28,424 bases of DNA from an uncultured Gammaproteobacteria bacterium (GTDB lineage: Bacteria; Patescibacteriota; Microgenomatia; Daviesbacterales; UBA10151), in NCBI GenBank assembly GCA_964560075.1, contig CAZLKE010000007.1, positions 474 to 28,897 of the forward strand. The letters are read 5' to 3'. Numbering within the stretch: the first letter of the stretch is position 1; the number at the start of each line of letters is the position of its first letter. The notes under the pieces were generated by a model, which had not been told where the DNA came from, did not search any database, and worked only from the letters and a program-made list of their open reading frames with translations. Of the stretch, positions 1 to 28,424 are shown one piece after another. The position numbers were made by a program, and so were the translations under genes.

Positions 1-93
1 TTTACCTCCTAAATTTGCAAACTCTAATGCAGTAGCTTTACCTATCCCTTTTGCAGCACCTGAAATAACAATGACTTTTTCTGAAAAATTCAT
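1..93 (-). CDS. SDR family oxidoreductase, N-terminal part (runs off window start)
   Basis: Manual translation from ATG at 93: MNFSEKVIVISGAAKGIGKATALEFANLGGK, with the SDR Rossmann motif (S/T)GxxxGIG. A GAGGT Shine-Dalgarno overlaps the stop of the upstream ORF. Not in the ORF track. Confidence 0.85.
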   Translation of the reverse strand, partial: MNFSEKVIVISGAAKGIGKATALEFANLGGK

Positions 94-97
94 TTTT

Positions 98-2464
98 TTA
101 CCTCATGCCAAATGACAATAAAGACTTAAGATTAAATTTGAATCTTCTCTTTGATTTTATATGCCTCATACTGGTATGTAGAGCATGGAAATTATTATTA
201 ATTTCCCGGTCCTTACAATGATTGATGGCTAATTCTAATGCAAAATACCCCAGATGATAACTTAGTACAGATTCTGCACCTTGGTTTAAATTTACTCCTT
301 CATCTTGGAACATATCTCCAATGCCATCATAGATTGAGCCTTTTTGGAAGTTTACCATCGGAAACCTTAATGAGTTATTTCCAAAATACCAAGAAAAAGC
401 AATTTGTGCCATCTGTAAATAGTAGTGGTTTTCAGTTAAAAGATAGGCTGTTACTAAAGCTTCCGCAGTAGCACCTGCCTCAATGGGTTGCTCATTGTTT
501 GTAGATTTTTCCCCGTCTTTTTTAAACCACCCATCAGATCCAATAAACTTAAAGCAAGAATCTTTAATATCATAAGTATTATCGATTACAAAATTTAAGG
601 ATGAAAGTCCTATCTCTTTTGCCGTCTCATCATTTTCAATTTTGCTGTACATTAGTAATGACTGCGGGAGTCTAGCATTATCATAAGATAAAATTTCTTC
701 AAACCAATGCCAATCTACGTCTGAATTCATTCGATAAGCATCGATTAAACTATTTGCTAACATTTTTTGTGTTTGCTTTAGGTCTAAGCTTAAGCTTGAC
801 CCATCTTTTTCAGTCAACAAACAAAGACCAATTAAACACGAAGCTTTTGGACGTAAACTTTTTAGATTTTTTAAATTTGGATACAGCTTAATTATTAGTT
901 CTGAAGATTTATTCTTCAGAGGTGTAGTACCATAACGATAAGCGAAACAGGCTGCCCAAAAAGCTCTACCAAAAAAATCACCTAAATCTGGTTCATCTAC
1001 CCATTGTCCTTCGTAGCTTAAATCACAATGAACCTTCCCCTCCTCCTCCGCACTAACTACAAAGTTTAAATACTTTTCCGCTAATTTATACTTTTTATGA
1101 AGTATTGCCACAATCATAGCTCTTGCGTTGTCATCAACAGCATAACCTTCTTCATATTTAATTTTGTCCGGAGCGCTGTGTTCCAGCATCCCTTTTGCAT
1201 CTGTCATGAAGCGGATGTAATCTAAATTTGGCCTGCCAACTAAGGTGTTCCTCCTTGATTTCGGAATGAAGCTGACTAATTTTTCTAGGTAAAGAAAAGC
1301 AACCCTTGGCCAAATCATTTTCCGACCAGAGTTATAGCATTTTTCCCTAATAAGCTCTATCTGCTTTGGATGCTCTAGTGCATGAAGTACGGCTGCAGCA
1401 ATATCTTTACTGTCTTCAGGCTGAACTAAATACCCTCTTCCTCCTGATAGATTTTCTAAAGCATACCTGTAGGGAGTAGACATACATATCTTTCCTGCAG
1501 CAATTGCATAAGAGAGAGCACCAGAAGAAATCTGCTGCATATTCTTGTAAGGAGTTATATAAAAATCACTAGCTAAAATATACTTAATCAAATCTTCTAA
1601 AGGAATGTATTTATTAATCAAAACTACGTTCTCTTCAATGTTTAGGTCTTTAGTTAACTGAATCAAACCTTCTCTATAACTCTCACCAAATTTTTTAATA
1701 ACTCCCGGATGTGTCTGGCCAATTAATAAATACACAAAATTTGGATATTTTTTCTTGATATCCGGGATTGCTTTAATTACGTTTTCAAAACCTTTGTTAG
1801 GATCCAGCAAATTCACACTCGACATAACAATTTTGTCTTTAAAACCTATTGGGGATTTCAGTCTACTATTATCAAAGATCAATGCAAAATCTGGAGTTCC
1901 ATGAGGTATTATTTCTATTTTCTCTTCTTCGATTTCATAAACAGAAGTTAAGATATCTGTTGCAACAGGAATCATAGTTATCAAGCATTTAGCCTTTTTA
2001 GAAAGTTCTTGCAAAACTCTTCTTTGATTGTCGCTTGGAGACTGCAAAACAGTATGAAGAATAACTACAAATGGTTTTTTTAACCTTTTAACAAAATCTA
2101 GGATATATTCACCATCCTTACCGCCAAAAATACCATACTCATGTTGAACAACTAGAGTATCAATAATACTGTTATTTATATAGTCTGCAGCCTTTAGATA
2201 ATCCTCTTGTACATGTTGCCGGACAACTTTTTTAACTTCCCATGGATAATCCAGAGATTCTTCACCATTGTTATCCATAGCGATAATTTCAACAACTCTT
2301 TCAGGATTTAATGAATTTATACTATTTGCTAAATCTTTAGTGAATGTGGCTATACCGCATTTTCGAGGAATATAAGTAGACAACATCACCACTCTAACAG
2401 GTTTTAGGATAGGAAGGCCAACAGACCTTACTTTATTCATTTTACCTTCTGAACTTTGTGGCAT
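98..2464 (-). CDS. GT4 family glycosyltransferase fused to a C-terminal six-hairpin-glycosidase-like domain
   Basis: N-terminal GT-B motifs STYxPRxCGIATF, QHEYGIFGG, IPHG, KGFE, SGALSYA. C-terminal half has GY.VDDNARA, WHWFE..LSYDNARLPQ, GAESVLSY. Start may be the second Met at 2440. Confidence 0.85.
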   Translation of the reverse strand: MPQSSEGKMNKVRSVGLPILKPVRVVMLSTYIPRKCGIATFTKDLANSINSLNPERVVEIIAMDNNGEESLDYPWEVKKVVRQHVQEDYLKAADYINNSIIDTLVVQHEYGIFGGKDGEYILDFVKRLKKPFVVILHTVLQSPSDNQRRVLQELSKKAKCLITMIPVATDILTSVYEIEEEKIEIIPHGTPDFALIFDNSRLKSPIGFKDKIVMSSVNLLDPNKGFENVIKAIPDIKKKYPNFVYLLIGQTHPGVIKKFGESYREGLIQLTKDLNIEENVVLINKYIPLEDLIKYILASDFYITPYKNMQQISSGALSYAIAAGKICMSTPYRYALENLSGGRGYLVQPEDSKDIAAAVLHALEHPKQIELIREKCYNSGRKMIWPRVAFLYLEKLVSFIPKSRRNTLVGRPNLDYIRFMTDAKGMLEHSAPDKIKYEEGYAVDDNARAMIVAILHKKYKLAEKYLNFVVSAEEEGKVHCDLSYEGQWVDEPDLGDFFGRAFWAACFAYRYGTTPLKNKSSELIIKLYPNLKNLKSLRPKASCLIGLCLLTEKDGSSLSLDLKQTQKMLANSLIDAYRMNSDVDWHWFEEILSYDNARLPQSLLMYSKIENDETAKEIGLSSLNFVIDNTYDIKDSCFKFIGSDGWFKKDGEKSTNNEQPIEAGATAEALVTAYLLTENHYYLQMAQIAFSWYFGNNSLRFPMVNFQKGSIYDGIGDMFQDEGVNLNQGAESVLSYHLGYFALELAINHCKDREINNNFHALHTSMRHIKSKRRFKFNLKSLLSFGMR

Positions 2465-2551
2465 AGTAAGGACCCTTTCTTAAATTATTGGAAAACTATC
2501 GCCGTAGTTTGGCCTCGTTAGTATACCATAACTAGCAAAAAAACAACAAAC

Positions 2552-2995
2552 TCAGAAGAAACTAAAGAATTTTTGCAGAAATGAGCTGTTTTTTGACAAG
2601 ATATTTTTTCTGCTAACTAGTTGCTCATTGTTTAAAACCCTATTATAAAAACTTGTTACTGTTTTTTTGTTTTTAACTTTAAACACTGATGTAAAAATTA
2701 CTGAAATAATTTTATAATTGTAAGCTTCAAGAATTTTTACAATGGAATTTATTATTTCCAAATTATCAGCATAAACATCTGATACTACTAAAACAGCGTT
2801 TCTTTTTTTATCACTATATGAATCTATAAACTCAACAACCAACTCTTCTAAACGGATTTTATTTATCACTTGTTCGTTTCTTAAAACACATGGTGGAAAT
2901 TCTGTTTTTTTGGGGCTATCAAAATCAGCACTTAAAAATTCTAGTGTGTTTTCTGAGAGCAGGAAGACTGTATTAATTTTTCTTAAAACTGCCAT
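2552..2995 (-). CDS. hypothetical protein
   Basis: 147-aa ORF, co-oriented with neighbours, no recognisable motif. Confidence 0.55.
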   Translation of the reverse strand: MAVLRKINTVFLLSENTLEFLSADFDSPKKTEFPPCVLRNEQVINKIRLEELVVEFIDSYSDKKRNAVLVVSDVYADNLEIINSIVKILEAYNYKIISVIFTSVFKVKNKKTVTSFYNRVLNNEQLVSRKNILSKNSSFLQKFFSFF

Positions 2996-3016
2996 AATTT
3001 CGAAAGAAATTACTGT

Positions 3017-3045
3017 TCCGCAGTCCGATGTACATCGGACGAGGA
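3017..3045. repeat. solitary GC-rich palindromic unit
   Basis: TCCGCA-GTCCGATGTACATCGGAC-GAGGA contains a perfect 18-bp palindrome (3023-3040). It shares the TCCGC(T)AGTCC-N9/10-GGAC(G)AG frame with the unit at 5101-5130. Confidence 0.7.
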
Positions 3046-3071
3046 CTATAAAGGTTTGGGCAGGTTAAGAG

Positions 3072-3863
3072 TCAATCTATTAATCTCATTAATTGACCGG
3101 TTTTTTTAACATAATTAAACATATTAAAAAATAAAGCAATTGATAAACTCAACCAAACGATATTTAAAAAGAAAGCCGAAAGTAAATTTTCCATAGGCAA
3201 TTGCCCCAATAATACCACACTTCTCATTCCTTCAAAAACATGAGTTACAGGAATTATATAAGCTACTGCCTGAAGTACTGCTGGTAAAACACTTACCGGA
3301 TAAAATACAGCAACAAAGGGTTGCAAAAGAACTGTTAGAGCAAAAGCCAAAACTTGGGCGCTTTGACCAAACCTCATAACAATAGATGTAGCAATTAACC
3401 CCAAAATCCAACCATATAAAAATAGATTTAAAATAAATGGAACAAGAAATAAACCAAATATAAAAATATTAAATTGAAAAAGTAAAAATGCCGTGATGCT
3501 AGTAATAAACCCAATTAAAAATAACCTCACAAAACCTACAAAAACAGTTGCTGCTAAAAACTCAGAGAGTCTCAGCGGAGTTACAAAGATATTTAATAAG
3601 TTTCTCTCCCAAACCTCTTCTAAGAAAGCAATAGACACTGCTTGCTGAGATCTTTGAACAAAATTCCAAAAGATTAATGCTCCAAGTATTATTGGAACAA
3701 CTAAAGGCACACCTTGTCTAAATTGACTCAAAAAAACTGTCAAAAACCCCCAAAGTAAAATGTCAACAATTGGCCAAAAAACTATATCCAAAATTCTTGG
3801 CACAGAGCGAGGATATAGATATAAATATCGAAGTAACATGGAATAAATTCTATTCCAATTCAT
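3072..3863 (-). CDS. ABC-2 type transporter permease
   Basis: About six hydrophobic segments, EEVWERNLLNIFVTPL (EAA-like loop), FYPVSVLP, adjacent to an ABC ATPase. Confidence 0.9.
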   Translation of the reverse strand: MNWNRIYSMLLRYLYLYPRSVPRILDIVFWPIVDILLWGFLTVFLSQFRQGVPLVVPIILGALIFWNFVQRSQQAVSIAFLEEVWERNLLNIFVTPLRLSEFLAATVFVGFVRLFLIGFITSITAFLLFQFNIFIFGLFLVPFILNLFLYGWILGLIATSIVMRFGQSAQVLAFALTVLLQPFVAVFYPVSVLPAVLQAVAYIIPVTHVFEGMRSVVLLGQLPMENLLSAFFLNIVWLSLSIALFFNMFNYVKKTGQLMRLID

Positions 3864-3864
3864 C

Positions 3865-4593
3865 TTAAGATTCCTCTCTGGCTATTTTAATGAATACTTC
3901 ATTTAAATCCCTCAGACCAAATTGTTTAACTAATTTTTTAGGCGAACCTTCTGTTACAAGTTTTCCCTCATTAATAAAAATCACTCGATTACACAGCTCA
4001 TCAATCTCTGCCATATTGTGACTAGTATATATTACAGTTATCTCTTCTTTTTTTTGAATTGATTTTAGATATCTACGGACACGATCTGCTATATCTGGAT
4101 CCAAAGACGCAGTTGGTTCGTCTAAAAATAATAATTTTGGAGAGTTGAGCAGAGCTTTAACTAGGTTCACTCGAGTTGCTTGGCCGGATGAAAGCTGCCC
4201 GTAGAGTTTATTCACAATCGGATTAATATCAAAAAAATCTACTAAGTCCCGAACCCTTTTTTTATAGTCTTTAACATCATAGAGTCTGGCAAAGGTATAT
4301 AAATTCTCCCAAACTTTCAGGTTTGTCGGGAGGGATACATAAGCAGATGAAAAGTTTACTTTACTCAAAATTTCTTCCCTGTGGGTTTTCATATCTTTGC
4401 CAAAAATCCTTACCTTCCCTTTAGTAGGTTCTATTAAGCCAAGTATCATTTGGATAGTAGTAGTCTTCCCTGCTCCGTTTGGTCCAAGCAACCCCAAGAT
4501 TTCACCTTTATAAGCTTCAAAAGAGATGCTGTCAACAACAGTATTTTTTCCATAAACTTTTGTAAGTTTAGTTACTTTTATCAAGGGCTTCAC
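3865..4593 (-). CDS. ABC transporter ATP-binding protein
   Basis: Walker A GPNGAGKTT, signature LSSGQ, Walker B LLFLDEPT, H-loop TSH. GTG start 8 nt after TG-A-TATAAT. Confidence 0.93.
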   Translation of the reverse strand: MKPLIKVTKLTKVYGKNTVVDSISFEAYKGEILGLLGPNGAGKTTTIQMILGLIEPTKGKVRIFGKDMKTHREEILSKVNFSSAYVSLPTNLKVWENLYTFARLYDVKDYKKRVRDLVDFFDINPIVNKLYGQLSSGQATRVNLVKALLNSPKLLFLDEPTASLDPDIADRVRRYLKSIQKKEEITVIYTSHNMAEIDELCNRVIFINEGKLVTEGSPKKLVKQFGLRDLNEVFIKIAREES

Positions 4594-4607
4594 AGGATGA
4601 GATTATA

Positions 4608-4931
4608 TCATGCAGCTTTTTTTAGTTCTGAAAGTATCTTTTTATAGTATCCACCAATTTGATCTACCTCAATCTTTCCCGCAGAAGCCAGCGCAACTGC
4701 ATTATTCATAGCATTACACATCAGCATATAACGTGATGGTGCAGGTTCTGTTGCAGAATTGCCTCTTGCTCGAACAGTTGAAGTAACAACTTCGTTTGTC
4801 TTTTCAACGCAAAAACCGGTTCCATCCAATTTTTTATGTGAATACCAAACCTTTAGGTTTCCATTTTCATCTTTTCTTTCATTGCGGAAAAACCATATTT
4901 GGTGCTCTTCGCAAAAATGTTGCTGTACCAA
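4608..4931 (-). CDS. hypothetical protein (probable TTG start at 4931)
   Basis: ORF track gives 4608-4988. GGAGGT (4944-4939) lies 7 nt upstream of an in-frame TTG at 4931, giving M-VQQHFCEEHQIWFFRNE. Confidence 0.55.
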   Translation of the reverse strand: MVQQHFCEEHQIWFFRNERKDENGNLKVWYSHKKLDGTGFCVEKTNEVVTSTVRARGNSATEPAPSRYMLMCNAMNNAVALASAGKIEVDQIGGYYKKILSELKKAA

Positions 4932-5007
4932 ATCAATCACCTCCCAAATCCACACCGATATTCTATTCCAAACAAAACCCGAAATCAAGTCTAAATCCCT
5001 CTCAAGC

Positions 5008-5036
5008 TTGCCTCAGATACAAAACTCAAGTATAAT
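5008..5036 (+). promoter_or_regulatory. sigma70-type promoter upstream of the truncated tRNA-Lys 5' end
   Basis: TTGCCT (5008-5013), 17-nt spacer, TATAAT (5031-5036). Confidence 0.7.
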
Positions 5037-5070
5037 TTACAGGAAGTTTTCATCATTTGGGCCGGTAACT

Positions 5071-5130
5071 CCCGCCGTCAAGTAAAACATGACAGGCGGA
5101 TCCGCTAGTCCTGTTACACTGGACAGCGGG
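5071..5130. repeat. pair of 30-nt hairpin units in inverted orientation (REP/BIME-like)
   Basis: Unit 1 CCCGCCGTCAAGTAAAACATGACAGGCGGA. Unit 2 TCCGCTAGTCCTGTTACACTGGACAGCGGG. Each folds on itself; the reverse complement of unit 2 matches unit 1 at 23/30; symmetry centre GGA|TCC at 5100/5101. Confidence 0.8.
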
Positions 5131-5148
5131 CAGCGGTATAATAAGCTG

Positions 5149-5391
5149 ATGAAGTTTTATTATACATACGTACTAAAAAGTATAAAGGATCAAAAGCTAT
5201 ATATTGGTTCTACTGGTGATATTAAGGAAAGATTTAAAGCACATAATCAAGGAGAGGTGAAGTCAACTAAAAACAGAAGACCATTTAACCTAATTTATTT
5301 TGAAGCATGCCAAGATAAAAAGCAGGCAGAAAAAAGAGAAAAATATTTTAAAACAGGTTATGGAAGAAAATTTTTGAGAGATAGAATATAA
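5149..5391 (+). CDS. small GIY-YIG nuclease (SLX1/UPF0213-like), 80 aa
   Basis: YTYVL...LYIGST...R...HN.G...ST..RRP...YFE...A..RE. ATG at 5149 lies 6 nt after TATAAT (5137-5142). The stop ends 1 nt before tRNA-Lys. Confidence 0.9.
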   Translation: MKFYYTYVLKSIKDQKLYIGSTGDIKERFKAHNQGEVKSTKNRRPFNLIYFEACQDKKQAEKREKYFKTGYGRKFLRDRI

Positions 5392-5392
5392 T

Positions 5393-5467
5393 GGGCCGGT
5401 AGCTCAGTGGTAGAGCAGGAGACTTTTAATCTCTTGGTCCAGGGTTCGAATCCCTGTCGGCTCACCA
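5393..5467 (+). tRNA. tRNA-Lys (anticodon TTT)
   Basis: Cloverleaf GGGCCGG-TA-GCTC/GAGC-GGAGA CTTTTAA TCTCT-CAGGG TTCGAAT CCCTG-TCGGCTC-A-CCA. Confidence 0.96.
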
Positions 5468-5510
5468 AAAAATTGACCATACTACTAAAACCTGTCACAA
5501 TAAATACAAG

Positions 5511-6287
5511 ATGCAAAAGGGGTTTGCTCTCCCGTCTTTCATTTTAAAAATACTAATTGGTATCGGAGTTTTGATCCTGATATTCGGAGGAGCATCGCTT
5601 TTCTCTATCTTTTCCAACCAAAATGTTCCTCCCCCACAGATTACGGCAAATTTCGTCAACTTAGATAAAGTGGAAAAGATCTCCAGGTTTAGAAGCTGTA
5701 CCGGACATGTTGTCGTACCCCAAAACGAAAAAGAAAGCAAAAGAAATATGAAGCATTATTTGTGGGAAAAGAAAGAAAACCGTGGAGCAGATAAAGTGGT
5801 AGAGATCTATGCTCCTTTCGATGGGTATATTACATTGATTTTTTCACTAAATGATAATGAACAGGAATTATGGATTTCTCCTCGGCGCATGTTTGCCAAT
5901 CTCCCACCAGTTGGGATGTGGAGTTTTAGTGCTGAGCATATTAAGGTTAAAGACGGGCTAAAAACTGGGGATAGAGTTAAGGCTGGTGAGTTGGTTGGTT
6001 TTACGGGATTTCTGGATGATTATTACTCATTTGATGCGATCTATGGCAAGATTGGGCTACCACCTAAGAAAATTGATAACTGGTTATCACCGTTTGCAGA
6101 TTTGGATTCTGTATTCAATCATATGAGTGACGAAGTTTTTGCGCAGTTTCAACAAAAAGGAGTTGTTTCAAGAAAGCAAATGATAATTAGTAAAGAAGAA
6201 AGAGATCAAAATCCTTGTGATTACCGTGGTGAAGGACCTGAGCTTATGGAAGTTAATCTTGATAATAGTTGGGTAGAGTTACATTAA
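5511..6287 (+). CDS. membrane-anchored/secreted hypothetical protein, weakly M23/LytM-like
   Basis: N-terminus MQKGF followed by a hydrophobic helix. APFDG and VKAGELVG resemble M23-fold motifs. Promoter TTGACC-17-CACAAT upstream. Confidence 0.6.
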   Translation: MQKGFALPSFILKILIGIGVLILIFGGASLFSIFSNQNVPPPQITANFVNLDKVEKISRFRSCTGHVVVPQNEKESKRNMKHYLWEKKENRGADKVVEIYAPFDGYITLIFSLNDNEQELWISPRRMFANLPPVGMWSFSAEHIKVKDGLKTGDRVKAGELVGFTGFLDDYYSFDAIYGKIGLPPKKIDNWLSPFADLDSVFNHMSDEVFAQFQQKGVVSRKQMIISKEERDQNPCDYRGEGPELMEVNLDNSWVELH

Positions 6288-6317
6288 GGGGTTCCAATCA
6301 CGGACAGCTGGCTCACT

Positions 6318-6545
6318 ATTCTTACTAAAATTCAACAATCTGCATCAAAAAGAGCAAACATCCCTGAGTCTAAAAGAAAACCGTTTTTTATATGTAGATG
6401 AGTTCCAGAATTTTGCTACCCTTCATTTATTCAAATGCTATCAGAAGGTAGAAAATATAACAGCGGGTTACTATCGCCGAGCAATCAACTTCCCAGCAGG
6501 ACGACAGGAATATTGTTAATGTAATTCTTGCCAACGTCACAACAA
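6318..6545 (+). pseudogene. frameshifted fragment of a VirD4/TraG-like (FtsK/HerA superfamily) ATPase
   Basis: Stitching frames gives ILTKIQQSASKRANIPESKRKPF/LYVDEFQNFAT/SFIQMLSEGRKY/TIAEQSTSQQDDRNIVNVILANVT (Walker B region). At least three frameshifts (about 6390, 6420, 6465). Confidence 0.75.
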
Positions 6546-6565
6546 GAGAAATATTTATAAATACT

Positions 6566-7201
6566 TTATGCAGCAACCCGGAAGACTACTATAGCTTCTG
6601 AGGGGTCGATTTTGGGTGAAGCCTCAGATTCCGCATGTGTTCTAATATAATCTAACATCTCCGCGGTAAATGGAGTATTTTCCGGTAGGGCTAAGGCAAC
6701 TTCTGGCGGCCTCTTGTCAGAGGGGTCATAATCTGGCTGATCTACGGTTAAAGCAAATACAAGCCTCTTCTTTTGTTTGCTTGCTGCATCTCTCACATCC
6801 CACCTCGCCGAGTTAATAGCAAAGGGTGTAAGCAAGTTTTTTCTATAAGCTGCAAGATCTCTTTTCTTGCTAAGATTTAATATCCGGTAAGGTCTTCCAT
6901 CGTCTACGCTAAGGATAGCTTCTACTGTTCTGCCAGGAATGTTGGTAGGATTTTCACTCCCTGTCACAACTTTTGATAAACCATTAAAGAATTCGCCAAG
7001 TCTTGCAAAATTAACAGCCCCATGCCAGACAAAACCATGGGTTTCGTTATCAGGATATTTAAAGTATGCACCTAGGTGGTTTTCTGGTTTAATTGGATTA
7101 TCAGGAGTACCTGCAGTGTATATTAGAAATGATCGAAAGGTTCTATCGGGAACTCGTTCTCTATGTCCAGTATATTCGCGGAGTTCGATTAATGCTGGCA
7201 T
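6566..7201 (-). CDS. hypothetical protein
   Basis: 211-aa ORF, no recognisable motif. Confidence 0.6.
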   Translation of the reverse strand: MPALIELREYTGHRERVPDRTFRSFLIYTAGTPDNPIKPENHLGAYFKYPDNETHGFVWHGAVNFARLGEFFNGLSKVVTGSENPTNIPGRTVEAILSVDDGRPYRILNLSKKRDLAAYRKNLLTPFAINSARWDVRDAASKQKKRLVFALTVDQPDYDPSDKRPPEVALALPENTPFTAEMLDYIRTHAESEASPKIDPSEAIVVFRVAA

Positions 7202-7327
7202 GTGATTTACTTATATCATAAAAAATAGCCTGCTTCAATACAGTGCGCACAATCTGCCTAAAGCAGATGAATTATTTATATGTAGCTTTAGCTTTTCTTC
7301 TTATTCTTTTAATACCTCTTTCAGCTA

Positions 7328-7350
7328 AAAAGGCGACCCCCCCCGAGGCT
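7328..7350 (+). repeat. dispersed repeat AAAAGGCGACCCC-N3-CGAGGCT, copy 1
   Basis: AAAAGGCGACCCC-CCC-CGAGGCT; same frame as the copies at 13729-13751 and 14154-14176 (reverse). Confidence 0.8.
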
Positions 7351-7426
7351 ACTTCTGTAAAACTTTCTTACAAATTCTTACATTCCTCTTACACATCTCT
7401 GTTATTTTTAGTTTATAAAAGAGCGT

Positions 7427-7843
7427 ATGTCTTTAGCTAAAGAAGTTATTCCAAATAACCAGGAGGTAGTTTCTGCACAATCTGAAACAGTTTATCCAGT
7501 AAAAAAAAGCGAGCCATTACAAGAAATTCCTCCTCCGCAAGCTCAGCCCGAACAAGTTGAAAAGCCTTTGGTTAAAGAGATGGAGAAACGTTTAATTAAG
7601 GCTCTTAAACAAGTTCCTCCAACAATCACAAACCATACAGAAAGAATTATAGCAGCGCAACGAATTGTTATGGATCAGTTGCAGAAAGAAAAAGCTGAAC
7701 AGCAAAGACCATCTTTAGAACCACCTTTTGCAAGCGGTGCTTTAAGTAGAGATGAACGCAGAAGATTTCTTGAAGAGCATACGAAAAGAAGCAGCCAACT
7801 GGCACGGCAACATAAACCAACCCCACCAAGACGCATGCGTTAA
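7427..7843 (+). CDS. hypothetical protein (Pro/Gln/Glu/Arg-rich)
   Basis: 138-aa ORF, low complexity, no family motif. Confidence 0.55.
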   Translation: MSLAKEVIPNNQEVVSAQSETVYPVKKSEPLQEIPPPQAQPEQVEKPLVKEMEKRLIKALKQVPPTITNHTERIIAAQRIVMDQLQKEKAEQQRPSLEPPFASGALSRDERRRFLEEHTKRSSQLARQHKPTPPRRMR

Positions 7844-7850
7844 TGAATTA

Positions 7851-8180
7851 TCAAATATTGTGATCCTCACCTAACAAAGATATCTCCTTTAAATAATCCT
7901 TCATCTCCTGGACTAACTTTTCCCGATCTATTCTGGGATCATCCTTATTAAAAGATCCCTTAAATCTATGGCTTACAATTTGCACTAAAGCCTCCACCAT
8001 CTGAGCACTACCTTTACCGGATAAGGATTCCAGCATTTGCCTTGCTGCAAAGGCCGGCTCCATTTTTGCGGATGCAAGAGCGTCCAGTACATAAGATGTA
8101 GCCACAATACGCTCAGCACTTATAGGTTTAGGCTGCTTTTCTGGCGAAGGTGGGTTATTCAGAGGCCTTTCTGCTGCCAT
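7851..8180 (-). CDS. hypothetical protein
   Basis: 109-aa ORF convergent on 7427-7843. Confidence 0.55.
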   Translation of the reverse strand: MAAERPLNNPPSPEKQPKPISAERIVATSYVLDALASAKMEPAFAARQMLESLSGKGSAQMVEALVQIVSHRFKGSFNKDDPRIDREKLVQEMKDYLKEISLLGEDHNI

Positions 8181-8272
8181 GAAAGATCTTTATATATTAG
8201 GAATGTAAATTTTAGTTAAAAAAAATGTAAATAATGTAATAGAAAATTGACAGTGTGTTAGAATATTTGAGC

Positions 8273-9277
8273 ATGTCTAAAAAGATCCTTGTCACAGGCG
8301 CTGGGGGATATATCGGGTCAGTCACTACTTACCTCCTACTTCAAAAAGGCTACCAGATCATTGCAATAGATAACTTCTCAACCGGGTTTGAGGGCCCGCT
8401 TAAGTTGCTTCAAGAGAAGTTTGGTAAAGAAAAATTACATTATCAAAAATTAGACCTTAAAGACGATCTCAAAGAGTTTTCTGACAAGCAAAAAGACATA
8501 GAAGCTGTTGTCCATTTTGCAGCTTCCCTTTCTGTTAACGAATCAATGGAAGATCCTGCTAAATATTTTTCCAATAATGTCTCTGGAACCCAAAATCTTC
8601 TTAGAAACTTACTTGAAAATGATATTAAAAATATCATCTTTTCTTCTACTTGTGCAACGTACGGTGAGGCGGAGTATGTACCAATCAATGAAAAACATCC
8701 AACAAACCCAACTAATCCTTATGGGGAATCAAAAAGAATAATAGAACAGATGATTGAGTGGTATGGAAAACTTAAAGGATTAAACTACGTAGTTTTAAGA
8801 TATTTCAATGTTTGCGGAGCAACCGATGACGGCCTTATCGGAGATTCTAAAAAACCATCAGTTCATTTAATGCAAAACACTGTCCGGGGAGCACTAGGGC
8901 TAGAACCTTTTTATTTAACTTGTCCAGAGGTCGATACTCCAGATAAAAGCCCAATACGAGACTACGTGAATGTGGTTGATTTAGCTGGTGCGCATGTTAA
9001 AGCATTAGAGTATCTATTAAATGGAGGCAATAGCGAAATTATAAATGTCGGAACAGGAGAAGGAAATTCGGTTCTAGAAATAGTCAGAAAAGTCGAAGAA
9101 ATAACCGGTAAAAATTTAAATGCCAAACAAGGTCCAGCCCGTCAGGGTGAATATGCCAAAATGATCGCTTCAACTAAGAAAGCTAAAGAAATCTTAGGCT
9201 GGGAACCAACTCATTCTTTGGAAGATTCTGTTAATTCCTTGGTTAAATGGTACAAAAATCATCCGGCCGGTTGGTAG
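8273..9277 (+). CDS. galE: UDP-glucose 4-epimerase
   Basis: TGAGGYIG, HFAA, FSSTCATYG, YGESK (YxxxK), LRYFN, RDYVNVVDLA. ATG at 8273 follows TG-T-TAGAAT; the ORF-track start at 8255 overlaps the promoter. Confidence 0.92.
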   Translation: MSKKILVTGAGGYIGSVTTYLLLQKGYQIIAIDNFSTGFEGPLKLLQEKFGKEKLHYQKLDLKDDLKEFSDKQKDIEAVVHFAASLSVNESMEDPAKYFSNNVSGTQNLLRNLLENDIKNIIFSSTCATYGEAEYVPINEKHPTNPTNPYGESKRIIEQMIEWYGKLKGLNYVVLRYFNVCGATDDGLIGDSKKPSVHLMQNTVRGALGLEPFYLTCPEVDTPDKSPIRDYVNVVDLAGAHVKALEYLLNGGNSEIINVGTGEGNSVLEIVRKVEEITGKNLNAKQGPARQGEYAKMIASTKKAKEILGWEPTHSLEDSVNSLVKWYKNHPAGW

Positions 9278-10017
9278 GGTATTACAAATCTTTCCAGAGT
9301 ATCAGCCAGGCCGTCTTTTTCTACTGTCGGAGCGATATAGTCTGCTACTACCTTTAGATCCGGTACTGCATTCCCCATTGCAATTTTCAATCCGCAAGCC
9401 ATTAAAAGAGGAAGATCATTATATCCGTCTCCTATTCCAATCATTTCTTTAGGCTTGATATCCAATATTTTAGCGATTTCAAAAACAGCGTATTGCTTTG
9501 TGGCTTTGGGGTTGGTAATTAAAACATCTACACGATCTGCATAGACAGAGGCTTTATTGACAATTACATCCTCTATATCCGATAACTTTTGTGTTATTCG
9601 CTCTGCTTGTTCTTGAGTTACTTTGTTTGCAACCACTACAAATGGTTTATCTGGTGTGTAGTTTCGATAGAAGAAATCTACCCCATTATCCTGTATCCAC
9701 CAACTTATATTTAGATTCTTCAGCCTTCTGCAAACTTCAAATAAAGCATTTTTATCAATCGGGTGCTCAACAATCATCTTCCCTGTTCTTGCCTCAACTA
9801 CTTGAGCTCCATTACTCAATATCGACGGACCGGAAAGGTTTAAATATTCAAAAAGGTGCTTTGTTTTTTGATATTGTCTAGCTGTTGCCAATCCAAAATG
9901 AATTTTTTTCTTGGCTTCCAAAATAGCATCCCGAACCCGATCAGAAGGCAAAACTTCACTGCCCTCAACTAAAGTTCCGTCTATATCTGAGATCACTGCT
10001 TTAACTTGTCTTGTCAT
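9259..10017 (-). CDS. Cof-type HAD-IIB hydrolase
   Basis: DIDGTL (motif I), ATAR (II), ATK (III), GDGYNDL (IV), AMGNA. Confidence 0.9.
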   Translation of the reverse strand: MTRQVKAVISDIDGTLVEGSEVLPSDRVRDAILEAKKKIHFGLATARQYQKTKHLFEYLNLSGPSILSNGAQVVEARTGKMIVEHPIDKNALFEVCRRLKNLNISWWIQDNGVDFFYRNYTPDKPFVVVANKVTQEQAERITQKLSDIEDVIVNKASVYADRVDVLITNPKATKQYAVFEIAKILDIKPKEMIGIGDGYNDLPLLMACGLKIAMGNAVPDLKVVADYIAPTVEKDGLADTLERFVIPYQPAG

Positions 10018-10119
10018 TAGACAAAATGTTAGCTCTGTTTTTTTAATACTTAGTAAAGAAAAGATGTGGTAAGTGTAAGATATCGAGAGAAATCAGATTA
10101 TTTTGGTATAATTCGGATA

Positions 10120-10474
10120 ATGATTAAACATAATATCATTTACAATCCCTTTTCCGAGTGGAAAGCAGATAGCGAAGAAAGACGGTGAGTATATTAGAGA
10201 AGTACTCACAGATCAAATTGGTAACCTTCCTAATGTAGGAAATATTAGAGGTAAGGGGATGGAAATCGGGATTGATTTTGTAAAAGACAGACAATCAAAA
10301 GAAAAGAATACAGAAGTATTAAAAAGAGTTATCAAAACAGCTTGGGAGAATGGGTTAAATCTTAATTCTGATAACGAAAGCAACATTCAGTTAATGCCTC
10401 CTCTTACTATTGATAGAAAAGACTTAGATAAAGGACTAGAGATTCTAATTGATAGCGTCAAAAGATCGATATGA
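10120..10474 (+). pseudogene. class-III aminotransferase with a large internal deletion
   Basis: ATG at 10120 reads MIKHNIIYNPFSEWK...stop. A different frame from about 10170 reads AKKDGEYIREVLTDQIGNLPNVGNIRGKGMEIGIDFVKDRQSKE...IQLMPPLTI, a typical class-III aminotransferase C-terminus. No PLP-lysine domain is present. Confidence 0.75.
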
Positions 10475-11040
10475 AAAGAGTAGTAATTGTCCATTGTTGG
10501 GAAGGATACCCTAAATATTGTTGGTATCCAGAGGTGAAAAAAGAATTAGAAGATGAAGGTTTTGAAGTAAAAGTTCCAGCAATGCCGGAAACTGATTTTC
10601 CTAAACTCTTTTTATGGATCCCTAAGTTAAAAGAAATTGCTGATGAGCCAAGCGAAGATTTATATTTGATAGGTCATAGTGTTGGTGTAATTACTATTTT
10701 AAGATATTTAGAGCACTTGGAAGAGGGTAAAAAAGTTGGCGGTGTTGTAATGGTAGCTGGATTTACAGATGATTTAGATTATGAAGAATTAAAAAACTTT
10801 TTTGAAACTCCAATTGACTTTGAAAAAATAAAAACAAAATCCAAACACTTTACAGCGATTCATTCTGACAATGACCCTTATGTTTCTTTAAGGCATGGAG
10901 ATATTTTTAAAGAAAAACTTGGAGCAGAATTAATTGTAAAGTACAACATGGGACATTTTTCTGGCCCGGTAGATGATACAAAAAGTGTAACCTCTCTTCC
11001 TGAAGTAGTAGAAGCTATTAAGGAAACGTCAGGAGAATAG
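10471..11040 (+). CDS. RBBP9/YdeN family alpha/beta hydrolase
   Basis: IVHCW, GHSVG nucleophile elbow, HSDNDPYV (Asp), GHF (His). Confidence 0.88.
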   Translation: MKRVVIVHCWEGYPKYCWYPEVKKELEDEGFEVKVPAMPETDFPKLFLWIPKLKEIADEPSEDLYLIGHSVGVITILRYLEHLEEGKKVGGVVMVAGFTDDLDYEELKNFFETPIDFEKIKTKSKHFTAIHSDNDPYVSLRHGDIFKEKLGAELIVKYNMGHFSGPVDDTKSVTSLPEVVEAIKETSGE

Positions 11041-11098
11041 ATTAATGAACCATTATCATTTTGTACCCATCAATCAATATATTAACTATGTTGTTCTA

Positions 11099-11125
11099 AC
11101 GTCAGATTAAAAATCCGTCTGACGT
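11099..11125. terminator. hairpin between convergent genes, possible bidirectional terminator
   Basis: ACGTCAGA-N11-TCTGACGT 8-bp stem; no clear U-tract. Confidence 0.4.
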
Positions 11126-11147
11126 GTGTAAGAAGAAGAAAATAGCT

Positions 11148-12959
11148 TTACTGATATCCCTTGGCTTGGAGAGTAAACATTTTGGTGTATTTACCATCTA
11201 CTTTAAGCAGTTCTGCATGAGTACCACTTTCGGTAATTTTACCCCCTTCGACAACAAAAATCCTGTCTGCATTACGCACAGTAGAAAACCTGTGGGAAAC
11301 TAAAATAAGGGTCTTGGTGGTATAAGCTTTTTCAAGGTTATTAAATATTTGGTATTCTGCTTCAGCATCGATCGCACTTGTTGGCTCATCCAGAATCAGT
11401 ACTGGTGCACCTTCATAAAAAGCCCTGGCTATTGCAAGTTTCTGCCACTGCCCTCCAGATAATTCTTCCCCATCTGCAAACTCCCGTCCAAGTAAGGTAT
11501 CAAACCCTTTAGGAAGAGATTGGATAAAATCATAAGCTCCAGATTTTATAGCAGCTTGCTTCATTACATCATGATCATGTTTGGAAGGGTTACCAAGGGT
11601 AATATTATCTTGAACCGTAAAGTGGTACTGGACAAAATCTTGAAAAAGCGTACCTAAAAAATCATACCAGTGTGAAAGTTTAATGTCTTTTAGATTAACA
11701 TCATTAATAAGTATCTCACCTGAGGTTACATCATAGAAACGGCAAAGGAGTTTAATGATTGTAGATTTTCCTGCTCCGTTTTCTCCCACAAACGCCACGT
11801 TTTCACCAGGCTGAATAACAAAAGAAACACCATCCAACACTTTATGTCCATTTGGATATTCAAAGTATACATTCCTAAATTCAATCTTTGGCGGTGCTAT
11901 AGATTTAAAAACATGAGGTTGTCCTGAGTCTTTTATAAGTTCTGGCAACGCAAGTACATCAAAATAATGATCTACAAAAAGACTATTAGTATACATTTCT
12001 CCATAATTTATAACTGCTGAACCGACCTGACCGTTGAGGTTATCAATCATATTAATAAGCAAAGCAAAACTTCCTACTGTAAGTATTCCAGTAAAGACAT
12101 CTGGCAATTTAAGGGATGCAATTATAAATAATACCATTACCTCCAAAACAACCGGTGCCGTTAAAATGCCCATATACTCATCCAGAGGTTTTTTATTTAA
12201 ACGAAATAGATATTCTTGCGTTTCCTTAAATTTTCTTAGTAATTCTCCCGATGATTTAAAAATCCGCATCTCTCTAATGGCAGTAGGATCTGATAGCAAC
12301 CAAGTAAAATACCAAAGCCTTCTGTTTTCCTCTGCACCAGCTCCCCAAAAAGACCACTGGACATTTCCATATCTTGAGCGAAGGTATAAAAACGGGAGAC
12401 TGGTGAGTATAACTGCAACTGGTACCCACCACCCAAATGCAAGAAGAATAAATAAAGACGCAATACCCGAGACAATATTACTTAAAAAATAAGAAAAATT
12501 TCTAAGCATGTCCGGCAAACGCCATAGCATACTGTCCCGGGCTTTTGTGATCAGATTTTGGGATACCGGATCTTCTAAATGAGCAATATCAAGAGCAGAA
12601 AGCCTGCTATAGAATTTATAAGCTATAAAATTCTGAAGCTTATAACGCATCAAGGTATCGAAGTACATGTTTTGTAATGTCCAGTTGGTAATATTACTGA
12701 TAAAAGTAACAAGATAACGAGCGCCTAAAATAATTATTACCAGAAGAGGTATTTCCCTGGTTGTAATGTTGTCTTGTATCAGACTATCAATTAGGTATTT
12801 TAAGGTTAAACTTGCCAAAATAGCCGTTATTGCAGCAAACGCTCCGGAGAGAAAATATCCGATAACAAGTTTTTTGTCCATTTCCCAGGCCAAACCCAAC
12901 ATCTTTTTAAGATTTTTTAGGGTTTGCCGAACTACTTTGGTTGATTGACGTATCTTCAT
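11148..12959 (-). CDS. ABC exporter, fused permease/ATPase
   Basis: N-terminal transmembrane domain, Walker A GENGAGKST, signature LSGGQWQK, Walker B LILDEPT, SHRFST. Confidence 0.93.
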   Translation of the reverse strand: MKIRQSTKVVRQTLKNLKKMLGLAWEMDKKLVIGYFLSGAFAAITAILASLTLKYLIDSLIQDNITTREIPLLVIIILGARYLVTFISNITNWTLQNMYFDTLMRYKLQNFIAYKFYSRLSALDIAHLEDPVSQNLITKARDSMLWRLPDMLRNFSYFLSNIVSGIASLFILLAFGWWVPVAVILTSLPFLYLRSRYGNVQWSFWGAGAEENRRLWYFTWLLSDPTAIREMRIFKSSGELLRKFKETQEYLFRLNKKPLDEYMGILTAPVVLEVMVLFIIASLKLPDVFTGILTVGSFALLINMIDNLNGQVGSAVINYGEMYTNSLFVDHYFDVLALPELIKDSGQPHVFKSIAPPKIEFRNVYFEYPNGHKVLDGVSFVIQPGENVAFVGENGAGKSTIIKLLCRFYDVTSGEILINDVNLKDIKLSHWYDFLGTLFQDFVQYHFTVQDNITLGNPSKHDHDVMKQAAIKSGAYDFIQSLPKGFDTLLGREFADGEELSGGQWQKLAIARAFYEGAPVLILDEPTSAIDAEAEYQIFNNLEKAYTTKTLILVSHRFSTVRNADRIFVVEGGKITESGTHAELLKVDGKYTKMFTLQAKGYQ

Positions 12960-13036
12960 ACTAGAAGTGTGCCAGATAAAAAAATATTAAACAAGGTTTC
13001 TGAGCGAGAGATTTAAAAATCAGATATAATTTTACT

Positions 13037-13714
13037 ATGAACTTATGGCAAAGTTATCTAAACCTTTATGCATCGCTTCCTGATCGTTGCGAAAAGTCAT
13101 TGGGCTTAATCTCAGAACCAGTAGATTCTTTATCTAGCATAGTTTTTTTTATTTCTGCTTTTTTTATCTATAAACTCCTCAAAAACAACAATATTCAGGA
13201 TCAGCGAATTAAATTACTTGTAATATTGGTGGTCTTAATAGGTATAGGTAGTACTACTTACCACTCATTTCATAGTCCATACACAGCAATCTTTGATTTA
13301 TTACCAATTTATATCTTTGTATTTTACTCACTCTATTTACTTGCAGCTTTTATAAGTGAAAGTAAAATCCTACAGTATGGAATTCCTCTATTACTATTTA
13401 TTTTTCAACTGGGTTTTAGGTTTGCAAGCATCCCACTTTTCATTCTAGGTATGCCAACATTCCACATATTCAACATAATCTTTATTCTTGGTTTATCCTT
13501 TTGGTTATACAGTAGAATAGGAAAAGTAATAGTGAGTATATTTCCGGTACTTTTCTCTTATTCTCTAGGAGTTCTCGCCAGATATTTTGATCTAATTGTA
13601 TGTCCAATAAATGGAGTAGGCACTCATTTCATTTGGCATATATGTGTTGCATTTGCAACATATTATACAGCTAAATTTTTTGTTAAGTTATTAAGCGTAA
13701 AGTCAGGTTTGTAA
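13037..13714 (+). CDS. ceramidase-like (CREST superfamily) membrane protein
   Basis: CE...EP.D.LSS..FF, IGSTTYH (SxxxH), GTHFIWH (HxxxH), about seven hydrophobic segments. TATAAT 6 nt before the ATG. Confidence 0.75.
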   Translation: MNLWQSYLNLYASLPDRCEKSLGLISEPVDSLSSIVFFISAFFIYKLLKNNNIQDQRIKLLVILVVLIGIGSTTYHSFHSPYTAIFDLLPIYIFVFYSLYLLAAFISESKILQYGIPLLLFIFQLGFRFASIPLFILGMPTFHIFNIIFILGLSFWLYSRIGKVIVSIFPVLFSYSLGVLARYFDLIVCPINGVGTHFIWHICVAFATYYTAKFFVKLLSVKSGL

Positions 13715-13724
13715 AAACATCTGG

Positions 13725-13751
13725 GCACAAAAGGCGACCCCTTGCGAGGCT
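13725..13751 (+). repeat. dispersed repeat copy 2
   Basis: GCACAAAAGGCGACCCCTTGCGAGGCT; 26/27 identical to the reverse complement of 14154-14180. Confidence 0.85.
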
Positions 13752-13870
13752 GTTTTTTGTCCGGCTAATGGACAATCTCTAATTATTGAGATCGGTAATG
13801 CTTCAGGAGGAATCGATTATCTATTTAACAGGGTTAAGTATCATTTGGATCCTTGGGGAAAGGTAACAAG

Positions 13871-13944
13871 CGACCCCAACGGGAGTCGAACCCGTGATTT
13901 CAGGGATGAAAGCCCTGCGTCCTAGGCCACTAGACGATGGGGTC
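13871..13944 (-). tRNA. tRNA-Glu (anticodon TTC), CCA not encoded
   Basis: GACCCCA-TC-GTCTAGTGGCCTAGGAC-G-CAGGG CTTTCAT CCCTG-AAATC-ACGGG TTCGACT CCCGT-TGGGGTC-G. Confidence 0.95.
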
Positions 13945-14069
13945 AATATTAAGCTTTTGATGTTTATTAAGCTTCTCGACACCTTTGCTTTCTGAAGTCG
14001 CTCTGCGACTTAAGGCCACAATTCTCTTTTTCGGATGACGCATCCTCAAAAGTATGCCGATGGGGTCAA
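13935..14069 (-). repeat. direct duplication of the tRNA-Glu 5' end around a hairpin-rich spacer
   Basis: CGATGGGGTCAA occurs at 13935-13946 and 14058-14069 (12/12, 123 nt apart). The spacer holds triloop hairpins AAGTCGC-TCT-GCGACTT (13995-14011) and GGATG-ACG-CATCC (14033-14045). Confidence 0.75.
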
Positions 14070-14101
14070 AAATCCGCCAGAGGCGGATGACACTTCGTAT
14101 C

Positions 14102-14130
14102 ATTTTATCAAATCTGAAGCTGAAAGTCCA
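14102..14130 (-). promoter_or_regulatory. sigma70-type promoter for the tRNA-Glu locus
   Basis: Minus strand TGGACT, 17 nt, TAAAAT with extended TG. Followed by hairpin ATCCGCC-TCT-GGCGGAT (14072-14088) and then the truncated tRNA 5' end. Confidence 0.6.
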
Positions 14131-14151
14131 AGATAAGACGTGTTTAAATAG

Positions 14152-14802
14152 TTAGCCTCGAAAGGGGTCGCCTTTTGTGCTTACTTTTATGCCAATAAAT
14201 TTCCCCAGATTAAAACTCTTTCTGTGGAGATCGCATAAACCTAACTTGCCTATGGCATCTCTGTGGTCTTTTGTTCCATAGCCTTTGTGCCTTGCAAAAC
14301 CATAACCTGGAAAATCACCATCTAGTTTACTCATTAACTCATCCCTATAAACCTTGGCAATAATTGAAGCTGCTGCGATGGACACAGAAAGTTTGTCTCC
14401 GGCTTTAATTGGGTTTTGGATACTTTTATCCAACCCCTGAATATGAAAAGCATCTATCAGAAAAAATTCCGGGTAATTTTTTAGGCAGTTAACCGCATTT
14501 AAAAAAGCCAGTTGAGTTGCTTTCCCTATGCCAACCTCATTTATAGTTTCTACATCAATCTCTGCAATGGCAAAATCTAGGGCTGAAGCTTTAATTTCAT
14601 CAGCAAGTTTTTCTCTTTTACTTGGTTTAAGAAGTTTTGAATCTGCAATACCATCAGGAACTTTTGAATCAGGAGAAAAAATTACAGCTCCAGCAACCAC
14701 CGGCCCGGCAAAACAACCCCGACCTACTTCATCAATACCACACACAAGAGTCTTTCCTTCATTCCATAACTTATACTCATAACCAAGCGTCGCATAAAGC
14801 AT
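14152..14802 (-). CDS. rnhB: ribonuclease HII
   Basis: GIDEVGRG, DSK, IDA, GD..S.SIAAASIIAKVYRD, GY...KGYGT, HRKSF. The last codons derive from the dispersed repeat. Confidence 0.95.
   Translation of the reverse strand: MLYATLGYEYKLWNEGKTLVCGIDEVGRGCFAGPVVAGAVIFSPDSKVPDGIADSKLLKPSKREKLADEIKASALDFAIAEIDVETINEVGIGKATQLAFLNAVNCLKNYPEFFLIDAFHIQGLDKSIQNPIKAGDKLSVSIAAASIIAKVYRDELMSKLDGDFPGYGFARHKGYGTKDHRDAIGKLGLCDLHRKSFNLGKFIGIKVSTKGDPFRG
14154..14180 (-). repeat. dispersed repeat copy 3, inside the rnhB 3' end
   Basis: Minus strand GCACAAAAGGCGACCCCTTTCGAGGCT encodes (S)TKGDPFRG and the first base of the TAA stop. Confidence 0.85.
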
Positions 14803-15117
14803 TTAAAGTGCTGAAGACATTTTTCCGACAATGTTTCGCAGGAAATACAGTTTTGCCCGCCGGACTTTCCGGGCTCTTTTGACTACATCAATATCAACAA
14901 TTGATTTAGAATCAAGTGGCCAGGTTCTTTCAACACCGATATTCCTTGCGCCGACTCTTCGAACAGTCATGGTTTTGTTTGAATCCCGGCCACGAAGACT
15001 AATTATCACACCCTCAAAAGTCTGAATTCGGGTTTTATTTCCTTCAACAACAGTAGTTTTAGCTCTAATTGTATCGCCGACCTTTAATTCTTTATCTTTG
15101 TATTTCACTGAAATCAT
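14803..15117 (-). CDS. rplS: 50S ribosomal protein L19
   Basis: KVGDTI...EG.KTRIQ.FEG, TVRR...[18 protein letters not shown]. Confidence 0.96.
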
Positions 15118-15144
15118 ACGAGTAATAATACACTTTTGCCTATC

Positions 15145-18100
15145 TTAAATCAAGCGTATGGAACCTGAACCCAAAATTGACTCCACACTCTTAATCAATT
15201 CATTACCAGGATTTACCCTAAAAGAAAGATCCATTTTCTTTAAAGTATTCCCTGAAGGTATTAAAATTGAGATTGGAGAAGTGCCAGGATATTTTTTCAA
15301 TTCTACATGAACTCTTTTTAAAAGCTCACTATCTGCTATCCTGGGGAATTCTATTTCAACCTCCTTTAGGTGGCCTTTTCTCACTGAACCGGTGGAGATA
15401 TCAACAACTGGAAAATTGCTTGGATCGAACTTATCAATATTATCAATAACCAGAGAGAAGTTATCGTCACGCTTATCTAGCCTACCCCACATCACCACTA
15501 CCTGCTCTTTTAGGAGAATCTTTTTTTGGACAGCGTAAAGCTTTGGGAAAACCACACACTCAATTTCTCCTGATCCATCAAATACACGCAAGAAAGCCAT
15601 TTCTGAAGCATCCTTTTTGGTCAAGACTTTTTTAACCTCAGAGAGTACTCCACCAACTACTATCTTTTCTCCAACTTTAGAATCATCAAATTCAGAGATC
15701 CTGGTGCTGATAAATTCTTTTATCTTTCTTAGATCTTTAATATAGGGTGGTTCATGCAAATAAAAACCTAGCAACTCTTTTTCGAAACTCAAAAGCTGCT
15801 CAAGAGGCAATTCTTCAACATCCGGCAACTCAAATTTAATCTCATTGTGGGAAGAATCCAGCCCATCAAACAAAGATACCTGGCCACCCATCGATGCTTT
15901 AGCTAATTTATGAGCTTCTTCCAAACACTCTTCCAGAGACATCAACTGGGCAGACCTTGAACCTAAATGATCCAGCGCCCCTGCTTTAATTAAACTTTCC
16001 ATAGTTTTTTTGTTGCAAAGCCGTGTATCAACTTTGGTTAAAAGATCCATTAAAAAAATAAATGGTTTTTCTTTGCGTCCTTCTATAATTGACTCAATTG
16101 CATGAACACCAACGTTTTTAATGGCAGAAAGACCAAACCTAATACCTTCTGAGAATTTAGAATTTTTAACCTGGCCAATTTGACGGACCAATTCTTCTTT
16201 TGACAAATCACTTAGCTTTTCAATAGTAAATCCGACAAATGATTTATTTATATCAGGAGGAAGAACCGGAATTCCCATTTTTTTACACTCTTCAATCGCA
16301 TTAGCTATTTTATCCGCATCCCCATACTCAGCTGTCATCACCGCTGCCATAAACTCAACAGGATAGTTAGCTTTCATGTAAGCTGTATGGTAGGCAACCA
16401 TCGCATAAGAGGCAGCATGACTCTTATTAAATCCATAGGCTGCAAAGGGAGCAATGAGTGCAAACAAGTCATCGGCTTGTTTTTGATCCATTCCGTTTTT
16501 AACACACCCTTCTACAAACTTGCCCTTTTGCTTCTCCATCTCAGCGGGAATCTTTTTACCCATCGCTTTTCTAAATTTATCCGCATCTTCCCAGGAATAA
16601 CCGGCGATATTGATTGCAGAGTACAACACGTCCTCCTGGTAAACTAAAAGCCCTAAAGACTGTTGCATGTAAGACTGCATTCTTGGGTCATAATACTTAA
16701 TAAGTTTAGGATCTCTTTTCCGGGAGATATATTCAGGTATCACACCTAGAGGACCCGGCCGGTATAAAGCTACCATAGCTGCCAAATCCGGAATATTGGT
16801 CGGGCGGAGTTCCATTAAGTATTTAGTCATCCCTTCAGAACTAAGCTGGAAAATTCCCATTGTTTCTCCCCGGGCAAGCAAGTCATAGGCCTTCTTGTCA
16901 TCGATATTGATTTTATTTAAATCAATATCCACCCCACGGTTTTGTCTTACATACTCAACTGCCCGGCCTAAAATAGACAAGTTGCGGATACCTAAAAAGT
17001 CCATTTTGACAAGCCCTGCATCTTCAACCGAAAACATGTCATACTGGCAAACCACTTTATCTCCATTGGCCTCTTTTTGTAGTGGCGTAAAGTGGGTAAT
17101 TTCCTCAGGAGAGATAACAATACCTGCAGCATGAACTGAGGCATGGCGAACAGTTCCTTCGATCTTCATTGCCAGATCAAAAAGCTTTTTAACCTGGGGA
17201 TTAGAAGCATACAAGCCAGCCAGTTCCAAAACCTCTTTAACTACCTCATGGAGGGGTTTATGAAAACCCTGATGCGGAGGAGGAACAAGTTTGGCTAAAC
17301 TATCTACTTCCCCATAACCCATCCCCATAACCCGGCCAATATCCCGAAGTGCTGCCCTTCCCATCATAGTACCAAAAGTGACAATATGTGCCACCCGGTC
17401 CTCTCCGTATTTCTTCATCACATACCTAATAACATCATCCCGCCGATCGTCTGCTAAATCAGCATCAATATCAGGCAAGGAAGGCCTAAGCTTGGTTAAG
17501 AACCTTTCAAACGGCAAAAGATAATCTAGTGGATTTAAGTTCGTTACACCCAAGCAGTAAAGGATAATTGAACCAGCTGCAGAACCTCTGGTGTTAGTAA
17601 TAATCCCTTCCTGATGCGCCCATTCCATAAAGTCAGATACAACCAAAAAATAATCTGCGTAGCCTTTATACTCAATAATATCAAGCTCATATTCTATCCT
17701 CTCTTTTTCTTCCGGTGTAATCTTAAGTTTCTTCTCTGCTCCCTCATAGGTCAGCTTCCTCAAATATTCCATAGAAGTTTTATTATTGGGCGTTTTAAAA
17801 ATCGGGAAATGAGATTTTCCCAAAGGGATCTCAAGATTTGTCATTTTAGCGATTTTGACAGAAGTGTCCAGCATTTCCGGCATGTCTTTGAAGGTTTCCA
17901 GCATCTCTTCAGGCGATTTTAAATAATAATCTGGGGTATCGATCATTCGCAATCTGTTGACATCTGTCAACAGTTTACCGGTTTGAATACAAATTAATGC
18001 ATCTTGAACCTCGGCGTCTTCTTTTTTGATGTAGTGGAAATCATTTGTAGCTACAACAGGGATACCGAGTTTTGGAGAAAGCTCTTTTATTGCTTTGAAT

Positions 18101-18717
18101 GCTCGATCTTGAGCATTGGCCATTTTTTCAAGATCTTTTTTGATAATATCTTCTGTAACCTTAGCGGCTAGTTCTTTATAAGGGTGAGACTGAAGCTCAA
18201 AGAAATAATTTTCCTCCCCAAAGATATTGATATAAGTTTTAGCAATATCTTCGGCCTTTTTTAGATCATCATCTTCTAGGTTGCGAATTAACTCTCCTGC
18301 AGGACAACCTGATAAACAGATCAATCCTTCGTGACATTCTTTAAGCAACTCTTTATCAACCCTTGGTTTGTAATAGAAACCGTCTAAATAAGAGATTGAG
18401 ACCAGTTTCATTAAGTTGCGATAGCCTTGATAGTTTTTAGCAAGCAATATTAAATGATACGGATCAATGTCTAATTTTCCTTCTTTGCTTTTATGAGAAC
18501 GAGGTGCAACGTAAACTTCACAACCGATAATTGGCTTAACCCCTTCTGAAACACACGCTTTATAAAATTCAACAGTACCATACATGCTTCCGTGGTCTGT
18601 GATCGCCAAAGCATCCATTCCTAAATTCTTTGTTTCTTTAACCAGTTTAGAAATTTTTGGCAGTCCGTCCAGAAGCGAATATTCAGTATGACCGTGAAGA
18701 TGAACGAATTTCCCCAT
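15145..18717 (-). CDS. dnaE: DNA polymerase III subunit alpha
   Basis: PHP HLHGHTEYSLLDG, RGSAAGS, LPDIDAD, RHASVHAAG, KMDFLG, FNKSHA, OB-fold C-terminus. No intein motifs. Confidence 0.97.
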   Translation of the reverse strand: MGKFVHLHGHTEYSLLDGLPKISKLVKETKNLGMDALAITDHGSMYGTVEFYKACVSEGVKPIIGCEVYVAPRSHKSKEGKLDIDPYHLILLAKNYQGYRNLMKLVSISYLDGFYYKPRVDKELLKECHEGLICLSGCPAGELIRNLEDDDLKKAEDIAKTYINIFGEENYFFELQSHPYKELAAKVTEDIIKKDLEKMANAQDRAFKAIKELSPKLGIPVVATNDFHYIKKEDAEVQDALICIQTGKLLTDVNRLRMIDTPDYYLKSPEEMLETFKDMPEMLDTSVKIAKMTNLEIPLGKSHFPIFKTPNNKTSMEYLRKLTYEGAEKKLKITPEEKERIEYELDIIEYKGYADYFLVVSDFMEWAHQEGIITNTRGSAAGSIILYCLGVTNLNPLDYLLPFERFLTKLRPSLPDIDADLADDRRDDVIRYVMKKYGEDRVAHIVTFGTMMGRAALRDIGRVMGMGYGEVDSLAKLVPPPHQGFHKPLHEVVKEVLELAGLYASNPQVKKLFDLAMKIEGTVRHASVHAAGIVISPEEITHFTPLQKEANGDKVVCQYDMFSVEDAGLVKMDFLGIRNLSILGRAVEYVRQNRGVDIDLNKINIDDKKAYDLLARGETMGIFQLSSEGMTKYLMELRPTNIPDLAAMVALYRPGPLGVIPEYISRKRDPKLIKYYDPRMQSYMQQSLGLLVYQEDVLYSAINIAGYSWEDADKFRKAMGKKIPAEMEKQKGKFVEGCVKNGMDQKQADDLFALIAPFAAYGFNKSHAASYAMVAYHTAYMKANYPVEFMAAVMTAEYGDADKIANAIEECKKMGIPVLPPDINKSFVGFTIEKLSDLSKEELVRQIGQVKNSKFSEGIRFGLSAIKNVGVHAIESIIEGRKEKPFIFLMDLLTKVDTRLCNKKTMESLIKAGALDHLGSRSAQLMSLEECLEEAHKLAKASMGGQVSLFDGLDSSHNEIKFELPDVEELPLEQLLSFEKELLGFYLHEPPYIKDLRKIKEFISTRISEFDDSKVGEKIVVGGVLSEVKKVLTKKDASEMAFLRVFDGSGEIECVVFPKLYAVQKKILLKEQVVVMWGRLDKRDDNFSLVIDNIDKFDPSNFPVVDISTGSVRKGHLKEVEIEFPRIADSELLKRVHVELKKYPGTSPISILIPSGNTLKKMDLSFRVNPGNELIKSVESILGSGSIRLI

Positions 18718-18735
18718 ATTTTTTTAAGTTTCCAA

Positions 18736-18749
18736 TCCGCTCAGGCGGA
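18736..18749. repeat. small GC hairpin in the dnaE 5' region
   Basis: TCCGC-TCAG-GCGGA, same type as 14072-14088. Lies between TG-T-TAAAAT (18773-18765, minus) and the dnaE ATG. Confidence 0.5.
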
Positions 18750-18834
18750 AACATTTGTTAAATTATTTTAACAGCTCTAAGCATGGAGATTTCAAGTAGG
18801 AAAATTGTAAGGATTTTATGGTAAAATTCTGCCC

Positions 18835-19092
18835 ATGATAGAAGTTATCAATTCAAAAAAGATTGCCGGCGAATTAGGTCTTCACCGCCCTGCTATGTGG
18901 AAAAGGGTTCTTGAATCTCTTAGTCTCAGGGAGGTAACACCTGTAGATATTTGTCCAAAATACAATTTAGGTAGATTATACGCCTATTTTCCAGATCTAA
19001 TGGGAGATAATACAGCAATTGGAATTGGAGATGATGGAATGTGCCAATCCTGGCGAGGTCACAGGAGATGGTATCGGTCTTTACTCGCTTAA
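18835..19092 (+). CDS. hypothetical protein
   Basis: 85-aa ORF; ATG 7 nt after TG-G-TAAAAT (18819-18827). Confidence 0.55.
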   Translation: MIEVINSKKIAGELGLHRPAMWKRVLESLSLREVTPVDICPKYNLGRLYAYFPDLMGDNTAIGIGDDGMCQSWRGHRRWYRSLLA

Positions 19093-20400
19093 TAGCTTTT
19101 CCAAGATTTGCCTTAGTTTAGAAGTATCGGCTTTACCACCAGTTTTTCGCATCACATTACCGATAAAGGCTTGCAGGATTGTAGTTTTGCCTGCCTTGTA
19201 AGCTAATACGAACTGAGGACTCTCTTCAATTGTTTCTTTAGCTAACTTAGTCAGAGTCTCTTCATCTTCGATTATTCCTAACTTTTTACTTAAAATAACT
19301 TCAATAAGAGCTAGTGGTGTGGTTTTTTGGAAATCAACTTTTTGGTTTACGATATAGTTCGCAACTTGGCTTTCAGTCACATCTTTATCTTTACCAATAG
19401 TCACAGCATCCTCAAAAAAATTTGCTAAATTTTTGTTTTCAGTTAGAATTGAGGCATTAGCTTTTGAGATTTGATACTGCTGCACAAATCTCTTCATTTT
19501 TTCGTGAGGTAACTCAGGCGTTTCTTGCTTGGCTTTTAACTCTAGGTTCTGCAGTCTCATTTCAGGCAAATCTGGTTCAGGGAAATAGCGATAATCATGA
19601 GCTTCTTCTTTAGTTCTTTGAACATAAGTTTGTCTTTTATCCTCATCCCAACCTCTAGTTTCTTGGACTAACTTCTCTCCTTTTTCTAAGCTTTCAGTCT
19701 GACGCTTGATTTCATATTCCACAGCCTGAGCCATAAATCTAAACGAGTTAATATTTTTTAACTCTACCCGGTAATTTGGTAACTCTTTTTGGCCCACTGG
19801 GCGAACCGAGATATTAGCTTCAAGCCGCATATCTCCATGCTCCATATCAGCATTGGATACTCCTAAATATCTAAAAATTTGCTGGAGTTTTTTGGCGTAA
19901 TCTTTAATTTGAGCTGTATCTGTAAAATCCGGTTCTGTAACTATTTCAACTAGGGGTACATCTGAGCGGTTGTAGTCAATCAGAGTTTCATTTCCAGAAT
20001 GCATTAATTTCCCAGTATCCTCTTCCTGATGAGCCCTGTTAATTCTTACTATTTTTACTTCTCCTTTTTCATTCTCAACTTCAATCCAACCATTTATAGC
20101 AATTGGCAAAACAAGCTGAGAGATCTGATAACCTTTAGGCAGATCTGGGTAGAAGTAGTTTTTGCGCTCAAAGTAGCTTACTTTATTAACAGAGCAATTC
20201 AGGGCTAAACCAATTTTGATACAGTTTTCTATTGCTTGCTCATTTATATAAGGAAGCGCTCCGGGAAGACCTAAACACACAGGACAGGTGTGAGTGTTTG
20301 GTTCTTTACCAAAATAATCCGCGCTGCAGCGGCAAAACATTTTAGTTTTGGTATTTAGTTCTACATGGATTTCAAGCCCCATCACTGGTTCGTATTTCAT
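19081..20400 (-). CDS. gatB: Asp-tRNA(Asn)/Glu-tRNA(Gln) amidotransferase subunit B
   Basis: MGLEIHVEL, CPVCLGLPGALP, RKNYFYPDLPKGYQISQ, EIVTEPD, DYRYFPEPDLP. ATG at 20400 overlaps the gatA TGA. Confidence 0.97.
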   Translation of the reverse strand: MKYEPVMGLEIHVELNTKTKMFCRCSADYFGKEPNTHTCPVCLGLPGALPYINEQAIENCIKIGLALNCSVNKVSYFERKNYFYPDLPKGYQISQLVLPIAINGWIEVENEKGEVKIVRINRAHQEEDTGKLMHSGNETLIDYNRSDVPLVEIVTEPDFTDTAQIKDYAKKLQQIFRYLGVSNADMEHGDMRLEANISVRPVGQKELPNYRVELKNINSFRFMAQAVEYEIKRQTESLEKGEKLVQETRGWDEDKRQTYVQRTKEEAHDYRYFPEPDLPEMRLQNLELKAKQETPELPHEKMKRFVQQYQISKANASILTENKNLANFFEDAVTIGKDKDVTESQVANYIVNQKVDFQKTTPLALIEVILSKKLGIIEDEETLTKLAKETIEESPQFVLAYKAGKTTILQAFIGNVMRKTGGKADTSKLRQILEKLLSE

Positions 20401-21785
20401 AATTTTGGTTTCTCCTTGTACCAATCTGTTGATTTCTCATATACTTCACCAACATTTAAGATCGTTTCCTCATCCATATATTTTCCAAGTATTTGCAATC
20501 CAACTGGTAAGCCGTCCACAAAACCGCATGGAACAGAAAGTCCTGGAATACCGGCTAAACTGGCTGGAATTGTATAAACATCTGATAGATACATCATTAG
20601 TGGATCTGAAATCTTCTCTCCCAAATTCCAAGCAACAGTTGGTGAAACAGGTCCGACAATAACGTCGCATTTTTGGAAGGCTTTCTCAAAATCCTGTTTA
20701 ATTAAAGTTCGAACCTTAGCAGCTTTTGTAAAATAAGCTTCATAATATCCGCTAGACAGAGCAAAAGTACCCAACATAATTCTTCTTTTTGTTTCATCAC
20801 CAAAATGGTCTCTAGAATTACCAAATCTAATTCCGTCAAACCGAGCAAGATTTGAAGAAACTTCAGAGAACATCATGGTGTAATAAACTTCAACAGCGTA
20901 CTGGGTATGAGGTAAACTGATCTCCACAACCTCAACACCTAATTTAACCATTTGATCTATAGCGTTCCGGACAACTTTTTCAACATTTTTATCTAACCCC
21001 TCTCCGAAATACTCCTTAGGCACACCAATCTTGATTCCTTTAAGAGATTGCCGCGTCGGTCGCCTGAGGCGACCTCCTCGCAATGACGTCATTGCGAGAC
21101 CACGCAGTGGCGAAGCAATCTCGACGACATTTGAATCATATCCATCTGGTCCAGAAATCCATTCTAAAACTAACCTTGCATCTGCAACTGTCTTTGTAAA
21201 TGGACCAATTTGATCCAAAGATGAAGCCATAGCAATTGATCCATATCTTGAGACCCTTCCATAGCTTGGCTTAAGTCCAACAACCCCAGTTAAAGAAGCA
21301 GGCTGGCGGATAGAACCTCCAGTATCTGTTCCTAAACTAAACACACATAAATCGGCTGCAACGGCTGCAGCAGATCCGCTTGATGAACCTCCCGGTACTT
21401 TAGTTAAATTCCAAGGATTCTTTGTAGGTCCATAAGCAGAATTTTCTCCGGATGAACCCATAGCAAATTCATCATTGTTTAATTTCCCAATTATGTTTAC
21501 GTTTTGGGATTTAAGCTTTTTAATGACTGTTGCATCATAGGGTGGAATAAAATTACTCAAAATTTTAGATCCTGCCGTAGTTTTTATCCCCTGAGTACAA
21601 ATTATATCCTTTATTCCTGATGGTATGCCCTTAGTTTGATTCACAACCTCTAAAAAAGCATTAAGCTTTGGATTTAACGATTGAATTCTTTTTAGATAAG
21701 CTTCATTTAACTCTGATTCAGAGAACTTATTTTCTTTGAGGGCATCTATAGTTTGCAGTAAAGAAAGCGAAGTTAAATCACTCAT
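20397..21785 (-). CDS. gatA: amidotransferase subunit A, carrying an in-frame palindromic element
   Basis: IKD, GKLNNDEFAMGSS, PGGSSSGSAAAVA, GTDTGGSIRQPA, SSLDQIGP. Likely start MSDLT at 21785 overlaps the gatC stop. Confidence 0.96.
   Translation of the reverse strand: MSDLTSLSLLQTIDALKENKFSESELNEAYLKRIQSLNPKLNAFLEVVNQTKGIPSGIKDIICTQGIKTTAGSKILSNFIPPYDATVIKKLKSQNVNIIGKLNNDEFAMGSSGENSAYGPTKNPWNLTKVPGGSSSGSAAAVAADLCVFSLGTDTGGSIRQPASLTGVVGLKPSYGRVSRYGSIAMASSLDQIGPFTKTVADARLVLEWISGPDGYDSNVVEIASPLRGLAMTSLRGGRLRRPTRQSLKGIKIGVPKEYFGEGLDKNVEKVVRNAIDQMVKLGVEVVEISLPHTQYAVEVYYTMMFSEVSSNLARFDGIRFGNSRDHFGDETKRRIMLGTFALSSGYYEAYFTKAAKVRTLIKQDFEKAFQKCDVIVGPVSPTVAWNLGEKISDPLMMYLSDVYTIPASLAGIPGLSVPCGFVDGLPVGLQILGKYMDEETILNVGEVYEKSTDWYKEKPKL
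21044..21122. mobile_element. 79-nt bipartite palindromic element (RPE/REP-like) inside gatA
   Basis: GAGATTGC...GCAATCTC terminal inverted repeat, perfect 22-bp central palindrome CTCGCAATGAC|GTCATTGCGAG (21077-21098), internal hairpin GGTCGCC-TGA-GGCGACC (21058-21074). Confidence 0.8.
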
Positions 21786-22071
21786 TTTCAAATACTCCTT
21801 TTGTGGCAAAAAATCCATTCTTTTTTAAGCTTGCATTTTGAAGAGCCCCTTCCTGAGTCAAGCAATCTTTAGGAACATCTTCTGCCATGACACTAACTAC
21901 CTCAGACACATTATATGTAGAAGCTACTCCAGTCGTATCAACCTTATTCAGCTGGTCGATATAATCTAAAATTTTAGAAAGCTGATCAGAATATTCTTTA
22001 GTTTCTTCTTCAGTTAAAGGTAAATTAGCAAGTTTCGCTACGTGTTTGACCTGAGTCTCTGACAACTTCAT
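21778..22071 (-). CDS. gatC: amidotransferase subunit C
   Basis: VKHVAKLANL, ILDYIDQL..VDT, AL.NA....GFF; directly upstream of gatA. Confidence 0.95.
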   Translation of the reverse strand: MKLSETQVKHVAKLANLPLTEEETKEYSDQLSKILDYIDQLNKVDTTGVASTYNVSEVVSVMAEDVPKDCLTQEGALQNASLKKNGFFATKGVFENE

Positions 22072-22994
22072 ACCTTACCCTCCATAGCCATCAAGGCCTT
22101 AACTCTTTCCTGTATTGGAGGGTGAGTGTTAAAAAGATTAGCAAACCAACCAACTACCTCACTTCCTTTTAATGGATTTACAATGTAAAGATGTGCTGTT
22201 GCACGATTAGCAACCTCTAATGGTTCTTTATCTCCTGCTATTTTTTGCAAAGCATACGCTAGTTGTTCTGGATCCCGAGTAAGATAAGCACCTGAAGCAT
22301 CAGCTAAAAACTCTCTTCTTCTGGAAATTGCAAGTTGAATCAGTGTCCCAATTATTGGAGCGAGAAAAGCTGCAATTAGTGCAATAATTAAAACAATTTG
22401 ATTAGACTTATTTTCTGAATCTCTATTTCGTCCACCAAACCATGTGATTCTCAAAAACCAATCTGCCAAAAGTGCAACCAAACCTACTAAGATTGAAACT
22501 ACAGTCATAAGAAGGGTATCTCTATTTTTGATGTGAGATAACTCATGAGCAATAACCCCCTCCAACTCAGGTTTATTTAACTTATCTAAAATACCTGTAG
22601 TAAAGGCAACTGCAGAATGTTTGGGGTCTCTGCCTGTAGCAAAAGCATTAGGTGCGGAATCATTTATTATATAAACTTTTGGCATTGGCTGGCCTGAGGC
22701 TATTGATAAGTTTTCTGCTAACCTAAAGAGCTCAGGATGGTCTTGTTTTTGAATCTGCTTAGCACCTGAAATCGCTAGGACCATTTTGTCAGAATAATAA
22801 TAAGAGAAAAAATTCATAACCCCAGCGACGATAAAAGAGATTCCTACTAAACTTAAACCACTTGCTTCATCAAATCCAAGTCCCAAAGCAAAAATATAAG
22901 AAACAGCTACCGCAAAAATAGAAAAGAGAAACATTATTAACCATGTTTTAAATATATTTGAAGAGATTTGGTTCTGTGCCGTAGCTATAGCCAT
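22068..22994 (-). CDS. htpX: M48 family zinc metalloprotease HtpX
   Basis: PNAFATGR, HELSH, SRRREFLAD, THPP; transmembrane segments. Confidence 0.92.
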   Translation of the reverse strand: MAIATAQNQISSNIFKTWLIMFLFSIFAVAVSYIFALGLGFDEASGLSLVGISFIVAGVMNFFSYYYSDKMVLAISGAKQIQKQDHPELFRLAENLSIASGQPMPKVYIINDSAPNAFATGRDPKHSAVAFTTGILDKLNKPELEGVIAHELSHIKNRDTLLMTVVSILVGLVALLADWFLRITWFGGRNRDSENKSNQIVLIIALIAAFLAPIIGTLIQLAISRRREFLADASGAYLTRDPEQLAYALQKIAGDKEPLEVANRATAHLYIVNPLKGSEVVGWFANLFNTHPPIQERVKALMAMEGKV

Positions 22995-23010
22995 GAGTGT
23001 ATTATACAGC

Positions 23011-23562
23011 CTAGAAGTTAACTTTTATATCGGCTTTCTCTTCTTCAGTAGCTTTGAAGAATTCCTCTTGCCTAAAATTAAACATATTTGCAAAGATAAA
23101 ATTTGGGAAAGTTTGAAGTGAGGTATTAAAATCCAAAACATTTACATTATAAAACTGGCGAGCTGCAGCAACTTTAGTTTCAGTATCAGAAAGCTCTGTT
23201 TGAAGTTGTTTGAAATTTTCAGAAGCTTTTAAGTCTGGATAGTTTTCAGCAACAGCAAATAGCGATTTCAAAGCTCCTGTTAACATGTTATTAGCATCCG
23301 CCTGGTTATGCGGTCCTTTAGCTTCCATTAAGGCTGTTCGCGCTTTAGTAACCTCTGTTAAAACTTCTTTTTCATGCTTAACATAACCTTGAACAGTTTC
23401 AATTAAATTTGGAATTAAAGAGGATCTTCTTTTTAGCTGAACATCGATTTGAGAATAAGCCTCATGAACCCGGTTTCTTTTAATAATTAAGCTGTTATAA
23501 ATTGCAATTACAAAAACTACAATTAGAAGTAAGATTCCCCCAGCTATAAGTAATGCGGTCAT
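23011..23562 (-). CDS. lemA: LemA family protein
   Basis: N-terminal helix, YNSL...[33 protein letters not shown]. Confidence 0.93.
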
Positions 23563-25313
23563 GATTTAATATTAAACCAATCCGAAAACTTTTTCCAGTC
23601 CCAGGTATTAACAATGTCCTCTTCTGTGGCCCAACCACGCCTTGCAACCGCAATTCCAAACTTAATATTTTCCATTTGCGAAACTTCATGAGCATCAGAA
23701 TCAATAATAAGTTTTACACCAAATCCGATAGCCATCCTAACTAAGTCATCTCTAAGATCAAGCCTGTCTGGAAAGGAATTTATTTCAAGTAATTTTTTGT
23801 TTTGGGCACAAAACTTAAAGATTGGCTCCCAATCAGCATCATATGAATCTCTTTGGTTCAGAAGCCTACCTGTTGGATGAGCCAGTATATCAACATAAGG
23901 ATTTTTTAAAGCATTAAGGATTCGCTGTGTCATTTTATCCTTTTCCATCCGGTGTGAAGAATGAATACCAGCAATGACGTAATCTAGTGTTTTTAAAGCC
24001 TCATCTGGCACAGAAAGCTTCCCATTCGGAAGAATATCTATTTCGAGTCCATTTATTACTCGAACACTTTTTCCCGAGTACTTAATGTCTTCAATGAAAT
24101 TCGTACGTTTTTCAATAAGATTAATAATCTCTTTTTCGGAGTGGTTCGAGACAGACGGAGAATGATCGGAAATTCCAATATATTCATAGTTCAACTCGAT
24201 AGCCTTTTTAACAATCTCTTGGATTGAATTTACACCTGGACCATGCGATGGCTCCAGGGGAAAATCAGAATGTGTATGTAAATCACCTTTAATGCTTCCA
24301 TACTCAACAAGTTTTGGCAGCTCATACTTTAAGGCCGCGTCAATCTCATTTGTATCCTCTCGAAGCTCAGGAGGAGGTGTTTGCATATTTAGTAACTTAT
24401 AAAGTCTATCTTCATTTGGTATCTCTATTAACTTATTATGTTTTAAATCTTTAACCCCATGCTCACTTATAGAGTAACCTCTCTCTTCAGCTAAACCTCT
24501 TAAATGAATATTATGCTGTTTTGAGCCTGTAAAATGCTGTAAAATCGCCCCGAAACTCTCTGGCGCACCAACTAACAAATCCGCCTGAAAACCTGATTTA
24601 AGCAATACTGTCGCCTTCTCACGACCTTTATTCATCACACGTATAACATCAGGCATGTTGATAAAATGACCAACAACTTTCTCAGGATGTTTTGAAGACA
24701 CAGCAAAATCTAAATCTCCAATAGTTGCAACCCTCCTTCTTAAACTACCCAATGCTTCAACTGCTAAGACATCTTTGCTACTTTTTAGATTATCTAAAAT
24801 ACGCTCTGCATGAGCGAAAGCAATGGGCAGAAGTATGCGGCCTTTTTCAGACAAAGCTACAGATAGTCCCTGGAAGATATTAGCTAAAGTTTTTTCTGTA
24901 AAACCCCTTTCAAGCAACACACCGTTCTCAATTTTATTCCTAAGATCATCTATACTTTTGATACCTGTATCAACTATTTTTTTAGCAGTTTTGGGTCCTA
25001 TTTCTGGTATCTCTAATAGATCAAAAAATACTGGTGGCAAACCCTTGGTTATTACTTCAAAGTGCTTTACTCTTCCTGCCTTAAACAGTTCATCCAGGTG
25101 GCTTTGAATATTCTTTCCTATTCCTGGTACCTGATCTAACTTCTCCTCTTCCCACAAATCCTTAACCTCAGCTGTAGAGTGTTCTATGGCATCTGCTGCA
25201 GTCTCATAAGCACGGATTTGGAAGATACTGACATTTTTTAAAGTTAAGGCTGCAGCAACATCCCGAAGAAGCTTTGCAATCTCCTGGTTATTAAAACCGT
25301 ACTTCTTAGCCAC
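23559..25313 (-). CDS. polX: DNA polymerase X family with PHP domain
   Basis: AY..AA..I, GSLRR...TIGDLDF (DxD intact), [40 protein letters not shown] start at 25313 lies 6 nt after TG-T-TACTAT; the ORF-track extension overlaps tRNA-Asp. Confidence 0.93.
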
Positions 25314-25334
25314 AGATATATAGTAACACTTTAA

Positions 25335-25363
25335 TTGACCGAAGCTATACACTCTGATAAAAT
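25335..25363 (+). promoter_or_regulatory. sigma70-type promoter for tRNA-Asp
   Basis: TTGACC, 17 nt, TAAAAT with extended TG. Confidence 0.7.
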
Positions 25364-25373
25364 ACTCACACCT

Positions 25374-25447
25374 GGGGCCGTAGTGAAGAGGCCTATCACG
25401 TCTCCCTGTCACGGAGAAGAACGCCGGTTCGAATCCGGTCGGTCCCG
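25374..25447 (+). tRNA. tRNA-Asp (anticodon GTC); 3' end reads G-CCT rather than G-CCA
   Basis: GGGGCCG-TA-GTGA/TCAC-G-TCTCC CTGTCAC GGAGA-AGAAC-GCCGG TTCGAAT CCGGT-CGGTCCC-G. Confidence 0.94.
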
Positions 25448-25489
25448 CCTTCGTCTCGCTGAAGCTCGACTACGGCGGGTAAAACCCGC
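25444..25489. repeat. palindromic element overlapping the tRNA-Asp 3' end
   Basis: CCCGCC-TTC-GTC-N12-GAC-TAC-GGCGGG followed by GCGGGT-AAA-ACCCGC (25475-25489). Confidence 0.65.
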
Positions 25490-25718
25490 AAGTAGTTCGA
25501 GCGAAAGCGGAATTCCTCTCTGTTTTGGTACAATATACCCCAGATGTATTATGTTTATTTTCTTCTCTTAGGGAACAACACAATTTAGTAGCACCCTAGT
25601 AATTTGTGCCAAAAGTATCAATTGACATAGTTTGATCTATTGACAAGTTAACAAAAGTACGATAAAAATGGCTCAACATTTTTATCACTGCCCAAAATGA
25701 AAAAAAGGATTAACAGAA

Positions 25719-26465
25719 GTGGCAAAACAGAAAAAAACAGCTAAGCAAAAATCACAGACACAAAACCTCTCCCGCGTCACAGTCAGCAAGTCTCAAGAAG
25801 AAAATAAATCTTTCTTGCAAAAACTTCAAGAAGACTTGGACATCAAAGGTTCATACTTAAACTTAGTCCTTGGAGTTTTAATCGTTGTAGTTGCAGGAGT
25901 CTTACTTTTCAATTACTTCAACAAACCGAACGGAGACCTTGGTCCATCTCAAAATTCTAATCAAGAAACTAGCGAAACAACAGATGTAAGCAAAGAGAAT
26001 CTTCCTGGAAAATATACTGTTAAGGAGGATGATACTTTATACACTATAGCTGAAAAATATTACGGGGATGGATTTCAATTTAGCGAAATTGTAAAAACAA
26101 ATAATCTTGCAGATGAAAATGTAATTGAAGTTGGACAAGTTTTAGAAATTCCTAAAATAGAACTTGCTCAAGCAAATCCGACCCCTACCCCAACACCAGC
26201 TGCTAGCCCTAGTCCGATTCTTTCTGCTGATGCAGATTCACAAACTCAACCAGTTGCAGGAGGCAAAGGCGGAGCAGAGAATCAGACCGAGTGGGGTGAG
26301 AAAATTACTTCTGATACCTACACTGTTCAAGAAGGCGATTGGTTATCAAAGATTGCTGGTCGAGCTTATGGTGATATTTTCGTATATCAAAAGATTGCTG
26401 AAGCTAACAATATCGCAAATCCTGATGTAATCGAACCAGGAATGATCCTTAAAATCCCTAGATAA
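25719..26465 (+). CDS. membrane-anchored protein with two LysM domains
   Basis: Basic N-terminus, one transmembrane helix, YTVKEDDTLYTIA...YG...N.L...I.VGQVL.IP, PT-rich linker, YTVQEGDWLSKIA...YG...I.PG..LKIP. Confidence 0.92.
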   Translation: MAKQKKTAKQKSQTQNLSRVTVSKSQEENKSFLQKLQEDLDIKGSYLNLVLGVLIVVVAGVLLFNYFNKPNGDLGPSQNSNQETSETTDVSKENLPGKYTVKEDDTLYTIAEKYYGDGFQFSEIVKTNNLADENVIEVGQVLEIPKIELAQANPTPTPTPAASPSPILSADADSQTQPVAGGKGGAENQTEWGEKITSDTYTVQEGDWLSKIAGRAYGDIFVYQKIAEANNIANPDVIEPGMILKIPR

Positions 26466-26772
26466 ATTCATCTTCTATTTCGCTTCTGATGATATCAAAA
26501 CCTTCTGGGCAACCATTTGGTATTTGTCTTCTTAAATCTTTCACTGTAACTTTAGTAAGTTGAGCTTCCATAACTGGAGAAAGTCGCATGTTTCCAAATA
26601 ATTCTCTTCTAAAATCATCCCGTGCCAATAGCACATGACAACCAGGCTGTCCTTTATTAGCTAAAGATCTTGCATAAGAAGGACAACCTAAACTTCTGCA
26701 GACAACAGCTTTATCCTCCGTTAATACACCTTCTCTGACACTTTCAGGCAAGTCCTCAATCATTTTACGCAC
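26458..26772 (-). CDS. hypothetical protein (Cys-containing)
   Basis: 104-aa ORF convergent on the LysM gene, no family motif. Confidence 0.5.
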   Translation of the reverse strand: MRKMIEDLPESVREGVLTEDKAVVCRSLGCPSYARSLANKGQPGCHVLLARDDFRRELFGNMRLSPVMEAQLTKVTVKDLRRQIPNGCPEGFDIIRSEIEDEFI

Positions 26773-26842
26773 TTTATCACGTCTTTATTTGTATTTCAAA
26801 CACCAAATTTATGATCAGAAGGATGATATAATAACTACCGAC

Positions 26843-26862
26843 GCGGTGGTAGTTCAGCGGTA
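26843..26862 (+). pseudogene. orphan 20-nt tRNA 5' fragment (Gly-like)
   Basis: GCGGTGG-TA-GTTC-AGCGGTA matches the downstream tRNA-Gly 5' end at 14/20, including T8, A9, G10, A14, G15 and GG. It starts 10 nt after TG-A-TATAAT (26824-26832). Confidence 0.6.
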
Positions 26863-26874
26863 TCCGCCACATTT

Positions 26875-26948
26875 GCGGGATTAGTATAGTGGTAATACGT
26901 CACCTTCCCAAGGTGAAGTCGCCAGTCCGATTCTGGTATCCCGCTCCA
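26875..26948 (+). tRNA. tRNA-Gly (anticodon CCC)
   Basis: GCGGGAT-TA-GTAT/ATAC-G-TCACC TTCCCAA GGTGA-AGTC-GCCAG TCCGATT CTGGT-ATCCCGC-T-CCA. Confidence 0.93.
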
Positions 26949-27004
26949 ATCAACAGTTATCTACAGAAAATGACAGTAAAGTTACAATAATGTATACTAA
27001 ATTC

Positions 27005-27613
27005 ATGAGTCAAAAAGGATTCTCGCAAATAATCTTTGTAATTCTGGCAATTTTAGTAACAGGTTTTGCTGGTTATTTTCTTTTAGTCAATAAGCAAACC
27101 ATCATGCCTTCTAATCCACCTATAGATACTATACCTAATTATTTCGAAACCCAATATAGCTGAGGTGCTTGTCATGCAGAATGGGGTAAGAATGACCTAA
27201 AGATAAACAAAGATGGAAATGCTGAGTTAGAATTGTCACAAGGTGTTTTTAATGAAAGTAAAAGATATACTTTTACTCCACGAGAAGTTTCAGAAGTTTA
27301 TGAAATGTTTACTAGAAATAACTTTTTCTCATTAAATCAGGAATACCGAAGTGACGTTGTAGATGGAAATTGTTCTACTTTAACCCTAACAGCTTAAGAC
27401 AAAAAGCATAAAGTATCTATGAATAATAATACTCCAGGTCAGGTCACTAAAATTACCGAAAAAATAATGGAAATCGCAGAATCAAAAGATATTAATTATA
27501 ATAAGATCAACAAAAAACCAATTTGTGATGAAGCAAAAACTTCTTGTGTTTCTGGAAAAGAATATAAAGGAGCATCTTGTGATTTTTGGAATAGATCGTG
27601 TGAGAGCATCTAA
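27005..27613 (+). pseudogene. secreted/membrane-anchored protein gene broken by two in-frame stops
   Basis: One frame from ATG 27005 (MSQKGF + hydrophobic helix) to TAA 27613, with TGA at 27161 and TAA at 27395. Promoter ATGACA-17-TATACT lies 6 nt upstream. Confidence 0.75.
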
Positions 27614-27766
27614 GAATACGCATTAAACCGATTCCTGTAGCCAAGACGGTCAATGCCGACATACGCTCCTTAATAATAGGTACTTTCATCCCAAGGATCA
27701 TTCGGTGTATACACTATAGCAAAAACTCTCATGATTATCCGCTTCAAAATCTGCTAATATAATGAT

Positions 27767-28424
27767 GTGACAAAAATATCCAAAATTGCCATCTTTGAGG
27801 GTAAAAGAATTCGACGCCTCTGGAACGATAAAGAAGAGAAATGGTATTTTTCGGTGGTAGATGTAGTTGAAGTCCTGGCACAAACGGCAAGACCGAGAAA
27901 ATACTGGGATGATTTGAAAAGAAAACTCAAGAGAGAAGGAAGTGAGTTGTCCGAAAAAATCGGACAACTGAAAATGCAGGCTGCTGATGGAAAATTTTAT
28001 TTGACAGATGCAGCAGATACTGAAGTCATGTTGCGTATCATTCAATCTGTTCCATCCCCCAATGCTGAACCTTTTAAGCTATGGTTAGCTCGAGTTGGAT
28101 ATGAACGCATTGAAGAAACACACGATCCTGAACTGGCAATTAACCGTGCCTTACAAACTTATCTTCGAAAAGGTTACAGTAAAAACTGGATTAACCAACG
28201 CTTAAAAAGTATTGAGATACGAAAAGCCTTAACAGATGAATGGGAGAATCGAGGAATGAAAGAGACCAGCGAATTTGCTATTTTAACAGATGATATTACT
28301 ATTGCTTGGACAGGAATGACCACAAAGCAGTATAAAAACTTCAAAGGACTCAAGAAGGAAAACTTACGGGATAATATGACAAATCTGGAGTTGGTGCTTA
28401 ATATGTTGGCAGAAACGGCTACCA
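27767..28424 (+). CDS. Bro-N domain (phage antirepressor-like) protein, runs off window end
   Basis: Manual translation: IAIFEGKRIRRLW...WYFSVVDVV.VL...PRKYW.DLK.KL..EGSELSEKIGQLKM.AADGK.YLTD.A...LRIIQSVPSPNAEPFKLWLA. First available start is GTG 27767 (uncertain). Not in the ORF track. Confidence 0.88.
   Translation, partial: MTKISKIAIFEGKRIRRLWNDKEEKWYFSVVDVVEVLAQTARPRKYWDDLKRKLKREGSELSEKIGQLKMQAADGKFYLTDAADTEVMLRIIQSVPSPNAEPFKLWLARVGYERIEETHDPELAINRALQTYLRKGYSKNWINQRLKSIEIRKALTDEWENRGMKETSEFAILTDDITIAWTGMTTKQYKNFKGLKKENLRDNMTNLELVLNMLAETAT

Follow-up and report, generated by a model that had tools for sequence, protein, structure and literature searches.

What is a gene for an 80-amino-acid GIY-YIG protein doing within the transcription unit of a tRNA, flanked by a truncated duplicate of that tRNA's 5′ end and by the intact tRNA itself? 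The question is raised by a locus in the window, which is the whole stretch of 28,424 nt analyzed here (contig CAZLKE010000007.1). An initial annotation had read the locus as an integrase-free mobile unit in the 5′ end of tRNA-Lys. All of the features listed in it (a promoter, a tRNA start, hairpins, a TATAAT box, the 80-aa GIY-YIG ORF, and an intact tRNA) were found in their places.

Organization of the Cassette at tRNA-Lys(UUU)

The features of the locus, in order of position, were the following:

5008..5036, + strand: promoter-like site TTGCCT-17-TATAAT, 10/12 matches
5059..5071, + strand: pseudo-tRNA part 1, positions 1–13 of tRNA-Lys(UUU), 12/13 identical (G replaced by A at position 10)
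5072..5099, + strand: hairpin 1, a GC-rich stem with one bulged A, from folding; the stem recurs in the sister cassettes of G079 and Collierbacteria
5102..5129, + strand: hairpin 2, an inverted and diverged copy of hairpin 1 with a −35-like GTTACA inside, from folding and direct reading
5113..5142, + strand: internal promoter-like site GTTACA-18-TATAAT, also kept in the ORF-less C15 copy
5131..5138, + strand: pseudo-tRNA part 2, CAGCGGTA, tRNA positions 13–20, where the pseudo-copy resumes past the hairpins
5149..5391, + strand: 80-aa single-domain GIY-YIG gene (PF01541), its TAA 1 nt ahead of the tRNA
5393..5467, + strand: intact tRNA-Lys(UUU) (ARAGORN; Rfam 71 bits)

The cassette extended over positions 5059–5392 (~334 bp) and lay within the 5′ part of the transcription unit of tRNA-Lys(UUU), which was the sole gene for the UUU anticodon found in the assembly. 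The direct repeat (5058–5071 vs. 5392–5405, spacing 334) was identical at 13 of 14 positions, and the T at 5058 agreed with position −1 of the tRNA. Because the intact tRNA lies at the 3′ end of the cassette, the cassette sits in the tRNA leader, as had been proposed. The truncated tRNA start reported at 5058–5071 was present, but the copy ran to position 13, with a point difference at position 10 (A for G). The target had been placed at the acceptor/D-arm junction (positions 9/10), and this placement had to be abandoned: the hairpins lay at position 13/14 of the pseudo-tRNA, where the D-loop begins, and 3′ of them the pseudo-tRNA resumed. The resumed part, CAGCGGTA at 5131–5138, corresponded to CAGTGGTA of the tRNA and matched the resident tRNA-Lys(UUU) at 7/8 positions and tRNA-Lys(CUU) at 8/8. 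In parallel cassettes, the pseudo-copy likewise picked up again past the hairpin.

On direct reading of the sequence, hairpin 2 was identical to the inverted hairpin 1 at 23 of 30 positions, with two compensatory pair changes. The two hairpins folded as single-stranded DNA at −21.1 kcal/mol (z = −4.5), and none of 200 shuffled sequences gave an equally good fold.

The −10 box of the site at 5008..5036 ended 22 nt ahead of pseudo-tRNA position +1. In the cassette-free tRNA-Lys(UUU) genes of relatives, −10-like boxes ended 6–36 nt before tRNA +1, the majority at 6–23 nt. The site TTGCCT-17-TATAAT was probably the original promoter of tRNA-Lys. The −10 box of the internal site (5113..5142) ended 6 nt before the ATG, so an mRNA started there would be near-leaderless; this site could drive the tRNA too. 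In many public assemblies, the ORF is annotated as 100 aa long, with a start at 5089 within hairpin 1; the homologues support the 80-aa start at 5149.

A search of positions 4900–5600 against Rfam returned the tRNA only and no other RNA family. The locus does not fit a group I intron, since no ribozyme core was found in that range and the tRNA is uninterrupted. Nor does it fit an integrase-type tRNA island: the duplicated part was the 5′ one, and no integrase was found in or beside the cassette, in agreement with the integrase-free unit first described. Among the 34 tRNAs of the genome, four had their own first 12 nt (≤1 mismatch) copied within 500 nt upstream, compared with 3 of 1118 non-self tRNA/flank pairs.

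The GIY-YIG Protein

The 80-aa protein matched Pfam PF01541 (GIY-YIG) with E = 1.8e-18 and 67 bits against a cut-off of 22.6, in one domain covering residues 4–73, and it had no separate DNA-binding domain. It also matched PDB 1zg2 (UPF0213; E = 3e-5). NCBIfam and PHROGs gave weak generic homing-endonuclease matches, all below their cut-offs. Residues Y5, Y7, Y18, G20, R28, H32, E52, E64, and K68 were conserved across 57 homologues, and the putative catalytic residues among them (Y5/Y7, Y18, G20, R28, H32, E52, and E64) showed 89–100% conservation. The product is therefore predicted to be a single-domain GIY-YIG nuclease of the UPF0213/Ssn-like kind. Homologues were present in 37 of 41 relatives. 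No homologue above ~65% amino acid identity was found, and there was thus no sign of recent transfer between genomes; no relative of the protein was found on viral contigs.

Second Copy and Remnants in the Same Genome

A second copy of the module was found at C15:8417–8332, ahead of tRNA-Lys(CUU), the other tRNA-Lys of the genome. It was identical to the window copy at 84 of 86 positions from pseudo-tRNA +1 through the −10 box, and the homology began exactly at +1; the two tRNA-Lys genes themselves share only 85% identity. Its ORF had been deleted down to ~30 nt of the 3′ end, and exact-protein look-ups found the CUU locus without the ORF in 10 of 10 places. A cassette-borne promoter for the tRNA seems plausible: both copies retain the −10 box, and there is no space for an upstream promoter at the CUU locus.

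The double hairpin of the window occurred twice in the 1.03-Mb genome, both times within cassettes. The hairpins had been compared to the recognition ends of REP-RAYT systems. They stand on one side of the gene and number only two, both in cassettes, so they are not dispersed ends of the REP kind. As a guide to the direction of transfer, the D-loop base was ambiguous: the resident tRNA-Lys(UUU) had T where both pseudo-copies had C, but C was also found in the tRNA-Lys(UUU) of a relative in the same genus. An A at pseudo-position 10 shared by the two copies was considered as a trace of co-conversion, and this was dropped when nine other assemblies of the CUU locus showed G; the A in the C15 contig of this assembly may be a strain variant or repeat cross-talk.

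Decay products were found at other tRNAs (Glu, Asp, and Gly) within the window. The 20-nt palindrome of the tRNA-Leu cassette had seven copies in the genome, in varied contexts. The paralogues on C44 and C25 were classical units flanked by CGTCATTGCGAG...GAAGCAATCTAG repeats resembling the NTS consensus, and these SRM-flanked proteins formed a long-branch outgroup in the protein tree. An 18-bp palindrome at 3017–3045, taken earlier for a solitary copy of hairpin 2, has only its outer bases in common with it and belongs to another palindrome family, which also occurs inside the C44 repeat.

Sister Cassettes and Distribution of the Family

The same type of hairpin 1 was located at position 13/14 of tRNA-Lys(UUU) in G079, which belongs to another family (protein 63% identical in amino acids), and of tRNA-His in Collierbacteria (61.5%). 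Each of these pseudo-copies agreed with its local tRNA. In a sample of the phylum, 15 of 29 homologue loci had a tRNA on the same strand whose start lay between −23 and +45 nt relative to the stop codon, and these tRNAs were Val, Asn (four), Pro, Thr (two), Ser (three), Gln (two), Lys, and Cys. Close homologues stood directly upstream of at least nine tRNA types. The window cassette is one member of a large family of the same layout in the same phylum.

The protein tree was discordant with tRNA identity. Asn, Pro, Lys, His, Val, and Thr were mixed in the clade of the window, and in one host family the Val cassette and the Thr cassette were sisters; the layout type clustered on the tree. Among the tRNA-Lys(UUU) genes of 24 relatives, one carried an intact cassette and ~19 bore no sign of one in the upstream 70 nt. 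Remnants were found at this tRNA in relatives G018, G019, and G038, and in G019 a pseudo-tRNA-Lys that lacked an ORF contained four different hairpins. Such a patchy distribution, with a gene tree at odds with the locus, is what is expected of homing endonucleases. The ORF-deleted CUU copy, the sisters at tRNA-Lys and tRNA-His, and the spread over at least nine tRNA types bear out the mobile history that the initial annotation had suggested.

The length of the pseudo-copy ranged from 13 to ~48 nt across cassettes, related cassettes extending to positions ~25–48, and a target-site duplication of fixed length was rejected as a general rule for this reason. The hairpins were placed at varied positions of the pseudo-copies (7–23), mostly in the D-arm.

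Conservation of Hairpin and Protein

A paralogous pair in G517, at tRNA-Pro(CGG) and tRNA-Pro(GGG), showed a dN/dS of 0.065 at a dS of ~1.5. Its hairpin was identical at 45 of 46 positions between the two and had only these two copies in the G517 genome, and each pseudo-copy agreed with its own tRNA. Between G079 and Collierbacteria, synonymous sites were saturated, yet the 62-nt double hairpin kept ~90% identity, its differences including compensatory changes and a flipped loop. Overall, hairpin identity remained at ~90–98% despite saturated synonymous sites. These comparisons pointed clearly to strong purifying selection on both the protein and the hairpin. All four members of the Leu/Asn protein clade had the 20-nt palindrome and all 11 members of the clade of the window lacked it, and in the sequences compared the hairpin type followed the protein clade. 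The hairpins look like a matching site of the protein, as in Ssn nuclease/hairpin pairs.

Search for an Empty Allele

The cassette was present in all 23 contigs carrying the exact neighboring protein, and the 11 of them that were compared over 4991–5480 were 100% identical. No empty allele was found within the species, and the presence/absence polymorphism expected of a homing endonuclease was not seen in these 23 contigs. Short assembled contigs from four metagenome runs contained no joint skipping 5072–5405, which is weak evidence. The cassette is fixed in the present population, and there was no sign of ongoing movement.

In the next relatives (24–40), no synteny of the flanking proteins near tRNA-Lys was found. 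The left neighbor (126 aa) had no homologue in relatives. Only 4 of 25 relatives had homologues of the right neighbor (258 aa); upstream sequence was available at three of the loci, none of which had a tRNA nearby. A metagenome scan with the right neighbor gave six loci, the nearest of which, at 93% nucleotide identity, retains the last 10 nt of tRNA-Lys; it was considered as an empty allele and rejected, as its context is foreign and no tRNA lies within 20 kb. The initial annotation had looked to an empty allele in relatives and to a gene phylogeny independent of the locus as two of the deciding observations. The outcome was mixed: no empty allele among the 23 contigs and no synteny in the closer relatives on one side, and ~19 of 24 cassette-free tRNA-Lys(UUU) genes and a gene tree not bound to the locus on the other.

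Comparison with Known Systems

The Ssn family comprises single-domain GIY-YIG nucleases that cut single-stranded DNA site-specifically and are paired with matching hairpin repeats (NTS/SRM), e.g., SsnA of Neisseria meningitidis (PMC11893778). The cassette shares with them a small single-domain protein (~80–100 aa; here 80), a conserved hairpin adjoining the gene, and a hairpin type that tracks the protein clade. However, SRM repeats (CGTCATT, palindrome, AATCYRG) often flank the gene on both sides, whereas the hairpins of the cassette deviate from this consensus and are confined to the 5′ side. They occur twice in the genome, against hundreds of dispersed copies of Ssn repeats. The cassette gene is also wedged in a tRNA gene with a duplicated 5′ segment, and tRNA is not mentioned in PMC11893778. 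Even so, Ssn nuclease-hairpin pairs are a closer analogue than REP-RAYT. The latter also combine a protein gene with palindromic hairpins and possible action on single-stranded DNA, but RAYTs are HUH enzymes with covalent intermediates, whereas a hydrolytic GIY-YIG nuclease is predicted here, and REPs are dispersed in hundreds of copies and on both sides of the gene, against two hairpin copies on one side.

Integrase-driven tRNA islands duplicate the 3′ part of the tRNA and need a tyrosine integrase. Like the cassette, they land in a tRNA gene and restore it by duplicating part of it; the cassette differs in duplicating the 5′ part, with no integrase within or near it. Mobile endonuclease ORFs (mORFs) of fungal mitochondria invade a gene whose displaced end they bring along or restore. 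There too an endonuclease ORF resides in an essential gene that a duplicated segment keeps functional, although the targets are protein-coding genes with the 3′ end duplicated in frame, unlike the bacterial tRNA 5′ end and hairpin-split pseudo-copy described here.

GIY-YIG genes outside introns are known from related settings. SegB in the tRNA gene cluster of phage T4 is a free-standing homing endonuclease that cleaves a related phage in its tRNA gene region and is passed on by co-conversion (PMC2330249). Like the cassette gene, it lies outside introns and beside tRNA genes. SegB is a larger, multi-domain protein. It has no pseudo-tRNA copy and no hairpin module, and it belongs to a phage rather than a cellular genome. 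In the rRNA genes of CPR bacteria, GIY-YIG-encoding non-intron insertions are often found at the tops or bases of stem-loops (PMC11270868). The bacteria are of the same kind and the GIY-YIG genes again lie within structural RNA genes; however, the rRNA is interrupted and removal is needed, whereas the tRNA here is intact via duplication, and PMC11270868 does not mention tRNA. No published description of a nuclease-hairpin cassette in tRNA genes was found in the literature.

Evolution of the Cassette

The best explanation overall, to which we give a probability of roughly 0.65, is that the locus holds a family cassette that entered the tRNA gene via 5′ duplication and spread in a homing-like manner. 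That cassettes of a nuclease and its matching hairpin have moved among tRNA genes is quite probable for the family, given the CUU copy, the sister cassettes, the at least nine tRNA types, the discordant tree, and the conserved hairpins. In the mechanism proposed, the cassette would have entered the tRNA gene by recombination with duplication of a 5′ tRNA segment, so that the essential tRNA was presumably regenerated downstream. Transcription would start from the old tRNA promoter, from the cassette's own −10 box, or from both, and the tRNA would be released from the transcript by RNase P. The hairpin would be the matching DNA site of the nuclease. A break made by the nuclease at the hairpin or at the tRNA D-arm might start copying of the cassette to related tRNA genes by homing-like gene conversion, for which short homology arms would be provided by the pseudo-copy and the tRNA, and the hairpin-split pseudo-copy may guard the cassette against deletion between the direct repeats. 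That the cassette's own nuclease drives the movement is a tentative suggestion, against which the odds lean somewhat. We consider it rather unlikely that these are a new class of integrase-free element, i.e., a ~330-bp cassette whose own 80-aa nuclease recognizes the DNA of its matching hairpin or of the D-arm and starts copying into the D-arm region of tRNA genes, with the 5′ duplication regenerating the tRNA and the split pseudo-tRNA serving as homology arm and deletion protection.

Some observations sit uneasily with mobility, among them the lack of an empty allele in the 23 contigs, the lack of homologues above ~65% amino acid identity, and the small size of a nuclease that has no separate DNA-binding domain. 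The intact downstream tRNA keeps any target within the tRNA, and a simple homing model therefore leaves self-immunity unexplained. With a range of 13–48 nt, the pseudo-copies vary too much to be a target-site duplication of fixed length. Long-term purifying selection fits a selfish gene and a gene useful to the host equally well, and this leads to the first alternative: a domesticated host gene, now immobile, for an Ssn-type ssDNA nuclease, e.g., one limiting recombination or incoming DNA at the hairpin, which uses strong tRNA promoters and whose pseudo-tRNAs are relics of rearrangement. The fixed and invariant cassette of the population, the dN/dS of 0.065 kept over a long time by the G517 pair, the hairpin conserved as a protein site, the homologues in 37 of 41 relatives, and the host-level role of SsnA in Neisseria transformation (PMC11893778) would all suit such a gene. 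However, ORF-deleted and truncated copies at other tRNAs of the same genome are unexpected for a needed gene, the cassette is patchy at any given tRNA (intact at tRNA-Lys(UUU) in 1 of 24 relatives) with sisters at different tRNAs, and pseudo-copies still identical to local tRNAs are not expected of relics. We regard this origin as distinctly unlikely.

The hairpins might alternatively be the true mobile agents, inserting into hairpin loops such as the tRNA D-arm, with the nuclease as a servant enzyme, as RAYT is for REP, and the pseudo-copy as the only tolerated site. The seven copies of the tRNA-Leu cassette's palindrome in varied contexts, the hairpins at positions 7–23 of pseudo-copies (mostly D-arm), and the ORF-less pseudo-tRNA-Lys of G019 with its four different hairpins suggest as much; yet the double hairpin of the window exists in only two copies, both in cassettes, the G517 hairpin likewise, and hairpin and ORF occur together at tRNA-Lys and tRNA-His, which makes this idea very improbable. 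A chance or unrelated origin, by a decayed tandem tRNA duplication around an unrelated small gene or as the scar of an integrase island, is hardly credible: tRNA genes are known rearrangement hot spots, and at the locus of the 93% relative of the downstream gene only the final 10 nt of tRNA-Lys remain, in foreign surroundings, but the layout recurs at 15 of 29 homologue loci, a recurrence that contradicts chance, as does the self count of 4/34 against 3/1118 non-self, and integrase islands duplicate tRNA 3′ rather than 5′ ends and no integrase is nearby.

Implications

The cassettes form a widespread and apparently undescribed family of small elements, probably mobile at least in the past, on the tRNA genes of ultra-small bacteria. 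They occupy the transcription units of single-copy essential tRNAs and spare the tRNAs themselves. In the annotation of such bacteria, pseudo-tRNA fragments, hairpins, and 80-aa genes ahead of tRNAs are easily mis-called. Should its own nuclease move the cassette, few autonomous mobile elements known would be smaller. In that case, it would also add a new use of tRNA genes as safe landing sites, with the 5′ end duplicated and no integrase. Ssn-type mini-nucleases would then have a natural role, and nuclease/hairpin pairs of differing specificity would be available ready-made.

Organization of the cassette at tRNA-Lys(UUU)

The initial annotation had described a GIY-YIG cassette inserted into the 5′ end of tRNA-Lys, and all the elements that it listed were borne out by a reading of positions 4700–5800, ARAGORN, a repeat finder, a promoter scan and Pfam. 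The cassette (5059–5392, ~334 bp) and its flanks comprised, in 5′–3′ order:

5008–5036, promoter-like site (promoter scan)
5059–5071, pseudo-copy of tRNA-Lys(UUU) positions 1–13 (repeat finder)
5072–5099 and 5102–5129, hairpins 1 and 2
5131–5138, pseudo-copy resumed 3′ of the hairpins, CAGCGGTA vs. CAGTGGTA in the tRNA
5137–5142, TATAAT box
5149–5391, GIY-YIG ORF of 80 aa (Pfam)
5393–5467, intact tRNA-Lys(UUU) gene (ARAGORN)

The first pseudo-tRNA fragment differed from the tRNA only by A for G at position 10, and the match was 13/14 when the T at −1 was included. The double hairpin, folded as DNA, had −21.1 kcal/mol (z = −4.5), far better than shuffled sequences. Hairpin 2 was hairpin 1 inverted (23/30 identical), and two of the differences were compensatory pair changes, so the structure was kept. 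The TATAAT box overlapped the second pseudo-tRNA fragment and ended 6 nt 5′ of the ATG, and the stop codon was 1 nt from the tRNA. The tRNA was the sole match in an Rfam search of the cassette region.

The tRNA-Lys(UUU) locus in the population and in relatives

No empty allele was found among 23 public contigs encoding the exact downstream 258-aa protein; the cassette was present in 23/23, and positions 4991–5480 were 100% identical in the 11 contigs fetched. No joint skipping the cassette was detected in assembled contigs of four groundwater and soil runs, in which rare variants are invisible. The next relatives were too distant to show synteny, and a genome of the same genus had the flanking genes elsewhere or lacked them.

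The 70 nt upstream of tRNA-Lys(UUU) were checked for cassette signs in the 24 relatives having this gene. In one of the 24 (G022), a distant GIY-YIG cassette lay immediately upstream, and its pseudo-copy extended to about position 43. Others showed a pseudo-copy and the tail left from a deleted ORF (G038), two tandem pseudo-copy/hairpin leaders without ORF (G018), a pseudo-copy with four hairpins (G019), or a hairpin alone (G008); no cassette sign was seen in this interval in the remaining roughly 19 of 24. At the cassette-free genes, −10-like boxes ended 6–36 nt (mostly 6–23 nt) before the tRNA. The spacing from the end of the promoter-like site (5036) to the pseudo-copy was 22 nt, which is within this range; thus, the pseudo-copy probably indicates where the tRNA originally began.

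The downstream 258-aa gene had a 93%-identical copy (compared with window 5458–6316) in an unrelated context at locus L074/L188 (Ga0209542_10003332; GCA_001816385.1), with Fic, DUF5667 and AbiEii genes upstream and no tRNA within 20 kb. This copy was still preceded by the final 10 nt of tRNA-Lys. The gene has apparently been transferred between genomes with a tRNA 3′ end attached.

Recurrence within the genome

Across the whole 1.03-Mb assembly, 4 of 34 tRNAs had their own first 12 nt (≤1 mismatch) copied within 500 nt upstream, compared with 3/1118 non-self tRNA/flank pairs in the same test. These were Lys(UUU), Lys(CUU), Leu(CAA), and Glu(UUC). A second full cassette was located at tRNA-Leu(CAA) on contig C8, in the order of promoter, an exact 18-nt copy of the tRNA start, a 20-nt perfect palindrome at the D-loop and 8 tRNA-like nt; its GIY-YIG protein was 44% identical to that of the window, and the ORF extended into the intact tRNA.

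The 60-nt double hairpin had exactly one further copy in the genome (C15:8405–8346), directly 5′ of tRNA-Lys(CUU). Homology to the window began exactly at pseudo-tRNA +1 and extended through the −10 box (86 nt, two differences); only ~30 nt of the ORF 3′ end were left before tRNA-Lys(CUU). The two tRNA-Lys are old paralogues, both found in most relatives, and were 85% identical, vs. 84/86 nt for the module. It follows that the hairpin module became common to both loci much more recently than the tRNAs diverged. The copy at tRNA-Lys(CUU) has since lost its gene; a full ORF was found in 0/10 places shown for this locus, all of them ORF-less. The upstream gene on C15 ended 3 nt before the pseudo-copy, and therefore the internal −35/−10 pair may drive tRNA-Lys(CUU). 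The A at position 10 of the CUU pseudo-copy was discarded as a marker because nine other public assemblies had G there.

Several further loci were observed. tRNA-Glu(UUC) (13870–13944, −) was preceded, at a distance of 123 nt, by an 11/12 copy of its first 12 nt (14056–14067, −), just past a terminator-like hairpin; two small hairpins without ORF lay between copy and tRNA, and this leader resembles the remnant of such a cassette that has lost its ORF. tRNA-Asp (25374–25449, +) was followed by a double-hairpin leader (25450–25588, +) and a 14-codon stub beginning MYYVYF. The tRNA and leader were 82% identical (193 nt aligned) to the stretch before a GIY-YIG gene behind tRNA-Asp in the relative G015; leader and stub are a truncated cassette of the type that follows its tRNA. 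Another decayed cassette of this type is a GIY-YIG ORF (C13:8172–8273, −) 139 nt behind tRNA-Gln(CUG) (8412–8483, −), internally shortened and ending in a stretch of N. A divergent 20-nt tRNA-like 5′ fragment was present ~32 nt upstream of tRNA-Gly(CCC) (26875–26948, +; fragment within about 26840–26875).

The 20-nt palindrome CCTGCCTGCCGGCAGGCAGG, the hairpin of the tRNA-Leu(CAA) cassette and of cassettes in three other genomes, had seven copies, some variant, in varied contexts on contigs C4, C8, C17, C24 (two), C25, and C74; two were directly 3′ of an SRM-like repeat. ARAGORN found only 34 tRNAs in this genome, scored 98% complete, and none for Asn or Val, which may be in assembly gaps or interrupted by insertions.

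Sister cassettes and the wider family

Searches by BLAST (400 genomes of the class) and by exact pattern (hairpin-1 stem after CTC; 185,579 species genomes) recovered two true relatives; the other matches were chance ones in GC-rich genomes. In G079, a genome of another family, the same layout was found at tRNA-Lys(UUU), with a protein 63% identical to that of the window. Its tRNA differed from the window's at position 6, and its pseudo-copy of positions 1–13 was exactly its own tRNA. The cassette of a Candidatus Collierbacteria genome was at tRNA-His(GUG) (protein 61.5% identical); its pseudo-copy was identical to its own tRNA-His and carried the extra G at −1. In each of these cassettes the hairpins started 3′ of position 13. 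Between the two relatives, synonymous sites of the ORF were saturated (pS 0.77), and the 62-nt double hairpin had six differences only, including a flipped loop and compensatory changes.

Homologues were found in 37/41 relatives. Among the best loci per genome, 24/32 had a same-strand tRNA within 300 nt (ARAGORN), and in three more the tRNA was truncated at a contig end or split by a group I intron. At L010 (G029:C31), ARAGORN missed the tRNA 3′ of the GIY-YIG stop because of an apparent group I intron in the anticodon loop. The layouts were:

Down: pseudo-5′ copy, hairpin, ORF, tRNA
Up: tRNA, double-hairpin leader of 50–190 nt, ORF, usually without pseudo-copy
Inverted-repeat-flanked: 14–16-nt inverted repeats around the gene, no tRNA
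SRM-flanked: units on C44 and C25 of the window's own genome

In a phylum sample of 400 genomes, 36 had a homologue at E ≤ 1e-22, and 29 loci were fetched. The down layout was found in 15 of these; the tRNA start was at −23 to +45 nt relative to the stop codon, and the tRNAs were those for Val, Asn, Pro, Thr, Ser, Gln, Lys, and Cys. By a rough estimate for a 1-Mb genome with some 45 tRNAs, a same-strand tRNA start would fall in such a narrow span for ~0.2% of genes by chance. Seven close homologues (L149, L150, L159, L164, L167, L168, and L169; 48–58% identity) lacked a nearby tRNA and were enclosed by perfect 14–16-nt inverted repeats (CACCCCGTTAGA ... TCTAACGGGGTG type), an arrangement resembling a gene in the loop of a long hairpin.

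The maximum-likelihood protein tree (57 proteins, few columns) left many forks without resolution. It placed the window's protein in an all-down clade (support 89/89) mixing Asn, Pro, Lys, His, Val, and Thr; within one host family, the Val and Thr cassettes were sisters, and three Leu isoacceptor cassettes formed a clade (100/98). Layout type required 13 changes, vs. 26.9 for shuffled labels. The residues invariant across the 57 homologues included the GIY-YIG catalytic set.

Constraint on protein and hairpin

Genome G517 contained two cassettes, at tRNA-Pro(CGG) and tRNA-Pro(GGG). Their ORFs gave dN/dS = 0.065 at dS about 1.5, and their 46-nt hairpins, the only copies in that genome, differed by one base. 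This indicated that protein and hairpin are both under strong selection. Each pseudo-copy equaled its own tRNA at all four positions distinguishing the two tRNA-Pro, pointing either to renewal from the local tRNA or to maintenance of identity with it. The 20-nt palindrome was present in 4/4 members of the Leu/Asn clade (one with a compensatory change) and in 0/11 of the window's clade, whose eleven members had CCCGCC-type stems; hairpin type followed protein clade.

Comparison with known systems and possible movement

By logic, the nearest system is that of the fungal mitochondrial mobile ORFs. By setting, the nearest was SegB of phage T4 (PMC2330249), and by protein type and hairpin association the nearest characterized one is the Ssn family, single-domain GIY-YIG nucleases with NTS/SRM hairpin repeats (PMC11893778). 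The cassette was not assigned to Ssn because two defining features of that family, SRM-type flanks and many dispersed repeats, were absent from it. Repeats resembling NTS/SRM hairpins, of the CGTCATTGCGAG...GAAGCAATCTAG type, were on both sides of two near-identical GIY-YIG genes of this genome (C44:3346–3579, −; C25:10672–10899, +), which formed a long-branch outgroup in the protein tree. Non-intron GIY-YIG insertions in CPR rRNA genes are already known (PMC11270868); no account of GIY-YIG cassettes residing in tRNA genes was found by full-text literature search.

The window element is a compact nuclease-plus-hairpin cassette, one of many that lie on the 5′ side of a tRNA gene and include a pseudo-copy of its start split by a hairpin. 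Relatives are found at a wide range of tRNAs, some copies are deleted or truncated, and hairpin and protein are conserved together. We infer that the cassette has moved among tRNA genes and that the hairpin may be the DNA site of the nuclease. If the gene were instead an Ssn-like nuclease that now serves the host, the fixation of the cassette and the strong purifying selection would be accounted for, but the decay products and the patchiness would not.

The most likely route of movement would be homing-like gene conversion, started by the nuclease, in which the pseudo-copy and the tRNA serve as short homology arms. The 5′ tRNA duplication would arise at insertion, or be maintained by conversion, and would let an essential single-copy tRNA survive. 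This route has several difficulties: the intact tRNA would still be targeted, the left arm has a length of only 13–20 nt, and the pseudo-copy length is too variable for a staggered cut of fixed size. Movement between tRNAs whose acceptor stems differ would also produce a chimeric tRNA, unless the 5′ end of the target itself is duplicated. The tRNA-Lys pair, the Lys/His sisters and the hairpin constraint strengthen the case for movement and for a matching hairpin, not that for a role of the enzyme.

Follow-up and report, generated by a model that had tools for sequence, protein, structure and literature searches.

The window that we analyzed is a 28,424-nt stretch from the genome of an ultra-small groundwater bacterium, a fragmented metagenome bin of 86 contigs. 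It carries four tRNA genes, for Lys, Glu, Asp, and Gly (Table 1). A preliminary description of this DNA had claimed that three of the four are preceded by a truncated tRNA 5' end, and these are real: the Lys and Glu copies are exact, and the one at Gly is a 20-nt tRNA-like sequence. Specifically, TGGGCCGGTA (5058-5067) repeats positions −1 to 9 of tRNA-Lys (10 nt, offset 334), and TTGACCCCATCG (14069-14058) repeats positions −2 to 10 of tRNA-Glu (12 nt, offset 123). We will term these partial copies orphans.

Table 1. Features at the four tRNA genes, with positions in the window and the basis of each assignment.
Position	Strand	Feature	Basis
5008-5036	+	promoter-like site TTGCCT-17-TATAAT	10/12 consensus matches, consensus match only
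5058-5071	+	orphan tRNA-Lys 5' end	positions −1 to 9 exact, to 13 with one mismatch
5072-5129	+	two GC-rich hairpins (5072-5099, 5102-5129), left module of cassette	DNA fold −21.2 kcal/mol, z −3.7
5113-5142	+	internal promoter-like site GTTACA-18-TATAAT before nuclease ORF	consensus match only
5152-5391	+	79-aa single-domain GIY-YIG gene	stop 1 nt before tRNA-Lys
5393-5467	+	intact tRNA-Lys(ttt)	tRNA call
14102-14130	-	promoter-like site with TG-extended −10, upstream of Glu orphan	consensus match; conserved in same-genus genome
14073-14087	-	triloop hairpin TCCGCC-tct-GGCGGA, then T run	7-copy hairpin family; missing there in same-genus genome
14058-14069	-	orphan tRNA-Glu 5' end	positions −2 to 10 exact
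14025-14057	-	interspecies-conserved block with hairpin GGATG-cgt-CATCC (14045-14033)	91% identity to same-genus genome
13995-14011	-	hairpin AAGTCGC-aga-GCGACTT	two compensatory pair changes in same-genus genome
13870-13944	-	intact tRNA-Glu(ttc)	tRNA call
25374-25449	+	tRNA-Asp	
25445-25512	+	hairpins fused to tRNA-Asp 3' end	resemble left end of 3'-type cassettes in relatives
25544-25588	+	truncated GIY-YIG gene start, 14 codons, MYYVYFLL...	10/14 identical to nuclease beside tRNA-Asp in a relative
26843-26862	+	orphan 5' end of former resident tRNA-Gly(ccc)	19/20 to same-genus tRNA-Gly
26863-26874	+	12-nt junction TCCGCCACATTT, orphan to incoming tRNA	read directly
26875-26948	+	intact tRNA-Gly(ccc), different allele	53/73 to same-genus genome, 63/72 to another genus

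Among the 34 tRNAs of the genome, 4 have 9 nt or more of their 5' end repeated exactly within 500 nt upstream (lengths 18, 10, 9, and 9 nt), and each of these copies begins at tRNA position 1 ± 2 nt. Shuffled controls (n = 300) had an average of 0.037 such tRNAs per genome and never more than 1. Downstream and on the reverse strand, searched as further controls, the longest match was 6 nt. A common breakpoint at position 9/10, which had also been claimed, has to be given up: similarity at Lys extends to position 13, and breakpoints range from 7 to ~47 in this genome and its relatives.

Could the orphans be chimeric joins that assemblers made at repeated tRNA sequence? The number of contigs in the bin, and the breaking of Logan assemblies near the repeat, might raise this concern, but it can practically be dismissed. 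The region 4990-5480, with both Lys junctions, is 100% identical across its 491 nt in nine contigs that were assembled independently, from different samples and with different assemblers. At the read level, our check is based on Logan contigs, and contigs from other samples bridge both Lys junctions. At Glu, the arrangement recurs in another species of the genus, whose genome was assembled separately. Thus, an artefact is refuted for Lys and Glu. (We rejected a polymorphism as the explanation for a lone Logan joint that skips from 5144 to 5367: it matches an ORF-less paralogue at tRNA-Lys(ctt).)

The complete cassette is at tRNA-Lys and consists of the orphan, two hairpins, a −10 box, and the 79-aa GIY-YIG gene, which is the single ORF in an insert of 325 nt. 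The promoter-like site ~22 nt before the orphan is presumably the original promoter of tRNA-Lys. A second copy lies at tRNA-Lys(ctt) (contig C15): the left modules are 98% identical over 86 nt in differing contexts, and the 9-nt orphan is the same at both loci. At tRNA-Lys(ctt), ~210-220 nt of the ORF is deleted and only the last ~30 nt is kept, so nuclease-bearing and nuclease-less forms of one cassette both exist, as had been proposed. All of the near-identical strains that we identified by exact-protein look-ups carry the Lys cassette. The same-genus genome has two tRNA-Lys genes with neither cassette nor orphan, at loci that are not syntenic to this one. A DNA search with the Lys locus in 25 family members, and a look at homologues of the downstream 258-aa protein, found no cassette-free allele of the syntenic locus; because gene order around it is not conserved, a cassette-free orthologous site was not obtained.

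Two familiar kinds of insertion were considered for Lys and rejected. First, a group I intron covariance model had no match within 4950-5480, although it did detect a true group I intron in a tRNA of a relative (L003). Second, integrase-mediated integration does not fit a 325-nt insert that has one GIY-YIG ORF and no integrase. In the same interval, the tRNA is the sole Rfam match, and no family fits the cassette leader.

The Lys ORF matches Pfam PF01541 with 67.1 bits (cut-off 22.6; E = 1.8e-18) over residues 3-72 of 79. The catalytic domain thus fills the protein, with no joined DNA-binding domain of the Seg type. The best sequence matches in PDB are 1zg2 (E = 3.5e-5) and 1ywl (E = 0.003), both UPF0213, and under the scheme for minimal GIY-YIG proteins (PMC1564403), this single-domain nuclease groups with the stand-alone Slx1-like/UPF0213 proteins. 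Y7, G20, R28, H32, and E64 are invariant in 32/32 aligned homologues (Y18 in 31/32), and this conservation of catalytic-type residues suggests that the enzyme is intact. It is 38% identical to a paralogue (C25) that is one of three GIY-YIG genes in the genome (with C44 and C46) flanked by inverted repeats starting with CGTCAT, like the NTS repeats of Ssn nucleases. By analogy to Ssn enzymes, we infer that the cassette enzymes are nucleases with specificity for hairpins or single-stranded DNA. The published degenerate SRM motif (PMC11893778) has 2 matches in the genome (versus 0-3 in shuffles) and none at the cassettes; the cassettes have other hairpins.

The genome has a related arrangement at tRNA-Leu(caa) (contig C8), with an 18-nt orphan, a 20-nt perfect palindrome, and a GIY-YIG ORF that ends within the tRNA. 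In 40 related genomes, ~24 of the best 30 GIY-YIG loci have a co-oriented tRNA within ~200 nt. Orphans in the relatives range from 7 to ~47 nt and are either interrupted by a hairpin or directly followed by one, and the type of hairpin goes with the nuclease clade. There are two mirror-image layouts, at the 5' end or at the 3' end of the tRNA; each well-supported nuclease clade has just one of them, yet is found at different tRNAs and in different host families. The preliminary description had restricted the phenomenon to 5' ends, but the 3' layout is the commoner one in relatives, and the window's own tRNA-Asp has the remnant of a 3'-end cassette. One boundary of the duplicated stretch is usually a mature tRNA end (position 1 or the 3' end), and the other falls in the D, anticodon, or T arm; tRNA fragments have the same boundaries. 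(Position 1 is not an invariable start: relative G018 has ~90 nt of leader duplicated along with tRNA positions 1-18.)

A simpler origin for the orphans would be ordinary tandem duplication of a tRNA gene and decay of the upstream copy, with nucleases and hairpins accumulating near tRNAs because these are safe and well-expressed spots. Clusters of tRNAs are common, and in some relatives (L006) two tRNAs for the same amino acid surround the nuclease gene. We consider this improbable because identity drops from exact to none at the junction, rather than fading gradually, and because the junction is where the hairpin is. Nor would it explain why the same cassette with the same 9-nt orphan is at two loci, or why the 5' and 3' layouts go with nuclease clades.

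Another explanation is transposition with target-site duplication, in which the tRNA gene is cut at staggered positions by a transposase-like activity, and the intervening stretch is duplicated when the gaps are filled. The insert is indeed flanked by direct repeats, and the hairpin ends recall elements of the IS200/IS605 type and Ssn-flanked elements, as considered in the discussion of PMC11893778. However, the length of the duplication varies (9-13, 10-12, 18-23, 26, 36, or ~47 nt, with one relative exceeding 100 nt), and the two copies at Gly are different alleles rather than duplicates of a single target, so we view transposition of this kind as quite unlikely.

The Gly locus shows what became of the resident tRNA. 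The 20-mer at 26843-26862 matches the adjacent tRNA at 14/20 positions and this genome's tRNA-Gly(gcc) at 17/20; the same-genus tRNA-Gly that it matches best stands at a locus with a common downstream flank. As the present tRNA-Gly is a different allele from the orphan, the resident tRNA has been displaced, and the earlier reading of the fragment as an insertion footprint is borne out: it is the remnant of that resident (19/20 for the orphan versus 53/73 for the intact tRNA). The entire tRNA at Gly is foreign, not just its 5' part, which counts against a replacement end there. The preliminary description had also placed each fragment next to a promoter. This stands for Lys (5008-5036) and Glu (14130-14102), where there are consensus matches, but a consensus scan found no promoter at Gly, and by eye we see just an extended −10, TGATATAAT (26824-26832).

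The Glu element is different. In a comparison with the same-genus genome, identity is 91-92% for the orphan with the 33 nt that follow it, versus 91% for the tRNA and 35-60% for the remaining spacer. As the orphan and adjoining hairpin are as conserved as tRNA-Glu itself, this is a maintained element and not a decaying scar. We found no GIY-YIG remnant in the Glu spacer. (A 57-aa ORF across the spacer was rejected as coding since it is frameshifted in the same-genus genome.) A search for the conserved block in 185,579 species genomes returned the same-genus genome as the sole match. The proposed sequence of repeated insertion and then decay is partly supported: the footprints are of one kind of process, but the Glu element neither decays nor has a trace of a nuclease. 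Likewise, of the autonomous, non-autonomous, and scar stages, the nuclease-bearing and nuclease-less forms exist, but Glu is no scar. With constraint and no nuclease trace, a host-level role for the Glu element is possible.

More generally, the orphan and hairpin might be a functional leader that the host keeps, a processing or attenuation signal that could base-pair to the tRNA's 3' acceptor strand, and not the footprint of any mobile element. Besides the conservation at Glu between two species, where one hairpin covaries, it would fit this explanation that the orphan always lies within the tRNA leader, which we take from its position to be transcribed. But most tRNA-Glu and tRNA-Lys genes of related genera do not have an orphan-hairpin leader, many different tRNAs have this layout with hairpins that are unrelated and with a nuclease gene inside, the Gly orphan derives from another allele than the adjoining tRNA, and there is no matching Rfam family. 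As a general explanation, a host leader is thus unlikely.

The anatomy, the non-random duplication, the multiple copies, the ORF-deleted derivative, the displaced resident tRNA, and the single layout per nuclease clade are observations; as to their cause, we lean slightly towards small selfish cassettes that enter tRNA genes by a homing-like process, bring a replacement tRNA end, and leave the resident 5' end orphaned. The full cassette would comprise a GC-rich hairpin module, a −10 promoter box, and a gene for a single-domain GIY-YIG protein of ~80 aa, and its end would abut or overlap a complete tRNA. Most likely, it moves as a unit with either a replacement end or an entire tRNA. Recombination triggered by the nuclease would copy it into a homologous tRNA gene, with tRNA sequence as the homology, and the resident 5' end would remain beside the old promoter. 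The tRNA and the nuclease gene would then share a transcript, from which RNase P would release the tRNA. Later, ORF-less derivatives and hairpin-only forms could persist.

Homing has its difficulties. First, any target within the tRNA remains in the intact tRNA, so it is not obvious how the cassette would be immune to its own nuclease. Second, homology of 9-12 nt at Lys and Glu is very short for ordinary recombination. Third, the nuclease has no DNA-binding domain. It is conceivable, but doubtful, that the hairpin and minimal GIY-YIG unit instead belongs to a new class of DNA transposons or homing elements, whose choice of target is structural or RNA-related rather than specific to protein sequence. 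Such an element might insert into single-stranded tRNA gene DNA that is folded into a hairpin, or be guided or primed by tRNA fragments, which would fit the coincidence of the duplication boundaries with those of tRNA fragments. The 20-nt palindrome could then be the minimal mobile part.

If selfish cassettes are the correct explanation, then the very small genomes of candidate-phyla-radiation bacteria host abundant tRNA-gene cassettes that the papers we searched do not describe, and these cassettes can swap tRNA alleles between lineages. There would be consequences for the evolution of tRNA genes, for phylogenetic markers based on tRNAs, and for how "pseudo-tRNAs" and small GIY-YIG ORFs are annotated. 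Few nucleases with plausible site or structure specificity would be smaller than these, and since each has a cognate hairpin, they would, like the enzymes of the Ssn family, be candidate tools for single-stranded DNA. As for the conserved Glu element, which has no nuclease, one may ask whether hosts make use of such remnants.

In the literature searched, we found analogues but no published description of tRNA-linked minimal GIY-YIG cassettes. Integrase islands and prophages in tRNA genes also restore an intact tRNA and leave a partial tRNA repeat at the other end. However, they span kilobases, encode an integrase of the tyrosine or serine type, and generally displace the 3' part, whereas the cassette of ~325 nt encodes a single 79-aa nuclease and lacks an integrase. 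The closest known systems are SegB of phage T4, the Ssn nucleases, and the mobile ORFs (mORFs) of fungal mitochondria. SegB is encoded by a GIY-YIG gene among tRNA genes and favors its own inheritance by cutting the tRNA region of genomes that do not have it (PMC2330249). Seg proteins have a DNA-binding domain and lie between intact phage genes, with no duplication of tRNA ends; the cassette is in a bacterial chromosome, has no binding domain, and duplicates part of the tRNA. The Ssn nucleases, such as SsnA of Neisseria meningitidis (CDD cd10448), are single-domain GIY-YIG proteins with NTS/SRM hairpin repeats (PMC11893778). Like the cassette enzymes, they are small (~80-100 aa), and their cognate hairpin repeats flank the genes and are also dispersed in the genome (PMC11893778). 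But Ssn is described as a modulator of transformation and not as a tRNA-gene cassette (tRNA is absent from PMC11893778), and the SRM motif is not enriched in this genome.

The mORFs are known from Allomyces atp6 and from Glomus atp6, atp9, cox2, and nad3 (PMC3630166). In these, a free-standing endonuclease gene arrives with a foreign replacement gene end, and the displaced native end stays adjacent (PMC3630166). An endonuclease ORF likewise lies between the inserted and native ends at Lys and tRNA-Leu(caa), while the Gly and Glu spacers have no ORF there. The mORFs replace the 3' end of organelle protein genes and encode LAGLIDADG or full-size GIY-YIG enzymes; the cassette, in contrast, is in a bacterial chromosomal tRNA gene, often at its 5' end, has a bare ~80-aa domain, and includes a GC-rich hairpin in the unit. 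When it is the 5' end of a tRNA that is replaced, the cassette must supply a promoter. At mORFs, the native piece is closer to a relative's gene than the functional copy is (PMC3630166). This comparison is uninformative for Lys and Glu since their orphans are exact copies, but the same logic applies to tRNA-Gly, where the displaced native end is indeed nearer to the relative's gene (19/20, versus 14/20 to the adjacent tRNA).

The preliminary description of this stretch placed truncated 5' tRNA ends (termed orphans here, and presumed to be displaced resident ends) upstream of the intact tRNA-Lys, tRNA-Glu, and tRNA-Gly, and direct inspection of the sequence bore out all three locations. The Lys orphan is an exact 10-mer corresponding to tRNA positions -1 to 9 (with one mismatch in its extension up to position 13), and the Glu orphan is an exact 12-mer corresponding to positions -2 to 10. 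The Gly orphan is a 20-mer with the pattern of a tRNA acceptor and D-arm; it is 14/20 identical to the adjacent tRNA, versus 17/20 to the tRNA-Gly(gcc) of the same genome. The genome-wide alignment against shuffled sequence that had been proposed as a check points the same way. For each of the 34 tRNAs in the genome, we took the longest exact copy of its 5' end within 500 nt upstream. Four have copies of at least 9 nt (18, 10, 9, and 9 nt), including two outside the window, tRNA-Leu(caa) on contig C8 and tRNA-Lys(ctt) on contig C15; the remaining 30 have copies of 6 nt or less. Across 300 shuffles, a mean of 0.037 tRNAs per genome had a copy of 9 nt or more (maximum one), and the downstream and reverse-strand controls gave copies of 6 nt or less.

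The genome comprises 1.03 Mb in 86 contigs and is 98% complete, and the window spans C7:474-28897; ARAGORN and Rfam agree on the four tRNAs in the window and on 34 in the genome. Rifle-type groundwater assemblies contain near-identical contigs. We exclude an assembly artefact, as 4990-5480 is 100% identical across nine independent contigs, and in other samples Logan contigs span each of the two junctions.

At tRNA-Lys(ttt), the order from 5' to 3' is a promoter-like site, the orphan, two hairpins (DNA fold z of -3.7), a second promoter-like site, a 79-aa ORF that contains a GIY-YIG domain without anything else, and the intact tRNA, which begins 1 nt past the stop of the ORF. Before tRNA-Lys(ctt), C15 carries the same 9-nt orphan and then the Lys left module (98% identity over 86 nt), with the ORF shrunk to about its last 30 nt. 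Because the flanks of these two loci are unlike as far as tRNA position 1, they hold two copies of one cassette family, one of them with an internal deletion. In our single same-genus comparison, a Candidatus Daviesbacteria MAG, both tRNA-Lys genes lack the cassette and the orphan alike. Sharing a genus with that MAG makes this bacterium a member of the Microgenomates (CPR).

Coordinates of features in the window, in other contigs (C) of the genome, and at loci (L) in related genomes
Feature	Location	Strand	Remark
Promoter-like site, Lys, before orphan	5008-5036	+	sequence match
Lys orphan	5058-5067		
Second promoter-like site, Lys cassette	5113-5142	+	sequence match
Glu orphan	14069-14058		
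TCCGCC-NNN-GGCGGA triloop hairpins	window 14073-14087; C16:11650, C17:4275, C25:11098, C29:4275, C30:4150, C69:1106		seven sites; stem conserved, loop variable
Gly orphan	26843-26862		
20-nt palindrome CCTGCCTGCCGGCAGGCAGG	C4:6914, C8:17907, C24:13485, C24:15313, C25:13118, C74:3317		six dispersed copies
Leu-lineage GIY-YIG ORF	C8:17946-18194		stop codon inside tRNA
Degenerate GIY-YIG ORF	C13:8142-8264	-	just 3' of tRNA-Gln(ctg) 8412-8483
Small GIY-YIG genes, second kind	C25:10672-10893, C44:3352-3573, C46:5122-5193		inverted repeats starting CGTCATTGCGAG on both sides
Small GIY-YIG genes, third kind	C13:7010, C20:14135		other hairpin flanks
5'-type GIY-YIG cassette with group I intron in its tRNA	L003 915-1166	-	relative G029
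Twin tRNA-Tyr pieces and nuclease ORF	L029 1380-1925		relative G026

We searched 40 genomes from the same family or class for homologs of the Lys nuclease, and 36 contain them, mostly several per genome. Among the 30 best loci, about 24 lie within ~200 nt of a co-oriented tRNA, and at several others the tRNA either breaks off where the contig ends or is interrupted by a group I intron. There are two layouts: an orphan 5' piece, hairpin, ORF, and intact tRNA; or the mirror image, with the intact tRNA, hairpin, ORF, and an orphan 3' piece (e.g., 15/15 of positions 59-73 at L023; 17/18 of positions 57-74 at L026). The last position of the 5' orphans ranges from 7 to ~47, and the hairpin commonly splits them. 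In a tree built from 32 nucleases, each well-supported clade has one layout, yet includes different tRNAs and different host families.

Two of these loci are unusual. At L003, the tRNA behind a 5'-type cassette contains a group I intron that scores 87.8 bits with Rfam, and this one tRNA gene holds two kinds of selfish element. At L029, the nuclease ORF ahead of the intact tRNA-Tyr has the same tRNA-Tyr 5' piece on either side, in identical copies made up of positions 1-28, a hairpin, and positions 36-47; this points to recurrent events or to direct repeats at the termini.

At tRNA-Leu(caa) on C8, an 18-nt orphan is followed by a perfect palindrome (CCTGCCTGCCGGCAGGCAGG); tRNA positions 19-23 are next, and behind them a GIY-YIG ORF runs into the intact tRNA. 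Across the Leu lineage, the same palindrome lies within a tRNA-Leu 5' half in three genera. The stop codon of the C8 ORF is tRNA positions 19-21, and the stop also lies inside the tRNA at L014 (relative G004). Processing by RNase P would therefore strip the stop codon from the nuclease mRNA, and this loss may limit expression of the nuclease. As for the dispersed palindromes, the C25 copy is read in frame as PACRQAG where a pilin-like ORF has its signal-peptide region, and the C74 copy is nested in another repeat.

The Gly locus has neither a nuclease gene nor a convincing hairpin remaining. The first 20 nt of the same-genus tRNA-Gly(ccc), at a locus with a common downstream flank, match the Gly orphan at 19/20, and the intact window tRNA matches that tRNA at only 53/73 (versus 63/72 for the tRNA-Gly(ccc) of another genus). 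So, a different allele displaced the resident tRNA from position 21 onward, with orthology judged from the ~45 nt of downstream flank only. The duplication lengths vary and the two copies at Gly are different alleles, which argues against transposition by a fixed staggered cut.

The Glu orphan arrangement is also present in the same-genus genome. Between the two species, the orphan is 11/12 identical and the next 33 nt, triloop hairpin included, are 91% identical, as is tRNA-Glu (91%); the rest of the leader is 35-60% identical. In a second hairpin, two double substitutions preserve pairing. With the orphan and the next 33 nt as conserved as the tRNA and the pairing kept, the Glu element is old and maintained. 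A 57-aa ORF that spans this stretch carries a frameshift in the same-genus genome, which places the constraint on nucleotides or structure. We found no similarity between the Glu element and any GIY-YIG gene; it may plausibly descend from a nuclease cassette. ORF-less duplications also occur in two further genera at tRNA-Glu (12 nt, with other hairpins) and in another genus at tRNA-Lys (18 nt, with a hairpin at 18/19). Downstream of the window's tRNA-Glu, 8 nt of its 3' end recur. The TCCGCC-NNN-GGCGGA copy in its leader is absent from the same-genus genome.

On the 3' side of tRNA-Asp are hairpins resembling the left end of 3'-type cassettes and then a -10-like box, along with a 14-codon remnant that is 10/14 identical to the start of a relative's tRNA-Asp-adjoining nuclease. 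Together with Lys, Glu, and Gly, this gives all four window tRNAs a footprint. The degenerate ORF beside tRNA-Gln(ctg), which is interrupted by a run of Ns, is probably also a 3'-type remnant.

By sequence, the Lys enzyme is one of the minimal, stand-alone GIY-YIG proteins (PMC1564403). The Ssn nucleases are the only relatives of similar form to have been characterised, and they act on single-stranded DNA, cutting it next to cognate hairpins (PMC11893778). The Ssn paper makes no mention of tRNA, and its published SRM motif is not enriched in this genome. The second kind of small GIY-YIG gene, with its flanking inverted repeats, resembles the Ssn layout of NTS-ssnA-NTS. Our full-text literature search returned no description of a tRNA-linked hairpin with a minimal GIY-YIG gene. 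We infer the specificity of the nuclease, the recombination route of the cassette, and co-transcription. We propose that the endonuclease gene would travel with a replacement gene end while the native end is displaced. By analogy, the best fit is to the mobile ORFs of fungal mitochondria, in which an endonuclease gene brings a replacement gene end and displaces the native one (PMC3630166).

Follow-up and report, generated by a model that had tools for sequence, protein, structure and literature searches.

How does a palindromic repeat come to be read in frame within an essential gene, and to what system does it belong? Examples have been on record since 2000 from Rickettsia, whose proteins contain such translated repeats; they were reportedly described by Ogata et al. 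in 2000 and 2002. The question was raised here by gatA in a 28,424-nucleotide stretch of DNA (the window) from an ultra-small groundwater bacterium of the CPR/Patescibacteria. Its genome (G000), a Candidatus Daviesbacteria MAG, comprises 1.03 Mb in 86 contigs.

A search of this genome with gatA gave one match, thus the gene is present as a single copy, and it lies in a gatCAB operon (Table 1). Its product scored 545 bits on TIGR00132 (cut-off 481) in the profile search, and matched solved GatA structures with an E-value of 1e-136. The residues K70, S146 and S169 (Ser-cisSer-Lys, amidase signature) were invariant in 120 homologues, in agreement with the original prediction that the amidase catalytic motifs are intact. 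When the genome, which is 98% complete, was searched for GlnRS, none was found above the cut-off.

Table 1. Features of the gatA locus and of the nuclease loci. Coordinates are those of the window unless a contig (C) is named.
Feature	Coordinates	Strand	Remarks
gatC	21778..22071	-	upstream gene of the gatCAB operon; PF02686
gatA	20397..21818	-	473 aa, or 462 aa from an alternative start at 21785; ORF intact
gatB	19081..20424	-	downstream gene of the gatCAB operon; PF02934, PF02637
79-nt element	21044..21122	-	two repeat units, tags facing, spacer absent; encodes gatA residues 233-258 (ATG at 21818) or 222-247 (ATG at 21785)
Unit R1	21088..21122	+	GTCATTGCGAG - hairpin CCAC/GTGG - GAAGCAATC + TC; gatA-sense peptide EIASPLRGLAMT; = C7:21561-21593
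Unit L2	21044..21087	-	GTCATTGCGAG - GA - 7-bp triloop hairpin - GACGCG - GCAATC + TC; peptide SLRGGRLRRPTRQS; = C7:21519-21560
22-bp perfect palindrome	21077..21098	strandless	two abutting unit heads; CGTC tags overlap by CG (GACGTC)
Hairpin GGTCGCC-TCA-GGCGACC	21058..21074	-	7-bp stem; variable module of unit L2
Small second hairpin CCAC-TGC-GTGG	21100-21110		
GIY-YIG gene	C25:10660-10950 (PF01541 match at 10672-10893)		PF01541 match, between inverted units
GIY-YIG gene	C44:3295-3579 (PF01541 match at 3352-3573)		PF01541 match, between inverted units
Decayed GIY-YIG copy	C46		likewise bracketed by units, tags outward

The element in gatA is a pair of units from a dispersed family of CGTC-tagged hairpin repeats. 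On the minus strand it starts with GAGATTGC and ends with GCAATCTC, which form an 8-bp terminal inverted repeat, and it is flanked by ...AATGTCGTC and CTTAAAGGA... on its two sides. Its local GC content was 0.54-0.59, compared with about 0.30-0.45 in the remaining gatA. The 22-bp palindrome was matched once in the window and never in 100 shuffles. Folded as RNA, the 79 nt gave -43.6 kcal/mol against -26.3 +/- 3.0 for shuffled sequences (z -5.8; none of 200 shuffles equal), and folding as DNA gave a z-score of -5.4. Among the sequencing runs on record, none from RNA contained this DNA. The gatA ORF runs through the element in frame, and the 26 residues encoded by it, EIASPLRGLAMTSLRGGRLRRPTRQS, stand between GPDGYDSNVV and LKGIKIGVPKEYF. 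No target-site duplication was visible at the flanks of the gatA element, nor at canonical pairs elsewhere in the genome. The original prediction had drawn the same picture at the same positions: a GC-rich element of 79 nt made of two head-to-head units, with the terminal inverted repeat, the central palindrome and a 7-bp triloop hairpin, translated in frame as about residues 222-247 of gatA, with no target duplication visible. What it had missed was the CGTC tag, the rarity of a tags-inward arrangement without a spacer, the GIY-YIG nuclease gene and the probable linker hot spot, which are described below.

The two units differed in their distribution. The sequence type of unit R1 recurred at many places in 17 other Daviesbacteria genomes, and the variable core of unit L2 was unique in the genome. 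An 8-mer, AGGCGACC, was common to unit L2 and the second repeat family of the genome, which we took as chance. A search of positions 20800-21400 against Rfam matched no family.

In the 1.03-Mb genome, the repeat family amounted to about 108 units at 65 places. Each unit follows one plan: (C/T)GTC, a 5-bp stem starting with AT, a variable inner hairpin, the second stem arm, and then C. The 11-mer GTCATTGCGAG occurred exactly 63 times in the genome, while its reversed control did not occur; with up to one mismatch, the counts were 111 and 5. Among 108 units, the stem arms covaried as ATTGC/GCAAT (88), ATCGC/GCGAT (15), ATTCC/GGAAT (4) and ACTGC/GCAGT (1). Only these 5 bp covaried in units of 26-46 nt, and the enclosed module of 10-30 nt often had a hairpin of its own. 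The base preceding GTC was C in 72 units and T in 33, and the tail was C followed by T in 93 and by C in 14, with CCA in 3. GTC before the palindrome and C after it were present in all units, which is partly circular because the definition of a unit demanded both; they are independently backed by the enrichment of the plain 11-mer and by the position of units next to nuclease genes. Most units formed tags-outward pairs with a short spacer (33 of the 65 places), 26 places had single units, and only two had simple tags-inward pairs, thus the arrangement in gatA, with tags inward and no spacer, is a rare one.

At least 15 of the places were in frame within 13 conserved genes. These included genes for RarA/MgsA, DnaX, a P-type ATPase, AlaRS, TatD, a class-I aaRS and WecG, as well as for a MurD-like ligase, a methyltransferase, UvrD_C, and Kelch/SH3 and LamG proteins. 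For the MurD-like ligase, a clean empty site was observed in G020. The possibility that close relatives carry the same peptide in DNA without palindromes, and that other genomic copies are absent, was contradicted; the repeat is dispersed, and many of its copies are in frame in conserved genes.

The original prediction had likened the element to the palindromic elements of Rickettsia. The likeness holds in kind: in both cases the core proteins of a small genome contain, at solvent-exposed positions, peptides translated in frame from palindromic repeats, and orthologues have different repeat groups at the same place, which raises the same question of hot spot or common origin. It does not extend to the known models. 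The gatA segment and four other in-frame repeat peptides gave no match to NCBIfam models at E-values up to 10, and the RPE domain models (RPE1 and others) are part of NCBIfam. Rickettsia RPE-1 to -3 have an unrelated sequence and a greater length (about 100-150 bp), and the host here is no intracellular alphaproteobacterium: it belongs to the CPR and lives in groundwater, either free or as an episymbiont. The likeness includes the ATGAC end, which RPE-4, -6 and -7 share (Matsutani et al. 2013, PMC3767692), and RPE-4 and RPE-6 of R. conorii belong, together with Neisseria dRS3, to the superfamily of CGTC-tagged REPs (Di Nocera, De Gregorio & Rocco 2013, BMC Genomics 14:522, PMC3733652). Literature searches by sequence motif returned only unrelated primer matches, and searches joining RPE or palindromic repeats with CPR/Patescibacteria returned nothing.

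The CGTC-tagged REPs, including Rickettsia RPE-4/-6 and Neisseria dRS3/NTS, are the closest known relatives of the gatA units. They were found in frame in replication, repair and tRNA-synthetase genes, where they add 20-30 residues, and their pairs are predominantly of the tags-outside ('HH') type, tags-inside pairs being rare (PMC3733652). Their units have an unpaired CGTC (or TGTC/CCTC) motif at one end, and their stems open with complementary A and T. The family here is similar in that the tag is CGTC or TGTC at one end, the stem begins with AT, tags-outward pairs predominate, and both single units and pairs are in frame in known genes; a transposase has been tied to neither. It differs in having a 5-bp stem around a variable second hairpin of 10-30 nt, where the described families have stems of 8-9 bp and loops of 4-5 nt, so that its stem and loop sizes are outside all four of them. 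The stem is followed by a short tail, mostly CT or CC where the consensus there is CCA. The host phylum is absent from the five phyla listed (PMC3733652), and the gatA copy, as a tags-inward pair without spacer, is of a type rare among CGTC repeats. The gatA unit was absent from the supplement of that study.

Two intact genes for a putative single-domain GIY-YIG nuclease of about 96 aa were each located between inverted units with tags outward, and a third copy was decayed (Table 1). The two proteins, of 97 and 95 aa, scored 60.5 and 58.3 bits on PF01541 (positions 1-76/78). Against NCBIfam, the nuclease gave only a weak match to TIGR01453 (group-I-intron-endonuclease), and a PDB search gave only a weak match to UPF0213 (E 0.026). 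Homologues of 60-77% identity were found in many phyla, and candidate homologues number about 8000. Units also bracketed nuclease homologues in five other lineages (L217, L220, L221, L222 and L130), namely in Levybacteria, Omnitrophota, Thermodesulfovibrio, Deferribacter and a Planctomycetota MAG. Among 120 repeat places sampled in other phyla, the nuclease was present within 8 kb at only two, a rate that is expected for gene-less copies and is no proof of a link between nuclease and repeat.

Judged by the bracketed layout, the repeat family, newly tied here to a GIY-YIG nuclease gene, matches the published Ssn system. In Neisseria meningitidis, NTS-ssnA-NTS has an IS-like layout, in which NTS consists of CGTC, ATTCCCGCG... 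and C, and SsnA, a protein of 94 aa, cuts ssDNA just upstream of the repeat; GTC and the C after the palindrome are critical for its cutting and binding (Chenal et al. 2025, Nat Commun 16:2388, PMC11893778). Proteins of the Ssn system belong to the CDD family cd10448 and cut, near the repeat, only single-stranded DNA (PMC11893778). Both systems have a single-domain GIY-YIG gene of about 95 aa (<150 aa) with inverted hairpin repeats on both sides, repeats that begin with CGTC-AT and close with a C that follows the palindrome, gene-less copies scattered through the genome in the hundreds, and co-occurrence of nuclease and repeat across phyla. They differ in the repeat sequence, which here is ATTGCGAG...GCAAT, and in that the nuclease here is predicted from its sequence. 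The published degenerate SRM pattern missed the present family: 0/108 units fitted it, and its two matches in the whole genome were unrelated. A term search of the main text of PMC11893778 gave no mention of intragenic copies or CPR.

From these comparisons, the units are probably motifs of the CGTC-tagged REP kind, related to Ssn, that are linked to the nuclease and spread by cutting or recombination, with the gatA copy as a tolerated passenger. The bracketed nuclease gene would be the self-sufficient form, as NTS-ssnA-NTS is in Neisseria, and the short pairs would be its gene-less derivatives. By analogy with SsnA, the nuclease may bind the unit in single-stranded DNA and cut a few bases ahead of the tag, and cutting, recombination or gene conversion would then spread or renew the copies. 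Copies within genes would survive only if they keep the frame, contain no stops and fall in a tolerant loop, which could account for a GatA that has gained 26 repeat-encoded residues and lost about 14 native linker residues. Against this, no mechanism by which Ssn would transpose or be copied is known to us, and the activity shown for SsnA is that of a nuclease that modulates transformation, not of a transposase (PMC11893778). A bolder reading, in which nuclease and hairpins form an active mobile element that crosses phyla, and gene-less pairs are repeatedly written into the same essential-gene loops (with gatA as a hot spot) and kept uniform by nuclease-driven repair or gene conversion, seems to us rather unlikely.

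The linker of GatA that holds the insert was compared among relatives. The span from DSN to LKG was about 16 residues in relatives and 28 in the GatA of the window, a net gain of 12 residues though 26 are repeat-encoded. These lengths fit the claim of the original prediction that the element replaced native linker instead of simply being inserted, and the claim is read from lengths only: within the species, no gatA allele lacking the element was found, and the insertion itself is inferred from relatives, of which the nearest has a GatA of 76% identity. Candidate empty alleles, seen as 'skips' in contig matching, turned out to be short, mismatched pieces from other organisms. Other Daviesbacteria GatAs had related units at the same linker, which would make it a hot spot in many Daviesbacteria, and in other lineages other arrangements and other repeat types were present there. 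The idea that the native S-L-K-G codons resemble a unit head and attract insertion as a pseudo-target was rejected, because repeat-free relatives matched the head at only 5-8 of 13 bases. In an AF2 model of GatA with a mean pLDDT of 89.3, residues 224-262 were coil and residues 239-252 had pLDDT below 50, thus the insert is predicted to be in a flexible, low-confidence loop of an otherwise confident model, as the proposal of a surface loop had implied.

Conservation of the insert could instead mean that it is an old functional part of GatA, under selection either for its protein, whose Arg-rich loop might for instance touch tRNA or a partner, or for its mRNA hairpin. The peptide EIASPLRGLAMTSLRG... 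was found at the same position in GatAs of just 70-77% identity (P0010, P0033, P0040 and P0004), and over the 16 shared element codons the DNA was 92-96% identical between gatA genes, compared with 42-50% at other third codon positions. The RNA fold is very stable, and a single clade of insert carriers, as one origin would give, was not rejected in the AU test (p 0.21). However, most Daviesbacteria GatAs, including the sister P0002, were without the insert, and its carriers were scattered on a quick GatA tree, on which starred branches forced at least four changes. The same linker holds different arrangements and repeat types in other lineages, the loop is predicted to be disordered, and unrelated proteins contain the same units. 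Since this sequence type is frequent as a dispersed repeat in other members of the family, the conservation of the element's DNA can stem from the repeat system itself. A functional role is thus improbable, and the insert has most likely been tolerated as a passenger. It would also, incidentally, give an essential gene two target sites for the nuclease (one on each strand), if the nuclease acts as SsnA does.

Another mover was also considered, namely a RAYT (Y1, IS200/IS605-like) transposase in place of the GIY-YIG nuclease, which would make the units REPINs. REPINs and RAYTs are reported to have been described by Bertels and Rainey in 2011, Nunvar in 2010 and Ton-Hoang in 2012. Like the spacer-containing pairs here, REPINs consist of short hairpin repeats in inverted doublets with a spacer; they are present in tens to hundreds of copies, and the repeat brackets one or a few enzyme genes. 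The genome has two RAYT-like genes, with 46 and 31.5 bits on PF01797 and 38 and 55 bits on NF047646 (below the cut-off of 80), and over 61 genomes the counts of Y1 genes and of the 11-mer correlated weakly (rho 0.25, p 0.05, kinship uncorrected). These genes, however, accompany another repeat: the one on C2 was flanked by and contained ...AAAGGCGACCCC..., and no CGTC units were near either Y1 gene. Eight genomes with at least four Y1 genes had no 11-mers. The unit tag is CGTC, not GTAG, and the bracketed gene codes for a GIY-YIG nuclease, not a Y1 transposase. With no transposase tied to CGTC REPs in the literature (PMC3733652), movement by RAYT appears very improbable.

An origin of the element in faulty assembly or binning, for instance as a repeat-induced chimera, is hardly credible: the genome is a fragmented MAG with several contig ends at these repeats, and unitigs from other runs stop at the palindrome centre, but one contig covers the entire stretch, reading frame and GatA homology are unbroken on both sides, contigs from other studies' runs match each junction with 0 mismatches, the 473-aa GatA is encoded letter for letter in at least five assemblies from different samples, and related gatA genes from other assemblies show the same structure. 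The insert was kept in all four members of the 90% cluster of this GatA, and the gatA copy is fixed in every assembly of the population.

The insertion in gatA is therefore an event of a known kind, as in Rickettsia, in a new host and with a new repeat family. Three states of this family coexist in one genome: units that bracket a tiny nuclease gene, about 60 copies without a gene, and copies read in frame within 13 or more conserved genes, including the sole gatA of an organism in which GlnRS was not found. CGTC-tagged repeats were earlier described without an enzyme of their own; the match found here would tie the protein-coding palindromes to the Ssn nuclease system and extend both to the Candidate Phyla Radiation. 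If the unlikely reading as an active mobile element were true, it would supply the enzyme and mechanism long missing for Rickettsia-type protein-coding palindromes, with a minimal 1-Mb genome as a test ground. For CPR annotation, these repeats are the source of Arg-rich 'inserts' in core proteins and of numerous spurious small ORFs; they are also relevant to assembly because contigs break at them. The finding bears on how new loop sequence enters essential proteins.

The minus-strand sequence at window 21122-21044 matched the original prediction, which had described a GC-rich palindromic element translated in frame inside gatA. The 8-bp terminal inverted repeat, the central palindrome, which was reproduced by no shuffle, and the triloop hairpin were all present, and local GC was 0.54-0.59 versus 0.30-0.45 in the remaining gatA. 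Folding of the 79 nt gave -43.6 kcal/mol as RNA (z -5.8, far better than shuffles) and z -5.4 versus shuffles as DNA. The element was translated through in an ORF that matched GatA in TIGR00132 (545 bits; cut-off 481) and solved GatA structures (E 1e-136). The amidase motifs were intact, with the catalytic Lys and Ser residues invariant across 120 homologues.

The insert is real and fixed in the population. The whole element region was spanned by one contig, and contigs of other studies matched the element perfectly from either flank up to its palindrome centre, the only point at which they broke; no same-strain contigs without the element were found. Five or more assemblies, derived from several samples of groundwater and soil, encoded the exact GatA protein. 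All cluster members kept the insert, one with a lone Leu replaced by Val in the palindrome.

The proposed search of the genome for further units revealed a dispersed family. The 11-mer GTCATTGCGAG occurred 63 times in the 1.03-Mb genome holding the window (G000, a Candidatus Daviesbacteria MAG), versus 0 for the reversed control; with one mismatch, the counts were 111 and 5. When a unit was defined as this 11-mer head plus a tail pairing with head bases 4-8, then C, 108 units of 26-46 nt were found at 65 places. The head and tail sequences covary (ATTGC/GCAAT, ATCGC/GCGAT, ATTCC/GGAAT, ACTGC/GCAGT), therefore the 5-bp stem is maintained; its arms enclose a variable module, which is often itself a perfect small hairpin. 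The base 5' of GTC was C in 72 and T in 33 of the 108 units, forming a CGTC/TGTC tag. At 33 places two units were paired with outward-facing tags and separated by 7-25 nt, and 26 places had a single unit. The gatA element is one of only two simple tags-inward pairs without spacer, its two tags overlapping as GACGTC. An identical 73-nt pair was present in eight copies at different places, each sharing about 31-36 nt of both flanks, giving a composite of about 140 nt. Many contigs terminated in or beside a unit, therefore the repeats are one of the chief reasons why this MAG is fragmented.

Coordinates of the features (plain numbers, window; C-numbers, G000 contigs; G020, another Daviesbacteria genome; L-numbers, loci)
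Feature	Location	Remark
gatA ORF	20397-21818	
First unit, R1	21088-21122	
Second unit, L2	21044-21087	
Central palindrome	21077-21098	22 bp, perfect
Triloop hairpin	21058-21074	7 bp
Smaller hairpin	21100-21110	
73-nt pair copies	C4:31945, C14:4428, C14:7874, C14:17136, C15:14121, C18:4029, C34:6969, C43:1181	
Contig ends at units	C6:29798, C12:46-82, C21:32-57, C22:21-54, C28:17-26, C29:1-26, C60:4679, C77:3220-3253	
Clustered units in ORFs	C43:216-322, C61:4122-4277	L054, L058
Tags-inward junction	G020:C26:1076-1097	L022; just 5' of gatA start
Tags-outward pair	G020:C26:2500-2600	L022; just past gatA stop
Bracketed GIY-YIG gene	C25:10660-10950	intact, 97 aa
Bracketed GIY-YIG gene	C44:3295-3579	intact, 95 aa
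Bracketed GIY-YIG gene	C46:5122-5193	decayed
Other GIY-YIG gene	5149-5388	80 aa, PF01541 66 bits
Second dispersed repeat	7328-7350, 13729-13751, 14154-14180	
RAYT-like Y1 gene	C2:30692-31837	L015

CGTC-tagged REPs were defined by a tag at one end, AT-starting stems and a short tail; tags-outward pairs predominate, they have no transposase of their own, and in-frame copies occur within genes for replication, repair and tRNA synthetases (Di Nocera et al. 2013, PMC3733652). Members of that superfamily are Neisseria dRS3 and, among others, RPE-4 and RPE-6 of R. conorii (PMC3733652). The present family is alike in tag, AT start, pairing and intragenic copies, but departs from their stems of 8-9 bp and loops of 4-5 nt. 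A unit with the same exact ends was found in many phyla, among the matches listed Alpha-, Gamma- and Deltaproteobacteria, Chloroflexi, Cyanobacteria, Bacteroidota, Planctomycetota, Zixibacteria, Firmicutes and Patescibacteria.

At least 15 unit places fell within long ORFs that had clear Pfam domains, and another five in long ORFs without one. The domain-bearing hosts encode RarA/MgsA, DnaX, a UvrD-like helicase, AlaRS, a class-I aminoacyl-tRNA synthetase, GatA, a heavy-metal P-type ATPase, TatD, a WecG glycosyltransferase, a MurD-like ligase, a methyltransferase, and Kelch/SH3 and LamG proteins. At the unit site of the MurD-like gene, the G020 orthologue has six residues versus 31 in G000; the former is a clean empty site. 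In a genome of the same genus (G001; C3, L206), the stretch of RarA in place of the repeat pair is AT-rich (39% versus 56% GC), similar in length at about 23 residues, and has a few residues in common with the pair; it resembles a repeat that has decayed into normal coding sequence. On C43 and C61, two paralogous long ORFs with no Pfam domain carried in-frame clusters of three to four units close to the N-terminus, some of them nested, with a second complete unit interrupting a head.

The stretch between DSN and the LKG block in GatA was about 14-17 residues in thirty relatives of the same family and class versus 28 in the window GatA, and that from GPDG to KEYF was 34-39 residues in 91 of the 120 nearest GatAs, drawn from a 5.8-billion-protein collection, versus 49. 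The net gain is thus 12 residues although 26 are repeat-encoded, as expected if most of the native linker was lost; the proposed replacement, rather than mere insertion, agrees with these lengths. The AlphaFold2 model of GatA was confident (mean pLDDT 89.3, pTM 0.91), with a coil at 224-262, pLDDT below 50 at 239-252 and flanks near 97, indicating that the insert forms a predicted flexible loop. The genome has one gatA, and no GlnRS scored above the cut-off at 98% completeness; therefore GatCAB is presumably indispensable in the host.

Other Daviesbacteria GatAs, 70-77% identical to that of the window, carried related units at this linker. P0010, P0033 and P0040 had the same tags-inward pair; P0004 had the first unit with a vestige of the second head and showed no net gain in length; P0012 had a tags-outward pair in another reading frame (VIA...KQS...EIAS...RND); P0005, P0053 and P0008 had single units. 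Linker peptides of further GatAs (RLRGND, VIPAEAGIH) are characteristic of other repeats of the CGTC type. Palindromes were confirmed in the relatives' DNA. The gatA linker is a probable hot spot for repeat units. The 16 shared element codons were 92-96% identical in DNA between gatA genes, the remainder of which were 68-72% identical (third positions 42-50%). The variable core of the first unit was identical in four lineages, among which the second unit differs, and the sequence type of the first is a common dispersed repeat outside gatA in 17 other family genomes. On a GatA tree built without linker columns, insert carriers were scattered, but the AU test did not reject a single clade of carriers (p 0.21); the insert may stem from one old insertion followed by many losses or from repeated insertion or conversion at a hot spot. 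The same dilemma was described for Rickettsia RPE-4/-6/-7 (PMC3767692). A functional role of the Arg-rich loop or mRNA hairpin is possible but unsupported.

Other in-frame inserts were seen in relatives' GatAs (L033 in G008, a compared genome; L031 and L036; P0040 and P0076). One, of 23 residues, lies at the same linker (NAKHSVARLPKTGTAGQAGGPQG); another, of 7 residues directly after KEYF (A[LV]PAG[SR]Q, GLPAGRQ, AASAGRQ), looks like a different short palindromic repeat of CCTGCCGGCAGG type. Units also flank gatA in G020, and the gatCAB operon seems to attract them.

KGYVYIL, a GIY-YIG signature, starts two repeat-adjacent ORFs. A PF01541 search of G000 gave ten matches, three of them exactly between inverted tags-outward units. 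Homologues of 94-99 aa (60-77% identity) were present in many phyla, and five that were inspected (Thermodesulfovibrio hydrogeniphilus, Deferribacter thermophilus, and Levybacteria, Omnitrophota and Planctomycetota MAGs) were each flanked by same-family units, in most cases with one unit immediately ahead of the start codon and another directly behind the stop codon. The Ssn family has the same architecture (Chenal et al. 2025, PMC11893778). SsnA of N. meningitidis (94 aa) binds the 28-nt NTS (CGTC + ATTCCCGCG... + C) only as single-stranded DNA and cuts a few bases upstream of it; the critical bases are GTC and the C that follows the palindrome, and NTS-ssnA-NTS was likened to an insertion sequence (PMC11893778). 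None of the 108 units fits the published degenerate search pattern, therefore that survey would have missed the family; neither intragenic copies nor CPR came up in a term search of the paper's main text (PMC11893778).

The genome's two RAYT-like Y1 genes, unlikely partners of the units, are associated with another repeat. A second dispersed repeat (core ...AAAGGCGACCCC...GAGGCT; 19 matches versus 3 for the control) flanks the Y1 transposase gene on C2, with one copy inside it, and may be that gene's own REP. The other small GIY-YIG gene of the window adjoins tRNA-Lys, has no flanking CGTC units and goes with another hairpin set.

By analogy with SsnA, the GIY-YIG nuclease would recognise CGTC units; the bracketed gene would be the autonomous form, and the unit pairs gene-less derivatives. 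Cutting, recombination or conversion may spread or homogenise the copies, and selection would remove all intragenic copies that break frame or fold. The GatA insert would then be a tolerated passenger replacing most of a variable linker. The first reading of the element was essentially right and the finding is real. The event is of a known kind; the repeat family and the host phylum are new, and the direct link of the repeats to an Ssn-like nuclease is a useful addition.
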